A DNA stretch of 64,000 bases from Pocillopora damicornis (Eukaryota), in contig NW_020845998.1 in NCBI RefSeq assembly GCF_003704095.1, positions 248,001 to 312,000 on the forward strand, read 5' to 3'. A program made the position numbers and the translations under genes. Under the pieces are notes generated by a model. That model was given only the letters and a program-made list of their open reading frames with translations. It was not told the DNA's origin and made no database searches. Of this stretch, positions 1-64,000 are shown piece by piece; position 1 is the stretch's first letter, and every line of letters begins with the position of its first letter.

Positions 1-3000
1 GTCCACCGTGGGCAGGAGGGGGATTGGTGCAGGATCGTGTCCGGTACCTGGTACCCTCCCCACAGGTTTTGTCACACTGTGACCAGCCGGTCCAATCAGT
101 GTAACCGCCATCATCTGGTTGAAAGATGACAAAAATATTCAATCAGGAAACAGTTCTCTCATTTATTAATTTAAAAACTGGGTTCATATCTTCTCACTTA
201 CGTGGACACGAAATGAGATTGCAGGCTTTAGACTCCATAGCAGGTCCCAGGCCTACTGTAGCGCAGTCACGGCCACCGTTAGTTGGGGAGGGACTGTTAC
301 AGGTTCTGTATCTCTGCGTCAGGCCTCCACCACATGTGACGTCACAATCGGACCAGTCACTCCATACTGAGTACCCACCATCCTCTGCGAACGAAATAAA
401 ATAAATTGAAGAGAATTCTAGAAGAAACAAGAACAGTGAACAAGAGAGTTGGCATTCTGTTGTTTGTTTTTTTTTTTTTTTGTTCGATTATTTGTTTGTT
501 TTTCACTATGAGTTTGTTAATAGACATACCTGGACACAAAAGAGCATTGCATTCTCTCGTTTCCAGCGAGGGACCTAGAGAAGAACAGTCCACGCCACCC
601 TGGGTATCCTTAGGGAAGGAACATTTTCGTGTTCTCTCCTGTGTACCTCCACCACAAGTGGCCGAGCACGAGGACCAGTGGGACCAATCTGAGTACACTC
701 CTGTAACGGGAGCTATTGAAAAGCAAAAAAATAAACTCATTGTTATATGCACCTCTTGCGTTAACGCAACAAGTCATGCTATACGTCACACAACATATCA
801 TATTATATGTAATGCAACAAGTCACGTCACACGTCAAGTTATAACTGTAAAGCACTTTTTACTTACCTGCAAATGTTGCCGGCATAGGAGTGGTTCCAAC
901 TGAAGAGGATTCTTGGAGTTCATCGGAACTAGGAGTCTCTGTGGCTGCACTTGTTCCTTGGGAGTATGCCTGGGTCGCGTGGCTTGTCACATGACCTTCG
1001 GTGGCTGAGGTGGCCTTCGAAATAGTATGGGTGCCATTGGTAGCCACAACTCCTCCAGTAGAAGTGAATTTAGTTGTCTTTGGTGATTCTACCGTTTCTC
1101 GGCCTTCTCCTGAAAATAAAGTAGCCGCATTTTCAGCCCATGCACAAAAAGAGTTTAGTATCTACAAAGTTTACTTATGATTTGCGCAAGATTTCCTTAC
1201 CAAGACAATGCCCCCACATTCCATCAATGTCGTAGTTAGACGTGGTAGCACACCAAGGCCTCTTGTTTTCATCGTCTGTACAGCCAAAATACTGGGTTCC
1301 ATGATAAACGAAAGGGAAAACACAGCAGGCGCCTTTACTTGTTCCACCTTCAGTCTCCACACAACGTGCGTTCAGACCTGTGGATATAGAACCGAGTACT
1401 TATTGAGAAAAATGGGCGACTACCTCATGAAATTTCTGATTAACCTTATTATTATTAAGAAATGCTAAGGATTTCATAATTATTCTCCAAACTGCGAGAT
1501 TCATCACTAATATAATTTTATAACGTTATTCCTCTGCCGTGCATGCACGTTACCCATCAATACTACTTTGGATTTCAAAGCCAGGGTCTTCTCTCCAATT
1601 GGAGCAATTGATTGTCAAAAATATTCCGAAATTACGTGAGTTTTGCTCTTCTCCGCACTGTTCCAGAAAACTTGTTCCACCTTCTCAACCAATCACATGC
1701 AGAACTTAAAAACCAAGCGCAACTTGGTAACCCACGTTTCTTTCCCGCGCTTTTTCCCCGCGATTTAAAGAATTTTTCTTTCTTTCTTTCTAATCAGCCT
1801 TCTGACTGGCTAGTATTTTTCTTTTCCAATTTATCTGACTAGCCACTGTGATGACCTTAGTTTTGGGTTTACGATACTCGATTGGAAAGTGCTCCCGTAT
1901 GATTTTCATACTTACGTATGAAAATCAAAGAGGTTGTTAGATATCGTACCTTCCTCTACAGGACACTCAGGACAACATTTCCATCGTTTCTTAACCGGAT
2001 TACGGCAGTTCAATTCAGGACACTCTATCAATGTACAGCGGATTTTACCATCGTCGCATTTGCATTCGGGCGTGCAAGGGCCTGGTGACCAGCGTTCGCC
2101 ATGCTCGTGTTGTATGCCGTCATAGTAACAATCTGAAAGGAGAGAATAAAAAACCACGATTGAACTTTATTTGCTAAAAAAACACACATATAAAGGTAGC
2201 ACAGGATATTGTATTCCTTGGCACTGAATTCAAATTCAGCCTCAAAACGTTATTTAGTTATGTATTCATTTTTAATTTTTTGACATATGCACTTCTAAAT
2301 CTATTATTTGATTTGGCAAAATATTTTTTGAGCATCAAAATGATTTGGAAGATCTTAATCAAAATATAAATTTGCTGAACCATTAATTTATTTTCCAATT
2401 TGTAGGATTCTCATGAAAATATTCTTGAGCATTTAAAGTCTTAAACTGTAAACTTGGATTCCAATTTGTTACTTACTTGCTTTATGCAGTGGCCCAAATT
2501 GCTGTGTTACGTTAACTGACAAGCAAATAAACAAAAATCAGCATCCACAAACAAGAGATCAAATGTAAAAAAAGACAAATAAACAGAGCAATAACAAAGG
2601 CCACTACTCACCAGGGGTGGGTGAGACGGTGGGTGCAGCTAAACCAACTGGAGCAGGGGTTGGAACTACAAACAGATCATAAGTAAGAAGCTCATCAAGC
2701 TTGAAATATGATTAATCTGCAACACCTTACCTAACCTCTTTTACAGTTTTAATGTTAGTTTAATGGTTAACAACAATAAGCCAGGTCTGGAGAGTCAGGC
2801 ATTTCCTCACTCTAGTCCACTAGGGGGGCTTTCCTTCATAGATTGGGACAGGATAAGGAAAAACTCAATCATTGACACTTTATTTGGTTACGGTTACAGT
2901 TTCAGTAAGTACCTTTACAGAGCCCACACTTTCTCTTGCAGTTCTTAACCAACCAATCATTATCGCATGCATGCATTGGGTAATCACTACAATCTTCATG

Positions 3001-6000
3001 ATCTTTTGACACACAAGCACCTGTTGAAAGAGGTCTCCTCTATAAGCTAACCAGAAATTACCCACATAATATTTGATTTCATTTAAGCATGAGGTATTAA
3101 ATATAAACAGAAAAAAAGATTGAGAGATTAGTATGCTTAAAAAGTATTAGTAACATTCAGGATGGCTTTTACATGCAAAATAATTTAGAGTATGTTGTGT
3201 TACAAAAGTGATTTTTTAATACTGAATTTCAATTATATGTGCAAGTTACTATTATTTAGATTGTTTTTATCCATTTTGTTTTTAAACCTTAGGAGTTTAA
3301 TTTAACATTCTAAATAATTAAATATTTTATATTTAATTATTCGTATTAATTTAGCCTTTATTTTCCATAGTTTATGTGAAAAATGGTGAGTTTATATTTT
3401 AGTGGTAATTTGACTGATCACCAGCTTGAGAATTCTCACCTTTTGATTCACCTTTTCCTGCGGGTTCTAACCCTAAAAATTGAAACATGCATTTGAAAAG
3501 GCAATCCTCTTTTGCAACCAGTTATAAAATGCCTCTTAGAATTCCACAGTTTGCAGTTGTAAAGTAAAATCCTGCAACCATTTGCCTTAAGGCCCTTTTT
3601 TTAGGGTATGTCAACTCTTTAGCTAAAATTCATAACAATTCCTGTGGTAATCTTAGAGTTCCGGTAAGGCTATCAGAAAAAGCCCTGTATTTTGACTCTG
3701 TAACCTCATATGGTTAATCTTGTTACAGAAAATGTTGTTGTTCATTGTGGTTTTGTAGATAAATGAATGTTTAATTACTTTTCCTACCATCTAGAGTCAA
3801 GCTATCAATTGTGTTAATCACGATGTTTCAACTGTTATACTGCTAGTCTTTGGAGCAATGTGGTCAAAGGCAAAGGTGTTGCTATTTATAACACCTTAGT
3901 TTGTTATTACTGGTGTGTTTTGGTACACTGTCATTAAGGAATTTTGATCTTTGTTATTGTTTCAACCACTATTTTGTATAGTATAGTCTTAAATACTGTT
4001 CAGTGTTAGGTTTGTTGGAGGTAAAGCCATCCGTTCAATTTTTTTCAGAAAAGTCAGTGTATTATTGAAAAAGTTTGTATTAGTCATGACAAGACTTTAT
4101 ATTAACCATTTTAGAACCATACTAGTTTCATTAAAAGCAAATTTACAAACAGCGTTAATAAATTAGCAGATAGAGCCAGCATTAATATTGACTGTAATGG
4201 TTCAAGAAGACTCATACATATCACAGCAAAGTTTGTTTACTAATGTCAAGATAATAGAAACAACCAGATGTTGAAGAATAAAAATTGTATGGCCAACAGG
4301 ATCTGGCCAATTTTAATAATATATCCACCTTATCCACCAAACAGACAGCATTATACAAATGTTAGGAAGGAATTATCCAAATAATGAAGAATAACTTGTC
4401 TGGCACATAGTGTCATTCACCCTCAAATATGGTCAAGACTGTGAGCTTTAGAATGTATGGGTAGTCTTGAATTTTTCCCTTCTTTTTTCTTTCTTTTTAC
4501 TTTTCTTCCCAAAAGCCTCTCACACAACAAGGTAAAGATTCCACCCTTTCAAATTTTCTGTTCATCATCAATTCAGAGACTGAATTCCTCTAATTTCAAG
4601 TTTTTTTCCCAAAATATAATTCTCCAATAACCTTGATGACTACAGCATTTAGGAAAAACAAAACCCCACATGTTTTTTGTTTTTGCATTTGTTTGTTTGT
4701 TGTTTTGTTTTGTCTTGTTTGCTTTTTGTTTGTTTGTTTGTTTGTTTGTTTTTTTTTGGGGGGGGATTATACTTTGCAGAGATCATCTCTGTTACATAAA
4801 ATTAATTCATGCCAATGTATCTCCATGAAATTAGATGTATTTAGAAAAGTTACACTTAGAACTGTCGTCCTATATTGCTAACTTGCGATCTGGTATCTGT
4901 AAATCACTTTAAAGCTCTAAAGCCAGGATCTTCGCTTTTCAAGGTCGCTGTACACATTCCTGTTTCACGCGCGAATATCTGTCACATTTTCTTTCAACTC
5001 CGACTCGCGATCGAAGTCGCTGTCTAAAATTTAAAGCTTTCTAAATAAGACTTCAGTCTCATCAAATCCACCTACCTTCACAAAAACCGCACTTTTTCTT
5101 GCAATTCTTTCTCATCCATTCGTTTTCACAGCTTTCTATCGAAAAGCGACTGCATTCCTTATTATCCTTGCAAACAGCTGAAATTAATCATATGCCAAAT
5201 AGCTTCATTTTATCGTATAGATGACTGCTATCCTTTTAATTCGTCGGTCAACCCATTATTTTCCAGGTTACTTTAAACTCCATGTCGGGGCAAATTTTCT
5301 GCGTCTGCCGCTACTTCTCCGAGGCTAAAATTTACGCGCCTTGTCCGCCATATTTGTTGTTAAACCCCAGTCCCCGCTCAAACAGATTCATAAATGTAGG
5401 CCTGCAAAGCATATACAAAGTGTGGCCGAAAATATCTTTAATCGTGTACTTACGTCGACAAAACTGGCATTTTCTTGGACAATTAAGTTGAACCCATTCG
5501 TCATTACACTGGTTCATGGAGTATCGCGAACATTCACTCTTGTCGTTACACCAGGGTGCTGGAAATAACAAATAAAGCGTCAGCTATACCTAATATTCTT
5601 CATTCGCCTCCTTTAACCGATAAGGCCCCTGATGATCGAAGGGTGGACAACGCTATCCAGTGGATAAATCTCTGTCTGGTGGATAGCACAGTAAGTTTTG
5701 TTAACACTTACTGGCTGGCTAGTAATATATCTTTTTAAAAGCTTCGTTCCCACTTTTAACAACTGGGGCCATGGATTATATTGTCTAAATGAAGACCCTT
5801 ACGATTGAGAGAGCTTGCTTCGAAAAACAGAAAAATTTGACGAAATCACACGAGATTAAACAGCTTTAATACCAATCAGATAGCTGCAGAAGAGTCAATG
5901 TATGCGTATCTCTATTTAATCGTTAAGAAAAGGCCTTAGTTACCTTCTGGTATTTGAAGAATAGTTGTCCCGTGACTCATTGTTACATTGATATGATTTT

Positions 6001-8590
6001 TCGCCGGACCTTTTACTTTAATCTTAGCTTTATGTTCGTCTTCAGCTTTAATGTTTGCAGGAAGCTTGACAACAATGGTTTCCACCATGGGTACTTTGTT
6101 TGACACCTGGTCCTCCAACGCCGGTTTCCCATTTTCACCTTTAATGTTTACTAAAACAGGCTTTCGTGATGTCTCCAATGATTTTGTGACCTCAGAGGGT
6201 ACTGTGACAGACAGCTCCGTGTACGGTTTCTCTGTTGCGTTATTTGTTGTGTTATTTGTTGTCACTGCTTGTTGAGGTGTCGTAAGTGTTGAAGTTGTTT
6301 CTGTGATACACGAAACAGTAGTTATATCTTTCAGGAAATCCAAGAAGGTTATTGATAGACACAAGATATAATCAAATTGAACAAAGTGGCTTTTATCTGG
6401 CATGCGTACTAATGACAAGCGTGTCCCCTGCTTCTAGAGTGGCGTTTCTTTCCAGCTATGCTTTAAATCGCGTTTCTGACAGCAATGTATGTTACTATGG
6501 GCAACGCGCGCCAGGGATGACTTTGTACGAGTTTAATTTGAGTGTGTGATGAGAAAACATTGAGGATTTATGGTCGTTCACCGACAACAAAGTTCAGTTT
6601 TATTTTCTCTTTCATGGATATGACTTTACCAAGTACAAAGATTCAAAAATTTATGCAGTGCTCACCATTGCCGCATATTTTGCATTTCTTGGGGCAGTTA
6701 ACTTTCAACCACGCCTCGTTACAGCTGGCCTCTGTATATTTACCACACACAGGGTCGTCATTACACCAAGTTTCTATGGGAACAAGTGATATATACGTTA
6801 ACAGAACCTCAGAAAAATGTTTGATTATTTTTGGACCTGTGATCACTGAAGAGTATTTTGCCCCCTACTCTAAGGCAAGAGAATACCAGTTGACATTCTC
6901 TTGTCTAAAGTTAACATTACTGGATTAAAGTGGGCATCATCTACGATGACAACTTAAAGTTCTCAAATCATCAACAGTGCATAAATTTTCGTAAGTTTCT
7001 AAAAACTGGCGATGATTTCCAAGAAGAGAAATGAAGTGGTAGTTGCACCGATTTTCACGACAACCTCACTTAAAAGGAAGATACTGTGGTCACAGAGCAA
7101 TTTTTCAATCGACTGTCGCAAATAATCTGGAATTGAGTTGGTTTTGCTTTACTTCGCGTTGTGATCGGTCTAGAAAACTCGCGCCATCTTTTTAACCAAT
7201 CAGATGCAAAACTAAAACCAATCACGACTTGGTCGCCCGCGTTTCTCGTGCTTTGGTTAGCTTGGTTAGTTTGCTTTGAGTTCTCATTGGTTATGAAAGG
7301 AATTTTTCTTTGATTGGTTTTTACGATTACTTTGATCGCTTTTGGTTTTACGACACTTGATCGAAAAATGCTCTTTTTCTCACTAGGTACTCTATTTACT
7401 CACCGTAAACGTTTGGCTCAGCTGTAGCATTCTGCTCTACGACGGCTGCAGAAAAATAAGTGCAAATTGTAATTTGAGATTGGACCAAATTGCTGTTAAG
7501 CAATAAAAAATACCACTACGGAAAAAGTTTGTATGTTGACAATGCGCTATCCATCATAAATATTATCGGCAAACATATAGTTTTTAAACAAACACGCAAC
7601 CTAAAGTTATGCAAAGACCGATGAAGGGATTGCATAGACTCCTTATCATGTTTGATTTAAGTGAGATGTATGATTTATTGCACCAAATAGGTGGCTGCAT
7701 TAAAGTCGAAATGAAAGTCAAAATATTCTTCGAACTCTCAACACCGATGATGACCACTTAAGCTCGATATACGAATCTGCAAACCATAACCGTACTCGTA
7801 AATTCTTAGAGTCATGTCTCATAAGAAACTTGTTGAAACTGATTTTCTTGTTACGAAGGAAGACAAATGAGTCCCAGACCCTAAAAATTAACTGCAGGAT
7901 ATTCATTTCACAACAGAGCAAAATTTCTCAGGCTAAAAATTTACCCGACCCTCTTCTAATAGCTCCTTTACGTAATGAATCACAAGGCATTTTCTCTTGA
8001 ATTAAAACATGAATTAAATTGACAAAAAAGCTACATGAGGCGATGGCAATGAAAAAATTATTCTGGAGTCAGAGTTAATTCATAAATGGCCTAATGGTCA
8101 CATGATATAGCTAGATTTCTTCTTTAAATGGCAAAAACCCAAACAAAAAGTTTATATACCCTCTTAGGGCAAATAATTGGTGTAGATGTTACATTTGCGA
8201 CAATTAGCTGCACTGGAGAGCTTCTGTAGCTGCAATTTAACTTAGGTCGGAGTAAACAATTGTATTAAGACAATACGGTAGGTTTGTCTCGGTGAAAATG
8301 TTCGAAACTCTCAGAAATTTCTACAGTTTCCACGCACCGTCATCAAGTAACGAGCACCCGAATGAAAATCGTAAAATCGGTTAATTTTATAAACGTCTTT
8401 CTGAAAACAGTGCAAAATTATCTTAAGACGGCCTAAATCACTACAATGAATACATTTTGCAACCTAAATCTGACCGATCAAGGTCAGAGCTTATTTTTGA
8501 CTTTCATCCATCACCAGATAAAAACTTACTTTGTGCAAACACCGCTAGCAATGATGCAATAATCACTTGAAGAAATAAATTGAATTTCAT
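1..8590 (-). CDS. Gene F, short form (3' end outside window): secreted multidomain protein, signal peptide - ShKT x4 - S/T/P linkers - VWC - FN2 - S/T-rich - TSP1 x3+
   Basis: GT-AG exons, all phase 1: 8590-8530 ([20 protein letters not shown], signal peptide), 7445-7404, 6773-6666 (ShKT), 6300-5944, 5558-5454 (ShKT), 5177-5076 (ShKT), 3472-3440, 3020-2913 (ShKT, not in ORF track), 2665-2612, 2515-2477, 2132-1950 (VWC), 1377-1201 (FN2, [10 protein letters not shown]...[15 protein letters not shown]), 1109-867, 712-530, 384-202 and 114-1 (TSP1, WxxWSxC..TCG.G...R.R.C). All internal exon lengths are multiples of 3. Confidence 0.9.
1601..1894. mobile_element. MITE-like repeat family 1, diverged copy
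   Basis: CAACCAATCACATGCAGAAC core and TTTTGGGTTTACGATACTCGATTGGAAAGTGCTC end match 7094-7374. Confidence 0.7.
4673..4756 (+). repeat. Imperfect (TTTG)n simple repeat
   Basis: Direct reading; intronic. Confidence 0.85.
5624..5770. mobile_element. Short MITE-like element with GGCCCC...GGGGCC termini
   Basis: Imperfect terminal inverted repeats (GGCCCCTGATGAT / AACAACTGGGGCC) and internal TATCCA/TGGATA palindromic motifs. No matching TSD seen. Confidence 0.55.
7094..7374. mobile_element. MITE-like repeat family 1 (~280 bp, terminal inverted repeats)
   Basis: Starts AGAGCAATTTTTCAATCGACTGTCG and ends CGACACTTGATCGAAAAATGCTCT (inverted repeat). The core AACCAATCAGATGCAAAAC...TTTGAGTTCTCATTGG is shared with three other copies in the window. 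Confidence 0.8.
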
Positions 8591-9280
8591 GTTTTCCGCC
8601 GCTCGCGATTCGTTGTTACCATTTTAGTTCTCACATGGCAAACAGGAAAAGCCTCCACGAGCTTTGCATTCATTAACATTAATGTTCGGATCGGCCGGTT
8701 TGTCCATCATCGCATCAACGGCCACCCGCAAATCCTCGCAAAACACTACGAGTCTAACGAGGAACTCTCTATATGAGACAATTGCATGGCCACAGGAATC
8801 GCCAGAGTTTACATAGTGTTAACAACTAAGCGCAGTTCAAATATACAACAAATCAAATCTGGGCGCGCTTAAAAATTTATGCTGGGCGGGGAAAATCTGT
8901 TTGTTTAGAAAAATTTTGTTTGCCTTGATGAAATTATTCGGAGAAATTTCCAAGGAGTTAGGGCGAAAATTTTGACAGTTTTATCACTTGCCGGTCGCAA
9001 CACCTATTGAAATGAGTCACGGTCTTTTTTGAGTATCAGACTGCTTTATGTAGGAGAAATGCTGATGATTTAGTTCCAAAATATTTATGCTATTTTTTAA
9101 GGGAACAATTCCTCTTAAACTTCAAAGTTAGACGTTCATGATAAAAATAAATTTTGTGTTCATCAACTTTTATCAGTAACTATATTTGTGAAAAAAATTT
9201 AAGGACCTTTTTCTGACGTGCAAAGTAGATGGCTGTTTAACCGGATTTTCTGTTTCTATTCTATTAAAATTGCTACTTAC

Positions 9281-12200
9281 GAAGCTGTTGCATGGTCACA
9301 GGGACACCAGTACCCGTGTTGTGTCTAAAATCCACGGTGATATTCTGATTTGGAGTCAGCGGAGTTGCTGTGGCTGTCGCGTTGCTGATAATCTTATCCA
9401 CAATTCCTCCCGCAAAAGGATTCACTACATCAGGACCGCTGGGCATGGGAGGAGCCTGCGTTGGGAGTGATTGCGCAGTACTCGGCTGCGTTAACGTCAA
9501 GTTTTGCACAGTCACGTGACTTGGAGTTTCATGCATTACAGGGACCTCAATGGGAACCGCTGGTTCTTTATCGGTTTCAAACGAAATTTTGATGTTTTGG
9601 TTTTGCTTCTCGGCTGGAGTTGCTTCCAAGCTTATCCCATTTCCTTCAGCTGTTACAGGAGATGTTTCGTTTCCAAGAAATGAAATTTTAATATTTTCCA
9701 TATTACCCTCTGGTACTGGTTGTAAGGAGACCTCGTTTACACCTTGCAAAGGCTGGTTTTTCTCGATGAAAGAAATTCGTATTTTTTCTACACCGTTGCT
9801 TTCAACTGGTTGTACTGCTGAAGGAATGTCCACAACCCAGTCGGGATTCTTTTTAATTTCTAAAACTTCCATTTCTTCCACTGGCACAAGTTCACTTCCG
9901 TTCATAACGAGAAGAGGCTCTGAGGTAGGTTCCATCGTTCCCACGTGAGCTGAAAGCGCTTCTTGTGGGGTCGACGAATCGTAGACACCTATTTCTGAAC
10001 CCGATGTCGCACCAGCCTGTACCACCGGAAGTATGTTCTCAGACGCTACTGTCTTGTTATATACATTATATAAGGGAGAGCCATTGGTCGGTACACTGAC
10101 TTCCGGGTAAATTGTCTCATTAGCTATCTCGTTCGTAGCTACGATTGGTGCAGTACCTTCGTATTTTACCTTAGGGTAGGTATAATTATTGCGGCCCAGA
10201 ACCACCTTGGAAGTGTCCGGAACTGTAGTCGGAGCGTTCTCCCATCCCTTAAGCGGATTTACTGTCGGCTGTGCTGTTGCTCCCAAATAATTTGCAACTT
10301 TATCTGTTTCTGGAGTTGCCTCTTCTGCAAGAAAAAAGGATGGTAAACCTCTGTCATAAGAGAAAGTGTCAGGTGAGAGTAAGACATATTTTTTTGTACT
10401 ATTATGAAGCATTATTTACTTTCCACGACGTTTTGAAACTGTAAGAAGCATACAACTGTGCACAACACTCCCAGTTTTCACCATTACCCATGTACGGTGT
10501 ATACACCAAACGATACATGCTACCCAGATAGTCAAACTCTGCACTCACCTGTTCCGCAGTGTCCACATAGTTTTGGACAGTTAAGGTTGATCCAGTCATA
10601 CGAGTCACAGTGAGTCTTTGAGTACATTGCGCATGCGTTTTGGTCAACGCACCACGAATCTAAAAAGAGCAGATCATTTATTCACAAGTTCCATTATACG
10701 GTAGAGGTAAAATTGGAACATGGGCCAGATGGCTCATCTTACTGGAGCTAGTTTTTAGAGCATTTGATGATTGAAACTGCTGCTTCTCCTCCTAAGCTTA
10801 GTGAGTGCTAGTCCATCGAAGGTTGCCCTTCCCTTACCCGCCACCCAAACTGTACAGATTTCTCGAATTGGTTCTTTCAGTTTTAACTCGTGGATATGCA
10901 AAGCGTTAGAACAAGTTATGTGGAGATTTGATATGTCAACCTCTTGAGGGGGTGGGAAAGGCAGGCATCTTATTGAAGATGGCAGACTGATTGTTAAATA
11001 TGGCGGATAAATTGGGGCAGATTTGCGCGGGGATAACGGGTCAATTCTGTGTCTTGAAATGTCAGTATCATTGGCTGTAAGTGCTACACCACCGGATATT
11101 CTAATACGTCTGCAGAGTATATCCACGAGTTTACCATAGTGTCACTTTGATTTAAAGACACCGATGTCAGATAACTACTTTAAAAACTGTGCGTACCGCC
11201 ATCTTGGATCATAAGCAACTTTATACTTCCCACTGTAATCTGTTTGATCCCCTCCATACTTTTACGAACCTTTGATCGATGATAACTTTAGCAACCCTAT
11301 TACGTCAAAGCATCTAAAATGGCTCTTACAAGGAAGTTCAATTATTGATGTTGCATGTATTTGTTCTTAGTTTTACACAGTTTGGTCCCTGTTTCCCATC
11401 TGCCCCACAAATCTACTTCTTTATGAAATTTTCATAATTTTAACGGTAACTTGCTCCATCAATGGCGTCTTTCTCAAGTAAGTGTATTACAGAACAAAAC
11501 AGCCTAACAACTACAGCTCGGACAAAAGATCTTAAAGCAAAAAGTTTTGATCCAAAGGCAAGGGCTATAGTTCCGACTTTCACTGTTAGCGTGACTCACT
11601 AAAAAGCGTTCTTTTCTATTCAAATATGCTCGATGACAATGATCGTGGAGGTTTCATGCGGACTTGGGATCTTTGCATCTTTTAGATCAAGTTTAAACTC
11701 TGATACTTTCTTTAGTTTCTCTCCACATAAACATCGCGTCCAGACAGAAGAAGAGGAAGCTTCTTTCCCTTGTTTATGTGTTTGCTTAGAATTACAATTG
11801 TAAACAAGATTACTTGTTTTTGTTTTCTTTAGAGATGTGATGCTTTTCATTGACAAAATTCGAACGGTAAGCTTCGCTAGCTCTCTCTTTTATTGGTTAG
11901 GAACATGAGCAACGAACGGAAAACTGGAGAGGTTAACGCCAAAACCAAAGAAAAGAAAAATGCTAATGGAGTTTATTGATGTGTCTGGTATCTCTTTCAT
12001 GATAGTTCAGAAATCCTACATAACGACAGAGAAAACATGCCTAGCTTTACGGAAATTTTTTCTTGTTTTGTCACATGGAATAACATTGAAATAGCGCATA
12101 CTCGGGCGCAATTCAAACTTATCGAAGTACATTTTCATGATAATATAAATGGTCTAATAATCGACCGAAAATTGTATCAGTTTTTGATTCAGTTGAAAGA

Positions 12201-13227
12201 ATGATTGACATACGGCCATTTAGGAGTTATTGACCTGACTTACACCGTTCAGAAATTGGTCGATAGCTGACGGCTTACTTTTTAGATCGTTTGCGACGGT
12301 TTCGAAACATATATCTCACATAAACATCTACAACTAATTTATATTCATTCCACAAAGTTGATCTTTGGCTTGAAAGCAGCTTGTCTTCAGCAGGTAGTCT
12401 GTTAATTGTTGTTACGCTTAGCTGGCATAGCAACGAAAGCGTTCAAGCATATCTTACGAAACCATTTAAATGAACTGTGGCGTATGCATTATTGACAGAT
12501 TTGAGCGGAAAACCACTGAATGTCTTTCCAGTAAATGAGCCTTACGATTGCAAAGGTGATTTCAAACTGAAAAAAAGATTTCGCACAGCAAATATGTTGC
12601 GAGATGAAATCGTTTATCCAGGTGGCAACATTTATTATGGTGTTACACCAGTTCTTTTTTGTCTTTCGCAAGTATCTATTCATCAAATATTTACATTTAG
12701 GCGGCAAAGAGAAAAATGTCAAAAATTTTTGAACCACTTCGAGAAGAGAATTGCTAAATTCACGAAGAACTTCTATATAAAAATTGAAAAGATTAATTCT
12801 AAATTCCATTGTGCGAGTCAATCAGTTTTAATAAAGCTTTCCGTCATTTTTTTGAAAGAAAAATTTTTAATAACCGATATAGTTGATAACCGACATTATG
12901 AAGTAAGATAAATCAGATAACGTCTTCCTAAGCTTAATCCTCTAGTTCTGTTCTTTCCCTTATTCAAGTTCAGTAATCTCAAAACAGACAACGTTCTTGA
13001 AGTCACTTATCTTACTCAACGAAAAAGGTTTGACAGCGAGACAGTTTTAAAATCGATAAATTCGCGGGTATATCTATTAGGGTATGTTGATGAAACCAAA
13101 TCTTCGTTTTGTAAGTAAAGTGTATTTCGTATAAAGAAAGTCCTAAAAAACACTTACCTTCTGTAGCTGTGATGACTTGGACAAGATACACAAAAATACA
13201 AAAGTGTATCCGTCTGAAAATTGCCAT
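9281..13227 (-). CDS. Gene F upstream segment (probable long-form 5' exons): signal peptide - ShKT - 348-aa T/P/E/V-rich region
   Basis: Exons 13227-13158 (MAIFRRIHFCIFVYLVQVITATE, G|gtaagt), probable 11074-10838 (237 nt, phase 1-1, less certain), 10659-10549 (ShKT CVDQNACAMYSKTHCDSYDWINLNCPKLCGHC), and 10324-9281 (1044 nt, ends C|gtaagt, phase 1, no stop). The phase is compatible with splicing to 7445. Confidence 0.75.
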
Positions 13228-15798
13228 TGCTAGTTGCTTTTTTCCTCGGCTTGTGAGTTGCCCCTTTTCCTTCTCAATCGAGAGGAGGCTATATCCTCCC
13301 AATTTCTAACCTTTTTCTGCAGACAATAAAACTATTTCTTACCAAATGAATTTGAAATAAATTTTTTCCTACTTAATAATATTGAGAAGAGATATGATGG
13401 AAAGAACATTTGATAAAACTTGTTATAGTAGTGTTGGTTGAACCACCTAACGACCCGTTTTCTTGAATGGTGCTATATTGATTTTTCTATATGTTGGGTA
13501 ACCTGTCGCATCACAAGAGAGTTTACGTCCAAAGATTAAAAAAGTATCAGGTCCGACTTGAAATTACTAACAAATTAAACTTGACATTTCGAAAATATAA
13601 TCGTAGAGAAAAATTTTTTTTTTTCATTTGCTGCCTTGAATAGTCAAAATCTACTAAGTTCTACTCTTTCAAACCAATTTCAAAATCGTGAAATATTCGA
13701 TCTAAGGAGTAAAAGGTTTTATTCTTGTGTTGACAGTCTCTTTGAAGGTCTAAGATAAAGTATCTATTTTCAAAAAAACCAGAAGACTTCAATTTCATTT
13801 TCGTTGCCAGAATGAAGCTAGGTTTTTCCTTGGAAATAAAGATCAGTCGACCGAAACTAAGTCGGGAATTTTTCCGGACAGACTAAATTGCTTTCTTATG
13901 AAAATGAGTAAACTAGCATTTTTTTAAATTGCTATCTCTTACCTTTGAAAACAGTAAAGTAAAAATATTCCTGTTTGCTCTCGTTACGTTATCAGCAAGT
14001 GGAATTTTAGCCCCATCTCGTTGTGTCCAGTGTCGACATTTCTACTCTGAAAATACGAGCCCAGCAAATAATTAATTCTTTTGTTAATAAAAATGCGAAC
14101 CGCGACTGGTGCATGCGTAGTCGGAGGGCCACGTATGTAATCAAATAAGGAAGTGACTGCTTGCGCATGCACCTTGATCTCCATCAGCGACTTAACCGGT
14201 GGACCAATTAGAAAATTTGTTATCGTTACTGGTAGTGTCACGACGCTCGCAGAAACAGGAAGTCAGAATTTGACAGGTTCATATAAGACACCTAAGGAAG
14301 GGCTTCTTTCAGAACTAGACATGTCACAGTTTATGCAAGAAGACATTGTTAAACGCAGTTCAGATCTATTTCACACTTTCCCAAATCGTACAAGTAAAAA
14401 TTTGAAGAGTACCTCTCCTTGAGAAAGCGCGATAAAATGACTGCGTCTCTCCATTAGAGAAGTAAAAGGTGTTTGGTGAAAGTGCAAATATTCTTTTTTA
14501 TCAATAAGTGTGATGGATTCGAGAATTTATATCCTGTGAAAGCTCGATACTAAAGCTGTCAAACGATAAAATATCTAGAGTTGTTCATTCCACTGGTCGT
14601 TTAGCTTGCAGTGAAACTAATCATCCATAAAAAAACACCGAATATATTGACCGAATATGGCTTATTTTACAGCAATGTAACCGTCGAATCAGACAAAGTA
14701 TTTAACGGATGGCAAGATTTTCGGAGATGATTAACTTTATTTTTTCATCTTGTTTACTCGGGTTAGCTCATTAAAAACCAAGCAAAGTGACTGGTAAAGA
14801 TCAAAGATCGAGGTGATGACCGGGAATGTATTTTTATTGCTTTTTTCACCTAACAGGTAACGCATTCATTTGATGAAGAAACTCCACAATTGACTTCCAT
14901 CAGTACAGTTCTCAGGTTTGAAAGATCAATTGTTTCTGATTATAACTCTCGGTAAGCTTGTAAAAGCTTCATGTTCTGTCTCTGATTATATTGTTTGTTT
15001 ATGCAGACAATCATACTACATGATCGACAGGTTCATTAAAACCATTCAATATACGTATGACGACCATATTATTCAGACTACTGATACAATGAGAGTTACG
15101 AAGTCTGCTTGCTCATATGACTCACTTGTTTCTTTACGACATGCATGGAATACTTCGGGGAAACTTTACAGAATGGAGATTAGATAATTCAGTCACTAGA
15201 GAGACTGATTTTCATCAAAACGTTTCTATTTTTTTGTCTTATGACGCGTATTTACAGCAGACGGTCTTTACGGTCATTTTCAAGTTGTGTGCGATTCCTG
15301 ACCGGTTAACCTTGGAAATGATCGAGAGGGACTAGATTGGTCTTAGACATAAATGAGTTTAGATACCTGTTCTCCTAACCTGTCAACGCATGTCAACTGT
15401 CAACTGAGTGGCTACAAGTAGATTTGGGACACTGTTAGCAACTGAGTCAGTTAAATTAACGTTTATTAACAAACAAAACTTTCATGGCCTTGACTCGTAA
15501 TTTTCAATATTGTATCCGGAGATAATTGAGCGAGAAATCTCTTTGGAAGCTAAGCATTCTGTTTTGTTTTTCGCAGAGATTGCTCGAGTCAAAACAAGAA
15601 GTGAGCGTCGTTCTCGACCTCCAAGGTTTACAAGAAAGAACTTATAGAACTTAAAATTCAGAAACAAAAACATCTTTGGTGGAGCTCTGTTCTATGAATA
15701 GACAACATCAGCAAAACTCAGTTATAAAACTTGATGTAACATCAAAGATTCAAGTCAGATTTCCGGAAAGTGATTGAAACTAGAGGGTACGTCATGTT

Positions 15799-18700
15799 TT
15801 ATCCCGTGTAGTATGACCCTGGGTCCGCACCATACTGCTGTTGGTATTGTTGTTCGTTTGAATAATAATTGGCTTGTCCCGCGGTATCTTGAGTCTGTGA
15901 TCTGTCGTACTGCTGGTAAGCGGTGTTGTCATAGCTATTGTAAGACTGTGCGTTATAGGACGGATAATTGTTTTCAGGACTGCTCTGCTGGGAGCTGTAA
16001 GACATGTAATCTGCTTGAGGACTGCTCTGTGTGTTATAAGATGAGTAATCTGGTTGGGAATTGCTTGGTTGATCATTGTAGGGAGCCTGGTTCTGGTAAT
16101 AACGCTGAGACGAGGCTTCTTGATAGCCGTATGATGCCTGATTACTTTGTCCAACTTGATTCATTACTTCTGCGATGAAAAAATACATACACTCTTCCAT
16201 TAAAAATAAATATCACTTGATCATAAGAAAATTATTGCTATCGTTGAAAAAAAATTGCCGTTCAATTTACTGCTAGAGTAACGTACAATGGTCTTACAAA
16301 AAGATCCTGTCTTTTCCTCTAAGAGATGTTTGACAGCACAAGTCGCATGCATTACGTAACCTTTTTTTTTTATTTTTTTAAGTCCGTCCAATTCCGAATT
16401 GATTTATTCTCACGGAATATCTTTTAGAATTTGTAAAGGTGGGCTGAACTCGTCCCAATCCTTTCAGTCCCAAGATCTCATTAGTAATTCTCCTTATATT
16501 AATGTCTGTAATGCAATTCTTATGGTGTGAATTTTGAGAATTTGTCATTGGATCAACTACTATAATCCCCTACTTGTTATTTATCTTTATTCTCATCACA
16601 TATCTGCCTAATAATGCATTAACATTGTAACGAGAAATTCTGTTTTTTTTTTACTCATGAGAGTTACAGGGTCAAAGGGCGAACTCGTCGTGTTTGGAAC
16701 GAATGGTACGGGAAAACTTGCAACAAGGCGAACCCTCTATTGACCTTCCAAATTGCATCTATGTTTGCAATCCCTTCACACTAACTCAATCTCCGGATTC
16801 CTTCATACGCAATTCAGCTACAAACACAGAAAAAATTAAATGCAGATACCAGAAGCCCATTACTTAATGGGCTTCTGCAGATACTTAAAAGTCTCGTAGG
16901 AACATTTTTGGTGCCAATCTCGAACTTACCGTTGGTCCTGTTGAGAGTTTCGTTAGGTTTGCCAAACCAAGACTCAGTCGTTGTGATGTTATGGTTTGGG
17001 TTATATTCTGTTGTCGTCAACTGATGCACAGCTTGACCAGCTTGGCCGGGAGCATTTCCTGGAGCCTGGGTCTCTCCAGGAGTAAGTGTTGTCTGCGATA
17101 TCGGGAAAGGAGAGCCGGGAGTTACACCCTCCACAGGTGGCTGGCCTGGTACCGGAGCAGGAGCAGGAGCAGGCTGTAAAGCTGGTTGTTGACCGGGCTG
17201 TGGAGTGGGCTGTTCGGGAAGTGGTAGTGCTGGTTGTTGAGAGGGCTGAGGTGATGGCTGTTGAGTTACCTGTGGTTGCGGTTGCTGAGTTACCTGTGGT
17301 GTTGGACCTGGCAGCGGGAGTGTGGCCGCCCCGGCCGCTGCACCTCCCATTCCAATGGATGGCGTCGGTATAGCTCCTGGCTGCCCTATAACTGCGGTCT
17401 AAACACATTTTAAACATGTCTTTCATTTGATCCTTAAGTTATTGCTACAAAAAAAATTCACTTTGAGTTCAAATCTTTTCATCTCAATGTATCGAAGGCC
17501 GAAGACAAACGGCAGTTCTTCTGTTCCAGTATCGCCATATGCATGAACATTACGTTTTAGTTTTTTCCTCCCTTTTTCCCTTCCCTTTTCTCCCTTTCCT
17601 TCTCTTCATACTCGAAAAAACGCATCGATGATCATGTCTGTTTGTTACTGCAATTGGTTTGATGAAAGATGGAAATGCGCTGAATTATACTCTCAATGTC
17701 GTATATATTTACCTGGCCTGCCTGTGTCACTGACTGTGAAGCTGCTGGTTGAACACTGCTGGCCATAACAGCAACTGACTGATTGCTGGCTGGTTGAACT
17801 GCACTACTAGTATTTATCTGTGATACCACAGGGCCTCCAACACTCGGAGAGGGAGATGGCATGGCTGTTGCATTTGCAGTCGCAACAGCTATCGTACCCG
17901 TGGCTTGTGGCTGAATCGACTTCGTGGGTAACGGCTGAACAGTTTTATTAGCGGCAGAAGGAGATGCATTTACTGATGAAGCCGGCATTATCGCGGTTTT
18001 TGAAGGTTGTACACTGGCTGGATTGACTGTTGCAGCTGCACCTGAGGGTGTGGTCACACTGGACTCCGGGATTGCAGGACTAGCATTTGACCCGCTTGCA
18101 CTCTCGTTCGAGACACTGTTAGCCACGTTGTTTGCTATGCTAGATATAAGATCATCTGTGCTTTTGTATTGTTGTTGAGCCTCTCCTCTGTGATCTTTGA
18201 ATCGTAATGTCTTAGGTGTATCACCGTCATCTGAATGAAGTGAGACGAGAGATTGATGATAGAAGTGTCCCGTGGAAAGATTTCAAATTCGTCTTAAAAA
18301 CACCGTAAAAGTGAAGCTTTGACCAAATATTCTCTAAATAAAGTAGTAAAGAGCTTAAATGGCTGAAAAATAAGTTATAGACGCCATTTTCTCTGATATC
18401 AGGAGAATTAAAAGCAAAGAAATTTTAAGAAATCATGACTCTCATGATATTGTTTTAGGCTTCTCTCTTACAGAACGAAAGATGAAAGAGAGGCCCGTTC
18501 CTATCACATGCGCTATTGAACCCTATCATACAAATTATTTTGCAGCGAAAAAGGGCAACCGGCAATCACTTGATAAATGAACTGAGAAGTATCTATCATC
18601 TTGAAAATTAGATGAGAGCAAATTGGCTATTTTACCTTACCGATCGCTAGCTAAGCCGATTTCACAACCCAACATTCTACGGAGCAAATATCGAAGAAAA

Positions 18701-20579
18701 ATGCTTTTAATGTGCATTACCTATACACTCTCCCCAGACTCCATCCCGGTCAAAATTAGTAGAGATTGAGCACCATGGCTTGTTGTGATCCAAGTAAGTA
18801 CAAGTGTAATGCTTGACGCCGTTATACTCGAAAGGAAACACACAGCAACCACCATTACCGTTGCCATCCCTACTCCACACGCCACAAGTGGTCCCTTAAA
18901 ACCGGAACACGGCAATTTAAGAACAAAGGAAACATGGAAAACAACGTTACTCATTCTTTGGACGAGATGAAACTGAGAAATCCTCCAAATATGATGTTCT
19001 CGCTCCTTAAACAAGGAGTTTGTAGATCAGCATTTTAGAATGTATAAAAGCTATAAAACTGAATGAATGACAGGAAACTTGATTAAGTCAGTCTAAGAGT
19101 TGTATCGAGAAACAGTCCGATCGATTTCCTAGATTTCAGCGAGTCTAGTTCATTTTCAGGAGAAGGAAACGTTCTCAATCAGAGCTCTAACCTTCTTTTA
19201 AGATATGACGGTACAGACTCAATTGCTGAGAAAATTGTAATCTGTGCTAAAGTGGAATTTTGATCTTACCGTTATCCATTAAAGGTAAGCACTCTGCGCA
19301 GCATTTCCACTTTTTCTTGATGGGCTTGTCACAGTTTAAATCCGGGCATTCTATTTTAGAGCACTTTACATGACCATGTGAGCATCGACATTCTGGAATA
19401 CAGGGACCTGGGGACCAGGCATCGCTATGATGTCGGACAACACCATCGTATACACAACCTAAGACAAGGAAAACACAACTTTGATAATCCACACTTTTTA
19501 GGAAGGTGTTTTGAATATGAAAGGTCTTCATTTTTGACACAAGTTTTGGTGTGTAACAACGTGTTCGTTGTGGTAGCCTAATAAAACTTTTGTCCAGTTG
19601 GTTTTTTTTCGAACACATTGTAGATAAGCATTGCATACGATTTATTGAAAAGAGATATGTAAGAATTGGAAGTTAGAGAATGATCGTTCTTTAAGAGTTC
19701 ATGAAAATTATTAAAGTTTTTTATTATCAAGTTATCGATCAATTTTGGCGAGCATACTGATGAAAACAATATTATTGAAAAAAATCATTACTTTGCATTT
19801 ATGACAACACACAAACATCAAACAAATTATACTTTGATTTAAGACAAACATCTTAGGAACCTATAATTACTACAGAAAGTGAAAAAAAAAATGACGATTA
19901 GAACAGGATAAAAATCACGTCTTTTTACCTTTATTGTGCGTGGCAACATTCGCTGGCAGTTTGATGGTTATGAAAGTCGATTTGCTTTCCTGCGAAGAAT
20001 CTGTTGTCACAAAATTGATCAGAAATAAACAATTGGCGTTACAACAGGTTAACCAACATGAAATACTACGCTTTAGCAGGTGGTAAATAAAAGATGACAA
20101 AATCACAAAATTTTTTAATTCTGATAAAAAGTCTTAACGAATTTGGCGCTTTTGTGTTCAATACCACTCTAGGGAAACGATCGATTACCATCGGCTAAAA
20201 AACGTACAACTATAACTGATATGTTTGGTCTATGGAAACTTTGATTACATTTACTACACACACTTCAATAATCATCGTTTTCCAAATAACTCGCAACCAT
20301 AAATATCCACTTCACCATTATGAGAAAAAGCTTAGATTTTGATGCACTCTTGCATCAAGTCATTACGACTAAATTAAAACGGCTTCTGAAGTCGTGCAGT
20401 ATACGGGCGCGAAATGACAAGCTTCATACTTAGTAACGTTATCACGTTTAAAAGAAAGGGTCTTTATTTTCCTTGCTGTTCGTTACAAATATGTCTGAAA
20501 ACTTACCATCGTTGTTTTTGAAGTGCTTTTTCCCTTGGCAAACAATTAAACAAATCAGCAGTATAAATAAAAGTCGCAT
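15799..20579 (-). CDS. Gene E: secreted protein (~621 aa), signal peptide - VWC - FN2 - S/A/T mucin-like - P/Q-rich - Y/Q/S/N-rich tail
   Basis: Exons 20579-20507 (MRLLFILLICLIVCQG|KKHFKNND), 20000-19929, 19458-19270 (VWC), 18894-18721 (FN2), 18230-17713, 17398-16930 and 16169-15799 (stop). Total 1866 nt in frame; minus-strand AATAAA near 15462. Confidence 0.88.
16459..16675. mobile_element. MITE-like repeat family 2 (~210 bp, TAACCC...GGGTTA-type ends)
   Basis: CCCAAGATCT..TAATTCTCC..GAGAATTTG..ATTCTCATCAC..GAGAAATT..AGGGTCAA; related to copies at 28569, 57917, 59911, 60879 and 63243. Confidence 0.7.
16850..16877. mobile_element. 28-bp hairpin flanked by a 7-bp TSD (probable P-element-type excision footprint)
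   Basis: CAGATAC [CAGAAGCCCATTA CT TAATGGGCTTCTG] CAGATAC. Confidence 0.8.
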
Positions 20580-21344
20580 TTTTTGAGACAATTTTGTCGC
20601 TGCCTTCGGTTGAGGCAGTTTCAGAGTCACGTGACCACAGCTATTTTACGGTAGCTGATTTCGTTGGTTACTTACATTATTAAACGTTCTGTGGTAGACT
20701 TCCCTTAATTTTCCTCAGTATGTGTGGAGGTGCCCATGTGATGGTCACTAAAACTGTTGGGATTAATTCAATAGTCTAAAATAAGATTATAGCTATCCTT
20801 TGTAAAGGCCTATAATCGCCTTTAACCAGCGACATCAATTTGAGCGTCTTAGATTTTCCCGGAATAGAAATATTTTCCTGGATATATATTTAGGGAGCAT
20901 TGGTTAAATAGAAACTCGAACGCTCTCCTCGTTTCCTCCCCGACCATTACAAACGATCGAGAATGTCTAAGATTCCTCACTCTACAGTTCTAGATCCCAA
21001 CAATCATGGTCGTCCTAGCCAGAAAATTCATTACAATATTCCAGCACTTTTCTGAGTTTAGTTTCCTCTCCAGGGCTCCAAGCGCCTCAAAATGTTTTCA
21101 GATTATAGAGAGGATCACGTGGAAACGCTCCCCTTACGCTTGATGTATGACTCAAACAATTGGAGCGTTTTTAATCGTCCAGAAAATTATTGTGATCTCT
21201 ATGGAAATTTCAACAATCGTGACATAGCAGAAGTAGAGAGGGATCCAAAATGATCTCAGCACATGTCATCTTTTAATTCCAGACTCGTCACCTTCTTTCA
21301 AGATTAGGCTTTGTGAATGGTAACCCATCATCTCTTTCAAAACT

Positions 21345-21965
21345 CATCTTGATTTTTATGGCATGTGGTGAGCATTGCCACTTTCCTTGGATGGGATGCA
21401 GGTGCATCACTTCCCCAGTACTTGTTAGTACTTTTTGAACAACCATGAGTGGAAAGATGTCTTGTCCTATAGGTTAGCGGGTTAGAATCGAAGGTCTGGG
21501 TTCGAGACTCGAAAGTCGCGGTAACTTAACAGGCCTGAAGCCATATTTTAGCATAATATTTTAAACCCCCATCTTAAATGGAAACAGAAAAGCTTTACAT
21601 GCTCGTTAACTAACCGGAAACTTCGAGAAACGGACCCCTAGCCAGGTAATTATGTTATTTTATAAAGGAAACAAGGTACTTTATCCTCACGGCACCACGC
21701 TCCATCCATAAGTATGGATTGGTGCTAGCAAATTGTAGGAGAAGCCTGCCACATACTACCATCCCACCCAGGGAAGTAACAACACTCCTTTCTAATCACG
21801 TCATAATATAAAGACTGGGATAAGGTCAATTGGATTGGCCATCTAACTCAAGAGCAGACTAAATCTTTTATCTAATTCAAACTCACGAGTAGAGAGAGAT
21901 GCTGTGAGAGCAAACTATCTCGCCATAGAACACAAGAAAATGACCAGGTCAGGGTTCGTCCTCTA
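21345..21965. mobile_element. Cluster of degenerate tRNA-SINE-like fragments with an inserted ~135-bp inverted-repeat element
   Basis: B-box-like GGGTTCGAGAC at ~21498. The forward SINE body 21650-21860 is related to reverse fragments at 21345-21470, 21880-21960 and 10721-10833. Insert arms CTCGAAAGTCGCGGTAACTTAAC / GTTAACTAACCGGAAACTTCGAG span 21508-21627. The family assignment is from recall, not a search. Confidence 0.45.
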
Positions 21966-23268
21966 GCTCATCGTTGGTCTGCTGGCAACCACGCATGCTT
22001 TAAGCCCATTAGGGACAGGGGACAGTTTGGATTTTATAACCAATGAGTTTCTCGAAACTTCTTCATGGTCTGTAAGGTTTTGACACCGTGGAGACTTTGC
22101 CCTGAGAGCTTTCAATTCGTCATTCTATTCTCGCTTCTTGCTTCATGTGTCAACTCACGGTCAATGACATTGTGGGCAGCAAGTCGAACTCAACTGATTT
22201 GCCTCCAATATCATAGTCCTAACAACAGTGCTCCTCCCTCGTCCCACTATCGGCCGTTTTGAGAATAAAAAATCCTATTTAACGAAACAAAATCCCTGTA
22301 CGGTTGTCAGACTTACAACCACATGGCTAAAGAAAAATTGTAGGCGAACACAAGTCAGTTGTTTGATAAATGCAAGACGTAAGTTTTCAGATAGTGACTT
22401 TATTTATTAATGCAGCGTTTAAACGGCTAACAACTTTTCTGTTCTCTGCAACAACATTCTCCTTGAAATGGTAAATGAACATCAGAAATATCATTAGAGA
22501 TTAAATATACCTTTTTTAAATAAAAAAAAATGAAAGGTACGACTGCATAGTGTTTAACTTTCTGTGATTCGTCTCTCCTCTTTCTCGCTGGTTTAACAAC
22601 CATGGTTTGTCATCTGTTCGTAGCGACCTTCTCCATCTGTTTGGAAACGAGAAGAGTTATAGTAGCTCATAGGAAAGCCTCTATGTTTTACGCTTGATAC
22701 CACTTGGTAAACGATGTGTAATGAAGTATTCTCAACCTTGTCCCAAAGGGTTTTCATGATTCTTCTGAGACCCAAGAGAATTATTTTTGCCCTGTCCATT
22801 AAGGTTTTCCGTCCATCGCTACGGGATAAACTAATTGCCGACCAGTTGCTATGGTGACAATATATGACTTCAAGAAAAATAGGAGATTGATGTATATTTA
22901 AGTAATGAGTTTGCAAAAAAGTATCTGATGTTCCTTCCGATCAAACAAGCCTCGAGCACTCCGTCCATTCTTTTCCTTAAAGAAAAAATGGTTTTTTTCT
23001 TATAAAATTTGTTCAAAGCATCAGCAATTTTTAGCATCTATTTTGAATAACGTCACAGGCCACAAATGATTATGTTTTCCAATCTTCTAGATGAGAGAAG
23101 TCACTTAAAGGAATTTTTATCGGTAGAATCAGCTTACCGTTTCGAAAACCAGAAAAATCACTACGATATGATTAATGCGAAAGTCATTTTGCATGGTGCG
23201 TAAAACCCGTCGTGAAATGTAATAGATATAAGTTTTCAAGAACATTTTCTGTTACCTACCACATTTTT

Positions 23269-26200
23269 TTAATGGTGTCCTTTTCCTTCGCTGCCGCTTT
23301 GTCCTGGTGGACACGGTTTGTCAGGGCAATAAGGATTAGGATCAAATACGACATCCTGGCTGAGATCTGTGCCACTGGACGTCACAGATACTGTTTGAGA
23401 GCCTTGGGCTACAACATTCACATTATTGGGGTCCATTTTGCCGACAACTTTCTGATGATTTTCTCCACTGTNNNNNNNNNNNNNNNNNNNNNNNNNNNNN
23501 NNNNNNNNNNNNNNNNNNNNNNNNNNNNNNNNNNNNNNNNNNNNNNNNNNNNNNNNNNNNNNNNNNNNNNNNNNNNNNNNNNNNNNNNNNNNNNNNNNNN
23601 NNNNNNNNNNNNNNNNNNNNNNNNNNNNNNNNNNNNNNNNNNNNNNNNNNNNNNNNNNNNNNNNNNNNNNNNNNNNNNNNNNNNNNNNNNNNNNNNNNNN
23701 NNNNNNNNNNNNNNNNNNNNNNNNNNNNNNNNNNNNNNNNNNNNNNNNNNNNNNNNNNNNNNNNNNNNNNNNNNNNNNNNNNNNNNNNNNNNNNNNNNNN
23801 NNNNNNNNNNNNNNNNNNNNNNNNNNNNNNNNNNNNNNNNNNNNNNNNNNNNNNNNNNNNNNNNNNNNNNNNNNNNNNNNNNNNNNNNNNNNNNNNNNNN
23901 NNNNNNNNNNNNNNNNNNNNNNNNNNNNNNNNNNNNNNNNNNNNNNNNNNNNNNNNNNNNNNNNNNNNNNNNNNNNNNNNNNNNNNNNNNNNNNNNNNNN
24001 NNNNNNNNNNNNNNNNNNNNNNNNNNNNNNNNNNNNNNNNNNNNTTAATCTTAGTTACTACTCACGCTTTGGTTTCTGGGTCGCAACAGGTAGAGAACTT
24101 TCAAGGTTTTTAATAACCTTATTGGCAATCTTGTCAATGTGATGGAGCACGTGAGTCATCGGCGTCTCGGCTCCAGGTTTCGTTACAGATTTGTCCTCCT
24201 CCTTGGGTTCATGACCCAACTGCTCGGGCTCGTGCACGCGATTTACTGGCTCTTGTCCTTCTTCGAGTGAATCTTCCTTAGTTGGTTTTTGCTTTGGGCG
24301 TTTTTGATTTTCTTCGTCTAGTGTAAGACTCGCTTCATCGGGTAAATCTGCCTTGGTTGGTTTTTGCTTTGGGCGCGTTTGTTTTTCTTCGTCTAGTGTA
24401 AGACTCACTCCGTCATGCCCTGGTTTTTCTTCCTTCGATTGTACTACTGGTGTCGAGGCCCCTGTGAGAGGAAGTGGTACGGGCCCTTTGAGACCTTAAA
24501 TAAAAAAGAAAAGAAGTCAGGGGGGTGAGCTACTTATCAGCTTATAGCTTATCAGCATATCATGGTTTATTAGCTTATAACTTATCATTGTATCATGATT
24601 TATCAGGGAAACGATGAAAGCTTCGGAGACTGTTGTTTAACGATCAACTCTATACGATTATATTTCAGGAGAATTTATATCCCAACATAAATAAAGACAA
24701 TGATCAGTCCCCCGTGCGGCAAAAGTTAGAGATTTCTAAAGTTAAATACAACTCCACTGCGCTGAAAATAAAGGTACATGTGCCGCCTCTACCTGTTTTC
24801 ACATTCACCGAGCTACACTGCGGGCATGCGCCGCTGTCCTTTATCATGGTGATGGTGTGGTCTGGTTGCTGGTCTTCAGGGTGCACATTTAGCTGGCTGG
24901 TATCCAGGGAAACCGTACCAGGCCCCTGCATTGAGACAGACACACTATGTGGACCCATGTGTCCGGACACTTTGTTGTCTTTGTGTGATTTTTGCACCTG
25001 AACATTATACACGTTCAAGTTCTGAGGATCTCCAGGGGCATCCAACAGGGGCTGGTCAGCTGTGGCTTGTTGGTAATACTGTATAACCTGATTTTTCGGT
25101 TTTTGGTCGGGTGCTATAAAGATTGGGATGATAAGGTGAACATTTAAAAAACTGCATAGTGATTGAATTTAATCCGAGCTAGAAAAGAGCCTTGAGTGTA
25201 TTATTGCTCATGATTAACAATTCATTAATAACTAAAATAAGGTCAGAATAATTTAAACAAATTCCTTTTTTACGCTCAACAATCTTAAAATTTTGTAGCA
25301 ACATTATAAGAGAAGCCTTAAAGGGGTAAACCGTTAGCTTTAAAGCGACAAAAATATAGTCAAATTGTCAAATTTTAACCGTTAGTCTTAGAAATAGATT
25401 ATCCTTAAAATGTTTCCTTCTACAAGGTGTCATTTTCTGTCATTTTGGGTTAATAAGCCGTAAAAGGGCCAAACATTTTGAACCTCAACCGTAAAAGCCA
25501 TAACCCCATTGAGACCCTCTTATTAACTAAAAGTTACCACCTGAAGTCATATGGCATTAATTGTGTCAAGGACCTCAAAGCAATTGAGTCATTACTAAAG
25601 AAAAGATTCTTCTTGGACATTCGTAACAAGCTCGAGACAATGAAAAATCCATTTCCGAGTATGCTGTCGGACACCATTACGACTTATGAATTACATCGAC
25701 TCCCCTGATATAACCTAGGTAAGCTTTGAGACCTTGTTTCGATATGAAGGTTCTCAGCCGGGCTATTCGAATTCCAGCCTGAATCAGATGAAAACTTAGC
25801 CTGCTGAATGAAGTGTCGAACTGATTGCCAAATCAAAAAATTTCCTCCTATCCTCAAACTTTCCAGGGTTTTAAGATGAATAATCTTGCTATCTATTTTT
25901 CTCTGGTCGCTAGGAACTATAAACTTTCATCACGAGCTCAATTTGTTTCATCAATGAGATAATTTAATGACAAATATGGCTCAAATTTCATGAAATCGCT
26001 CTTTCCTGTTAACAAGGCAATTCCTTATTTTTTTTCCATATATTTTGATCAAATTTTGTCATATGGATTCGCAGAGAACACGGAATGTTTTAATTAATGA
26101 CTTCAGTTAAGGAATTAACTATTGTAAGCTAAATAAACGAGATGAAACGGCAAAAGTAAGATAAAACAGTTCAACAGGTAGAAGACATTCTTTTCATTAA

Positions 26201-26682
26201 TCAGCAAGCAGTGGTGTGAGAGAAGATCGTTGGGGGGCATTGTTCTCCCTTTCAATGAAATCAATTGTAAATTGAAACATGTGCGTCAGCAGCTGAAAAG
26301 AATTTCTTTGCAAATGAACGGAAACAATGAATGAGTTTAAACTTCAACATCGTCAAAATAAAATTCCCATACTTCATTTTGATCTGCTTTCTGATTTCTA
26401 CGTCAGTAAACAATTGCTTATTTTATATGTCATAATGAGACGTTTAAGTGAAGTGAAAAAGCGACAGGTTTTTTCGGGAACGTTATAGTCGAAATCACAT
26501 TTTGTAGCACTTTTGGAAAGGAAATCTTAGAAACATTCGACTTCCAAGTTCCTTTTTTTCCATAAGCAATTAACAAAGGCTTTTTTTTTTTTTGTACCTG
26601 GTTTGGGTTTGTGGTGATGTCGGGGCCAACCATCTACCAAAACCACGGCCAAGAAAACCAACCAAAACTGACAATGGGACAT
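23269..26682 (-). CDS. Gene D: secreted protein with two copies of an unassigned domain (Y) and a charged repeat region; interrupted by an assembly gap
   Basis: Exons 26682-26598 (MSHCQFWLVFLAVVLVDG|WPRHHHKPKP), 25113-24793 and 24494-24066, then gap 23472-24044, then 23471-23269 reading SGENHQKVVGKMDP...CPDKPCPPGQSGSEGKGHH*. All donors are phase 1; minus-strand AATAAA near 22400. Confidence 0.8.
23472..24044. other. Assembly gap (N run) inside gene D
   Basis: 573 Ns. Confidence 1.
24271..24408 (-). repeat. 75-bp coding tandem repeat, 2 copies (SLTLDEExQxRPKQKPTKxDxxxE)
   Basis: ttcttcgtctagtgtaagactc and ttggtttttgctttgggcg-like blocks each occur twice, 75 bp apart, in exon 3 of gene D. Confidence 0.9.
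25320..25520. mobile_element. MITE-like repeat family 3 in intron 1 of gene D
   Basis: Ends AACCCCATTGAGACCCTC with internal CCGTTAG/CCGTAAAA sub-repeats; reverse-oriented relative at 31216-31412. Confidence 0.65.
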
Positions 26683-27600
26683 GTTGTAATGAAAAGATCT
26701 CTATCTTCAAGTACGTATCAATGTCACCGAGTTCAGCTGTCTTTCGATTTATAAAATTCTGTTTTTGCCCCCGAACCCGTGACCCAAAACCTTTTCACGC
26801 TTGACATCATGCATTAGTTATTTCATTACTAAGATAATCGTGCTCGGATTTAAACCAATTTAATGGTGTTAAATTCTATTAGATCATCTAGTACTTTTTA
26901 CAGGCATTTTTCGCTTTTAAACACTACGATTTGAGACTAGAAGTATAAAACACTTTCAGTATTATGCCTTTATGTCAAAGTTAAGAATAGACGGCTGTCA
27001 ATGCTTTAAGAAATTTGTAAACATATCGTCAAGGTATGTACCCGCCTTATTCAGTGAGCACCACTGCGCCACCCGATGGGTCAATTAGATGGTAATTAGC
27101 GGTTTAACTGTTTACTTCGATTCATGCAAGATACTGCGCTCTTTTTAGTTAAAAAACGCAGTCATCATTGCTTACAACGCACGTGCAAATGTAACGCTTT
27201 TCAAAATCGTTTGTGTTTCTCTAACCGTTAAATTTGGTTTGTCGAACCGTCTATCAGTTAAAAAGTGCCTGGCTAAAAGATTCTAAGAAGCGACAGGTCA
27301 CATTTGTGCTTTGTTACCCTAGCAACTTGTTGATTGTCATGAGCAATAGATATTCCGTGAGTGATTGAAATAAACCCCGCGCCGTCGTTAGCGATCCATG
27401 ACAGCATGTGGTTGCATGAAAACATGTCAAGAATTCTCAAGTTCATACTTGTAAATAGCCTGTTCCTCTGCCAGCCGAGGGATGCGCAATGAGTTTAACG
27501 ATACGGGAAAGAATTCCTTTTCCCAAACCTATGTCCTCTTTTTCTTGATGATGTCCCTTTGCTAAGCTGGTCACGTTGCACCTAGACTCTATTCGCTCAC

Positions 27601-27745
27601 TACTGTCGAACCTGTATTAAGCGGTTACCCCCTCTTAAGCGGCCACTCCGTATTAAGCGGTCGGTTGTCAAAGTCCCGAATCTCTACCCCCTTAATTACT
27701 GCAGTTCTAAGTTTTATTTAGCGGTCACCTCTATTAAGTGGCCCT
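27601..27745. mobile_element. Probable Tc1/pogo-type DNA transposon end
   Basis: TA-CTGTCGAACCTGTATTAAGCGG start with repeated (T)TAAGCGG motifs, resembling pogo/Tigger-type termini. Only one end is clear. Confidence 0.4.
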
Positions 27746-28568
27746 AGTCACCCTTTACTGAGTCCCAACGGCCTGTTTATATTGTCATCCACCTGTAAAG
27801 AACGATTACTTAAAGTAGAAGTACTCAAAGAAAACAAGGGAGAATATTTCAAGTTAAATTTCATGCTTGTTTATCTCCCGAAAATCAGTGTTAGTAGTAT
27901 TTTGAGCGAGGTTTTGTGTATTAAGTGGTCAATCATTGCATGAAATTGTGTTTTTTATCATTTTTTTTTAATACCCCTATAATGTGGAACCTGGTAGCGG
28001 TGAACCTGTATTAAACCAGGTGCAAGTGTTTATTGCTCAAAGAAATTAATTTGCGTCCGGCCATATTGACTACAAATCAGCAACGAAGTAACGAAGTCGT
28101 TTAGCCTTAGTCTTTACCGTAGCTTCTGTTTGGTACCCAGCTAGCCTTATAAAAAAAAAAAATTATGCAAGCGTTTCTTTATTATTCCTCTCACCTCATG
28201 AAATTAAAATAGTGAAAAAGAGCTGTTAGTTTCGTCCTACGGAAGGCTGGCTAAATCAATGGTGGCAAGAGAGACAAAGACGCATACACAACTATTTTTC
28301 CAAAAAATAGATCCCATGCAGTTTAATGGTCTTCTGCCGGCAAGGGTAGAGTTAAAAAAAAAAACCCTCGCACAGTAAATAAACAGCCACAGGGCCAAAA
28401 TTAGAAAATGAATACGAAAAATTTTTATGGAAAATTTACATTAATGACACAAATTTTGCCTTTTTAAAATTCAAGAAATGTTTTGATCACTTACCTCACC
28501 ACAAAGCGAGGCTGTTTTGAGAATTCGGCAAATTTTTCTTTTTTGCGCCATGCTGTTGTACTCACCGG

Positions 28569-28783
28569 CCCTCTACATCCTAACATCAGTATGCATATTC
28601 TCCATAGTGTTCCCTATACATTTTCCAAGGTGCCGTAGAGGAGAATTTGTTAAATAACCAAGAGCATCTCTAGTTGGTGATCATTTCCTTTATTCTCATA
28701 ACGGTTATGTGTGATTCAGGGGTTATATTGTAGGGAGAAATTATAGCTGCTAGTCACGTGATTCTTAGGGGTCAAAAGTTTAA
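28569..28783. mobile_element. MITE-like repeat family 2 relative
   Basis: CCTAACATCAGTATGCATATTCTC is the reverse complement of GAGAATATGCATACTGATGTTAG at ~63396 and similar to ~63520; TGATTCAGGGG matches CCCCTGAATCA at ~60930. Confidence 0.7.
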
Positions 28784-29518
28784 AGAAGCATGATTTAGGA
28801 TTTTGATTATATTTCTTTATTTCTGTCTTAGAAGGTATTACCAACAATTAGCAAGTTATGCAGGGAACCTATGGAATTATGTAAATAGAATAACTATAAA
28901 CTACAGAATCCCATGATGATACACGTCTATTTGCCATTAAATAATCTGCTCAAATTTAGCTCTAGCAAAAATGTCTTTAAAAGACTTAAAAGGAAACTTA
29001 CAATAACTCTGCAAAAGAAAAACTGCGGAAACTCAAACGAAGAGGAAACAAAAACATGGTAGGAACATAACACAAAATTGTTTTATACCAAAAATTGATA
29101 ATCCGTTACGGCAATACTGCAGAGGTTTTGGTGATGAAAGTCTTGTCACTGGAATTGCTGAATAACCCTTTATGACATGCAGGACATCGCAAGCAGAATT
29201 TGAAAAAAATTGAACCTTTCGAAAAATATATCGACGAATGTTGCATGCTCCACAAATCAACTTTCTCCTCATCTACAAGGATGTCTAATTTGCCAAAAAT
29301 GAAATTGAAAAGTGAAGCTACAACGCACGAAGCTGGCTGAAGAAATCTTTAAACTTAACTTTGAACAAATTTTGAGATTCGCTTCACAACAGAAAAAAAA
29401 TTCTCTGGTAAACAAGAGACTAAAATTAAAGTTTATAGTCTATTTCTTTTTCTTTTTACTTCTATTTTATGTTTAAGTTTTTCTTTCAATGGATAACAGT
29501 TAGGATCTTGGGTCGGTT

Positions 29519-32287
29519 TTACTTCGAACAGAGTCTGCACTTGAGCCGGCAGTTGGTCTGCAGCCACGTTTCCCTGCAGCGGTCATCAGGATAAATTCTA
29601 CACACGCTGTGGTCAGAACAAGTTTGAGGTGCTGTTGGATTTGAAAGAGAATGATTATTAATAAAATTTAAAAATTCTTAATTTCTCATGAGTTTTGAAT
29701 CTTGCTTTTGAAGGAGCATTAGAATGTGAGAGTACAAACAGTATACAGCAATTTCATTACCGCTGTAATAGGCAGCCGGAGCGGGGGCTGGAGGGGCTGA
29801 GACTACTGGAGCTGGCTGCGAGTAAGCTGATGCGGCAGGAGCAGCCTGCACAGCCTGGGCTGGTGACTGGGTTTGAGGAACTGCCTGGTCAGCGCTGGGT
29901 GTTTTTCGAGGAGCAGCTGGAGTCTGGGTGGACGCCGCGGAATCCTTGGAGGGCGACTGCTGAGGTGCATTTTGGGATAACCCTGGCGTGCTCTGAGGGG
30001 CAGCTGGAGTCTGGGTGGAGGCTGTTGAATCCTGAGAGGGGGGCTGCTGAGGTTCCTTTTGGGATGAGCTTGAATCAGAAGCAGGGGCCTGGTCTTGAGG
30101 AGCTGTGTGATCGGCACTAGGCGCGCTCGGAGGGGCAGCTGATGTCTGTGGTGAACTAGCAGCATTGGTCTCTGTTGCATCCTTGGAGCTTAGCTTCTGA
30201 GGTGCATCTTTGGAAGTTGCTGAGTATGTAGCATTTTGAGAGGTCGTTTTATCTGATGCATCCTGAGAAGTCGAAGGACTTGTCGAATTCTGCGAGGCAG
30301 ACGGCTTTGATACTTTCTTGGATGTTTGTGTTGTGTTCTGGGAAGCAACCTGATCTTGGGGTTTGTCCTGTTCATCTGTGAAAGAAAAAGACAATTGTCA
30401 ATCCAGGTTCATCCCTCGGTTATTTTTTAGAAGGCTCATACCTTTAGAATTCGTCTCAGACTTCTGAGCAGCACTTTCCACAACTGCTTCTCCTTTGGTA
30501 ACCCTCATCCTCTCCTTATGGTTTCCTTCGATGACCTCCACGCTTGGCTTTGACGAATACTTGACTCCCTTTTCAGGAACATCAATCTCGATATTTTCAA
30601 TGAGGGGTTTTGTTATATTTTGCTTTAACACCATTATTGGTTTAGCGTATTCTTTGGTGGAGTTGCTTCTTGGTGGCATGATGCGGATTTCCTGGATCTG
30701 TGGGACACCATCTTTTAACTTTGGCTTGACTCTGATTGTATACTTTGCCTCGAGGGGCTTAGGTCCCGAGGCAGGAGCGACTAAGTCCGCCTGGAACTCG
30801 GAAACCTCCGGGGCATCGTCAGCACTCCCTGTTACATCCTTGAGGTCTGTAGCTGTGGTGTTCCCGCTTTCCTCTTTTTCAAATGAAAAGGGGAAAGTAT
30901 CAAACAAAGAGGCCCATATAATAATCGACTAAGCTCAAATCCATTGAAACTTGCAAAGCCACCTAAAAGAACACTCTATGTATTTCAATGGTTTCTGACG
31001 ACAATTTTTTAATTCTGCAAATTCATACTTTTTCCCGCTTTTCGAAATTAGTTTGTTAGTTTGCTAAAATTGTGGCTAAAACAACAGAAATGTTCTCTTT
31101 TGAAAATGTTCGATTTTATAGTCAACAGGTGTAACGAACTGATAAATCCAATAACTGAGGCGCTCTTCAAGGCTGCGTGTTGGACCAAAATCCTAACTAT
31201 TGACGAAGAGACCATGAGAGTCTCGATGAGGTGATGGCTTTTACGGTTAATCAATTGGACAGTTTACGTCTAACGGCTAATATAATTCCATGGTGGTCAC
31301 CACGGTTTATTTTTTTTACGACTAACGGTTTAAAACATTTTTCAATTTTTACCCCTTGCGGCTAAATTTTTTGGACGTTTTACGACTACAGGTTAACCCC
31401 ATTGAGACCCTCGGCTATGGAAGAGTATTTAGTTTGCTGTCATAGAATGTGTTTCTTCTGAGTAACTTGGTTCTCATGATGACAAAAAAACAGAGCAGAA
31501 TTCTGCCGCTGTTTTACCACCTACGCTATTAACAAAGCCTACGAATTGAAAGCCAACTACTGGTACTTATGTCAAATCCGACACGCATGATCAGTTACTA
31601 TATAAAAACTGTGGTGAAGAATGTTCTTCATGTGAAGATTTTCCACTCATATCAAAAGCTAAATTTTGAAAACACTTTTAAATTTACCCTCGCCTAACTG
31701 TTTCATAAGAATAAAGTTGCCGCTTTCATAAGACTTACACGTGTTTTTGTATGTTAAACTTCTTCCCAAATTTTCATAAAAAACGCGATCGCAAGTCCAA
31801 CATTTTTCATATTTACTGAAGAAAAAGCCAGCCAAAAAATATGAGTTTTGTTTGATAAAATAAGAACCTCATGTCAGAAGGATTGGACAGGTTTCATCAA
31901 CTCCAGATTCAAGTATGAAAACATTATTTAATTATGGATTTTGAACTTTTTCCGAGATCGAAGCAAGTTGGCCTTCCTAATGATTTCTGGTCATCTCTAT
32001 GTTTTGGCCTCATCCAGAATCTTTTTATATCACATTACTTTAGTGTTTATTCCTTTTCCGTTTTGGATCAACAAACTGACGAAGTTTAGTCTGAATTCTT
32101 GTTTTTCTTTAAGCGGTTTCCGAATCTTACCCGTTGAAATCATGTTATGTAGGCCAATTCCAAATTATTTTGACTTTAAAACTGGTAGTAACCAACCAAA
32201 GTGTCAACACTTACCTCGAGCAAATCTTTGGATATTTCTTCCCTCGGTTAGGGCTAAGCACACGAATAACAGGACGATTTTTATCAT
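29519..32287 (-). CDS. Gene C: secreted protein (~410 aa), signal peptide - unassigned domain X - S/T/Q/A/P low complexity - C-terminal ShKT
   Basis: Exons 32287-32215 (MIKIVLLFVCLALTEG|RNIQRFAR), 30873-30442, 30375-29761 (contains an ~87-bp internal repeat, STQTPAAP x2) and 29631-29519 (CSDHSVCRIYPDDRCRETWLQTNCRLKCRLCSK*). Total 1233 nt in frame. Confidence 0.88.
31216..31412. mobile_element. MITE-like repeat family 3 in intron 1 of gene C
   Basis: GAGAGTCTCGATGAGG start and AACCCCATTGAGACCCTC end form inverted termini; TTTTACG/CTAACGG sub-repeats. Confidence 0.65.
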
Positions 32288-32699
32288 TTTTTTTCGAGAG
32301 TAGGCTAACGTTCACTTTGTCACTAATGGATTTCCCTGCCAAAGACTGACAAGTTTGAAGATGTCAGCTCACGAAAATTTTAGGAAGGCTTTTTACTGGT
32401 GACCTTTCTGCTTAATGGGCTGGAAACATCCCTTTGTTACTTTAAAAACCTACCGAGCTTATACGTAGGTCCATCGGCATTTCAAACAAAAAACAATTAT
32501 CGCATCGGATGGTGAACACGCCAGCTTTTCCATTATTATCGCTTGTAAGTAGAAACTTTAGATCTATTGCTCGAGTCCATATCTTCCATAATGCACGTGG
32601 GGCAGTATAAATGAACATTTCGTCATACAGTTAAGAAAACCACAGTGACGGGTTTGTACCGGGGAGTAGCCTTGGATTGTACAGGAGATTGTCAGGGTT

Positions 32700-32880
32700 A
32701 AAGCAGTTGTTGGTAACAGTAACTGACGTTTCGATGAATTTTAGTGGAAGTCATTGACAGAGTCAAGTGACGCTGATGATGACTTCCACTCAAGTTGCCA
32801 TAACGCTTCAGCCACTGAAACTGACAATAACTGACAACGGTTTTTTCAGAACTGCTCTCCTCTGAGTGGACGATCACATT
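32700..32880. repeat. Degenerate palindromic element (Penelope-type/hammerhead-like relic)
   Basis: AGTGGAAGTCAT (~32743) and ATGACTTCCACT (~32779) are perfect inverted arms extended by looser pairing. CTGATGA lies on one arm and GAAAC on the reverse of the other. Confidence 0.45.
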
Positions 32881-34667
32881 CCAACGTTGTGTTTAGTCAA
32901 GTAGGTATGACTAAATAAATACTAATAATGCGGGCGACGAGTTTTAATGCTAGCTTTTAACCGTATACGTATCTAGATCGCTTGCAAGTCGCGTTATGAT
33001 GAAAACAGGAAATGAAATTTCTAATGCAAGCTGTTCAACGTTGGTTGGGCCACTAGCACTAGATTTGGGGCAACAGAAGAAAATAAAATTTATAATTTTC
33101 TGAACATAAGAGCATTGGGTTCGAATAAAAGGATACTATCAGCAAATTCCCTGGAGCAACGCTCAGGGGCGTGGAGAATGTTCCTTTTAATTTGTTCATT
33201 AACGCATTTCTTCATTCATTCAATTATCCTTTTTGTCATCTACTAGCACGTTCATTCAAACTTAAGTTCGTTTGTTAATTCAATAAATAATGTACACAAG
33301 AAAAATTACGTGCTTCTGATTGGGTGAAAACGAATGCATTCTCATACAACGCAAGTGCAAAATTATAACACGAGTACAAATTACAAATAGCGCGCGCACG
33401 CTTTCAAAATTTCGTCTGCTTTGACTTTCTCTGTTGTTTTCTCATGTACATTGTTAAAAAGTAAAATCGTGATTTCTCTTGCAATTTGGAGTAATAAGCA
33501 CTTGTAAATTTTTTTACAGACTACAAACTGCACGTGCCTAAGGGTTCGTGCATATTTTTGTCTTAGAAAAATTTTATAAATGTCCATTTATACTTACCTA
33601 TACAAATTCTTTCCTTGATTGGTCCACGATCATGCATTTGCTCGTTCGTAGATTCAGAAATTCTTCCCTCCCGATTTGTTCAACGATCATTTACTGCCGA
33701 GCTGAGCTCGAAACACATGTACGTTCATTTATGACGATTTTTATTTAAAGAATAAACATGCACTTCACAAGCAAAATAGAATTTAGTAATCCAAAAGATG
33801 GCATTTGTATTCATAGAATAGCTATATGTTTGATTCACGATGACCTCTCACCACTGATTCACGTCTCTGGAAAAAAACCTGTGATTTAATTAAGTAATCT
33901 AATAATTGAATATAACACCGCACCTAGACGATTTTAAAACAATACTGATGACTCGATTTTCCCTAACTGAACTGAGAACAGCAAGCTGCACATTACAAAT
34001 AGCCTTGTGCACAAAAGAGATCAAAGTTAGTTATACTAATTCCAAATTAAGGTCGATTCTAATCTACTGCTAAATCAGTAATGAAAACCACAAGGCAAAG
34101 CCATAAAGTGAAGTAACGCCATCAGCTGACTTGAAGCCCTAAGAGTTTTTTTATCTACAGCTGCAGTCACGTCCAAAACCTGAGAGAGAAAAAATATACA
34201 AAATCAGGTTTTCAAGAATATCCAGTTTCTTTTCGTGTTCACTTGGCTGTGGGACTCTCCCCTTTGACATGAATATGTCATAGTTTGACATTCTTCTCCA
34301 CTGACAAAAATTTTCCATTTTAACCACACGGGCTTTTTTTTTTCCTTACACCTTAATTGCTCCGGTATAGAGGTGACGGACCTATCGTCTCCAGCCAAGT
34401 ATTGTTGCCGCTTTTTTCTCGTTCTCGTTTTGAAGCTAAAGAGCCACATCTACCCACCCTCCCCTTCCTTTGCCGTAAAAACAGGATTACGGCACCCCAT
34501 AAGCCTATTTTGTTGTTATGATAACAACTTAGCAGCTCGTTTGAACTTGACGTTATTTGGTTGGTTTGTATGTTAACGGTAATTAAAGATCTTCGTGCTT
34601 AGGAGAATACCTTTATCTCTCCTCGCTTTCATTCAAAAGTAAACCAAAATGCATACCTTTTAAGTAT

Positions 34668-37600
34668 TTAACATAGTTTGCACAAGCTCTTGCAGTTTTC
34701 TCTCAACCACGGATCTGCACAACGATCAGCGGTGTATGGTGCACATCTGCCATCATCAGTACAAGTTTGGGCTGTGAACAACACATCATTAAGCAAAATT
34801 ATGCACAATTCGTAACAATTCAACAATAATAATGATACAGACTTAGTAACTTACTGCTGGTATAGGCAGCAGCTTGAGCAGCTGATGTATCGGCCTGAGT
34901 AGTTGCAGCGCTGGTGGCATCGGTTTGGGTTGATGTGGTAGCAGTAGCAGCTTCAGGAGCTGCAGCGGTGGCTTGGGCTGTTGTGGTGGCTTGGACTTGG
35001 TCTGCCTGGTCAGCCGATGTTGCAGCTTGGTTGTCTAATGGAGACTGACTCTCTGAGTTTGTTTGATCTTGGGTGGCGTTGTTTGAAGCTTCTTTTGTTA
35101 CTGGGGAGGATTCAGTCTGGTTGCTTGCAGTTACATCAGTTGCCTCTTTTTCGGGCTTTGACCCTTTAAATTTCATATTTAAACAAAAAACGATGCAACT
35201 CAGGAACTTACATCAAAAGTACATCAGTAAAAACAACATTTGTTGCAACTAAATTGATTCTTTTCTTCACATCAGCAATCAACTCAAAACAAACGTAGGG
35301 GTAAATTGCGATCTATGGCTGATCTATAAGAGAGATAGAAGCTTTTAAAAAAATACATGCTTTAGACCTCTCTACCTACAAGAACTCCTCCCTTTCCATT
35401 GTAAAAGATCATTACAGCAGATCTACACCCTCCATCCTACCTTCAGGCTCCGTCTGAGACTTCTGCACGGGATCCTCTACTATGGCCTGTCCCTTGCTTA
35501 CTTGTAACATCTCTGTATGATCTCCTTCAATGACCTCCACACTTGGCTTGGAACTAAATTTGGCACCCTTTGGTGGGATGTCGATCTCAATATTCTCAAT
35601 CATAGGCTTAGTTATATTTTGCTTCAGCACCATAAGTGGTTTTACGTATCCTTCGACCCCAGCCTTGTTTGGAGGCATGATGCGGATCTCTTGTGTCTGT
35701 GGCACGCCGTTAAGTAGCTTAGGCTTCACTCTGAGAGTGTATTTGGCCACAAGGGGCTTGACTCCGGGGGCTGGTGCAACCAGATCCGACTCCAGGGTGG
35801 CGTTCTCCTTAAGATCGTTCACCTCAGATGGATAAATCTCTTTGGTCTGAGTGGCTTCAGTGCGGCTCTGCGCATCCTCGGCTGCAGGAAAGTAAACCCG
35901 TGTTCGAAATTAGCAATATGTAAGACTGTGAATAAATGTGAAACGTTGATTTGTTAAAGGAAAAAATGTTGAGCTCGTGATCAACCAAACATCTTGACGA
36001 CTTGCTTACTTTTGCAAAGGTTGCATCTCTTGGGACAATTGATCTGCCACCAGGTGTCGTTGCAGTTTGAGTATCCATAGGCACAGTCTTTGTACAAGTC
36101 ATTGCAATAAACGCCGAATATGTGGGTCACTGAAATAAGATAAATAAAATATCTAATACATGCAATCTGAAATGGGAGGCTGAGTTCTTTTCTCATGGAG
36201 AAAAACCAGTGGTTCGATTTTCAAATTTGATAATAGGGGCATAACAAATGAGAAAGAGTCACACTTTTACCCATAATGCAGATTAGGGTATTTCCTGTGA
36301 GTACAGAAAATTTTCTTAATGCGAAGCCTCGCTTTTTGCTGTGGTCCAGAAATTGCAGGTTTCATCTACTGATTATTGCTGTGTTTTCCTCAACACTTAG
36401 AGAACAGAGGAGTATTTTACAACTCAAATTATATATTTCCATTTTCCAGCGTACGGACGCCTTAATCATTCGAATATACGCAAGAAGATGAACATGGGAC
36501 CACTTACATGGTGGAGCCTTTGGCATATCAGGGCACTTCTTGCAACCTTCTGGTCTCGGCTGTTTCTTGCAACACGTCCACGGGTAATCAGCGGCATTGT
36601 CAGAATCCGCCTGTTGTGGGTCTACAATGACATCCTGAGTAAAGGACTGTCCAGTAGACGTCAGATCTAAAGTACCTGGACCAGACAAAGTAACACTTGC
36701 AGCATTAGGGCTAAAATTTCCTTGCATTTTACTCGACTTATCCGAGTTGACAAGATGAAGTTTGTGTTGTGAAGTTACCTCTTCTTCTGATAAGTGGAAT
36801 GGTGACAGTGGTGAAGCATTCGGCGATTCAAGTGTTTCCTCTGTGGATGTTTTGTCTTTCAGAAGCGCTGATATGGCCAATGCGTTTGGTGATGATGTAT
36901 TTTGTAATTGTGGACTAGTTTGATTTTGTGCGAGTGCTGATGATTGCGTCAAATTTTTTGATAATGAAGAATTCTCTGACAATGACGTGTTTTGTGACAG
37001 TGTTGAATTCTGTGAAAGTGGCTCTATCCATGGTTGAGACTGATTTAATGAGGTGATGTTACCTTGTGCAAGAAAAATTAGCGTCTCCAGTTAGCATTGC
37101 AACATTGAGCAAAACGATAATGAGAACAACACAACCATAAACTACTGATATCAGAGATTGATCCCCAAGGCAGTAAAACTCGTATTGTGGTCTAAAAGAA
37201 GAAATACTACTCGGGACCAAAAAAAGAAACACCCTAACCAACAGAGCAGACAAAAATGGTAAAAAATTTCATTTGTGATTGAGAAACATAAAAATGTATC
37301 ATGAAAGAGATAATTAAATATGTAATATGTGAGCTTCCTTTGTAGTAGGCAAAAACAGTATTTAGGTGTGTACATTTGAAAACAAATTGTATTATAATGA
37401 CTAAATCAATAGAATATCAAACTTATCCATGTCATTAGGAAATGCAACAGCTGTGCTGAACTTGATTTACCCCAAAACTAAGCAAGAGAATATCAATTAA
37501 TATTCTCTTGTACTAAGTGAGCGTTACCTGTAGCAATGGTCTCGTTCGAGGTCGTATTTCCCGCAGTAAATGCTCCAGCCATGATGGTCTGGTTTGGTTG

Positions 37601-40600
37601 GCTCACGTTTGCCACCGATGGTACAAAGCCTGTTGTGTTAGAAGCAAGTGAAACTGTTTGATTGATTACTTGGATGGTTTCATTTGCAGCTGGCTGTTGC
37701 GCGGCGACAAGTTGCTGAGCTGCAATTGGTGCAGCAGGCTGCTGAACAGCCGCAGCAGCCTGTCCTACTTGGGGAACTGCTGGGTTAGGTGCTGCAGGTG
37801 CACCAGCATTAGGCACAGCGGAGGCAACTGCGGGAGCAGGTGTTTCAGCCGCTACAGGAGCAACACCTGGTGTTGCACCTGCGGTCGGAGCAGCTGCAGA
37901 TGTACCAGCAGCAGGAACAGCTGCGGGCGCAGCTGCAGAAGCGGTGGTTGAGGCAGCTGCAGGGGAGATGCCGGCAGCAGGAGCAGCCACAGGCGCAGCA
38001 CCAACGGCAGGGGTAGCAACAGCAGAAGCTGGAGCAGCAGCCTGTCCAGCAGGAGCGGCATCCTGGGCGCCAGGAGCTGTCTGCTGAGCCGTGTTTTGCT
38101 GATAAGGGTCGGCAGCTTTTCCCTCGTCAACGTACTGCATATGAACAGGATGCTCGTCCGGGTAAAGGAATAACCATTTCCTGTAATTGCTCTGGTAGTC
38201 AAAAAGCTTGTAGCTGGTTGTCGGGACAACGTCGGGCTGTTTGGTTGGTGAATAGTCATTTGGATGTCTAAGGAAAACGACATCACGTCTATCGCCATCA
38301 TCTCGTTTGTCTATGTGTTTGGCAGAGTGTTTATTCTTGTGTTTCGATCCACTTATTCCATGCTTTTTGTCTCCTTTCTTGTAATACAAGACGGCAGGAA
38401 GCTTCATTAATTCAGGTCCTGTAATGGCGTCGGAATAATAAATATTTTCATTATACAATCAAGTTTTAAACAACCAGCTTTGGCACATCCTTATTAATTC
38501 TAGAAAAAAACAACAAGGTTGCCTGTAATGCATTTAAATTTACCAGGAATAAATCCATTGGTGTGGAACGCAACTGCTACCGTCATTTTGGGGGAAAATT
38601 TAACGTTAACTAGACGACTGAACGGCAAATAGGCCCATCAGAGTTTTCTAGCCTAAGTGGAATCATTTTGTGCGATATTAGCACTAATCGATGGACAAAG
38701 ACAACTAGGTGACCCTTCTGCTGTGATAAAACAGAGTGCTATACCTTCATATTCACAGAGTCTGCACATTCTGGGACAGTTCAGCTGAACCCATTCTGAA
38801 GCGCAATCAAGATCACTGTATTTGGAGCAGTAGGAATGGTTGACACAAAATTCACCCTTTGGGGCTGAAAGAAATTAAATAGAGATTTCATTTATTATCT
38901 GCATTTAATGGTGAAATTGGAACCAGATCTGAAGGTAACTGATCGGCAAGGTAAATAATCTTATGTGTACGATTTACCATTGTATTTCTTGCTTCCACTT
39001 TTGTGAACGGCATGTTTTGATTTCTTGATGGCTGTTCAAGGAAAAACGTAGAAGGAACGACTCAATAAATACACTGAAATAAGCAAGAGAGAGTGAATAA
39101 TGTAGCGCATTAAAGAGAGGGCCTGACGCTCCACTAGCTTCCGTGGCCGGAGGTATTTTATCAGCAAGTGCCCCGCTACTTTTCCGAGAAGTTGTGTAAC
39201 CTGCAATGCAAAGGCTCCGCTTATAGCTTTTAAGGTCCAAGAGATGTAAAATCTTATATAGCGCACAGATTTCCTGAAATCATGATGTCCAAAAACCTAA
39301 CATCTTTCTTTGTCGAATATGAAGATGTTCATCATCTTTTCGCAGTCTCTTTCTTCCATAAATGTTGCGTTGCATAGGCTGTTTAAGATGCGAGGTATAT
39401 GCGGCATTTTATGTCTGTGTAGTCCCATTAAATTTTTTTGCTGTAAGAGAGGCACGGACATTGAAACTCCTTGATAGAAAAGAGGATAAAATTTTAAGGA
39501 ATTTCCTTGTACGCCTCTTTTAGCTAAATCTCTCCATGTTAAACTAAATCAAAATCCTTGATTGTCTCCCCGTCATAGATTACCCAATCACCGATAAACA
39601 TCGGTGCTTTGAGGACAAAGTCATGCTAATAAACCACGGCACAGTTGTGTATAAGTAAACAAACAATTCCTCTTGTGTCTCAGTACCAAAAACAATCAGC
39701 CATGATAAGAGTCCCAGCATTGAATGTTTTTTTTTGGAGATATAATTCCCTAACAGCTTGTGATCTCATTGGCAATGCGGGTGTTCTCTTCAAACGCTGA
39801 TTTTCTCATAATAAACTTACAAGTGCCCGTGTTGGTTTTGTAAAACCAACCATAAAAAAGTAATAAGGAAGGCCGACAATCCTTTCTAGAATATTGACCT
39901 AGCTTTGAAGATTATCAATTATTATATTGCTTGTTTTTGTGAATTTTCCGTCACGGAAAAATAAACCTATAAAGTGCCCTCTTTATCCAGGTATTTTTTC
40001 GCCCTCTTTGTTCTCCTAGGAATTAATCGATATTTTGGGAACCATCAATCTTTATCATCAGAGTCGGTGGTTGCGATGAAAGTTTACCTTTTACTGGGAA
40101 ATTGCCACGGAAATTCCATTTTCCTCTTAAAAGCCATGTACCGAACAGAACAATTAAATATTGCAAAGCGAAAAACCTGGAAAGTGAATAATCTGACTGC
40201 GGACTACAGAACTGATGGTAGCGAAATTAAGATGAACTGCGCTGATTGCTTTCATTTTGATAAAGACAGAAGTATTTCAGCGATTTCCAAACATCCATAT
40301 TCGCCTGTTTGAGTCAACTGTAAGGAAACTTTGCTCCTGCGTTTTCCAAATCTTCCAGGCTGAGCTGGTTATGCAGTGTTTGTCACTGACAGATTGACCT
40401 GTAAAGCTACGTTAATTAAATCTTCAAAGTTTTTCAATTTCAAGTATTGTTCAGCCATCCAGTTTTAGCGCATCTTAAAAAACTCTAAAAGTAATAGGGT
40501 ATTCCTCGACCTAAGATGAATTCCTACATTTAAACCTACGGTTTTATGTTTTGTTAAAATCTCACTTGAGACAGGTGTCGCCGCATTACTTGTATGTAAA

Positions 40601-41041
40601 CTTCAGCTGGTGTTTTTCCAGCTGAAAATGGCCAAACTGTTCATCATAAATAATTCACAGTGATCGGAGCACCACTATTTCGTCAGGAGAACAATAAAAT
40701 CATAGTACTTAGTGGCGAAATCATTTGTGAAACCTTGCGGTTCAATGAAGCTTTGCGTTTCAATCTTGTTGGCATTGAAGCTTTCAACCAGCATTTATCC
40801 CTGTTTATTTGCCATTTGAATTATCTTTCATATGCCATTATTCAAAGCTGGTAAAGATCACGGCCAGAATGAAAACAATAAGTCAATAGATCGATTAATT
40901 GAATTAGGAGTATATCAAACCAGGCTGTTTCAGTGGATAAATCTCGTATTTACCTTTAGCCTCCACGAGTCCATGCTGTACAGCACAAAAGAATAATATG
41001 AAAAGTGCCTTTACGCCATATCTTGTCGCCGTCAACTTCAT
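34668..41041 (-). CDS. Gene B: secreted protein (~893 aa), signal peptide - K/H-rich - ShKT - A/P-rich - S/N/Q-rich plus domain Y - ShKT - domain X - A/T/Q-rich - ShKT
   Basis: Exons 41041-40954 (MKLTATRYGVKALFILFFCAVQHGLVEA|K), 39031-38978, 38864-38745 (ShKT), 38418-37528, 37062-36508, 36129-36010 (ShKT), 35881-35441, 35163-34855 and 34771-34668 (ShKT + TAA). All phase 1, total 2682 nt. Probable 5' UTR exon donor near 41563. Confidence 0.87.
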
Positions 41042-43071
41042 CGTTTTCTTTATCTGACAAAGGAGAGCAGGTTATAGACCGGTTGTTAAGATCGAGTCTG
41101 TTAATAAGATGAACTCCTATATGCATGCAATTTGTCGTGATTATTCTAAAATGCTGTTTAAAAAAAATTGATTTTTACATCAGCTTGAACATGGTTCTAT
41201 GGAACGAACAGAGATAATGTAAAAGGTATTTGCTATATACACTAGAGGAGCACAACTCATTATCTAACAGTAATAGTAATCTGCTGAGCAAATAACAGCG
41301 TAAATTGGTATAAATTGCGTCTAGTGACGGCGATAATGGTAAGAATTTTTCATTTCTCAGTCTCAAGATATGCAGTCAGAAATAAGTCAACTTCATAAGC
41401 GTGAGAGAAATGGATCGATTAAATAGTAATAACTTGTTCAACAGAGAAAAGTTGTGTCCAATTAATTGATTTTTCTGTCAATGTTCTTGGAGCTCAGTTC
41501 GTATATTTAGACAATCAAACAATTTACTCGATAAACAAGCTTTTCATGAATATAGCTCTTACCTGATAATTTTATGGTTATGAAGGAGACATAAAGGAAA
41601 ACACGAACGGTCCCTCCGAAAGGTTGTTTTGAATTTCAAAAATATGATAACATTTAAAACAATAATTTGGCAGCTCTTTCAATTGAGAAAAAATATGATC
41701 CCATAATTCTCAGCGAGTCACGTGCTTGTCTGTCCGAGAGGAACATTGATCCTCCAGGAGCTGAGTACGAGTTAATGGTCGCACCCGTTTTGTTCAGAGG
41801 AACATAGTTAATCTGAATTTTGCAGATTGCGATGTTGGAAGATAAATGTTCAAAATGATCGTACCAAACAAAACAGCGCGTGTGTAATGCTGGGGGTATC
41901 TTTTGACAATTAATTTAATTTCTTTTAACCAGCTAAGGATACGATTCGGTTTGGAAACCAAACTAATAAATTCGAATTTGGAACAGCCCAACTTCATAAG
42001 GCACGGTTAATGATGGGAACGGTGAACTTCAATACCCGTTCTGGCTGTACCCAAAACACCTTTCATAGAACTGCTTCAAAAACACTTTACGAATATGGTT
42101 AGAGACGGACGGTAGTCCTGTCAACAAGCGGCTCCAAAGGTATGTGTCGAATCTTGCAGTTGAGCAGCAGTTAGAGCCATATAAAGAAAATGAAGCCCTA
42201 GAAAGCATTCAGATTTGGACGAGTTCAAACTAGTGTCCCTTTAGATAAAGACTGAGACCTGGAACTGAGCTACGAAGCCTCGTGATAGGAGCGAGGCTCA
42301 TCTCAATCCCCACAGTATCAACAAACGCTTATTCTTGTGTTTTTGTGTTTTTTTTTCTTGTGTTTTATTTTTACCATGCTCCCACCAAACGCGTAGCTCG
42401 ATCCTTTAGTACATAAACCACACACAATCCAAATTCCTCGATTCGGTCTGAATGCAGAAATACAGTTTTTCAGAAACTTACCCCCTTTAATCTCAGTGGA
42501 TTCATTTCTCTTGAAAAATTATTAAAATAAGTCATATTTCGGTATTAATAAGTGGCGGACTGAAATTCAGAATCTAAGGGACTCCCACTAGTCTTCGAGT
42601 TAGTTAAGAACTTCAGATCTCAGTTTAATAAAAAGGAAAAGAAAAAAGATAAGAAATGCAGGTGGCGACATCTAACTCAGGGTGAGGATTCGAGTCGCAG
42701 GGAAGAATCAGATAGTCATATTTCATTACAGAAAAATATTTATTGCGCAAATTAAAGACTTTTAAGGCAGTACATAATTTCAAAAGTAAATGTATTTATT
42801 TAAAATACAATAAACTGATCATGCGAGGGAAGTCGACATAATACCAATCTGAAAGCATTGATCTTCCTTGTGAGTAAACACTGTTAAAAGCTACTGACCT
42901 ACTTCACCTGCACGTGAGCTGACAAGTAAAGTCCAGGGGAAAAAAACTACTCTGAAGTTTAATAATCATTTAGTATTTCTACATTATACATTCTGATGAA
43001 ATAACGTCCACATAAGCGAAATGAAGCAAAAGTCCTCATTTTTCAATCGTAAATTGTTACGAATATTGATT

Positions 43072-46000
43072 TTAATTTTTTAACTTCTTCGGTTTCGTGG
43101 TTTTAATCTTTGGCTTGTCTTGCTTCACTACTTTATCAATTTTTTTGGCCTTCTTCACTACTTTATCACTGCTGACTTTTTTCGCCGTCTTCTTGACCTC
43201 AACTTTCGGTTTTGCATCCTCCACCTTCTTGGCTTGTTTCTTGCTCTTGACAATTTTAACATGCATCGCTTTCAGAGGAGCGTCGTTGAATTTGATTGGC
43301 TGATGGACCATCTTGGCGACCACGGGCTCACCACGTGGATCTGTGTCAAGTCTGATTGGTTCTTCAGGTTTGTCCTCAGCGTTGGCCACGCCTGATGCAT
43401 TGTCGTCATGATCATTATCATCTTCGTTTTCGTCATCAGAGCTTCCTTCCCCGCTCACATCTTGGTCCTTGACAAAATCGTAAAATACCAAAGAAAACTA
43501 CTATTAATACCATTATCGGAGGATCTTGATTGGGTCACAGCAACGTTTATCTGACTTTGACGAGGGCTTTTTGAGTTCACGATCTATTTCCTTTATACCC
43601 GAGATTTAATGCTTGATTCATGAGTGAAAATATTTGTGATCATATTGATAATATTGAAGCGTTAAAGTAAAAGGGGACATAACCGTGTTTGTATAGCCAC
43701 ATTTCTTTCCGAAAAACACTTTCTGGCACATAAAAATAAAAAAATAGTAATAAGCTAAACCAGTTGTACTAATAATGTATTTGCTTACAGTAGCATCTTC
43801 ATCATCAGCATTGTCGTTATCATCATTGACGTCATCATCGTCACTGTTTTTCTCGCTGGCGTCATTATCACTTCGGGTCTGTGTCGGTTTGATCACTGGC
43901 TTGGCAATAACAGGTTTGTCGTTCTTCTTCTCGAGTGTCTCGACTTTCGCTGCCACTTGCTTCACAGCATCTTTAACTTTCTTGGTCATTTTCTTAAGGA
44001 CTTTTTGCAGTTGTTTCACACTGCCTACCTGTTTCGTCTCAATCTTCTCTTCCTTCTGCGTGGTCTTATCCTGCTTCTTTATGGTGTCACTGAAATGTCT
44101 CTTTTTGCCAATGGTGATGTGGGCGTTGCCTTGACGTTCTTAAAGAGAAAAGGAAAAGTTTACTTTCATATCATAGAACTAATTATTTTTTTTAGCCTTC
44201 ATTATTCAGTGGTGAGCCAAAATTATTATTCTCCTTTACAAGTATTATAAAAGGGTTAAACTCTCTATCATCCTTACAAGATTTTTATTAAGACATTGGT
44301 CCTTGACGACTTTACATTGTGCAAGAATGAATTGACGTGATGTAACACGATGTTATTTTCGGTTGAACTAGAAAATTCTTGTAAATAAGAATTATATCAA
44401 CTCGTACGGGCGTGTGAGGTTTCCTCTCTCGTGTGTTTCACTACTAAAAAGGGGGAAATAAGCTTGCACCAACGTTCTGTCAGTCAACTCTGACAAAAGA
44501 AATATAACCTACAAATCGTAATCTTCGTTCATTTTCTCTCACTTGGTTTAATTTTATATTCTGCTCACCATAACCACATGTTCCACATTTGGATTTACAC
44601 GTCTCCCTGACCCAATGCACCATGCAAGCAGATGCGGCAAACTTCTTACAGACATTTAAGTCTTGGCAGCCAATGAACACTCCATAAGGAACTAAACAGG
44701 CCATACAAATCAGAAATTTCAAGTTAAACTTTCAACCATTAAAAGGATATAATACAGTGTTCGGTTGTTCTTAAGGCTCCTAAAATTACGAGATTTGCAA
44801 ATCTGAGCGTCCATCTTCTTGCTCAAACACTCATTGAAGTTTTAGTCAAAAACAAATGGACAGCTATCAAGAATAAAATTCGTCGTTCGCGACTTTCATA
44901 CATAAAACAGCTATTACTGCAAATGTGTTGAAACACTGACGCACCGAAGTATCACACGATTATCGAGCAATAACACCATTAAAGCACTTAAACTGTTGCT
45001 AGGCAATCAAACCCTACTCCCCAATCTCTTATTCAGATCATTCTTTCGGAGGATGAGAATGAGAGAGTTCCTGGGGAAGAAGCTACGCAGCTTCCCTGGC
45101 CTGAGGCGAGTACTCTGCTGAGGAACCGCCGTTTTTAAGAGAGAGTGACATGAGAATGTCTCTCCTTTTCTCATGCGTTACCGAATTTTCAATGCTCTAT
45201 TTTCTGCTTGTATAATTAATATCTTAGCCTTCTTCTCACCTTTACATAAATCACAGCTTTTTCTGCAATACCTCTGCGTATAAACATCTCTACATTGTCC
45301 GGTCTGGGCGTAATTCTTGCAGTAAGGCTTGTAGTCTTCACATGGGAACAATTTCTCTACAAAAAAAATCATTCAGAGTTGACAAATGAATTTTCTTCTA
45401 TAAAAAAAATTCATTTGCGTCGAAAGTAATCCTAGATTGCTTTAGATTTGCTTTTCTTCACTCTATGATTAGTCCAGAAATCTTGCGCCACTTTATCAAC
45501 CAATCAGATGCAAAACAAAACTCAATCGTCTCTTGGTTAACCGCGTTTTCCCGCGCTTCGGTTAGTTCACTTGTTTTAACTTTGAGTTCTCATTGGCTCC
45601 TTCTGATTTGTCCCTTACTTGTAATTGGTCGTTGTGATCACTTTGGTTTATGTTTTAAGACACCCATTAGAAATGCACTCCATTCCACATAAAACCTTAT
45701 GATCAGTCAAGAACTCCTTAAATGCAAGACCTTTCAAGGTCTAAATTTTTTCTTTACAGTTCAGATTATTTTTGAGGCTTGAAACAAAGAGTATGAGAGA
45801 AATCCAGCGAAGTGTATTGAATATTTAAGGTGTAAGTGTTATCAAAATCAGAAAGTGAAAACCATGTACAATAACTTTGATTTCATGACAAATACGACAG
45901 TCAAAGCATTTGCTGTGCTCTTTGGCTAAAAAGAGCAAATCTCTGCCGATAAAGGCAAACAGTAAAATTCCTACCTTTCTCTTCTTTTGTTAATTTGAGA

Positions 46001-48191
46001 TCATCCATAGCTTTATCTTCAGCTAAACAGACAATGAAACAAGATATGAGGATCTCACGAAAGTGAGAGGAGTGCGTTTCTCACATCCATGGAAATAAAG
46101 TCATATGAAATAACTGTGTATCAATAAGGGCTGATGAGCACATCAAGGTAGTAATAGTTTTTTCATCTTTGGATTTTTTTAATGATTTTGTCTCTGCTTT
46201 ACCACGGCGTTTCTTTTAAGGTTCACTTTCTTTCATCGCATTATTTTATTCATTCATCCATGCATGCGTCAATATTGTAGACGATATCACGAACCTGTCT
46301 TTGGCTTCTTTGTTGCAGGCATTACTAAAGCTTCTGTGAGGAAAAATAAATAAGTTATTAAGTTCTGAGTCGGTCAACAGCTTTGATTCTGTAGCCTTTT
46401 ATTGTATCTAATTGTATATTTTTGTAATTTCAAATTCATTAAGAACGAAAGTCTTAAGATTTAACCCAAATATAGAAATATATTGCATCGGATATATGTG
46501 TTACTTTAGAAAAGGCTTTGACAAAATGCATCACTTGTGATACTTTCCACAGGTGACCAAACATGCAACATCTTTTGAACTGACGGCAGAGCAGTTAAAA
46601 AACGATTGTTCTTATCTATGAGTCTCTTGATATTGGAAAAAGACATAAAGCATAAAGAGTGGTGTCTTCCGAACAACACAGCTGTCAAGCGTCGGGCATG
46701 CGCGAGGGAATCAATTTTGGCCTGCCCAACGCGCGAATTTCCTGCGCAAAATTCTAAAAACGAGGGAAGTAACTGCTGTCTTGAAGAATAAGCGAATAAA
46801 ATTGTAACGTTCGTAGTAATATGTGAAAGGCAATAAAAATAGGGAAAAGGACAACTCAAGACTTTTCTAACACAAAGCATATTCGAGTACGGGTATTCTG
46901 CTGATCAACCCTTATATTTTGAGCTTTATTAAAAAAGATGTTCGCTTTTAAAACACAATGAGTTACTGGCTTGTGGGGTTGTTTGTAACTCGTGAGATAC
47001 AACTTGGTTCTGACAATGTAATTGTCATTGCATTGTTATTGCAACGAATGTCATTACATTGTTATTACAACGAATGCCCACTCGCAGACGTTTGACCTCT
47101 GTGTTCTCCCGAGCTGATCTCTATCAAGGCTTGAAGCTAGGGAGATACACTCGCTATGCACAAAATACAATAGTTATTGGTACGATTAGAACTTTTTCAC
47201 GTGATCATACCTGCCATCACAGGCAGCTTGCCGTTGCTGTTATTAGATGCCTTGCTTCCAACAATGAAAGTTGTTGTATCTATGGCAACACAATCATGAG
47301 TGTTTGTCACCACTATAATGAACCATGTCTAGTTGCAAAATTATATCGATAAACAAAGAGGGAGTAAAGCGTAAGTTGCAGTGTATGGTCCGATATTGGC
47401 GTACCTGAGGGAGGACCTTGCACGAGGGCCCCGGGTTCTTTTGGTGCTTGACTCACGGGATTGCGCAAATTCATTTTGACGCCATTGACTTTGATCTCTG
47501 TAACAGTGAATAAAAAAAATATTTATATTTAATCTTCTTTATCAAATCTTAGAGTTAGAATAAAGAAGCTTACCCGGCATTTTCTGGCCTCCTTTTCCAA
47601 GGACCATGGCAAAAACTGAAATTCAAATCGAAAGCATAAAAAGAGAATCCTTCTTTCAAACGATAACAAAAGATTTAAATGTGAGGGAGAGTGGCACTTT
47701 CTGACAGCGTCCATGGGGGGATAATTATGAGTAGTACTATACGAAGGCTTAAACAGTTTATTTCCTTCTGGTGACAATGTTGTTAAGCCGGTTTCTCAGT
47801 ATAAATTATTGAATTATTGTGGCACGTGCACATTTAGCGTTATCGATGAAGTGAGCAGGAATTTTAGAACGGGAAGCCTGCACAAAGGACAGGATAGTGT
47901 TATTTTGAAATATGTATGTATAAATATTTGTACTGTTTTAACACACTACGGATAGGCCCTAATCCTCCCCTCCAATGTAAGTTACACCCTTAGATATTGA
48001 CCATTGTTGGGCCAACAAGGATGGGGTGGGTTAATGGGTTAGTTGACAGAGATTAAGATGCAAGGTTAACACCACCAACTTGAGGTTTTCTGAGGTTTCA
48101 GTTTTAACGAACCTGTGTGTTGTCCCTGCTGGGCGTAAACACAGCATGTGACTGACAGCACAGCAACCAATAGGAGCTGTCGTCTGTCCAT
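43072..48191 (-). CDS. Gene A: secreted protein (~384 aa), signal peptide - ShKT x2 - Lys-rich - Asp-rich - Lys-rich
   Basis: Exons 48191-48113 (MDRRQLLLVAVLSVTCCVYA|QQGQHT), 47615-47574, 46022-45975, 45356-45240 (ShKT), 44691-44569 (ShKT), 44138-43789 and 43467-43072 (stop). Total 1155 nt in frame; minus-strand AATAAA near 42740; probable 5' UTR exon donor near 49028. Confidence 0.87.
45410..45680. mobile_element. MITE-like repeat family 1 copy
   Basis: CAACCAATCAGATGCAAAAC...CGCGTTTTCCCGCGC...TTTGAGTTCTCATTGG matches 7094-7374. Confidence 0.75.
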
Positions 48192-50512
48192 TATCTTTCT
48201 CTGATAAAAAAAAAATAAAAACAAGAGAGAAAATGCAATGAATATAAAGACGTGTTTTCCTCAACATTCTTGACAGCTACGGAACGTTAGGTCCATGATG
48301 GTAATATACCTTCATGGTCGTTGAGGTAGAAATTACAGCGATTCTTCGAGGTTCCCAAAATTTAAGGATTCCGCTACAATTTTATCACGTGATAAGCAAA
48401 TTCGGCTCCAGATCACTTTAAAATGAACAACAAGAAAGGCGAAAACTACTTATGTCTCAAAAAATATCGTTATCAATCTCCACTTCAATTCTTGACAAGA
48501 ATTTAAATTACCTTTGTCAAGTGAAACCAAATAAGCGAGGAAATTCTATATTTACCACCCTTAGCAAAGAGAATGTTGACGTAATTCAGATATAGGATAT
48601 GAAGAATTTTTTTTTTCAATTTTTTTTTAAACAGAGCAAGGGAAGTGAAAGTATTTTATCAACTCGCTACACAAAGCAATAAACGAAAAAGCTTTTTCGC
48701 TTCAAAAAGTGCAATTTTCTAAAAAGTAGTTGTTTATAAAGTTTTGACACCTACAAAAGCTTGTTCGTATTTCAAGCTAACTGGTAAATCTATCTAAATT
48801 TCACAAATTTTTTTTTTTATAATGGATTCTACGGGCGATTTCAAATTTCCTTCAGTAAAATATTTTGCGAGTGAAAGATCGTTATATCAGAGGAGGTATT
48901 ACTTTTAACAACAGCACAATTGACAACCAAACAAACATCAACTAAAAACTGCTTAGTCAAGAAGACAATTAAATCACAAAGTCTGTGTAAACCATTTTAG
49001 ACTCTAAGAAGAAATTTATCGACTTACCGTTATATTCTTGTTCTTTTGGTCTTCTAAAATAAGTCTTAATTCTAAGTTGAAATTTTTATTGTGCAATTTA
49101 TGTCATAGACCTGAAATCCTAAACAACAGAATAACGATCTTCGATCGTGGTTTCGTTAGACACACGTGATTAGCAAAGAGCAGGTACCTCGATTTGGAAA
49201 CTATAAACAACACTTTAAATTCGATATGGACAGCACCTAAACTTTGTTTTGATTATAACATCAAAATTTGCCGGTGACCGCATGTCCCTTGGTGGAATCG
49301 AGTTGACGAACTCTTTTTTTTAATAATTCTTGTTTTAGCGAACTGTTTGAATGAGCAGAAAACAAAACAATTTTTTTAGGACAAAATTTTGAGATTATTC
49401 CGATCTCAATCTAATTTTGCAAACTTCAAAGGTTACTGGAGTTTTCGCCCCGTTGCAAGTTCGCCCCCAACCACCCTTACGAGTCCCTCCCTCGAAGGGT
49501 TACCATTGATGTTAGACATTACAATCCGATTTCAGACGGCATAGTAAGATTTCGGACGTTTCCGACTGACATCTAACACTTACGAGTATTTTCCGATGGT
49601 CCCTTCGTTTCTGGACTTGTGTCCGGTTTCGGACGATCCCGTCCGATTTAAGACACTTGTATCAGGTTTCGGACACCTGTTTCCTTTTTTGGAACAACAG
49701 CGCCCGATTAGGGACAACTGGGTCCGTCCTTGAACCTATCTGTCCGCCTTCGGACACATTGGAATGATTTCGGAATTTTACATCCGTCTTTGGACGATAC
49801 CGTCCAATTTCACACACTTTCGTCCGTTTCCGGAAGGCAGAGTGTAATATCGGACACTTTGCTTCGCCTAAGTCTCGGATTGTACCGCCCACCTTCAACT
49901 GATTTACACCTTACCAAACCTGCTATTGGGAATAACGATATTCCAAATACAAAAGAACCTTACTGCAGCAAAATGGTGGCTCTTTTTAGAGAAGTTTACT
50001 TCAATCTTCCGTTGCGCATTCTTGACAAAGCAATACAAGTTACCTGGAACCACAATGAAATTTTGTTCAACTTGAGCGTTCGAGATATAAATAATTTTTT
50101 ATGGTTGCTTATTAGTGTGGCGCTTACTGTCATCGCTTTTTAGGAAGGCAGGCTCTCTGAGAATTGATATGTTGCATATTATAGAATATATATTATTATA
50201 TTTTTCAAATAGACCCTAAGTTGTCGTGCAGCTTTTCAATGATAGATCACGGATGACGTCAAGATACGGTGAGAAGGAAAAAATGGCACAGAAGGCGTAG
50301 CCACATTTTGGCGGTTTCTGCGATCTATTACCGTACAGACCCACGGTAACGTAGAACCTCTTTGTTTTATATGATAAAAAACCAAAATGATTGTAATGGT
50401 GACGTCGTCTATGCCTCTGGCCTCCAGTAGAGAGTGAGTAAGGACCAATCAAAATGCGTGTATTGCAGCTTATCATATAATTTTATATACATACACATCT
50501 TTTTACATGATA

Positions 50513-51639
50513 TTAATTGGAGTCGAAAGATTCCGATTCTTCATCGATGGTATACAATCGATACCTCCTCGGTCTTGCTCGTTTGACATACTCTTCGTCT
50601 TCACTGTCGTCGTCCTCGAAGAGCGGATTGACCGTCACGTTACTCTGTACCTCGCTTTCAAATAAGTCGCTGATCGACATAAAATCACTGGTGCGCAGGG
50701 TCTGAGTACAACTGGCCGAAAATCCGGGACCTTGTCTCCTGACATGCGCAGCAAAAGAGATACTAGTCTCAATATGTCCTTGGTAGTCATTAAACATGGA
50801 AGAGGGTGACAAGCTTCTCGATAATGAAACTTCAGGTGGCTCTCTTTCACGGCTTCGGCGTTGACTTCGTCGTGTTAGGATCTTGGTTCGCAATTTGACT
50901 TTTGACTTAACTTGTGAAAGTTCATCATCCGACGAATCTTCGTCAATTTGTTCATCTAAAAAGCGTGAATATTTTTTCTTCCGGAATATTTCTTTAAAAG
51001 ATTTCATTTTAGTTCTAGTTTTACCCGGGTTCTTCCACATCTCTGTCACGAACCAGGGTTCAGTGTAAGAGGGTACATATTTGGTGTTTAACGGGGTTTT
51101 CGTAGATTTATTTTCGGTGGTATCTAAATCTTCATTGAAGTCACAGGCTCCACCGTCTGTCAATGACTGCGAGGAGCTGGGTGTCTCCTGTGCGCTTGAG
51201 GTCGCAACCTCTTCTGGGATTGATGGTGATGCATTTGTCTTTACCAGAACAATTTTCTCTGTCACTTCGCCTGTCAATTACAAAATGAGTATAGCTTGAA
51301 AGTGAATGAAATCGACAATATAGGCAAAAGTATATACTCTCAGGTATTAAGACAAATTAAAGTTTCACAGACTTATAGCGCATCCAAAGGCGGATACAGA
51401 ATGTACCTTTTATTTTACTTGCTTCTTTTTCCAGTGAGTTCCACTCTTGAGGCGTGATTTCCTCATAAAAGCTGTAAAGAAAGAAAGCAAGTGTTTAATT
51501 CTGAAATTGGTTGTTCGTAAAACAAACCAAATGGACTTGTTTTGGGCTACTTGGTGTGTTTTGGTCCTCTGATACGAGCATGTTCTATTCACCTCCATTT
51601 TGCATTATGATAACGTTCGGATGTAACGCGGGCTGTCAT
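50513..51639 (-). CDS. Uncharacterised, probably disordered S/E/D/K/R-rich protein (~289 aa) with C-terminal LxxIxE motif
   Basis: Exons 51639-51593 (MTARVTSERYHNAKW, phase 2), 51471-51407 (phase 2-1) and 51270-50513 (stop). Total 870 nt in frame. No recognisable globular domain. A gap lies just upstream (51668-51767). Confidence 0.7.
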
Positions 51640-51667
51640 TTGTGGAAAGAGCGAGCTCGATCAGAGT

Positions 51668-51767
51668 NNNNNNNNNNNNNNNNNNNNNNNNNNNNNNNNN
51701 NNNNNNNNNNNNNNNNNNNNNNNNNNNNNNNNNNNNNNNNNNNNNNNNNNNNNNNNNNNNNNNNNNN
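51668..51767. other. Assembly gap (100 N)
   Basis: N run; 100 is often a placeholder for unknown size. Confidence 1.
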
Positions 51768-52550
51768 TCTCGCAAGTAATCAGCAAGGGATGCTACACAA
51801 ATCAAACTAAATGTATGTAATTAAAACTCGACTCACTTTTCCAAGAGAAATTCATCTCGAAAGAACAATCCCCTCCAACAAAAGAAACAGTTTTGGCAGC
51901 ACATACAGCACGAGAATTTACAACAGCTTCTAATGAGACTCTTTATACAAGCAGCGATATTAGAATCTTCTGGTGTAAAAATTTCCAAGAAGATTCCTCT
52001 CAATTGATCGCTTCGAATCGCCGTCTAGGAAAACGACGTGGTCGACACTGAACATCATATAGCGAATAAAAAGTAACAGAACATTTTACGAAAATTCCGT
52101 TTTTGGTCGATTTTCAACTAATTATGAGTCCGTGCCTTGGTTTTAAAATAATTACACAGATTTTGTCACAACTCATTTATAATTTATGGACGAATGGTTA
52201 GATATCATTACCTTAACAGTTTGTGTTGTTTTTCACATAACTAATTTTTTAAGAATTAAATGCAATATTTTCTGATAATATTTGTATTTTCGTTTCTTTG
52301 TCAAAAAAAGTATCCCCTTTCAGAGACCGCTATATATCTAAAAAGATTTATCTTAGCTTACAACATTTCTGCACAGTTTGTAGACAGTGTGTATCGTTAA
52401 TTAACAAGAAATAATACTGATTTTACCCATTTACATTCCGTATTGAAATAAGTGCATTAGTAATTTCTCGAACTCTAGGGACAATCGTTGTCAACCACAA
52501 AGCTTATTACTCAATGATTCATCCTTCAGTAACAATCAGTTATTCATGCT

Positions 52551-52830
52551 AGAGTACATTTCGATAGCGTAACGTAAAACCAAACCCAAGGGAATCCCAA
52601 CGGCCCACCAGAAGAAGGGAAAATATTACGAAGAGCCAATGAGAACTCATAGTAAAAAAAAGAAAGCCATCTGAAGTGTGGGAAATAGCGCGTGATCGAG
52701 TCATGATTGATTTTCCTTTTCAATCTGATTGGTGGAGAGATAGGAGCGAGATTTCTGGGCCAATCACAAATGGAGTAAAGCAAAACCCAAGCAATTCCGG
52801 ATTTCTTTCGACACTCAATTGATGATATCT
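52551..52830. mobile_element. MITE-like repeat family 1 copy, reverse orientation
   Basis: GCCAATGAGAACTCA...ATCTGATTGG...GCAAAACC...TTTCGACACTCAATTGA is the reverse complement of the family core. Confidence 0.75.
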
Positions 52831-53487
52831 TTTTCTCCATGATTCAAGCACCAACCACTGAGAAATCACACCTATACTTTCCTAGCATTAAGTTATTCAA
52901 TTAGTAGAGATGCGAGTACTCCCGAAACTCCATCCTTATCTAGATCAAATGGAGGAGGAAAGACTGGATTCGATCGAAAAGCTCAACTCACTCTGTACCA
53001 TACCCTCCACCCTCCCCTGCCGTCTGACAGCGCGTAATTTCAGTATTCACACTTTTACAAATTCCGGCAAATCTAAAATCAACCAGGAAAATCGAAATTT
53101 AACAAAATACGTGCCATTTTATTACATCGATATACACAAAATGATTCCTAAATATTCATATATTCATGAATTATTGTCTTTTAGCATTGACTCCAGAAAT
53201 AAAACTCAAACCTTCTCCTAACGGTCATAAATGTTCTAACCCGGCCTGAAACGAACTACAGGCCGGATGATACATGTGTTATTTTAACCAGCATCGATAT
53301 GATAAATGATGAAAATTTGAACAAGAAGAAATGAAAATCGAAGATCATTTTAACAATATCCTTCCAGTTTTAAAGAAATTTCAGTAACAGCTGCATTTGT
53401 CACTATCACAAAACCAGCACAGCAAAACCAATATATTTTTTTGCAGATGAATAAGTTCACGTTGTAAGACCGTTTTTATCTAAACCG

Positions 53488-54927
53488 CTAAATGGAGGGC
53501 GGATGAGGTGGGCTGTATTTCAATTTGGCAATAATCGCATCTAGGGTGTGGTTGGGCGGAGGCAGAACGCATTGCCATCTTTGAGTCACCTTGGCTTTAG
53601 AAGAGGGGGGTAATTCTTGTACCAGATCCAGTAAAGTAGGATCCGGCTCACAAAGGTTTATACGTTTCAAACAACGACAGTTGTCGACCAGTGCGTTCAT
53701 TAGCACAGCGTCCGCGACGGAATCCATCGAGGCAAAGTTTATAAGCGACACAGCCTCGAGGAATTCACAATATCTTATAAGGTTTGGAAAGAACATGCTC
53801 TCGGAAATACTAGCTTTGCCGAAAGCGCCGTATTCCAGAACCTCTAGTCTAGGAAGCATCCTTAAAACTTCTGCCATGGCCGATGGATTGATGCTTGAAG
53901 ATTGATACACCCCTAAGCATTTCAGTTTAGGGCAGGCTCGGGATAAAATGTATAAAGCCTCAGGCGTCAATGTAAGACTCCATCTTACATCTAACATTTC
54001 TAAGTTTGTTCCTGTTTCTTGTCGCGCAATCTGTAACAAAACTGCGTCTGTTACCGCTCGGCCGACGCCACAGTACGATAAGTTGAGATACCTCAAAGTC
54101 TTCACGTTTGTAACCAGGCTAATGAGGCCTATCTGTGTTATGTTAGAGCACGCTGAAATATCTAATTCCTCCACAGGGACGAACTTCCAGTCGCTGATCA
54201 CGAAACAATCGTCACGCACCGGCGTGTAACGAAGAAGCAGCGTAGTCAATCGAGAACACGATCGGAAAAGCGTGCAAAATGTTCGCCCATAGACATATTT
54301 GCATCCGTTTAAACAAAATGATTCCAGTAAAGGGCAGCACTCGGCCACTTTACCGATAACTTCGTCTGTAATTGTGTCGCAGTTCGTACAGTCAAGTATA
54401 ACCAATCTTTGCATTTTGGTGAACAAAGACGGGACCGCGCCCTTCGAGGAATTGTTTCCAATGCCTAGGTATTTCACCTCACAAAAGTGCCTTATTATTC
54501 GCCCTAAGAAGGCAAAGTCTCCTTTAATCGGCCTCAACTCCACCAATTCCAGTTGAGAAGGAAATTCGTAGGTGACTTCGGTGTATTTCGGAGGTGGACT
54601 TGGCGGTCGTAATTTTGATCCTCGACTGAATATTAAATATTTCAAACTTTTACATTTCCTGTTCAGCTCGCTGAGAAGCTCAAGCGAAATTTTACAGCCA
54701 CCCAAGTGAAGAATAGAGAGAGAATGAGAAAATCTTGTCCTTATAAGCATGTGCAAGGTATCTTCGTCGAGTTTTGCAGCTTGTCGTTTCAAGTTAACAG
54801 CCTTCCAAAGAGAATGATCGTACGCTAGCCGGCGCCAATAACTGCAGACTCTAGCAGCTTTCCCCAGATCCCCAACAGGAAGAAAAGAAAAAACTTTTAA
54901 AATGACTATTTCTGGCAAAAAATCCAT
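53488..54927 (-). CDS. F-box/leucine-rich repeat protein (FBXL-type SCF substrate receptor), intronless, 479 aa
   Basis: N-terminal F-box (LPEIVILKVFSFLPVGDLGKAARVCSYWRRLAYDHSLWKAVNL) followed by cysteine-containing LRRs (e.g. LVILDCTNCDTITD, VEELDISACSNIT, LRYLNLSYCG). In-frame TAG upstream of the ATG. Confidence 0.93.
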   Translation of the reverse strand: MDFLPEIVILKVFSFLPVGDLGKAARVCSYWRRLAYDHSLWKAVNLKRQAAKLDEDTLHMLIRTRFSHSLSILHLGGCKISLELLSELNRKCKSLKYLIFSRGSKLRPPSPPPKYTEVTYEFPSQLELVELRPIKGDFAFLGRIIRHFCEVKYLGIGNNSSKGAVPSLFTKMQRLVILDCTNCDTITDEVIGKVAECCPLLESFCLNGCKYVYGRTFCTLFRSCSRLTTLLLRYTPVRDDCFVISDWKFVPVEELDISACSNITQIGLISLVTNVKTLRYLNLSYCGVGRAVTDAVLLQIARQETGTNLEMLDVRWSLTLTPEALYILSRACPKLKCLGVYQSSSINPSAMAEVLRMLPRLEVLEYGAFGKASISESMFFPNLIRYCEFLEAVSLINFASMDSVADAVLMNALVDNCRCLKRINLCEPDPTLLDLVQELPPSSKAKVTQRWQCVLPPPNHTLDAIIAKLKYSPPHPPSI

Positions 54928-55433
54928 ACCAGGATGGATTATCTTTGCCGGCCACTACTGCACAGTGGCCTTAGTCAATTCGTGTTCAATCCATGTTCTT
55001 AATAAATGGTAATTAAACGTCACAGAGGCAATCTGGTTAATAGAAAGTATCAACCTCGCGCTGTAATTACGCGCGAACAGATAAAAAAAACAAAGCAATA
55101 GAAAGAATCAAGGCAAGAATGAATAAACTGAGGTACAAATTTATCAACAGCTTTCAGCTGTCGAAATTTTAAACTGGCCCCCTCAAGCCTCGTTTCCTTA
55201 ACTTTGGCGACAAAAACGGAGTGTACTTTGTTATGGTGATAAAATTATTCATGTAATAGTACAGGCCAAAAATCAGTAGCCTATGAGCAGAACCTTATTA
55301 TCAATGCATCTGCGCGAGTGTTTCTTTGCCCAGCAGAAAGTATGAAGACTTGAGCGACACAAGTCAGCGATCGAGAGGTCTGGTAATTAAAGTACTGATT
55401 AGAGCCAAACCCCTGATAAACCTATCCCTGATA

Positions 55434-56110
55434 TCTCAGTGTTTTGGATATCCTCGTGTTTTAGGTATTCCCGTACCTAAAACACTAATGTTTTCAGTAT
55501 CCCCACCGAGGACACCCAGAACCCTGGAAGTGAATTGAACAGGAGACTGGGAGAAGTAACATGCCATCAATCTTTTATTTATCGTGAATAAAAAAAAGAA
55601 AGACAAAAAATAATTGCTCGCAGACGTCAGGAAATTGTCATCCAAAGTCAATTCTCGCACTTGAGATTGTGGTTGGTAAAAAAAATGTTCATTTGTTGCT
55701 AAGCATCCTGGAAAGAGAGATTAGTCAGCAGTTTCAAGTGAGTTGCTTCGCATGCACGCAGTTCATCCGATCGATTTGAGACACGCGCAGAAGGAGGATT
55801 TCTCCACTTGTTGGGATTTTACGTTTAAGAAAATGACCGGAAAGGTTGTATTTTCCGCTTAGCTCTGAGGCTGTGAGTAATCGTTACTGTCGGACTTGTT
55901 CAGACTTGTTCACCATCAGTGTGAATGTGTGGGAAAATTCCTATTGCTTCAATGACCTTGGCAATGTTATCAGAAATTTACCGCGAGTGAGGAAAAGTAT
56001 CTTGACAGCAGTGAATCTCTTGGATACGAAAAAACCGTTTTGAATTAATAACACTAGTGTTTTGGGTACGGGAATGCCCAAAACTTGGGGAAACCCAAAA
56101 CACTGTGACA
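55434..56110. repeat. ~60-bp inverted repeats about 550 bp apart (possible MITE) between the F-box and caspase genes
   Basis: CAGTGTTTTGGATATCCTCGTGTTTTAGGTATTCCCGTACCTAAAACACTAATGT (~55437) matches the reverse complement of ACACTAGTGTTTTGGGTACGGGAATGCCCAAAACTTGGGGAAACCCAAAACACTG (~56051-56105). Confidence 0.7.
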
Positions 56111-56638
56111 ACGACTCGTCTCCAATCTTCCCGTGGGACGTGTAACGCGCGTCCCACAGCACTAACAATGAGAGTTAAAAATCATTATTAAAAACTGGAT
56201 CACTGGATTCAATTCACGAGTTTTCATCGGCCTAGCCATCATGGGTTATAAACCATTATACCATGGGCGCGCATGAAGACGAGTTAAACCAGAAGTATTT
56301 TTGTACATTGTAACATTCCGTTTGTTACAGAATAAAGTTGGAAAGATTTATCCATATTTATTATATTTATAATATTTATTTTATACTCGCACTTGTTGGA
56401 TATAAGATCTGCGCGCACTCACGCAATGATTTTTAATATAACCCCTAATGTCCATTTTACATATTTTTTTTCAAGATTACGCCATAACTATCCACACTTC
56501 GCAGACAGTCAAAAAGTATTTTATTAAAGAGGTAGATTAGCTCTGAGCTCAAATAGTCCTGTTATTACGTATGGGATAAGGACGATAGTATTTAACGTTT
56601 TTTTTTTTTTTTTGGGTAAAGATATTTTATCATATCGC

Positions 56639-56670
56639 CAGGAGCCCATTACTTGAGTAATGGGTTCCTG
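56639..56670. mobile_element. 32-bp hairpin flanked by a 7-bp TSD (same family as 16850-16877)
   Basis: ATATCGC [CAGGAGCCCATTACT TG AGTAATGGGTTCCTG] ATATCGC. Confidence 0.8.
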
Positions 56671-57099
56671 ATATCGCTTGGGACATAGCAAGTGCCCCCT
56701 CTTTGCCTTTATTAGTGAAACAAGGTCAGGTTTGCAAGAAATAAGATCAAATAAGTTCTACGGAGGAAATGGAAATTAAAAGCGAATTTATTCGATAATA
56801 GCTTGTTAATAACATCTTCATTCAGTAGAGCTTTCGCCTTCTAGATCAGTTGTAAAATGAATGAAATCAGGCGCAACTGTTCGCAATCAAACAGAATCAT
56901 CAGTTATCAGACGGGATCGCAAGAAATCTGGTGCTGAAGTCCGCGTAACTTTGCAAACCGTGTACTAACCAAAGAAGACCCTACGCGAGCTGCTACTCGA
57001 CAGAACTGTGGTTTTACACTCAACATCAAGCCGCGTATGGTGTTCACCACTGACCGCAAGAAACACACTTGCGCTTCTCTTTGACATCGATTTGACACG

Positions 57100-57145
57100 T
57101 TTTCTGATTGGCTGGTGAGCTCTATCCGCAAATAAACCAATGGAA
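57100..57145 (+). promoter_or_regulatory. Paired CCAAT boxes upstream of the caspase ATG
   Basis: CTGATTGGCT (~57103-57112, reverse CCAAT) and AACCAATGG (~57135-57143) lie about 85-120 bp upstream of ATG 57226 in CpG-richer DNA. Confidence 0.45.
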
Positions 57146-57225
57146 AGCCTCTTAAGAAGACACATCGTCTTACGTTTGGGCAAGTTTCAAGGTAATCCGG
57201 GAAGAACGAAAACAATTGTAGAAAA

Positions 57226-59449
57226 ATGGATAAAAAGCACAGAGACTTGTTGAGAAAGAACAGATTGTTACTAGTAGAAGATTTAGAAGCTACCCAGCTA
57301 TCCAATTTTTTATATCAGGAGGGAGGTATATCGGAAAACGATATGCAAACCATAAAGGCAAAACCCACGAGACAAGCTCAAGCGGAAAAGCTTCTGGACA
57401 TTCTTCCTCGTCGTGGACCGAAAGTTTTTGATGTGTTTTGCCGAGCTCTTGAGCAAACTGACGGCCAAGGCCACCTATTGGATATGTTGAAGACGAATGG
57501 ATCACCTACCTCTGGTAAATTATGAACGTTCGTTGTGACTTGTTATATTATGACTTAAAGTATGTAGTAACTTTCAGTCTCTCTTTTGATTAGAGTTAGA
57601 AGCTCTCTTAATAAGGCTAAGCTTATTGATTCTTACTAATCGTTGTAATAAGTATGTAACTCTCTGGCTCTGATTTTCATCCGCAAGATATAAAATTATT
57701 GTAAAAAGATGGTAAGGAACTTCCCTTGGCCCAAAATATTTAACACAACTCTAATTTGTAAGTTTCCGTGATACGTTTTAAACGTTTTGAGCACCATTGT
57801 ACAAGTTACGATTGTGTTTTCCTTGTATGATATTTATGGACCTCAGACCACTGATTAGGTTCTTTTTCTTTTTACCAGAAAGGTTTTCAAAGTAATGGTT
57901 GATAAGAGTTTCATTATAACCCTTTAACTTGCAAGATCTAATTGTTAATTCACCCCTTCAGCTGCTACACATAACCTTGTAAATTACTTGTGAGAATTTG
58001 GTTTTAACCCAAGATGACTTCTACCTGATAAGTCTGCATATTCTTATTACCTGTTTATGGGATAATGTATGGATATATATCATAGGGAGAAGAAACACTC
58101 AAAAAGCTCTCGACTGTTGGTCAAATTATCTACCATAGGAACTGTAAAGAGAAAATTAGGAAGACTTAACATACTGATGTTGGGGTATAGCAGTGTTCTC
58201 CCTTATTTTAAGCATGACAGGTTAAAATAAATTTTCAAACCAGTAAAGCAATCCTTTTAATTGTTAAATTTTCAAGAATTCCAAGCAATTTTAATGCTAA
58301 TAGGAGGTACTACAGGCAGTAAATATTACCAGTTACTGCCTGAAAAGGAGAACACTGGTATAGAGGGTTAATTTTTTTATTTAGAGGTAATAATGTTAGG
58401 GAAAATTAGATTCTAGTCACTCCTAGGGGTTATAGGGTTAAAGAGAAATTTTTACTTTCTTTTTTTTTTTTTATTAACTTAAAGGAGCAGTGTCAAGCTC
58501 AATCCAGGATGGAAACAGAGGCAGCATCTCACTGGAGCGGAGTGACGGCACCAGACAAATTTATTCAGAGCAAGTGGCTTTGAAATCCAATACCTCTACT
58601 TCATCACAAGTCAAGAAGAATGCTCTGCGTGGTTCTGATGATGATGACTTGGTTTACTCCATGAAGTGTGAACCTCATGGCTTATGTTTGATTGTTAACA
58701 ATGTAGATTTTGAGTATCTTAGTAGAAGAGGTGGTTCTGATGTGGATGCAAAAAAACTTGATGAATTGTTTACTAAGCTTCAGTACAAGGTCAAAATGGT
58801 CAGGAATCAGACTTCAAAACAGCTCAAAGAAACTCTGACCCAGTTTGCAAGATTGAATGACCATGGAATGGCAGATTCTGTTGTTGTCTGTCTCCTTAGT
58901 CATGGGTTGGAAGGGCAAATTTTTGGTGTTGATGGAGTGCTTGTGTCCATTCCAGATCTTCTGGCATTGTTCAATGGTTATGCAGCAAAAGATCTCATTG
59001 GGAAACCAAAGATGTTTTTTATCCAAGCTTGTCGTGGAAGTGATTTTGATCAAGGAGTAGAGGTAACTGATGGTGGGTATATGTCTGCCAATGAAGTTCC
59101 AGTTGCAGAGGCAAGAGCTACTGTTGTTCAGGCACACTTACCTGGAGTCAAACCTGATACAGTTGTACCAGAGCCAGAACCAGAATCACTCCCTGCTGAA
59201 GCTGACATGTTAGTTGCTTACTCCACTGTTCCAGGATATGTTTCCTGGAACAATTTGGCTAAAGGTTCCTGGTTTGTCCAAGCTATAGCTGATGTTTTTA
59301 GTGATTATGCCCATACTGAAGATGTTGTCAGTATGTTGATCAGAGTAAATAATAAAGTTGCCAGGGAGTTTGAGTCATTTAATAGAAAGAAACAGATGCC
59401 AGCACCTGTAATCATGTTGACTAAAAAAGTTTTCTTTTTCCCTTCATAG
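57226..59449 (+). CDS. CARD-containing initiator-type caspase (caspase-2/9-like architecture), 2 exons, ~417 aa
   Basis: Exon 1 57226-57514 encodes a CARD (MDKKHRDLLRKNRLLLVEDL...LLDILPRRGPKVFDVFCRAL), donor G|gtaaat. Exon 2 58485-59449 follows a poly-T acceptor (alternative in-phase AG gives 58491). Catalytic LSHG and QACRG are present, plus linker site VEVTD-G and p10 motifs ADMLVAYSTVPGY, GSWF and KQMP. Confidence 0.95.
57917..58441. mobile_element. Nested family-2 MITE-like fragments in the caspase intron
   Basis: TAACCCTTTAAC..CAAGATCTAATTGTTAATTC start, internal CATACTGATGTTGGGG, and terminal TAGTCACTCCTAGGGGTTATAGGGTTAA. Confidence 0.6.
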
Positions 59450-59683
59450 TAGGTGCGAAAGCAGAACACATTGTAGTACTCTGATGTAAAGAAAGGAAAA
59501 TAATGTTCTATTTTTTTAGAATTGTCTAAAAAAAAAAAACAGAAAGAAACGAATCCCAGCACCTGTAATCATGTTGACTAAAGAAGTTTTCTTTTTCCCT
59601 TCTTAGTAGGTATGAAAGTAGAACATGTATTAGTACTCTGATGATGAAGAGAAAGGAAAAAAATGACCCATTTTTTTAGGAAT
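59384..59683 (+). repeat. Tandem duplication (~157-bp period) of the caspase 3' end
   Basis: AGAAAGAAAC..CCAGCACCTGTAATCATGTTGACTAAA.AAGTTTTCTTTTTCCCTTC.TAGTAGGT starts at ~59384 and again at ~59541. Confidence 0.9.
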
Positions 59684-59910
59684 GTGCCTTTTAAGGAAAA
59701 AAAAGTTTTAATATGACAGCTAATCTGATCAGTTCTGATAGGAAAATAGTTCAAAAGTTGAAATGATAACAGTGAAGAACACAGAACAATGACATAACTG
59801 AACTGCATCAAATGGCAGAAGCCCAGAAACCACTAATTAAAAGTGACAATAAATTACAGCTGCTGGAGGTAAGGAAGATTGCACTGATTATTGCTGCCTT
59901 CTTTAGACCT

Positions 59911-60125
59911 CTTAACCCTTATACTCCCAAGATCTGATTGTAAATTCTCCCTTCAAGCTGCCAGACATTTCCTCATTAGTCAGGTATGAGGATTTGGTGT
60001 TAGATCACAATTATCACTACAACTTTTACGTGATAGGTTTGAGTAATGTCATCACCTGTTTCCTGGATATAGCTTGATCTTAAATATATTAAACCAACAT
60101 GTTAATCACTTCTGGCAGATTAAGA
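59911..60125. mobile_element. MITE-like repeat family 2 copy
   Basis: TTAACCCTTATACTCCCAAGATCTGATTGTAAATTCTCCCTTCAAGCTG matches the start of the 57917 copy. Confidence 0.65.
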
Positions 60126-60878
60126 ATTGATTTATACCTATTTTATTTTGAAAACTGGAGAAAAAAAATTTCTGCCATGTAGTTGAATCTCACCAGACAT
60201 CTAGACACACTAACTGTAAAATGTGCAGTTGCATGTGTCAAGTTGTGATTGTTGTGGTAATCCTGCTGTGTATTGCATTTTTGTATGGAAAAAGAAAATG
60301 ATAGAGTGGAATTATCCTTGATGTTTGTATTCAGTCTTGTAAGATTTCTAGACACTCTAACTTCAAAATGCACTGCTGTTAGTAAACATCTTTTTGCAAA
60401 CGAATGCCATCATAGCAATCATTCAGTGAGTAACATTTGAGTATGGAAAAAGGAAATATAGAATGCAAGTAGTCTTGATGTTTGCAGTCAAAGTGTGTAT
60501 GAACCCCGAAAACTAGTGTATTGTTGATGAAACAAGTTAATAAATATCATAGTACCAGTGTACAAGTCATTGGTGTTTTTTTCTGGGGCGGGGAGGGAAA
60601 GTGGTTGTGATACCTTGTTCATTTCCTTGCATAACACCTCTGTTGGATACCTGGTATTTTAGAGAGCTTTTCAATTATATTTTCCTGAAAGGAACATGAA
60701 TTACAGTGAAAGGCTTATTCTAATTTTCTCTTGGATTGTTGCCTAGAATTGTCAATATTGGAACAAGTACTTTATTTCCTCATTTGATGTCTCTGTTGTA
60801 AACTTTCCAAAGATGTCCTATAGTTGTTAATAGTTCTAACATTGGTAGCTATATTTTCCAAGATAGCTAGTATAAGTT

Positions 60879-61084
60879 CTTAACCCTCTGTCTCCCAAGA
60901 GTGACTCATATCTTCTCTCAACCAAATCACCCCTGAATCACATATTTAGGTCATGAGAATAAAAGAAGCGATCACAAACTTAAGAAGCTCTAGATTGTTT
61001 AACAAATTCTCTTATCAGCACATTACGAAGTGTGCGGAGAAAGTAAAGAGAAAGTGAAAACTGACTTTTGGATGTAAGGGGTTG
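60879..61084. mobile_element. MITE-like repeat family 2 copy, reverse of the 28569 type
   Basis: TTAACCCTC...CCCCTGAATCACA...ATGAGAATAAA..ATCAC...AACAAATTCTC...GGATGTAAGGGGTTGA. Confidence 0.65.
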
Positions 61085-61261
61085 AGGGCCTTGTGAGTTA
61101 AGGCCAGGGCCATACTACACCATCCACCGGTTAGAGATTTATTCAAGCTTATTCAGCGGTTAAGCATTATTCAACCTTCGAACACGACCTTCTATGTCAT
61201 TAATAGAAAGAGATAAAATGTGTCTTCATATATAAAGTAGTCACTGAAAGAAAGCATCGGC

Positions 61262-62464
61262 ATGGCGGAAGCTGGAATTGATCGTCTATCAGGAAATTCA
61301 ATCGCTAGCCTCAATGAAGCTCTTCAAAAGCATTTAGATGGAGGCGGTTTTCAAGTTATGGACGATTTATCAAAACAATTATTTCCATCCGTGTTTGGTG
61401 CGATTAAGAATTGTTTGTATAAGCCGTTACGGAAACATCCCCTCTACAGGGAAGTCGAATTCGTCTGGACTGGAAGCACAGCGGAAGGGGTAAATATTCC
61501 TAATTTCGATAGGCATGGGGATGGAAAGCCTCATCTTGAATTCGAAATGGATATACTCTGTATGTTCCGAGACGTTAAAGTCGGAAGATCAAGGGACAGT
61601 CCTGCCATACTTATGAAGCAAGAAGACACAAGCGAGGGATACTTTGTCGTGTATCTGAATGATGAAGATTACAGAAGAAACTGGGCCCCCTTTGCTATTG
61701 GCCCAAGCGATCCGAAGAGAAGGGGCGAATTGTACCTTAATCCATTGTTGATTGTAGGCGACTTGTACAAGCAAATTGAACATATTTTCGCTCAAATTCC
61801 TTTACTAAATGAGAGATTCCAATTGGAATTCAATCCACCAGCAGTAACTTTATCCATGTCTTTAGACTTCCAAAGCGTTACAATCAATTGTGATTTGGTT
61901 GTTGCATTCGAGTTGCTAAATGACTGTCTTCCAGTTGAGTATCCATCGTGGATTACAGTACATGGAAAGCCAAACTGGCTCAGTGAGGAGGCTTTTGTTA
62001 AAGCACAACAACAGCATCTTTATCTTGTTGGAAAGTGTTCACCAAATGGACAATCAAAGGTAGAATGGAGACTGTCTTTCAGCGTTGTAGAACTTTTTCT
62101 GTTACAGGAATTAGCATCACAATGCCCTGCTGCTATAACATGTTACAGAGTCTTTAAACAAATAAGATTCTGGCATCTAAAATGCCCTCATATTCTTCAT
62201 TCATATCACTTGAAAATGGTGTTTCTTCAAGCGTGCCACAAGTACCCTCCAAAATTATGGACAGACAGTAATTTGGCAGCCAACCTTCTTGGACTTTTGG
62301 ATGACTTGTTTTATTGCCTGGCCACAAAGTCTTTGCCAAGTTACTTTATTCCACGATATAACCTGATTGAGGGAATTCATCCTGAATTTCTGTTCACCTT
62401 ACTGGATAAATTAAATGATGTGAGAAAAGATCCCTTTAAGAACATTATCAATTTAAAAAGATGA
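61262..62464 (+). CDS. Mab-21/cGAS-like receptor (cGLR) nucleotidyltransferase, intronless, 400 aa
   Basis: NTase signature TGSTAEG...EFEMDIL, third acidic residue in NCDLVVA, and Mab-21 C-terminal motifs WRLSFS..E, CYRVFK, SYHLKMVFL, W..SNL..LL.LLDDL..CL and LPSYFIPRYNL. Confidence 0.93.
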   Translation: MAEAGIDRLSGNSIASLNEALQKHLDGGGFQVMDDLSKQLFPSVFGAIKNCLYKPLRKHPLYREVEFVWTGSTAEGVNIPNFDRHGDGKPHLEFEMDILCMFRDVKVGRSRDSPAILMKQEDTSEGYFVVYLNDEDYRRNWAPFAIGPSDPKRRGELYLNPLLIVGDLYKQIEHIFAQIPLLNERFQLEFNPPAVTLSMSLDFQSVTINCDLVVAFELLNDCLPVEYPSWITVHGKPNWLSEEAFVKAQQQHLYLVGKCSPNGQSKVEWRLSFSVVELFLLQELASQCPAAITCYRVFKQIRFWHLKCPHILHSYHLKMVFLQACHKYPPKLWTDSNLAANLLGLLDDLFYCLATKSLPSYFIPRYNLIEGIHPEFLFTLLDKLNDVRKDPFKNIINLKR

Positions 62465-63242
62465 ACTTTGAACCCATACCTCTAAAATGAGGGTGTTAAA
62501 GCTTATCTGCTAAAGTGGCAAATACACAGTTAAAAAATATTGGGGAAGTAAGCATTTCAGATGGGAATGTCTTTGCCCATGGAATGAGCAATTTGAGCCA
62601 ATGAGAGGTCTGTGAGGGGCCTGGTACTGATAGTGCCAGACCCTAGACAAACCTCTCCCCAACTTGTCTCAAATGTACCCATGGGTGGAGAAATACATGC
62701 CCTGTAGCACTAAAAACAAGGGTCTGCTCACAGGCTAAGGAAAACTATTACACATCAATAGTTAGAGATCAAAATCACCTAATATCATTCATCTCCCTTA
62801 GGTGTCACATCTAGTACTTAGGGTGCATTAAGCTATATAGCTACTCACATGTGCAGAGTTTGAAAAGGGGCCTGGCCTTAACAAGTAAGGAGAAGAACCA
62901 ACTAGATAATAATTGAAAATTGGCAGGGTCTAGGTAGGAGTGATAAATCTGGACTGAGTCTTGGGTTCCAAAACTCTCTCAAGTTGTCCTGCCCTTTCAC
63001 TTGTTTTTAAGAGGATTTGTAAGCCTGGAAAAAATCCTTGACTGCTTTTATGAAATATTTCTCAAAAATAATTCCAAACATATTAAGTGTGACCCCACGA
63101 CCATGTCTACATACTCTTGTGTAAACACACCATTTCGACCAATAAGGGCACACATACTATCTACACTAAGGGGATACATCATATCTGGCCTTAATACCTA
63201 TTGAAGTCAAGTTCACTGACCTCAACACAGTCCTATCAAGAA

Positions 63243-63555
63243 TTAAGCCCTCAGAGCAACCAGTATTAAATTTCACCCCTGAATGAAAACATTTAAGGTC
63301 TTGAGAGAAAAGGAAATAGTCACCAACTGAAGAGGCTCTTGATTGTGAAATAAGTTCTCCTTGTCATTATTGTAGGAAAGTGAGAAATCAGCATAGAGAA
63401 TATGCATACTGATGTTAGTTCCTAAAAATGAAGGAAATAATCACTGACTAAAGAGGTTCTCAGTTCATTAGGTAAACAAATTCTCCTTGTCCTTAAAGGA
63501 AATGTATAGAGAACAGTTTGGAGAATATGCAAACTGATGTTAGGGTGTAAAGGGG
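63243..63555. mobile_element. Family-2 MITE-like copies with partial tandem duplication
   Basis: AAGGAAATA.TCAC..ACT.AAGAGG.TCT...TTCTCCTTGTC...GAGAATATGCA.ACTGATGTTAG occurs twice (~63310-63420 and ~63431-63545). Confidence 0.65.
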
Positions 63556-64000
63556 GAAGTGCCTGTTTAGTGAGACAGTAAACTGTTGACCATGGATTCA
63601 TCTATGTAACCAAAATGAGTAATAATCACACATTTACAATTTTTTAAATTTTCATTGTAAATAACTATAATTTTTCTGGCAATGAATGCAAGTGTTGCTT
63701 TGCACTCTGTTATAGACACTAGTCAATAGCTGTATGGCTAACAGTAAATACACTATTTTTATGTAAATTATGAAATATAAGTAGATTTGGCAACTAGTAA
63801 TTTTCCTATGTTTTTGCAATACATTTTATTCAAATTAGCTAAGCTATCATTAATGCAGAAGTTCATGTCAGATAACTTGGCTAAAACATGTCCTCTTTTC
63901 AAACCCTTTCTTTGATGTTGAAACTCTGTTTACAATAACTCTAACAGCACAGAAAGATGACTGTCAAGCAAGTGTTTTCATTCATAAATTGGGGAGAAAG

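Follow-up and report, generated by a model that had tools for sequence, protein, structure and literature searches.

The window, by which we mean the whole 64-kb stretch of Pocillopora damicornis DNA that was analysed, holds the larger part of a gene cluster of ∼76 kb in total. Between positions 1 and 48,191 all coding exons lie on the minus strand, and they join into seven gene models, all of which are open:

43072..48191, minus strand: gene A, 354 aa; intron phases 1, 1, 1, 0; open model with AG/GT at all junctions
34668..41041, minus strand: gene B, 875 aa; all 7 introns phase 1; open model
29519..32287, minus strand: gene C, 410 aa; all 3 introns phase 1
22393..26745, minus strand: gene D, about 358 aa; 3 coding introns, phase 1
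15799..20579, minus strand: gene E, 597 aa; intron phases 1, 1, 1, 0, 1
9273..13227, minus strand: gene F1, 410 aa; both introns phase 1
1..8590, minus strand: 5′ part of gene F2, at least 619 aa encoded in the window; phase 1 at all 11 introns; gene extends beyond the left edge

The first-pass annotation had described six co-oriented genes. The co-orientation stands, and the count becomes seven because the former gene F, taken for a single gene within the window, consists of two genes: F1 ends at a conserved stop, and F2 opens with a separate signal-peptide exon at 8,590 and extends past the window. Searches were run exon by exon, the joined frames were checked for stops and length, and signal peptides were assigned by eye; the models of A, E, F1 and F2 are based on splice consensus, open frames and conservation. 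As had been claimed, every gene model begins with a signal-peptide-like exon of its own, and the signal-peptide exons of B, C, D, F1 and F2 keep their position in other corals. The introns had been described as nearly all of phase 1. Indeed, in the joined models, which show AG/GT at every junction, 33 of 35 coding introns are of phase 1, the two of phase 0 lying at 43,788-43,468 in gene A and at 17,712-17,399 in gene E. Every ShKT, VWC, FN2, TSP1 and X exon is of class 1-1 or 1-to-stop in these models.

Gene A encodes two ShKT exons followed by two charged low-complexity exons:

48191-48113, 45356-45240 and 44691-44569, minus strand: signal peptide, ShKT and ShKT exons of gene A (model)
44138-43789 and 43467-43072, minus strand: K/D-rich exons of gene A, stop included in the second (model)

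The first ShKT is recognised by the Pfam ShK model with 27 bits, and the signal-peptide exon has a weak donor. Past the signal-peptide exon, the exons of gene A are collinear in a related coral (L008), and both ShKT exons are likewise collinear in a sea anemone (L013). As an alternative start, a frame at 43,513 resembling a signal peptide was rejected, since the acceptor at 43,467 has its pyrimidine tract in the same place.

Genes B and C share a Cys-free module, domain X, and gene C resembles the 3′ half of gene B:

41041-40954, 38864-38745 and 38418-37528, minus strand: signal peptide, ShKT and A/P-rich exons of gene B (model)
37062-36508 and 36129-36010, minus strand: S/T/Q/N-rich exon of gene B with domain Y and a 4-Cys tail, and ShKT exon (model)
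35881-35441, 35163-34855 and 34771-34668, minus strand: domain X, A/T/S/Q-rich and ShKT exons of gene B, stop included in the last (model)
32287-32215, 30873-30442, 30375-29761 and 29631-29519, minus strand: signal peptide, X, S/A/P/Q/T-rich and ShKT exons of gene C, stop included in the last (model)
35441..35881, minus strand: domain X of gene B, Cys-free, about 145 aa, a single 1-1 exon
30442..30873, minus strand: domain X of gene C, by sequence match to the B copy

An Acropora RefSeq protein (P0083, XP_074626433.1, 685 aa) carries the module order of gene B in one protein and maps collinearly over the junctions, and the signal-peptide exon of B is conserved in L008 and L004. The possibility that B represents two genes was rejected: no start exon was found between 36,508 and 36,129, donor and acceptor share phase 1, and the junction lies within the Acropora protein. 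Likewise, spliced products of other corals (P0015, P0081 and P0082) consist of a signal peptide, X, a low-complexity region and a ShKT with the ...CSK end seen in gene C, which is itself collinear in L002 and L004/L005. The two X copies are 58% identical over 151 aa (E 2e-57) and are the only two in this genome. Relatives of X form 27 clusters among 1.84 billion proteins, and the four named matches are all anthozoan. Domain X had no match in Pfam; its AlphaFold model is all-beta with a mean pLDDT of 61, and Foldseek returned no match for this model in the PDB at E<=0.001.

Gene D is interrupted by an assembly gap and was resolved with RNA contigs:

26745..26598, 25113-24793 and 24494-24066, minus strand: exons 1-3 of gene D, with the start codon at 26682 and the signal peptide in the first, domain Y copy 1 in the second, and a K/E/P-rich third (RNA contigs)
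23472..24044, no strand: assembly gap (N) in intron 3 of gene D, covering the first 39 nt of exon 4
39 nt in the gap plus 23471-23260, minus strand: exon 4 of gene D, with domain Y copy 2, a Cys-rich end and the stop at 23271-23269 (RNA contigs)
22636 to 22393 or lower, minus strand: 3′ UTR exon of gene D (RNA contigs)
36610..36775, minus strand: domain Y of gene B, about 45-55 aa, inside the S/T/Q exon
24884..25012, minus strand: domain Y of gene D, copy 1 (sequence comparison)
23338..23471, minus strand: domain Y of gene D, copy 2, whose start may lie in the gap

RNA reads had been named in the first-pass annotation as the check on its junctions, and for gene D, the only gene whose exon phases are confirmed in this way, the RNA contigs agree with the model. 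Four RNA runs from four studies each yielded one spliced contig, with GT..AG at every joint. In all four runs 39 transcript letters stand between 24066 and 23471, a GT donor follows directly after 24,066 (at 24065-24064), and the frame of the last exon is kept, since 1+39+200 bases make 80 codons before the stop. Both flanks of the gap therefore belong to one gene, in frame. The similarity between the single Y of gene B and the two copies in gene D is weak within the window (E 0.001) and was reproduced across species and paralogues (E 1e-5 to 4e-8).

Gene E combines a VWC and an FN2 exon with three low-complexity exons:

20579-20507, 19458-19270 and 18894-18721, minus strand: signal peptide, VWC and FN2 exons of gene E (model)
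18230-17713, 17398-16930 and 16169-15799, minus strand: S/A/P-rich, P/Q/T-rich and Q/S/Y/N-rich exons of gene E, stop included in the last (model)

Pfam recognises VWC (5e-10, 39.9 bits) and fn2 (1.5e-15, 57.4 bits) in gene E, and its exons from VWC through the Y/Q exon are collinear in L001.

The two genes that replace the former gene F differ greatly in size:

13227-13158, 10659-10549 and 10324-9273, minus strand: signal peptide, ShKT and Cys-free 350-aa exons of gene F1, stop included in the last (junctions read directly in the genomic sequence)
8590-8530, 6773-6666, 6327-5944, 5558-5454, 5177-5076 and 3020-2913, minus strand: exons 1-6 of gene F2, encoding the signal peptide, a ShKT, a Cys-poor conserved exon and three further ShKTs (model)
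2132-1950, 1398-1201 and 1109-867, minus strand: VWC, FN2 and T/S-rich exons of gene F2 (model)
712-530, 384-202 and 142 to below 1, minus strand: TSP1 exons of gene F2 in the window (model)

The F1 stop codon (9,273-9,275) is conserved across corals: the nine homologues of the large exon that were examined, of 36, all end in ...QQ[LHQ]R[KE] followed by a stop. F1 is single copy in this genome, and its signal-peptide exon lies at the expected place in L001, where that of F2 is conserved as well. Gene F2 extends about 28 kb to the left of the window start. On this part of the contig we found about 28 more TSP1 exons, identified by motif with one checked by Pfam, together with two weak WSC-like exons, three VWA, Laminin_G_3, PA14 and GON. 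The module order of F2 would accordingly read ShKT x4, VWC, FN2, about 31 TSP1, VWA x3, LamG, PA14 and GON; from orientation, phase and a Xenia gene model we infer that F2 includes the whole array from TSP1 to GON in one transcript. When the body of F1 and the spacer exon of F2 were used in word searches, open frames at the exon level were returned and no spliced product. A comparison of profiles between these two sequences and X revealed no relation, with probabilities below 1%.

The view that these genes share modules in different combinations was borne out. The ShKT exons of A, B, C and F match each other, X occurs in B and C, VWC-FN2 in E and F, and Y in B and D, and Pfam finds ShK, VWC, fn2 and TSP_1 each at the site where it had been placed. 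Between E and F, the VWC exons are 57% identical (E 5e-25) and the FN2 exons 44% (E 3e-17). Against a cut-off of 27.6 bits for VWC (PF00093), E scores 39.9 and F2 46.3, with 10 Cys per exon; for FN2 (PF00040, cut-off 22.2) the scores are 57.4 and 63.8 bits; and the three TSP1 copies in the window reach 39-49 bits (PF00090, a WxxW..CxxxC module), above the gathering score. All 11 ShKT exons have six cysteines, as in the ShKT pattern C..C..C..C-x3-C-x2-C, which takes up about 35-37 residues. The spacing is C5-C7-C8-C3-C2-C in seven of them, and the remaining four deviate from it by 1-2 residues, each at no more than two positions. Their span of 31-33 aa is shorter than the 37-position Pfam model PF01549, whose cut-off of 20.9 bits is exceeded by three of the 11 (the first of A with 27.1, that of F1 with 21.3 and the third of F2 with 21.7 bits); five score 15-20 bits, and three are without a match at E<=0.1. 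At least 150 canonical ShK exons occur elsewhere in the genome, and the 150 best genomic ShK matches include none from the cluster. Conversely, one cluster ShKT used as a query retrieved just five further ShKTs from the 234-Mb genome, each of them in the cluster. Judged by spacing and profile scores, the cluster ShKT is a divergent compact subtype. In the same way, the VWC of gene E has a single relative in the genome, the VWC of F2.

The low-complexity exons had been described as chemically specific to each gene, and their compositions indeed differ accordingly. The P/T/S-rich exons contain S20 A19 P15 Q14 T10 % in C, A25 T21 S13 Q12 % in B and S18 A16 P10 T9 % in E; these S/T/P-rich exons of B, C and E are also A/Q-rich and are without tandem repeats. 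Going by composition only, the small proteins are probably ShKT-capped mucin-like or disordered matrix proteins that would be heavily glycosylated.

Conserved linkage in related corals, which had been proposed as a check, was found: order and orientation are kept, and partly so in a sea anemone and a soft coral. In two further coral assemblies the order is collinear exon by exon. Across coral families the genes retain their order, orientation and exon structure, and the backbone extends over Hexacorallia and reaches into Octocorallia. The locus of the sea anemone Actinostola contains A, B and a VWC-FN2 giant, while C, D and F1 were not found there. In the soft coral Xenia, a gene with X, ShKT and VWC-FN2 adjoins a ShKT-VWC-FN2-TSP1 giant, and a Xenia gene of 3404 aa begins with ShKT, ShKT, VWC, FN2 and a TSP1 array. 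It is well supported by these comparisons that a backbone, consisting of an A-like gene, a B-like gene and then the giant starting with VWC-FN2, is older than the split between stony corals and sea anemones; C, D and F1 look like later additions.

Words from 29400-39399, covering genes B and C, are contained in the RNA runs at a fraction of 0.27-0.38, and the same libraries, made from bulk colony poly(A) RNA, contain B and C as words and D as contigs. In a crude test on the seven upstream 500-bp regions, no 8- or 9-mers were present in five or more, and 7-mers were at control level. The accessions of the Acropora, Nematostella and Xenia relatives had no match in searchable full texts or in the supplements of the Nematostella matrisome paper, and no proteome or atlas entries matched to any of the seven genes were found.

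According to Patthy's rule, a shuffled module corresponds to one exon that has a phase-1 intron on either side, the signal-peptide exon also ending in phase 1, as known for FN2, VWC, TSP1, EGF and kringle. In principle the cluster does not depart from this rule; it is a compact example whose donor pool can be traced to its own locus. Since nearly all module exons lie between phase-1 introns, exon shuffling is permitted. The earlier proposal that secreted proteins were assembled here from class 1-1 exons is upheld, with phase-1 exon modules drawn from one local pool, and an origin of the cluster through local duplication, together with exon shuffling within the locus, is well supported. A related process is known from Nematostella gland-cell trypsins, in which single-exon ShK domains are easily gained and lost by exon shuffling and tandem duplicates lie about 1 kb apart (PMC6767649). 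These genes resemble the cluster in the shuffling of single-exon ShK in secreted anthozoan proteins; however, the trypsins are enzymes with canonical ShK scattered over the genome, whereas the cluster proteins are non-enzymatic, with low-complexity regions and a locus-specific compact ShKT.

We consider it probable that the locus is a seven-gene cluster for secreted modular proteins, that local duplication and exon shuffling gave rise to it, and that it contributes to an extracellular coat or matrix. Each gene would encode a secreted protein with a signal peptide in its own exon, followed by single-exon modules (compact six-cysteine ShKT, VWC, FN2, TSP1 and the lineage-restricted X and Y) interleaved with long gene-specific low-complexity exons. 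The Cys-rich modules would bind other proteins and the matrix, and the bulk material properties would come from the low-complexity exons. Together with F2 as a giant adhesive matrix protein, the small proteins could contribute to a coat or matrix outside the cells, for instance mucus, glycocalyx or a cell-substrate matrix; a contribution of the locus to coral mucus or extracellular matrix is likely.

A comparable protein design is found in the surface-coat mucins of the nematode Toxocara canis (TES-120 family, MUC-1 to MUC-5). According to PMC9477421, which cites Gems and Maizels 1996 and Loukas et al. 2000, these proteins combine a signal peptide with a low-complexity S/T-rich part and six-cysteine ShKT/SXC domains; within the family the mucin domains are diverse, and the six-cysteine repeats at their flanks are alike. 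The same logic of signal peptide, low complexity and ShKT applies to genes B, C, F1 and partly A. The Toxocara proteins are, however, of 176 aa or similar and without reported common ancestry with the coral proteins, whereas the coral proteins are much larger, have the extra modules X, Y, VWC and FN2, and are encoded by clustered genes; their glycosylation and coat function are putative. Gene F2, in turn, resembles cnidarian TSP1/VWA-rich adhesive proteins such as coadhesin in its about 31 TSP1 and 3 VWA, and differs from them in the additional N-terminal ShKT x4, VWC and FN2 and the C-terminal LamG-PA14-GON. The diversity of TSR proteins in cnidarians is described in PMC5446238. At the level of layout, the cluster is like known structural-protein gene complexes in being tandem and co-oriented; its module sets and intron phases differ. 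In the vertebrate gel-forming mucin cluster, the SCPP cluster and the epidermal differentiation complex, local duplication gave rise to genes in tandem, most of them in one orientation, that encode secreted structural proteins of low complexity, and their co-expression in one tissue, for one material, is documented.

Conceivably, the cluster is a record of duplication only, with genes acting in different cell types and unrelated extracellular roles, and neither a composite material nor co-regulation. This is rather unlikely, yet several observations point in its direction. The upstream regions share no word beyond chance, the low-complexity chemistry and domain sets differ strongly between genes, and co-occurrence was seen at the bulk RNA level only. 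In addition, tandem ShK-rich arrays are common in this genome, so that clustering as such is ordinary. The retention of order, orientation and exon structure across coral families, with the backbone reaching into Octocorallia, nevertheless hints at constraint, even though it is no proof. At the other extreme, the locus could be an ancient anthozoan secreted-coat gene complex that predates the hexacoral/octocoral split and was nucleated at the ShKT-VWC-FN2-TSP1 giant. Module exons, such as the VWC-FN2 of F2 and E, would have been copied repeatedly within the locus to yield lineage-specific ShKT-capped mucin-like proteins, and gene order would have been held by shared regulation in one secretory cell type producing one material. 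We regard this far-reaching version as unlikely.

Two more specific destinations of the proteins were weighed. It is quite improbable that they are components of cnidae, that is, of the capsule wall or tubule matrix, or ShKT-type venom precursors from cnidocytes. ShKT domains are typical of cnidarian toxins, and domain X is lineage-restricted, its four named matches being anthozoan. Moreover, about a third of the matrisome genes of Nematostella are expressed in cnidocytes, a subset enriched for cnidarian-specific proteins including those with TSR and VWA (PMC12549020). The ShKTs of the cluster, however, sit in proteins of 350-875 aa and in a multi-domain giant rather than in short propeptide-toxin precursors, and Pfam searches showed no minicollagen-type Cys-rich domains or other cnidocyst hallmarks. 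A role as skeletal organic matrix or tissue-to-skeleton adhesion proteins from calicoblastic cells appears very improbable, even though the host is a stony coral and the charged K/D blocks of gene A and the TSP1/VWA-rich adhesive proteins recall proteins reported from the coral skeletal matrix, coadhesin among them. Apart from the mixed K/D blocks, no acidic D/E-rich runs typical of skeletal acidic proteins were seen. Furthermore, relatives of gene B occur in the non-calcifying sea anemones Nematostella and Actinostola, and the X/ShKT/VWC-FN2 gene stands beside the giant in Xenia. Formation of an aragonite skeleton is therefore unlikely to have been the ancestral role.

Under the preferred reading of a locally shuffled cluster that contributes to a coat or matrix, the locus offers a case of exon shuffling in which the donor pool is still visible, as the compact ShKT, VWC and X have their sole in-genome relatives within 76 kb. 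Its history can be traced stepwise, from a backbone of two or three genes in soft coral and sea anemone to seven genes in stony corals, and a corrected seven-gene annotation of the locus is now at hand. The cluster also defines four lineage-restricted modules that belong to no assigned family, namely X, Y, the F1 body and the F2 spacer exon. If the genes are co-expressed, they would give coral biologists access to a secreted material that matters for adhesion, settlement or the defence of the surface.

A stop-to-stop frame scan revealed densely spaced coding exons on the minus strand between base 1 and 48,191, and no comparable series on the plus strand of this interval. Start exons were sought by a hydrophobic N-terminus together with a donor, critical junctions were read directly and consensus sites were listed. 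Seven models were obtained, with an open frame throughout and AG/GT at all junctions. All searches were run per exon; joined frames served for checks of stops and length.

Gene models of the cluster, all on the minus strand
Gene A: 354 aa, predicted model
Gene B: 875 aa, supported as one gene by an Acropora palmata protein
Gene C: 410 aa, supported by spliced products of other corals
Gene D: about 358 aa, junctions read in RNA
Gene E: 597 aa, predicted model
Gene F1: 410 aa, predicted model
Gene F2: at least 619 aa within the window, predicted model

The first-pass annotation had described six co-oriented genes, each with its own signal-peptide exon, and nearly all introns in phase 1. The common orientation was confirmed, and a hydrophobic start exon with a phase-1 end was present in all seven models; those of B, C, D, F1 and F2 have a conserved position in related corals. 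Phase 1 was found in 33 of the 35 coding introns, the exceptions being two phase-0 introns, one in A (43,788-43,468) and one in E (17,712-17,399). The former gene F appears from sequence comparison to be two genes, F1 and F2. Coral homologues of the Cys-free 350-aa exon that forms the F1 body (9 of 36 sequences read, 51-99% identical) all have a stop directly after ...QQ[LHQ]R[KE], a conserved terminus. Furthermore, exon 8,590-8,530, the first exon of F2, begins like a signal peptide, is followed by a strong phase-1 donor and has kept its position in a related coral. Within the F1 body (9,273-10,324) a short '..N/K-I-K/R-I-S-F..' motif occurs three times; in other corals (P0065-P0078) the body measures 444-480 aa, its pre-C-terminal region being enlarged by 'V-V-H-E-T/N-E-N'-type repeats.

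The junctions of gene D were read in RNA. Logan contigs from four RNA runs of four studies were aligned to 20,760-26,759, and each run contained one spliced gene D contig of 1,126-1,354 nt.

Gene D transcript pieces in the RNA contigs
26,745..26,598, minus strand
25,113..24,793, minus strand
24,494..24,066, minus strand
23,471..23,260, minus strand
22,636 downward, minus strand, in three of the four runs

On the minus strand, every skipped part was bounded by GT..AG. A donor GT directly follows 24,066 at the edge of the assembly gap, and exactly 39 letters separate 24,066 from 23,471 in every contig; the gap therefore covers what remains of intron 3 together with the opening 39 nt of exon 4. 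One base of a split codon is left at the end of exon 3, and by letter count 1 + 39 + 200 bases amount to 80 codons before the stop at 23,271-23,269. Both flanks of the gap therefore belong to one gene, in frame. The last intron (23,259-22,637) begins 9 nt past the stop codon and lies in the 3′UTR, where one RNA run, X9, displayed a variant joint (22637|23264, with four other letters) that is perhaps an allele. A 32-nt piece of intron 1 (25489-25520) recurred on both strands in numerous unrelated RNA contigs of high coverage, with loose ends at either side of the copies; it probably belongs to a short dispersed repeat that other transcripts contain.

For genes B and C, junctions were supported by proteins of other corals. 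The 685-aa Acropora palmata RefSeq protein XP_074626433.1 (P0083), whose protein cluster also includes A. millepora and A. muricata models, carries ShKT, A/P, domain Y with a Cys tail, ShKT, domain X, a low-complexity region and ShKT, and is collinear with the gene B model across its junctions. We therefore conclude that B is one gene. Spliced products P0015, P0081 and P0082 have the architecture of gene C (signal peptide, X, low-complexity region, ShKT) and the same C-terminus, and they placed its first exon at 32,287.

As single exons, the VWC, fn2 and TSP_1 modules scored 40-46, 57-64 and 39-49 bits, respectively, against Pfam. The ShK exons scored 15-27 bits, three of the 11 above the cut-off and three without a hit; all 11 have six Cys at near-fixed spacing (5,7,8,3,2) within 31-33 residues, shorter than the canonical domain. 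The proposal that several genes have modules in common held up in an all-against-all frame comparison, where the ShKT exons of A, B, C and F matched one another, domain X of B and C was 58% identical over 151 aa (E 2e-57), and VWC and FN2 of E and F were 57% and 44% identical. Domain Y, which occurs in B and D, matched weakly in the window (E 0.001); when orthologous loci were added, the B and D copies matched one another across species over a ∼45-residue core with E values of 1e-5 to 4e-8, and the relationship is then convincing. The Cys-poor F2 spacer exon between the first and second ShKT (5944-6327) had no Pfam match and was well conserved, with 62-100% identity in 31 proteins; it is a fourth cluster domain without family assignment. 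Short frames resembling one another at 7073-7399, 45390-45689, 1612-1839 and 52552-52843, located within introns or between genes and on either strand, are probably a dispersed repeat family, and a second N run of 100 bases (51668-51767) lies outside the cluster.

The window's own assembly (234.35 Mb, 4,393 contigs), in which the window occupies C2633:248,001-312,000, was searched for relatives of these modules. With one cluster ShKT as query, five relatives were found, all within the cluster, and none of the at least 150 stronger, canonical exons detected by the Pfam ShK model lies in it. The VWC of E had the VWC of F2 as sole relative, domain X was confined to B and C, the F1 body was single-copy, and domain Y had no further match in the genome. 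The FN2 family is large (65 matches); its top non-self score was that of F2, which was not uniquely close. Such local relatives are what intra-locus duplication and exon shuffling would predict. Canonical ShK exons form tight tandem arrays on contigs C2721, C1936, C3188, C2329, C1618 and C2150, and ShK-rich clusters are common in this coral. C2706:19000-65000 carries a one-strand tandem series of at least 25 FN2-like exons, which looks like a giant FN2-repeat gene or array.

Contrary to the first-pass annotation, F2 reaches far past the window. To its left, the minus strand carries ∼28 further TSP1 exons, two weak WSC-like exons, three VWA exons, a 517-aa Q/T/S-rich low-complexity exon, Laminin_G_3, PA14 and GON. 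The series stops near C2633:219,900 on the window's contig, with unrelated plus-strand genes beyond. This indicates that F2 is a giant adhesive matrix gene of ∼37 kb; its combination of N-terminal ShKT-VWC-FN2 with C-terminal PA14-GON was matched to no named protein. The cluster, with gene A at its right end, spans ∼76 kb.

Exon order proved conserved in two other coral assemblies, neither of them Acropora. In the ENA assembly ERZ25067556 (∼80% protein identity), collinearity on one strand extended from gene A through every exon up to the FN2 of F2. In the more distant ERZ25071792 (50-75% identical), exons of B, C, D, E, F1 and F2 were likewise collinear. The top cross-species match of each ShKT was its positional orthologue, so the architectures were fixed by the common ancestor of these corals. 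The backbone extends further. With 27 clusters in a set of 1.84 billion representatives, domain X is rare; its named members come from Acropora, Nematostella, Actinostola and Xenia. The sea anemone Actinostola has, on one strand, two A-type ShKT exons, a B-like gene (ShKT, N-terminal region, ShKT, X, ShKT) and a 2,556-aa gene beginning VWC-FN2; C, D and F1 were not detected at this locus. Xenia, a soft coral, has a 634-aa gene (LOC124444299) in which an X-like domain is joined to ShKT, VWC and FN2, and 5.4 kb downstream on the same strand a 3,404-aa gene begins ShKT, ShKT, VWC, FN2, TSP1 array, the architecture of F2. A Nematostella B-like protein is without the first two ShKTs, reflecting module gain or loss. 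In the Nematostella relatives of gene B, P0085 and P0101, domain X is combined with a signal peptide and a C-terminal ShKT; RefSeq lists these proteins as 'mediator of RNA polymerase II transcription subunit 15' and 'paternally-expressed gene 3 protein', names that almost certainly arose in error from their Q-rich low-complexity region. Orthologues on record include Acropora millepora LOC114951055 and Nematostella XP_032236476 and XP_032236475.

Bulk colony RNA from nine studies was compared with 29,400-39,399; the runs contained a fraction of 0.27-0.38 of the words sampled there, close to the exonic share of B and C. The gene D transcript was likewise present in the four aligned runs, which are bulk colony RNA with no cell-type resolution. 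The upstream regions of the cluster genes had no common word beyond chance.

The first-pass annotation was thus largely right in what it observed, with corrections to gene number, the extent of F2 and two intron phases. Its interpretation is supported in part, as regards secreted modular proteins from one exon toolkit; a co-regulated locus for one composite material is a hypothesis. The presence of relatives in non-calcifying anthozoans makes an ancestral role restricted to the skeleton unlikely, and a cnidocyst role of the proteins (compare PMC12549020) has a low but real probability. The nearest functional analogue is the family of Toxocara surface-coat mucins, in which a signal peptide is combined with an S/T-rich region and ShKT domains, and similar six-cysteine repeats flank diverse mucin domains (PMC9477421). 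The evolutionary mechanism matches that of the single-exon ShK domains of Nematostella gland-cell genes (PMC6767649). Exon-shuffled, tandemly duplicated secreted proteins and ShKT-capped mucins are already known as a type of system; no description of the locus itself, of how deeply it is conserved or of its unassigned domains appears to exist in the searchable literature. Together these findings identify a conserved cluster of tandem genes for secreted modular proteins. Their phase-1 module exons come from a local pool, and the products probably have an extracellular structural or adhesive role.

Follow-up and report, generated by a model that had tools for sequence, protein, structure and literature searches.

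The arginine at position 341 of caspase-1 (Arg207 of caspase-3) is treated as indispensable for the recognition of aspartate by caspases. The S1 pocket is made up of Arg179, Gln283, and Arg341, and Arg341 additionally binds a glutamate at P3 (PMC12550167). A preliminary description of a 64,000-nucleotide stretch of the Pocillopora damicornis genome (contig NW_020845998.1, positions 248,001 to 312,000; hereafter the window) pointed to a caspase gene with asparagine in place of this arginine. Either an altered specificity or a low-activity, cFLIP-like regulator processed in trans was proposed. The locus raises the question of whether this substitution is real, how widely it is shared, and what kind of enzyme is left. 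Pocket positions are given below in caspase-1 numbering.

Results

The gene lies on the forward strand of the window, and its spliced product, a CARD-caspase of 417 residues, is exactly the database protein P0003 (P. damicornis pdam_00010896). Exon 1 (57226–57514) carries the start codon and the CARD domain (Pfam, 63.7 bits). Exon 2 (58485–59449) encodes the interdomain linker and the entire Peptidase_C14 domain (Pfam, 211 bits) and runs through the stop codon. The intron between them (57515–58484) begins with GT, ends with AG, and holds high-copy repeats. The junction was supported by RNA-library contigs, rather than raw reads, of the runs X17 and X19, which exit at 57514 and re-enter at 58485; X20 had no coverage of the gene. 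At least half of the exon words were present in 20 of the 24 runs listed (nine studies). A CARD prodomain and a single caspase domain were assigned by Pfam. The structure model had a mean pLDDT of 90.2, was confident outside the linker, and gave a TM score of about 0.8 against caspase-3/7. The Peptidase_C14 domain and fold, together with the His-Cys dyad in SHG and QACxG, place the protein in the caspase family (Peptidase C14A).

The remaining parts of the active site had been described as retained, and all of them were found. They are the equivalent of Arg179 (Arg178, 58727–58729), the catalytic His236 (58901–58903), Gln277, which is Gln283, through the catalytic Cys279 (59024–59032, Gln at 59024 and Cys at 59030), and the linker Asp (59069). 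The latter belongs to the first linker site, EVTD/G (59060–59074; the slash marks the predicted cleavage), which is kept in orthologs. With Arg179 and Gln283 present and Arg341 absent, the protein is not classed as a canonical Asp-specific caspase.

The codon AAC at 59249–59251 is in frame in the open exon and gives Asn352 in YSTVPGYVSW-N-NLAKGSWF, with SW-N-N where caspases show SW-R-N. The codon position given earlier was right; the feature start, 59215, is off frame, which has no effect on the claim. The equation of this site with caspase-1 Arg341 and caspase-3 Arg207 also holds, since in the alignment Asn352 falls on the arginine of the SWR motif in zebrafish caspase-3, human caspase-3, and CED-3. 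It aligns as well with Arg233 of caspase-7 in the peptide RSPGRGSWF (PMC9239266).

A sequencing error had been considered unlikely, and the RNA data agreed. Contig 29 of the run X7 spans 59167–59524 with no alternative letter at the codon (a contig, not raw reads). The runs X17 and X19 also cover the AAC codon, with no difference there among the rows listed. The recommended check in orthologs found Asn in 126 distinct database proteins, including those of P. verrucosa and Stylophora pistillata. Given the independent contigs, these 126 proteins, and the spliced RNA contigs, there is practically no chance that the codon reflects a sequencing error or a decaying pseudogene. A pseudogene is also contradicted by a dN/dS of about 0.1 and by the lack of a close Arg-bearing paralog. 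None was present among the best 21 candidates scored in the same genome, where the next match is 35% identical, and such a paralog as the working copy was thus rejected. A mutation private to Pocillopora was ruled out because the tree and the count of 263 proteins given below show that the loss is clade-wide.

Some features of the surroundings were recorded. Over short high-copy repeats in the intron (57917–58360), contig depth is very high in each of the four RNA runs. Reading of exon 1 through into the intron (57226–57525) gives a CARD-only frame of 99 residues; CARD-only records of 98 residues exist in relatives (P0306, P0310, and P0319) and may be gene-caller artefacts. At 59140, X7 also contains a variant that lacks 12 bases of the linker and stays in frame (depth 55 of 157), and similarly short linkers occur in P0019-type proteins. 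The segment 59546–59685 is a partial tandem copy, 84% identical to the 3' end of the gene (59389–59525), and the Asn352 site lies outside the copy. A single-exon Mab-21 nucleotidyltransferase gene of the cGAS-like receptor type (61241–62464, forward strand) lies 1.8 kb downstream of the caspase, and a single-exon F-box/LRR gene (53488–54927, reverse strand) is divergently oriented to it. Neither neighbour was found at any of the nine ortholog loci examined, within flanks of up to 5 kb each.

The near-invariance of Arg341, stated in the preliminary description, was borne out by the numbers. The residue is present in 164 of 174 caspase domains (150 cluster representatives at 50% identity). Two of the ten exceptions belong to the present orthogroup, three are in domains devoid of the catalytic Cys, and five are scattered. 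Of the 80 metagenome loci, those that cover the site all have the arginine except for five coral orthologs and the loci L043 and L102. The other caspases of the P. damicornis genome that bear His and Cys retain it.

The site was covered in 263 of 270 distinct ingroup proteins, among which Pocillopora and Porites are heavily oversampled. It is Ser in 132, Asn in 126, and Arg in 5, so 258 of the 263 bear Ser or Asn. All 15 named stony coral species checked have lost the arginine. Asn is found in P. damicornis, P. verrucosa, and Stylophora pistillata, and Ser in Orbicella faveolata, Desmophyllum pertusum, Fimbriaphyllia ancora, three Porites, two Montipora, and four Acropora species. Relatives among the anemones, sponges, and echinoderms retain the arginine. 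It is present in all 26 anthozoan outgroup proteins and in all 49 other relatives compared (proteins shorter than 240 residues excluded).

In a maximum-likelihood tree of 105 rows, the orthogroup formed one clade of 72 rows (SH-aLRT 100). This was a quick tree with a midpoint root and SH-aLRT values in place of a bootstrap. Sixteen near-identical Pocillopora entries were dropped by choice, and further rows, including an intended mollusc outgroup, were lost to a motif filter. P0057 falls inside the clade near its boundary and P0060, P0062, and P0065 fall outside; these rows bear on the place of the corallimorpharians. Five state changes were counted. Arg changed to Ser on the stem, with the direction taken from the outgroups; Asn replaced Ser in Pocilloporidae and separately in a single Acropora-like row; and two reversions to Arg are nested within the clade. 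The codons are AGT or AGC in four coral loci (L024–L027), AAC in the window, and AGA, AGG, or CGT in outgroup loci. The sequences fit a two-step route, from Arg to Ser on the coral stem and then from Ser to Asn in Pocilloporidae, and the codons are compatible with single steps. The preliminary description was right that this near-invariant arginine of the S1 pocket has gone from an otherwise intact caspase; it missed that the change is old and shared across the stony corals and that Ser is the usual state, with Asn coming later.

The five nested Arg-bearing proteins are P0027, P0054, and P0152–P0154. Those that show the region all have an altered Gly in RxG[ST]D (to Ser or Ala), four have Pro at position 343, and P0151 and P0153 appear to be one protein that was split. 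Their Arg was weighed as a sign that the site varies freely; given the accompanying changes, they may be decaying duplicates, or else natural revertants.

The rest of the enzyme is strongly constrained. Across 180 distinct ingroup domains, zero changes were found at His, Cys, Gln283, Arg179, Ser339, Trp340, Ser347, and the first linker Asp, and four at the Arg341 site. The tree of these domains has a length of 4.36 changes per site (267 were examined, 9 incomplete ones were dropped, and the remainder were duplicates). However, 99 of the 222 core positions do not vary at all within the clade, and the invariance of the catalytic residues is therefore only modest evidence of catalysis. The core dN/dS is 0.07–0.08 between the window and L024–L027, where dS is 1.1–1.2 and near saturation, and 0.13–0.14 among L024–L027 (dS 0.28). 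The gene is intact, spliced, and under purifying selection.

Several other changes accompany the loss. The residue before Arg179, Arg177 in the window protein (58724–58726), is basic (Arg or Lys) in all 114 ingroup proteins and in none of the 26 anthozoan outgroup proteins; in caspases generally, 18 of 166 domains have a basic residue there. Within the clade only Arg-Lys exchanges occur at this position, while neighbouring positions change 13–16 times. Position 343 (Leu354, 59255–59257), which is S, Q, or T in anthozoan outgroups, is hydrophobic in the coral clade and is Leu in 178 of 180 domains. The first linker site is kept as [DE]-[VM]-T-D followed by G, S, or N, with the P1 Asp in 180 of 180 domains, an acidic P4 in 180 of 180, and the P2 Thr in 175 of 180.

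The intact first site had been noticed before; the loss of the second linker site alongside Arg341 had not. This second site, which immediately precedes the small subunit, is D/[GSAC] in all 27 anthozoan proteins and in 10 of 10 sponge- or echinoderm-grade relatives. In one of the 27, P0067, the linker is shortened, and the site counted there may be the first one. In the ingroup the second site occurs in 0 of 123 Ser proteins, 0 of 5 Arg proteins, and 2 of 126 Asn proteins, nine proteins lacking the alignment anchor being omitted. Its P3 residue is Glu in 32 of 37 outgroup proteins, often as [DE]-E-x-D. At the same place, 112 of 123 Ser-bearing coral proteins have D-x-x-E, which aligns without gaps with the D-E-P-D/S of the nearest outgroups. 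The Glu of this motif is kept in 91 of 93 Ser-bearing rows, with two changes, the fewest of 16 linker positions. Pocillopora reads K-P-D-T there (59150–59161 in the window), and Stylophora has no acidic residue.

All of these co-changes sit on one stem branch, which is 0.27 changes per site long and carries about 19 diagnostic columns. Therefore, none of them is statistically tied to the loss of Arg341, and their coupling with it is suggestive rather than proven.

Discussion

The reading that we favour, with a probability of about 45%, is that the coral protein is an initiator caspase of attenuated activity, still directed at acidic residues and probably processed by a different caspase. Through its CARD it would be brought to a signalling platform and dimerised there. 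The loss of one guanidinium would weaken the binding of P1 Asp and abolish the preference for P3 Glu. The enzyme would then no longer cut the ancestral [DE]-E-x-D second site efficiently, and this site would decay. Cleavage of the first site would fall mainly to a second caspase, with a DxxDase of the OfCasp3a/PaCasp7a type as the obvious candidate, and the processed enzyme would act only on a few platform-bound substrates.

Since Arg179 and Gln283 are kept, P1 is expected to be still acidic, and since Arg341 reads P3 Glu, its loss would match the disappearance of the P3-Glu second site. Furthermore, OfCasp3a and PaCasp7a are DxxDases that are cleaved at DVTD (PMC7586219). DVTD is identical from P4 to P1 to the first linker site of Porites, and the P. 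damicornis genome contains a likely ortholog of these enzymes with the RYP motif (L008/L010). A first site of this kind with a likely DxxDase ortholog in the same genome favours processing largely in trans. Observations on the linker count against the favoured reading, however: the first site of Pocillopora has Glu at P4, a poorer match to a DxxDase, and the strong retention of the D-x-x-E Glu in Ser-bearing corals is unexplained by simple decay. For the proposals made earlier, the sequences are compatible with low activity and processing in trans. An altered specificity is possible; a switch away from an acidic P1 is unlikely, given the retained Arg179, Gln283, and first linker Asp.

Other readings were weighed against the same data. 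The protein might be a nearly dead regulator that sits on CARD platforms as a partner or decoy, in the manner of cFLIP-L; cut in trans, it would tune a second caspase and leave substrates uncut itself. The second site and Arg341 disappeared together while a first site that others could cut was kept, and corals do use inactive caspase domains, such as those of caspase-X (PMC4715348) and the His-less L020 and L021. However, the caspase-X pseudo-domains have no His and Cys (PMC4715348), unlike the present protein, in which these residues and those of the groove show zero changes in 180 domains, and we consider such a regulator rather unlikely. It is also improbable that the fixed basic residue beside Arg179 restores the lost charge and the enzyme works as a normal Asp-ase. 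The complete separation of ingroup and anthozoan outgroup at this position, its low background in other caspases, and its restriction to Arg-Lys exchange amid changing neighbours would suit such a compensation. Nevertheless, its fixation is one event, and the same Arg accompanies an intact Arg341 in 22% of 49 other caspases, so it may serve another role; human caspase-1 itself has Arg178.

Usual caspase sites prefer a small residue (G, S, or A) at P1'. This bears on a shifted specificity, in which a wider S1 pocket would take Glu, or phosphoserine, at P1 and the move of the second site from D-E-x-D to D-x-x-E would have preserved it as a self-cleavage site. The prevalence of D-x-x-E, its gap-free alignment with the outgroup site, and a Glu that is the most conserved of the linker positions speak for it, and there are caspases in which Glu and phosphoserine at P1 are tolerated (PMC12550167). 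However, the residue after this Glu is T, K, or R rather than a small one, the motif is lost in Pocillopora and Stylophora, including the window protein, and the conserved Glu may be structural. We regard this shift as about as improbable as the compensated Asp-ase.

As a selective cause, compatible with the other readings, the loss might have been an escape from bacterial OspC-family effectors, which ADP-riboxanate Arg341. CopC modifies Arg233 of caspase-7, Arg413 of caspase-8, and Arg355 of caspase-9, and an Arg to Ala change blocks the modification (PMC9239266). The OspC/CopC family is also reported in Vibrio (PMC9239266, PMC11598138). On the other hand, the other His- and Cys-bearing caspases of P. 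damicornis keep their arginine, the site is nearly static rather than cycling as in an arms race, and an escape would be of benefit only to an enzyme that remains active. The coral protein cannot be ADP-riboxanated at this site; a causal link to the loss is speculative and, in our estimate, very unlikely. The combined proposal of a rebuilt pocket, an active Arg341-less caspase that would accept P1 Glu, with a second site shifted along with it and immunity to ADP-riboxanating effectors, is quite improbable. As for the attenuation in the favoured reading, no measured activity of an Arg341 point mutant was found in the literature searched, and the available passages of PMC3953413, PMC13587975, and PMC13475620 had no bearing on it.

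The window protein forms one clade with OfCasp2 of Orbicella (XP_020630531.1, P0123), which has Ser at the site, and is thus a member of the OfCasp2/PaCasp2 orthogroup (SH-aLRT 100, quick tree, no bootstrap), with CARD and caspase domain. A CARD exon also lies upstream in four ortholog loci (L025, L026, L027, and L032). OfCasp2 and PaCasp2 were named and placed in a tree by Shrestha et al. (2020, PMC7586219), where they appear without expression or assay in the text parts available. The missing arginine is unmentioned in those parts and in the supplement text, as distinct from the alignment picture of Fig. S1. The CARD-caspases of the anemones Nematostella, Actinia, and Actinostola have the same domain order and are 54–59% identical in the catalytic domain. 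However, they differ in keeping Arg341 and the second linker site, in a longer L1 loop, and in the absence of a basic residue ahead of Arg179.

The closest parallel is offered by mouse caspase-12, likewise a full-length CARD-caspase changed at position 341 (Arg341Lys; PMC11121540). A review takes this change to predict loss of normal function and also mentions autoprocessing of rat caspase-12 (PMC11121540). In mouse caspase-12 the replacement is a conservative Lys in one lineage of the inflammatory clade, whereas in corals Ser or Asn spans a whole order.

The prodomain of cFLIP is a tandem DED. The coral protein retains a CARD with an invariant His and Cys, so a cFLIP-type pseudo-caspase was rejected and the earlier label cFLIP-like does not stand as a family assignment. 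What it may share with cFLIP-L and the pseudo-domain of coral caspase-X is a caspase fold with an impaired active site and a possible regulatory role; those domains are inactive, and that of caspase-X has neither His nor Cys. Caspase-X itself, with inactive and active domains in tandem (PMC4715348), was rejected because one caspase domain is present here. Metacaspases and paracaspases, which cut after a basic P1, have an acidic S1 pocket in place of Arg179 and Gln283. They were rejected because both residues are kept.

The loss of Arg341 is real and conserved, and it has apparently gone unremarked. The substitution was unreported in the literature searched, which lay outside subscription papers, and an accession search led only to Shrestha 2020. 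The main text of Moya 2016 (PMC4715348), supplements aside, gave no match for arginine or R341 in the parts available, and the available parts of PMC10959488, PMC11251625, and PMC10361584 contained nothing on an Arg341 substitution. An order-wide lineage that lacks Arg341 while the other active-site residues are fixed is a natural experiment on the S1 pocket, and the anemone orthologs are ready controls. The loss also bears on cell death in corals. The gene is annotated as 'caspase-3-like' or 'caspase-2', and pathway models treat it as an ordinary initiator. In work on bleaching and disease, what is counted as an active caspase may be a protein with weak activity or a regulatory role.

Two further observations concern other caspase domains. 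L020 and L021, with L003 and L004, are His-less domains beside intact ones in the P. damicornis genome, as in coral caspase-X. Arg341 is also replaced in six unrelated domains, namely L043 (Leu), L102 (Lys), P0460 (Ile), P0453 (Leu), P0369 (Gln), and P0385 (Lys), several of which retain the catalytic Cys.
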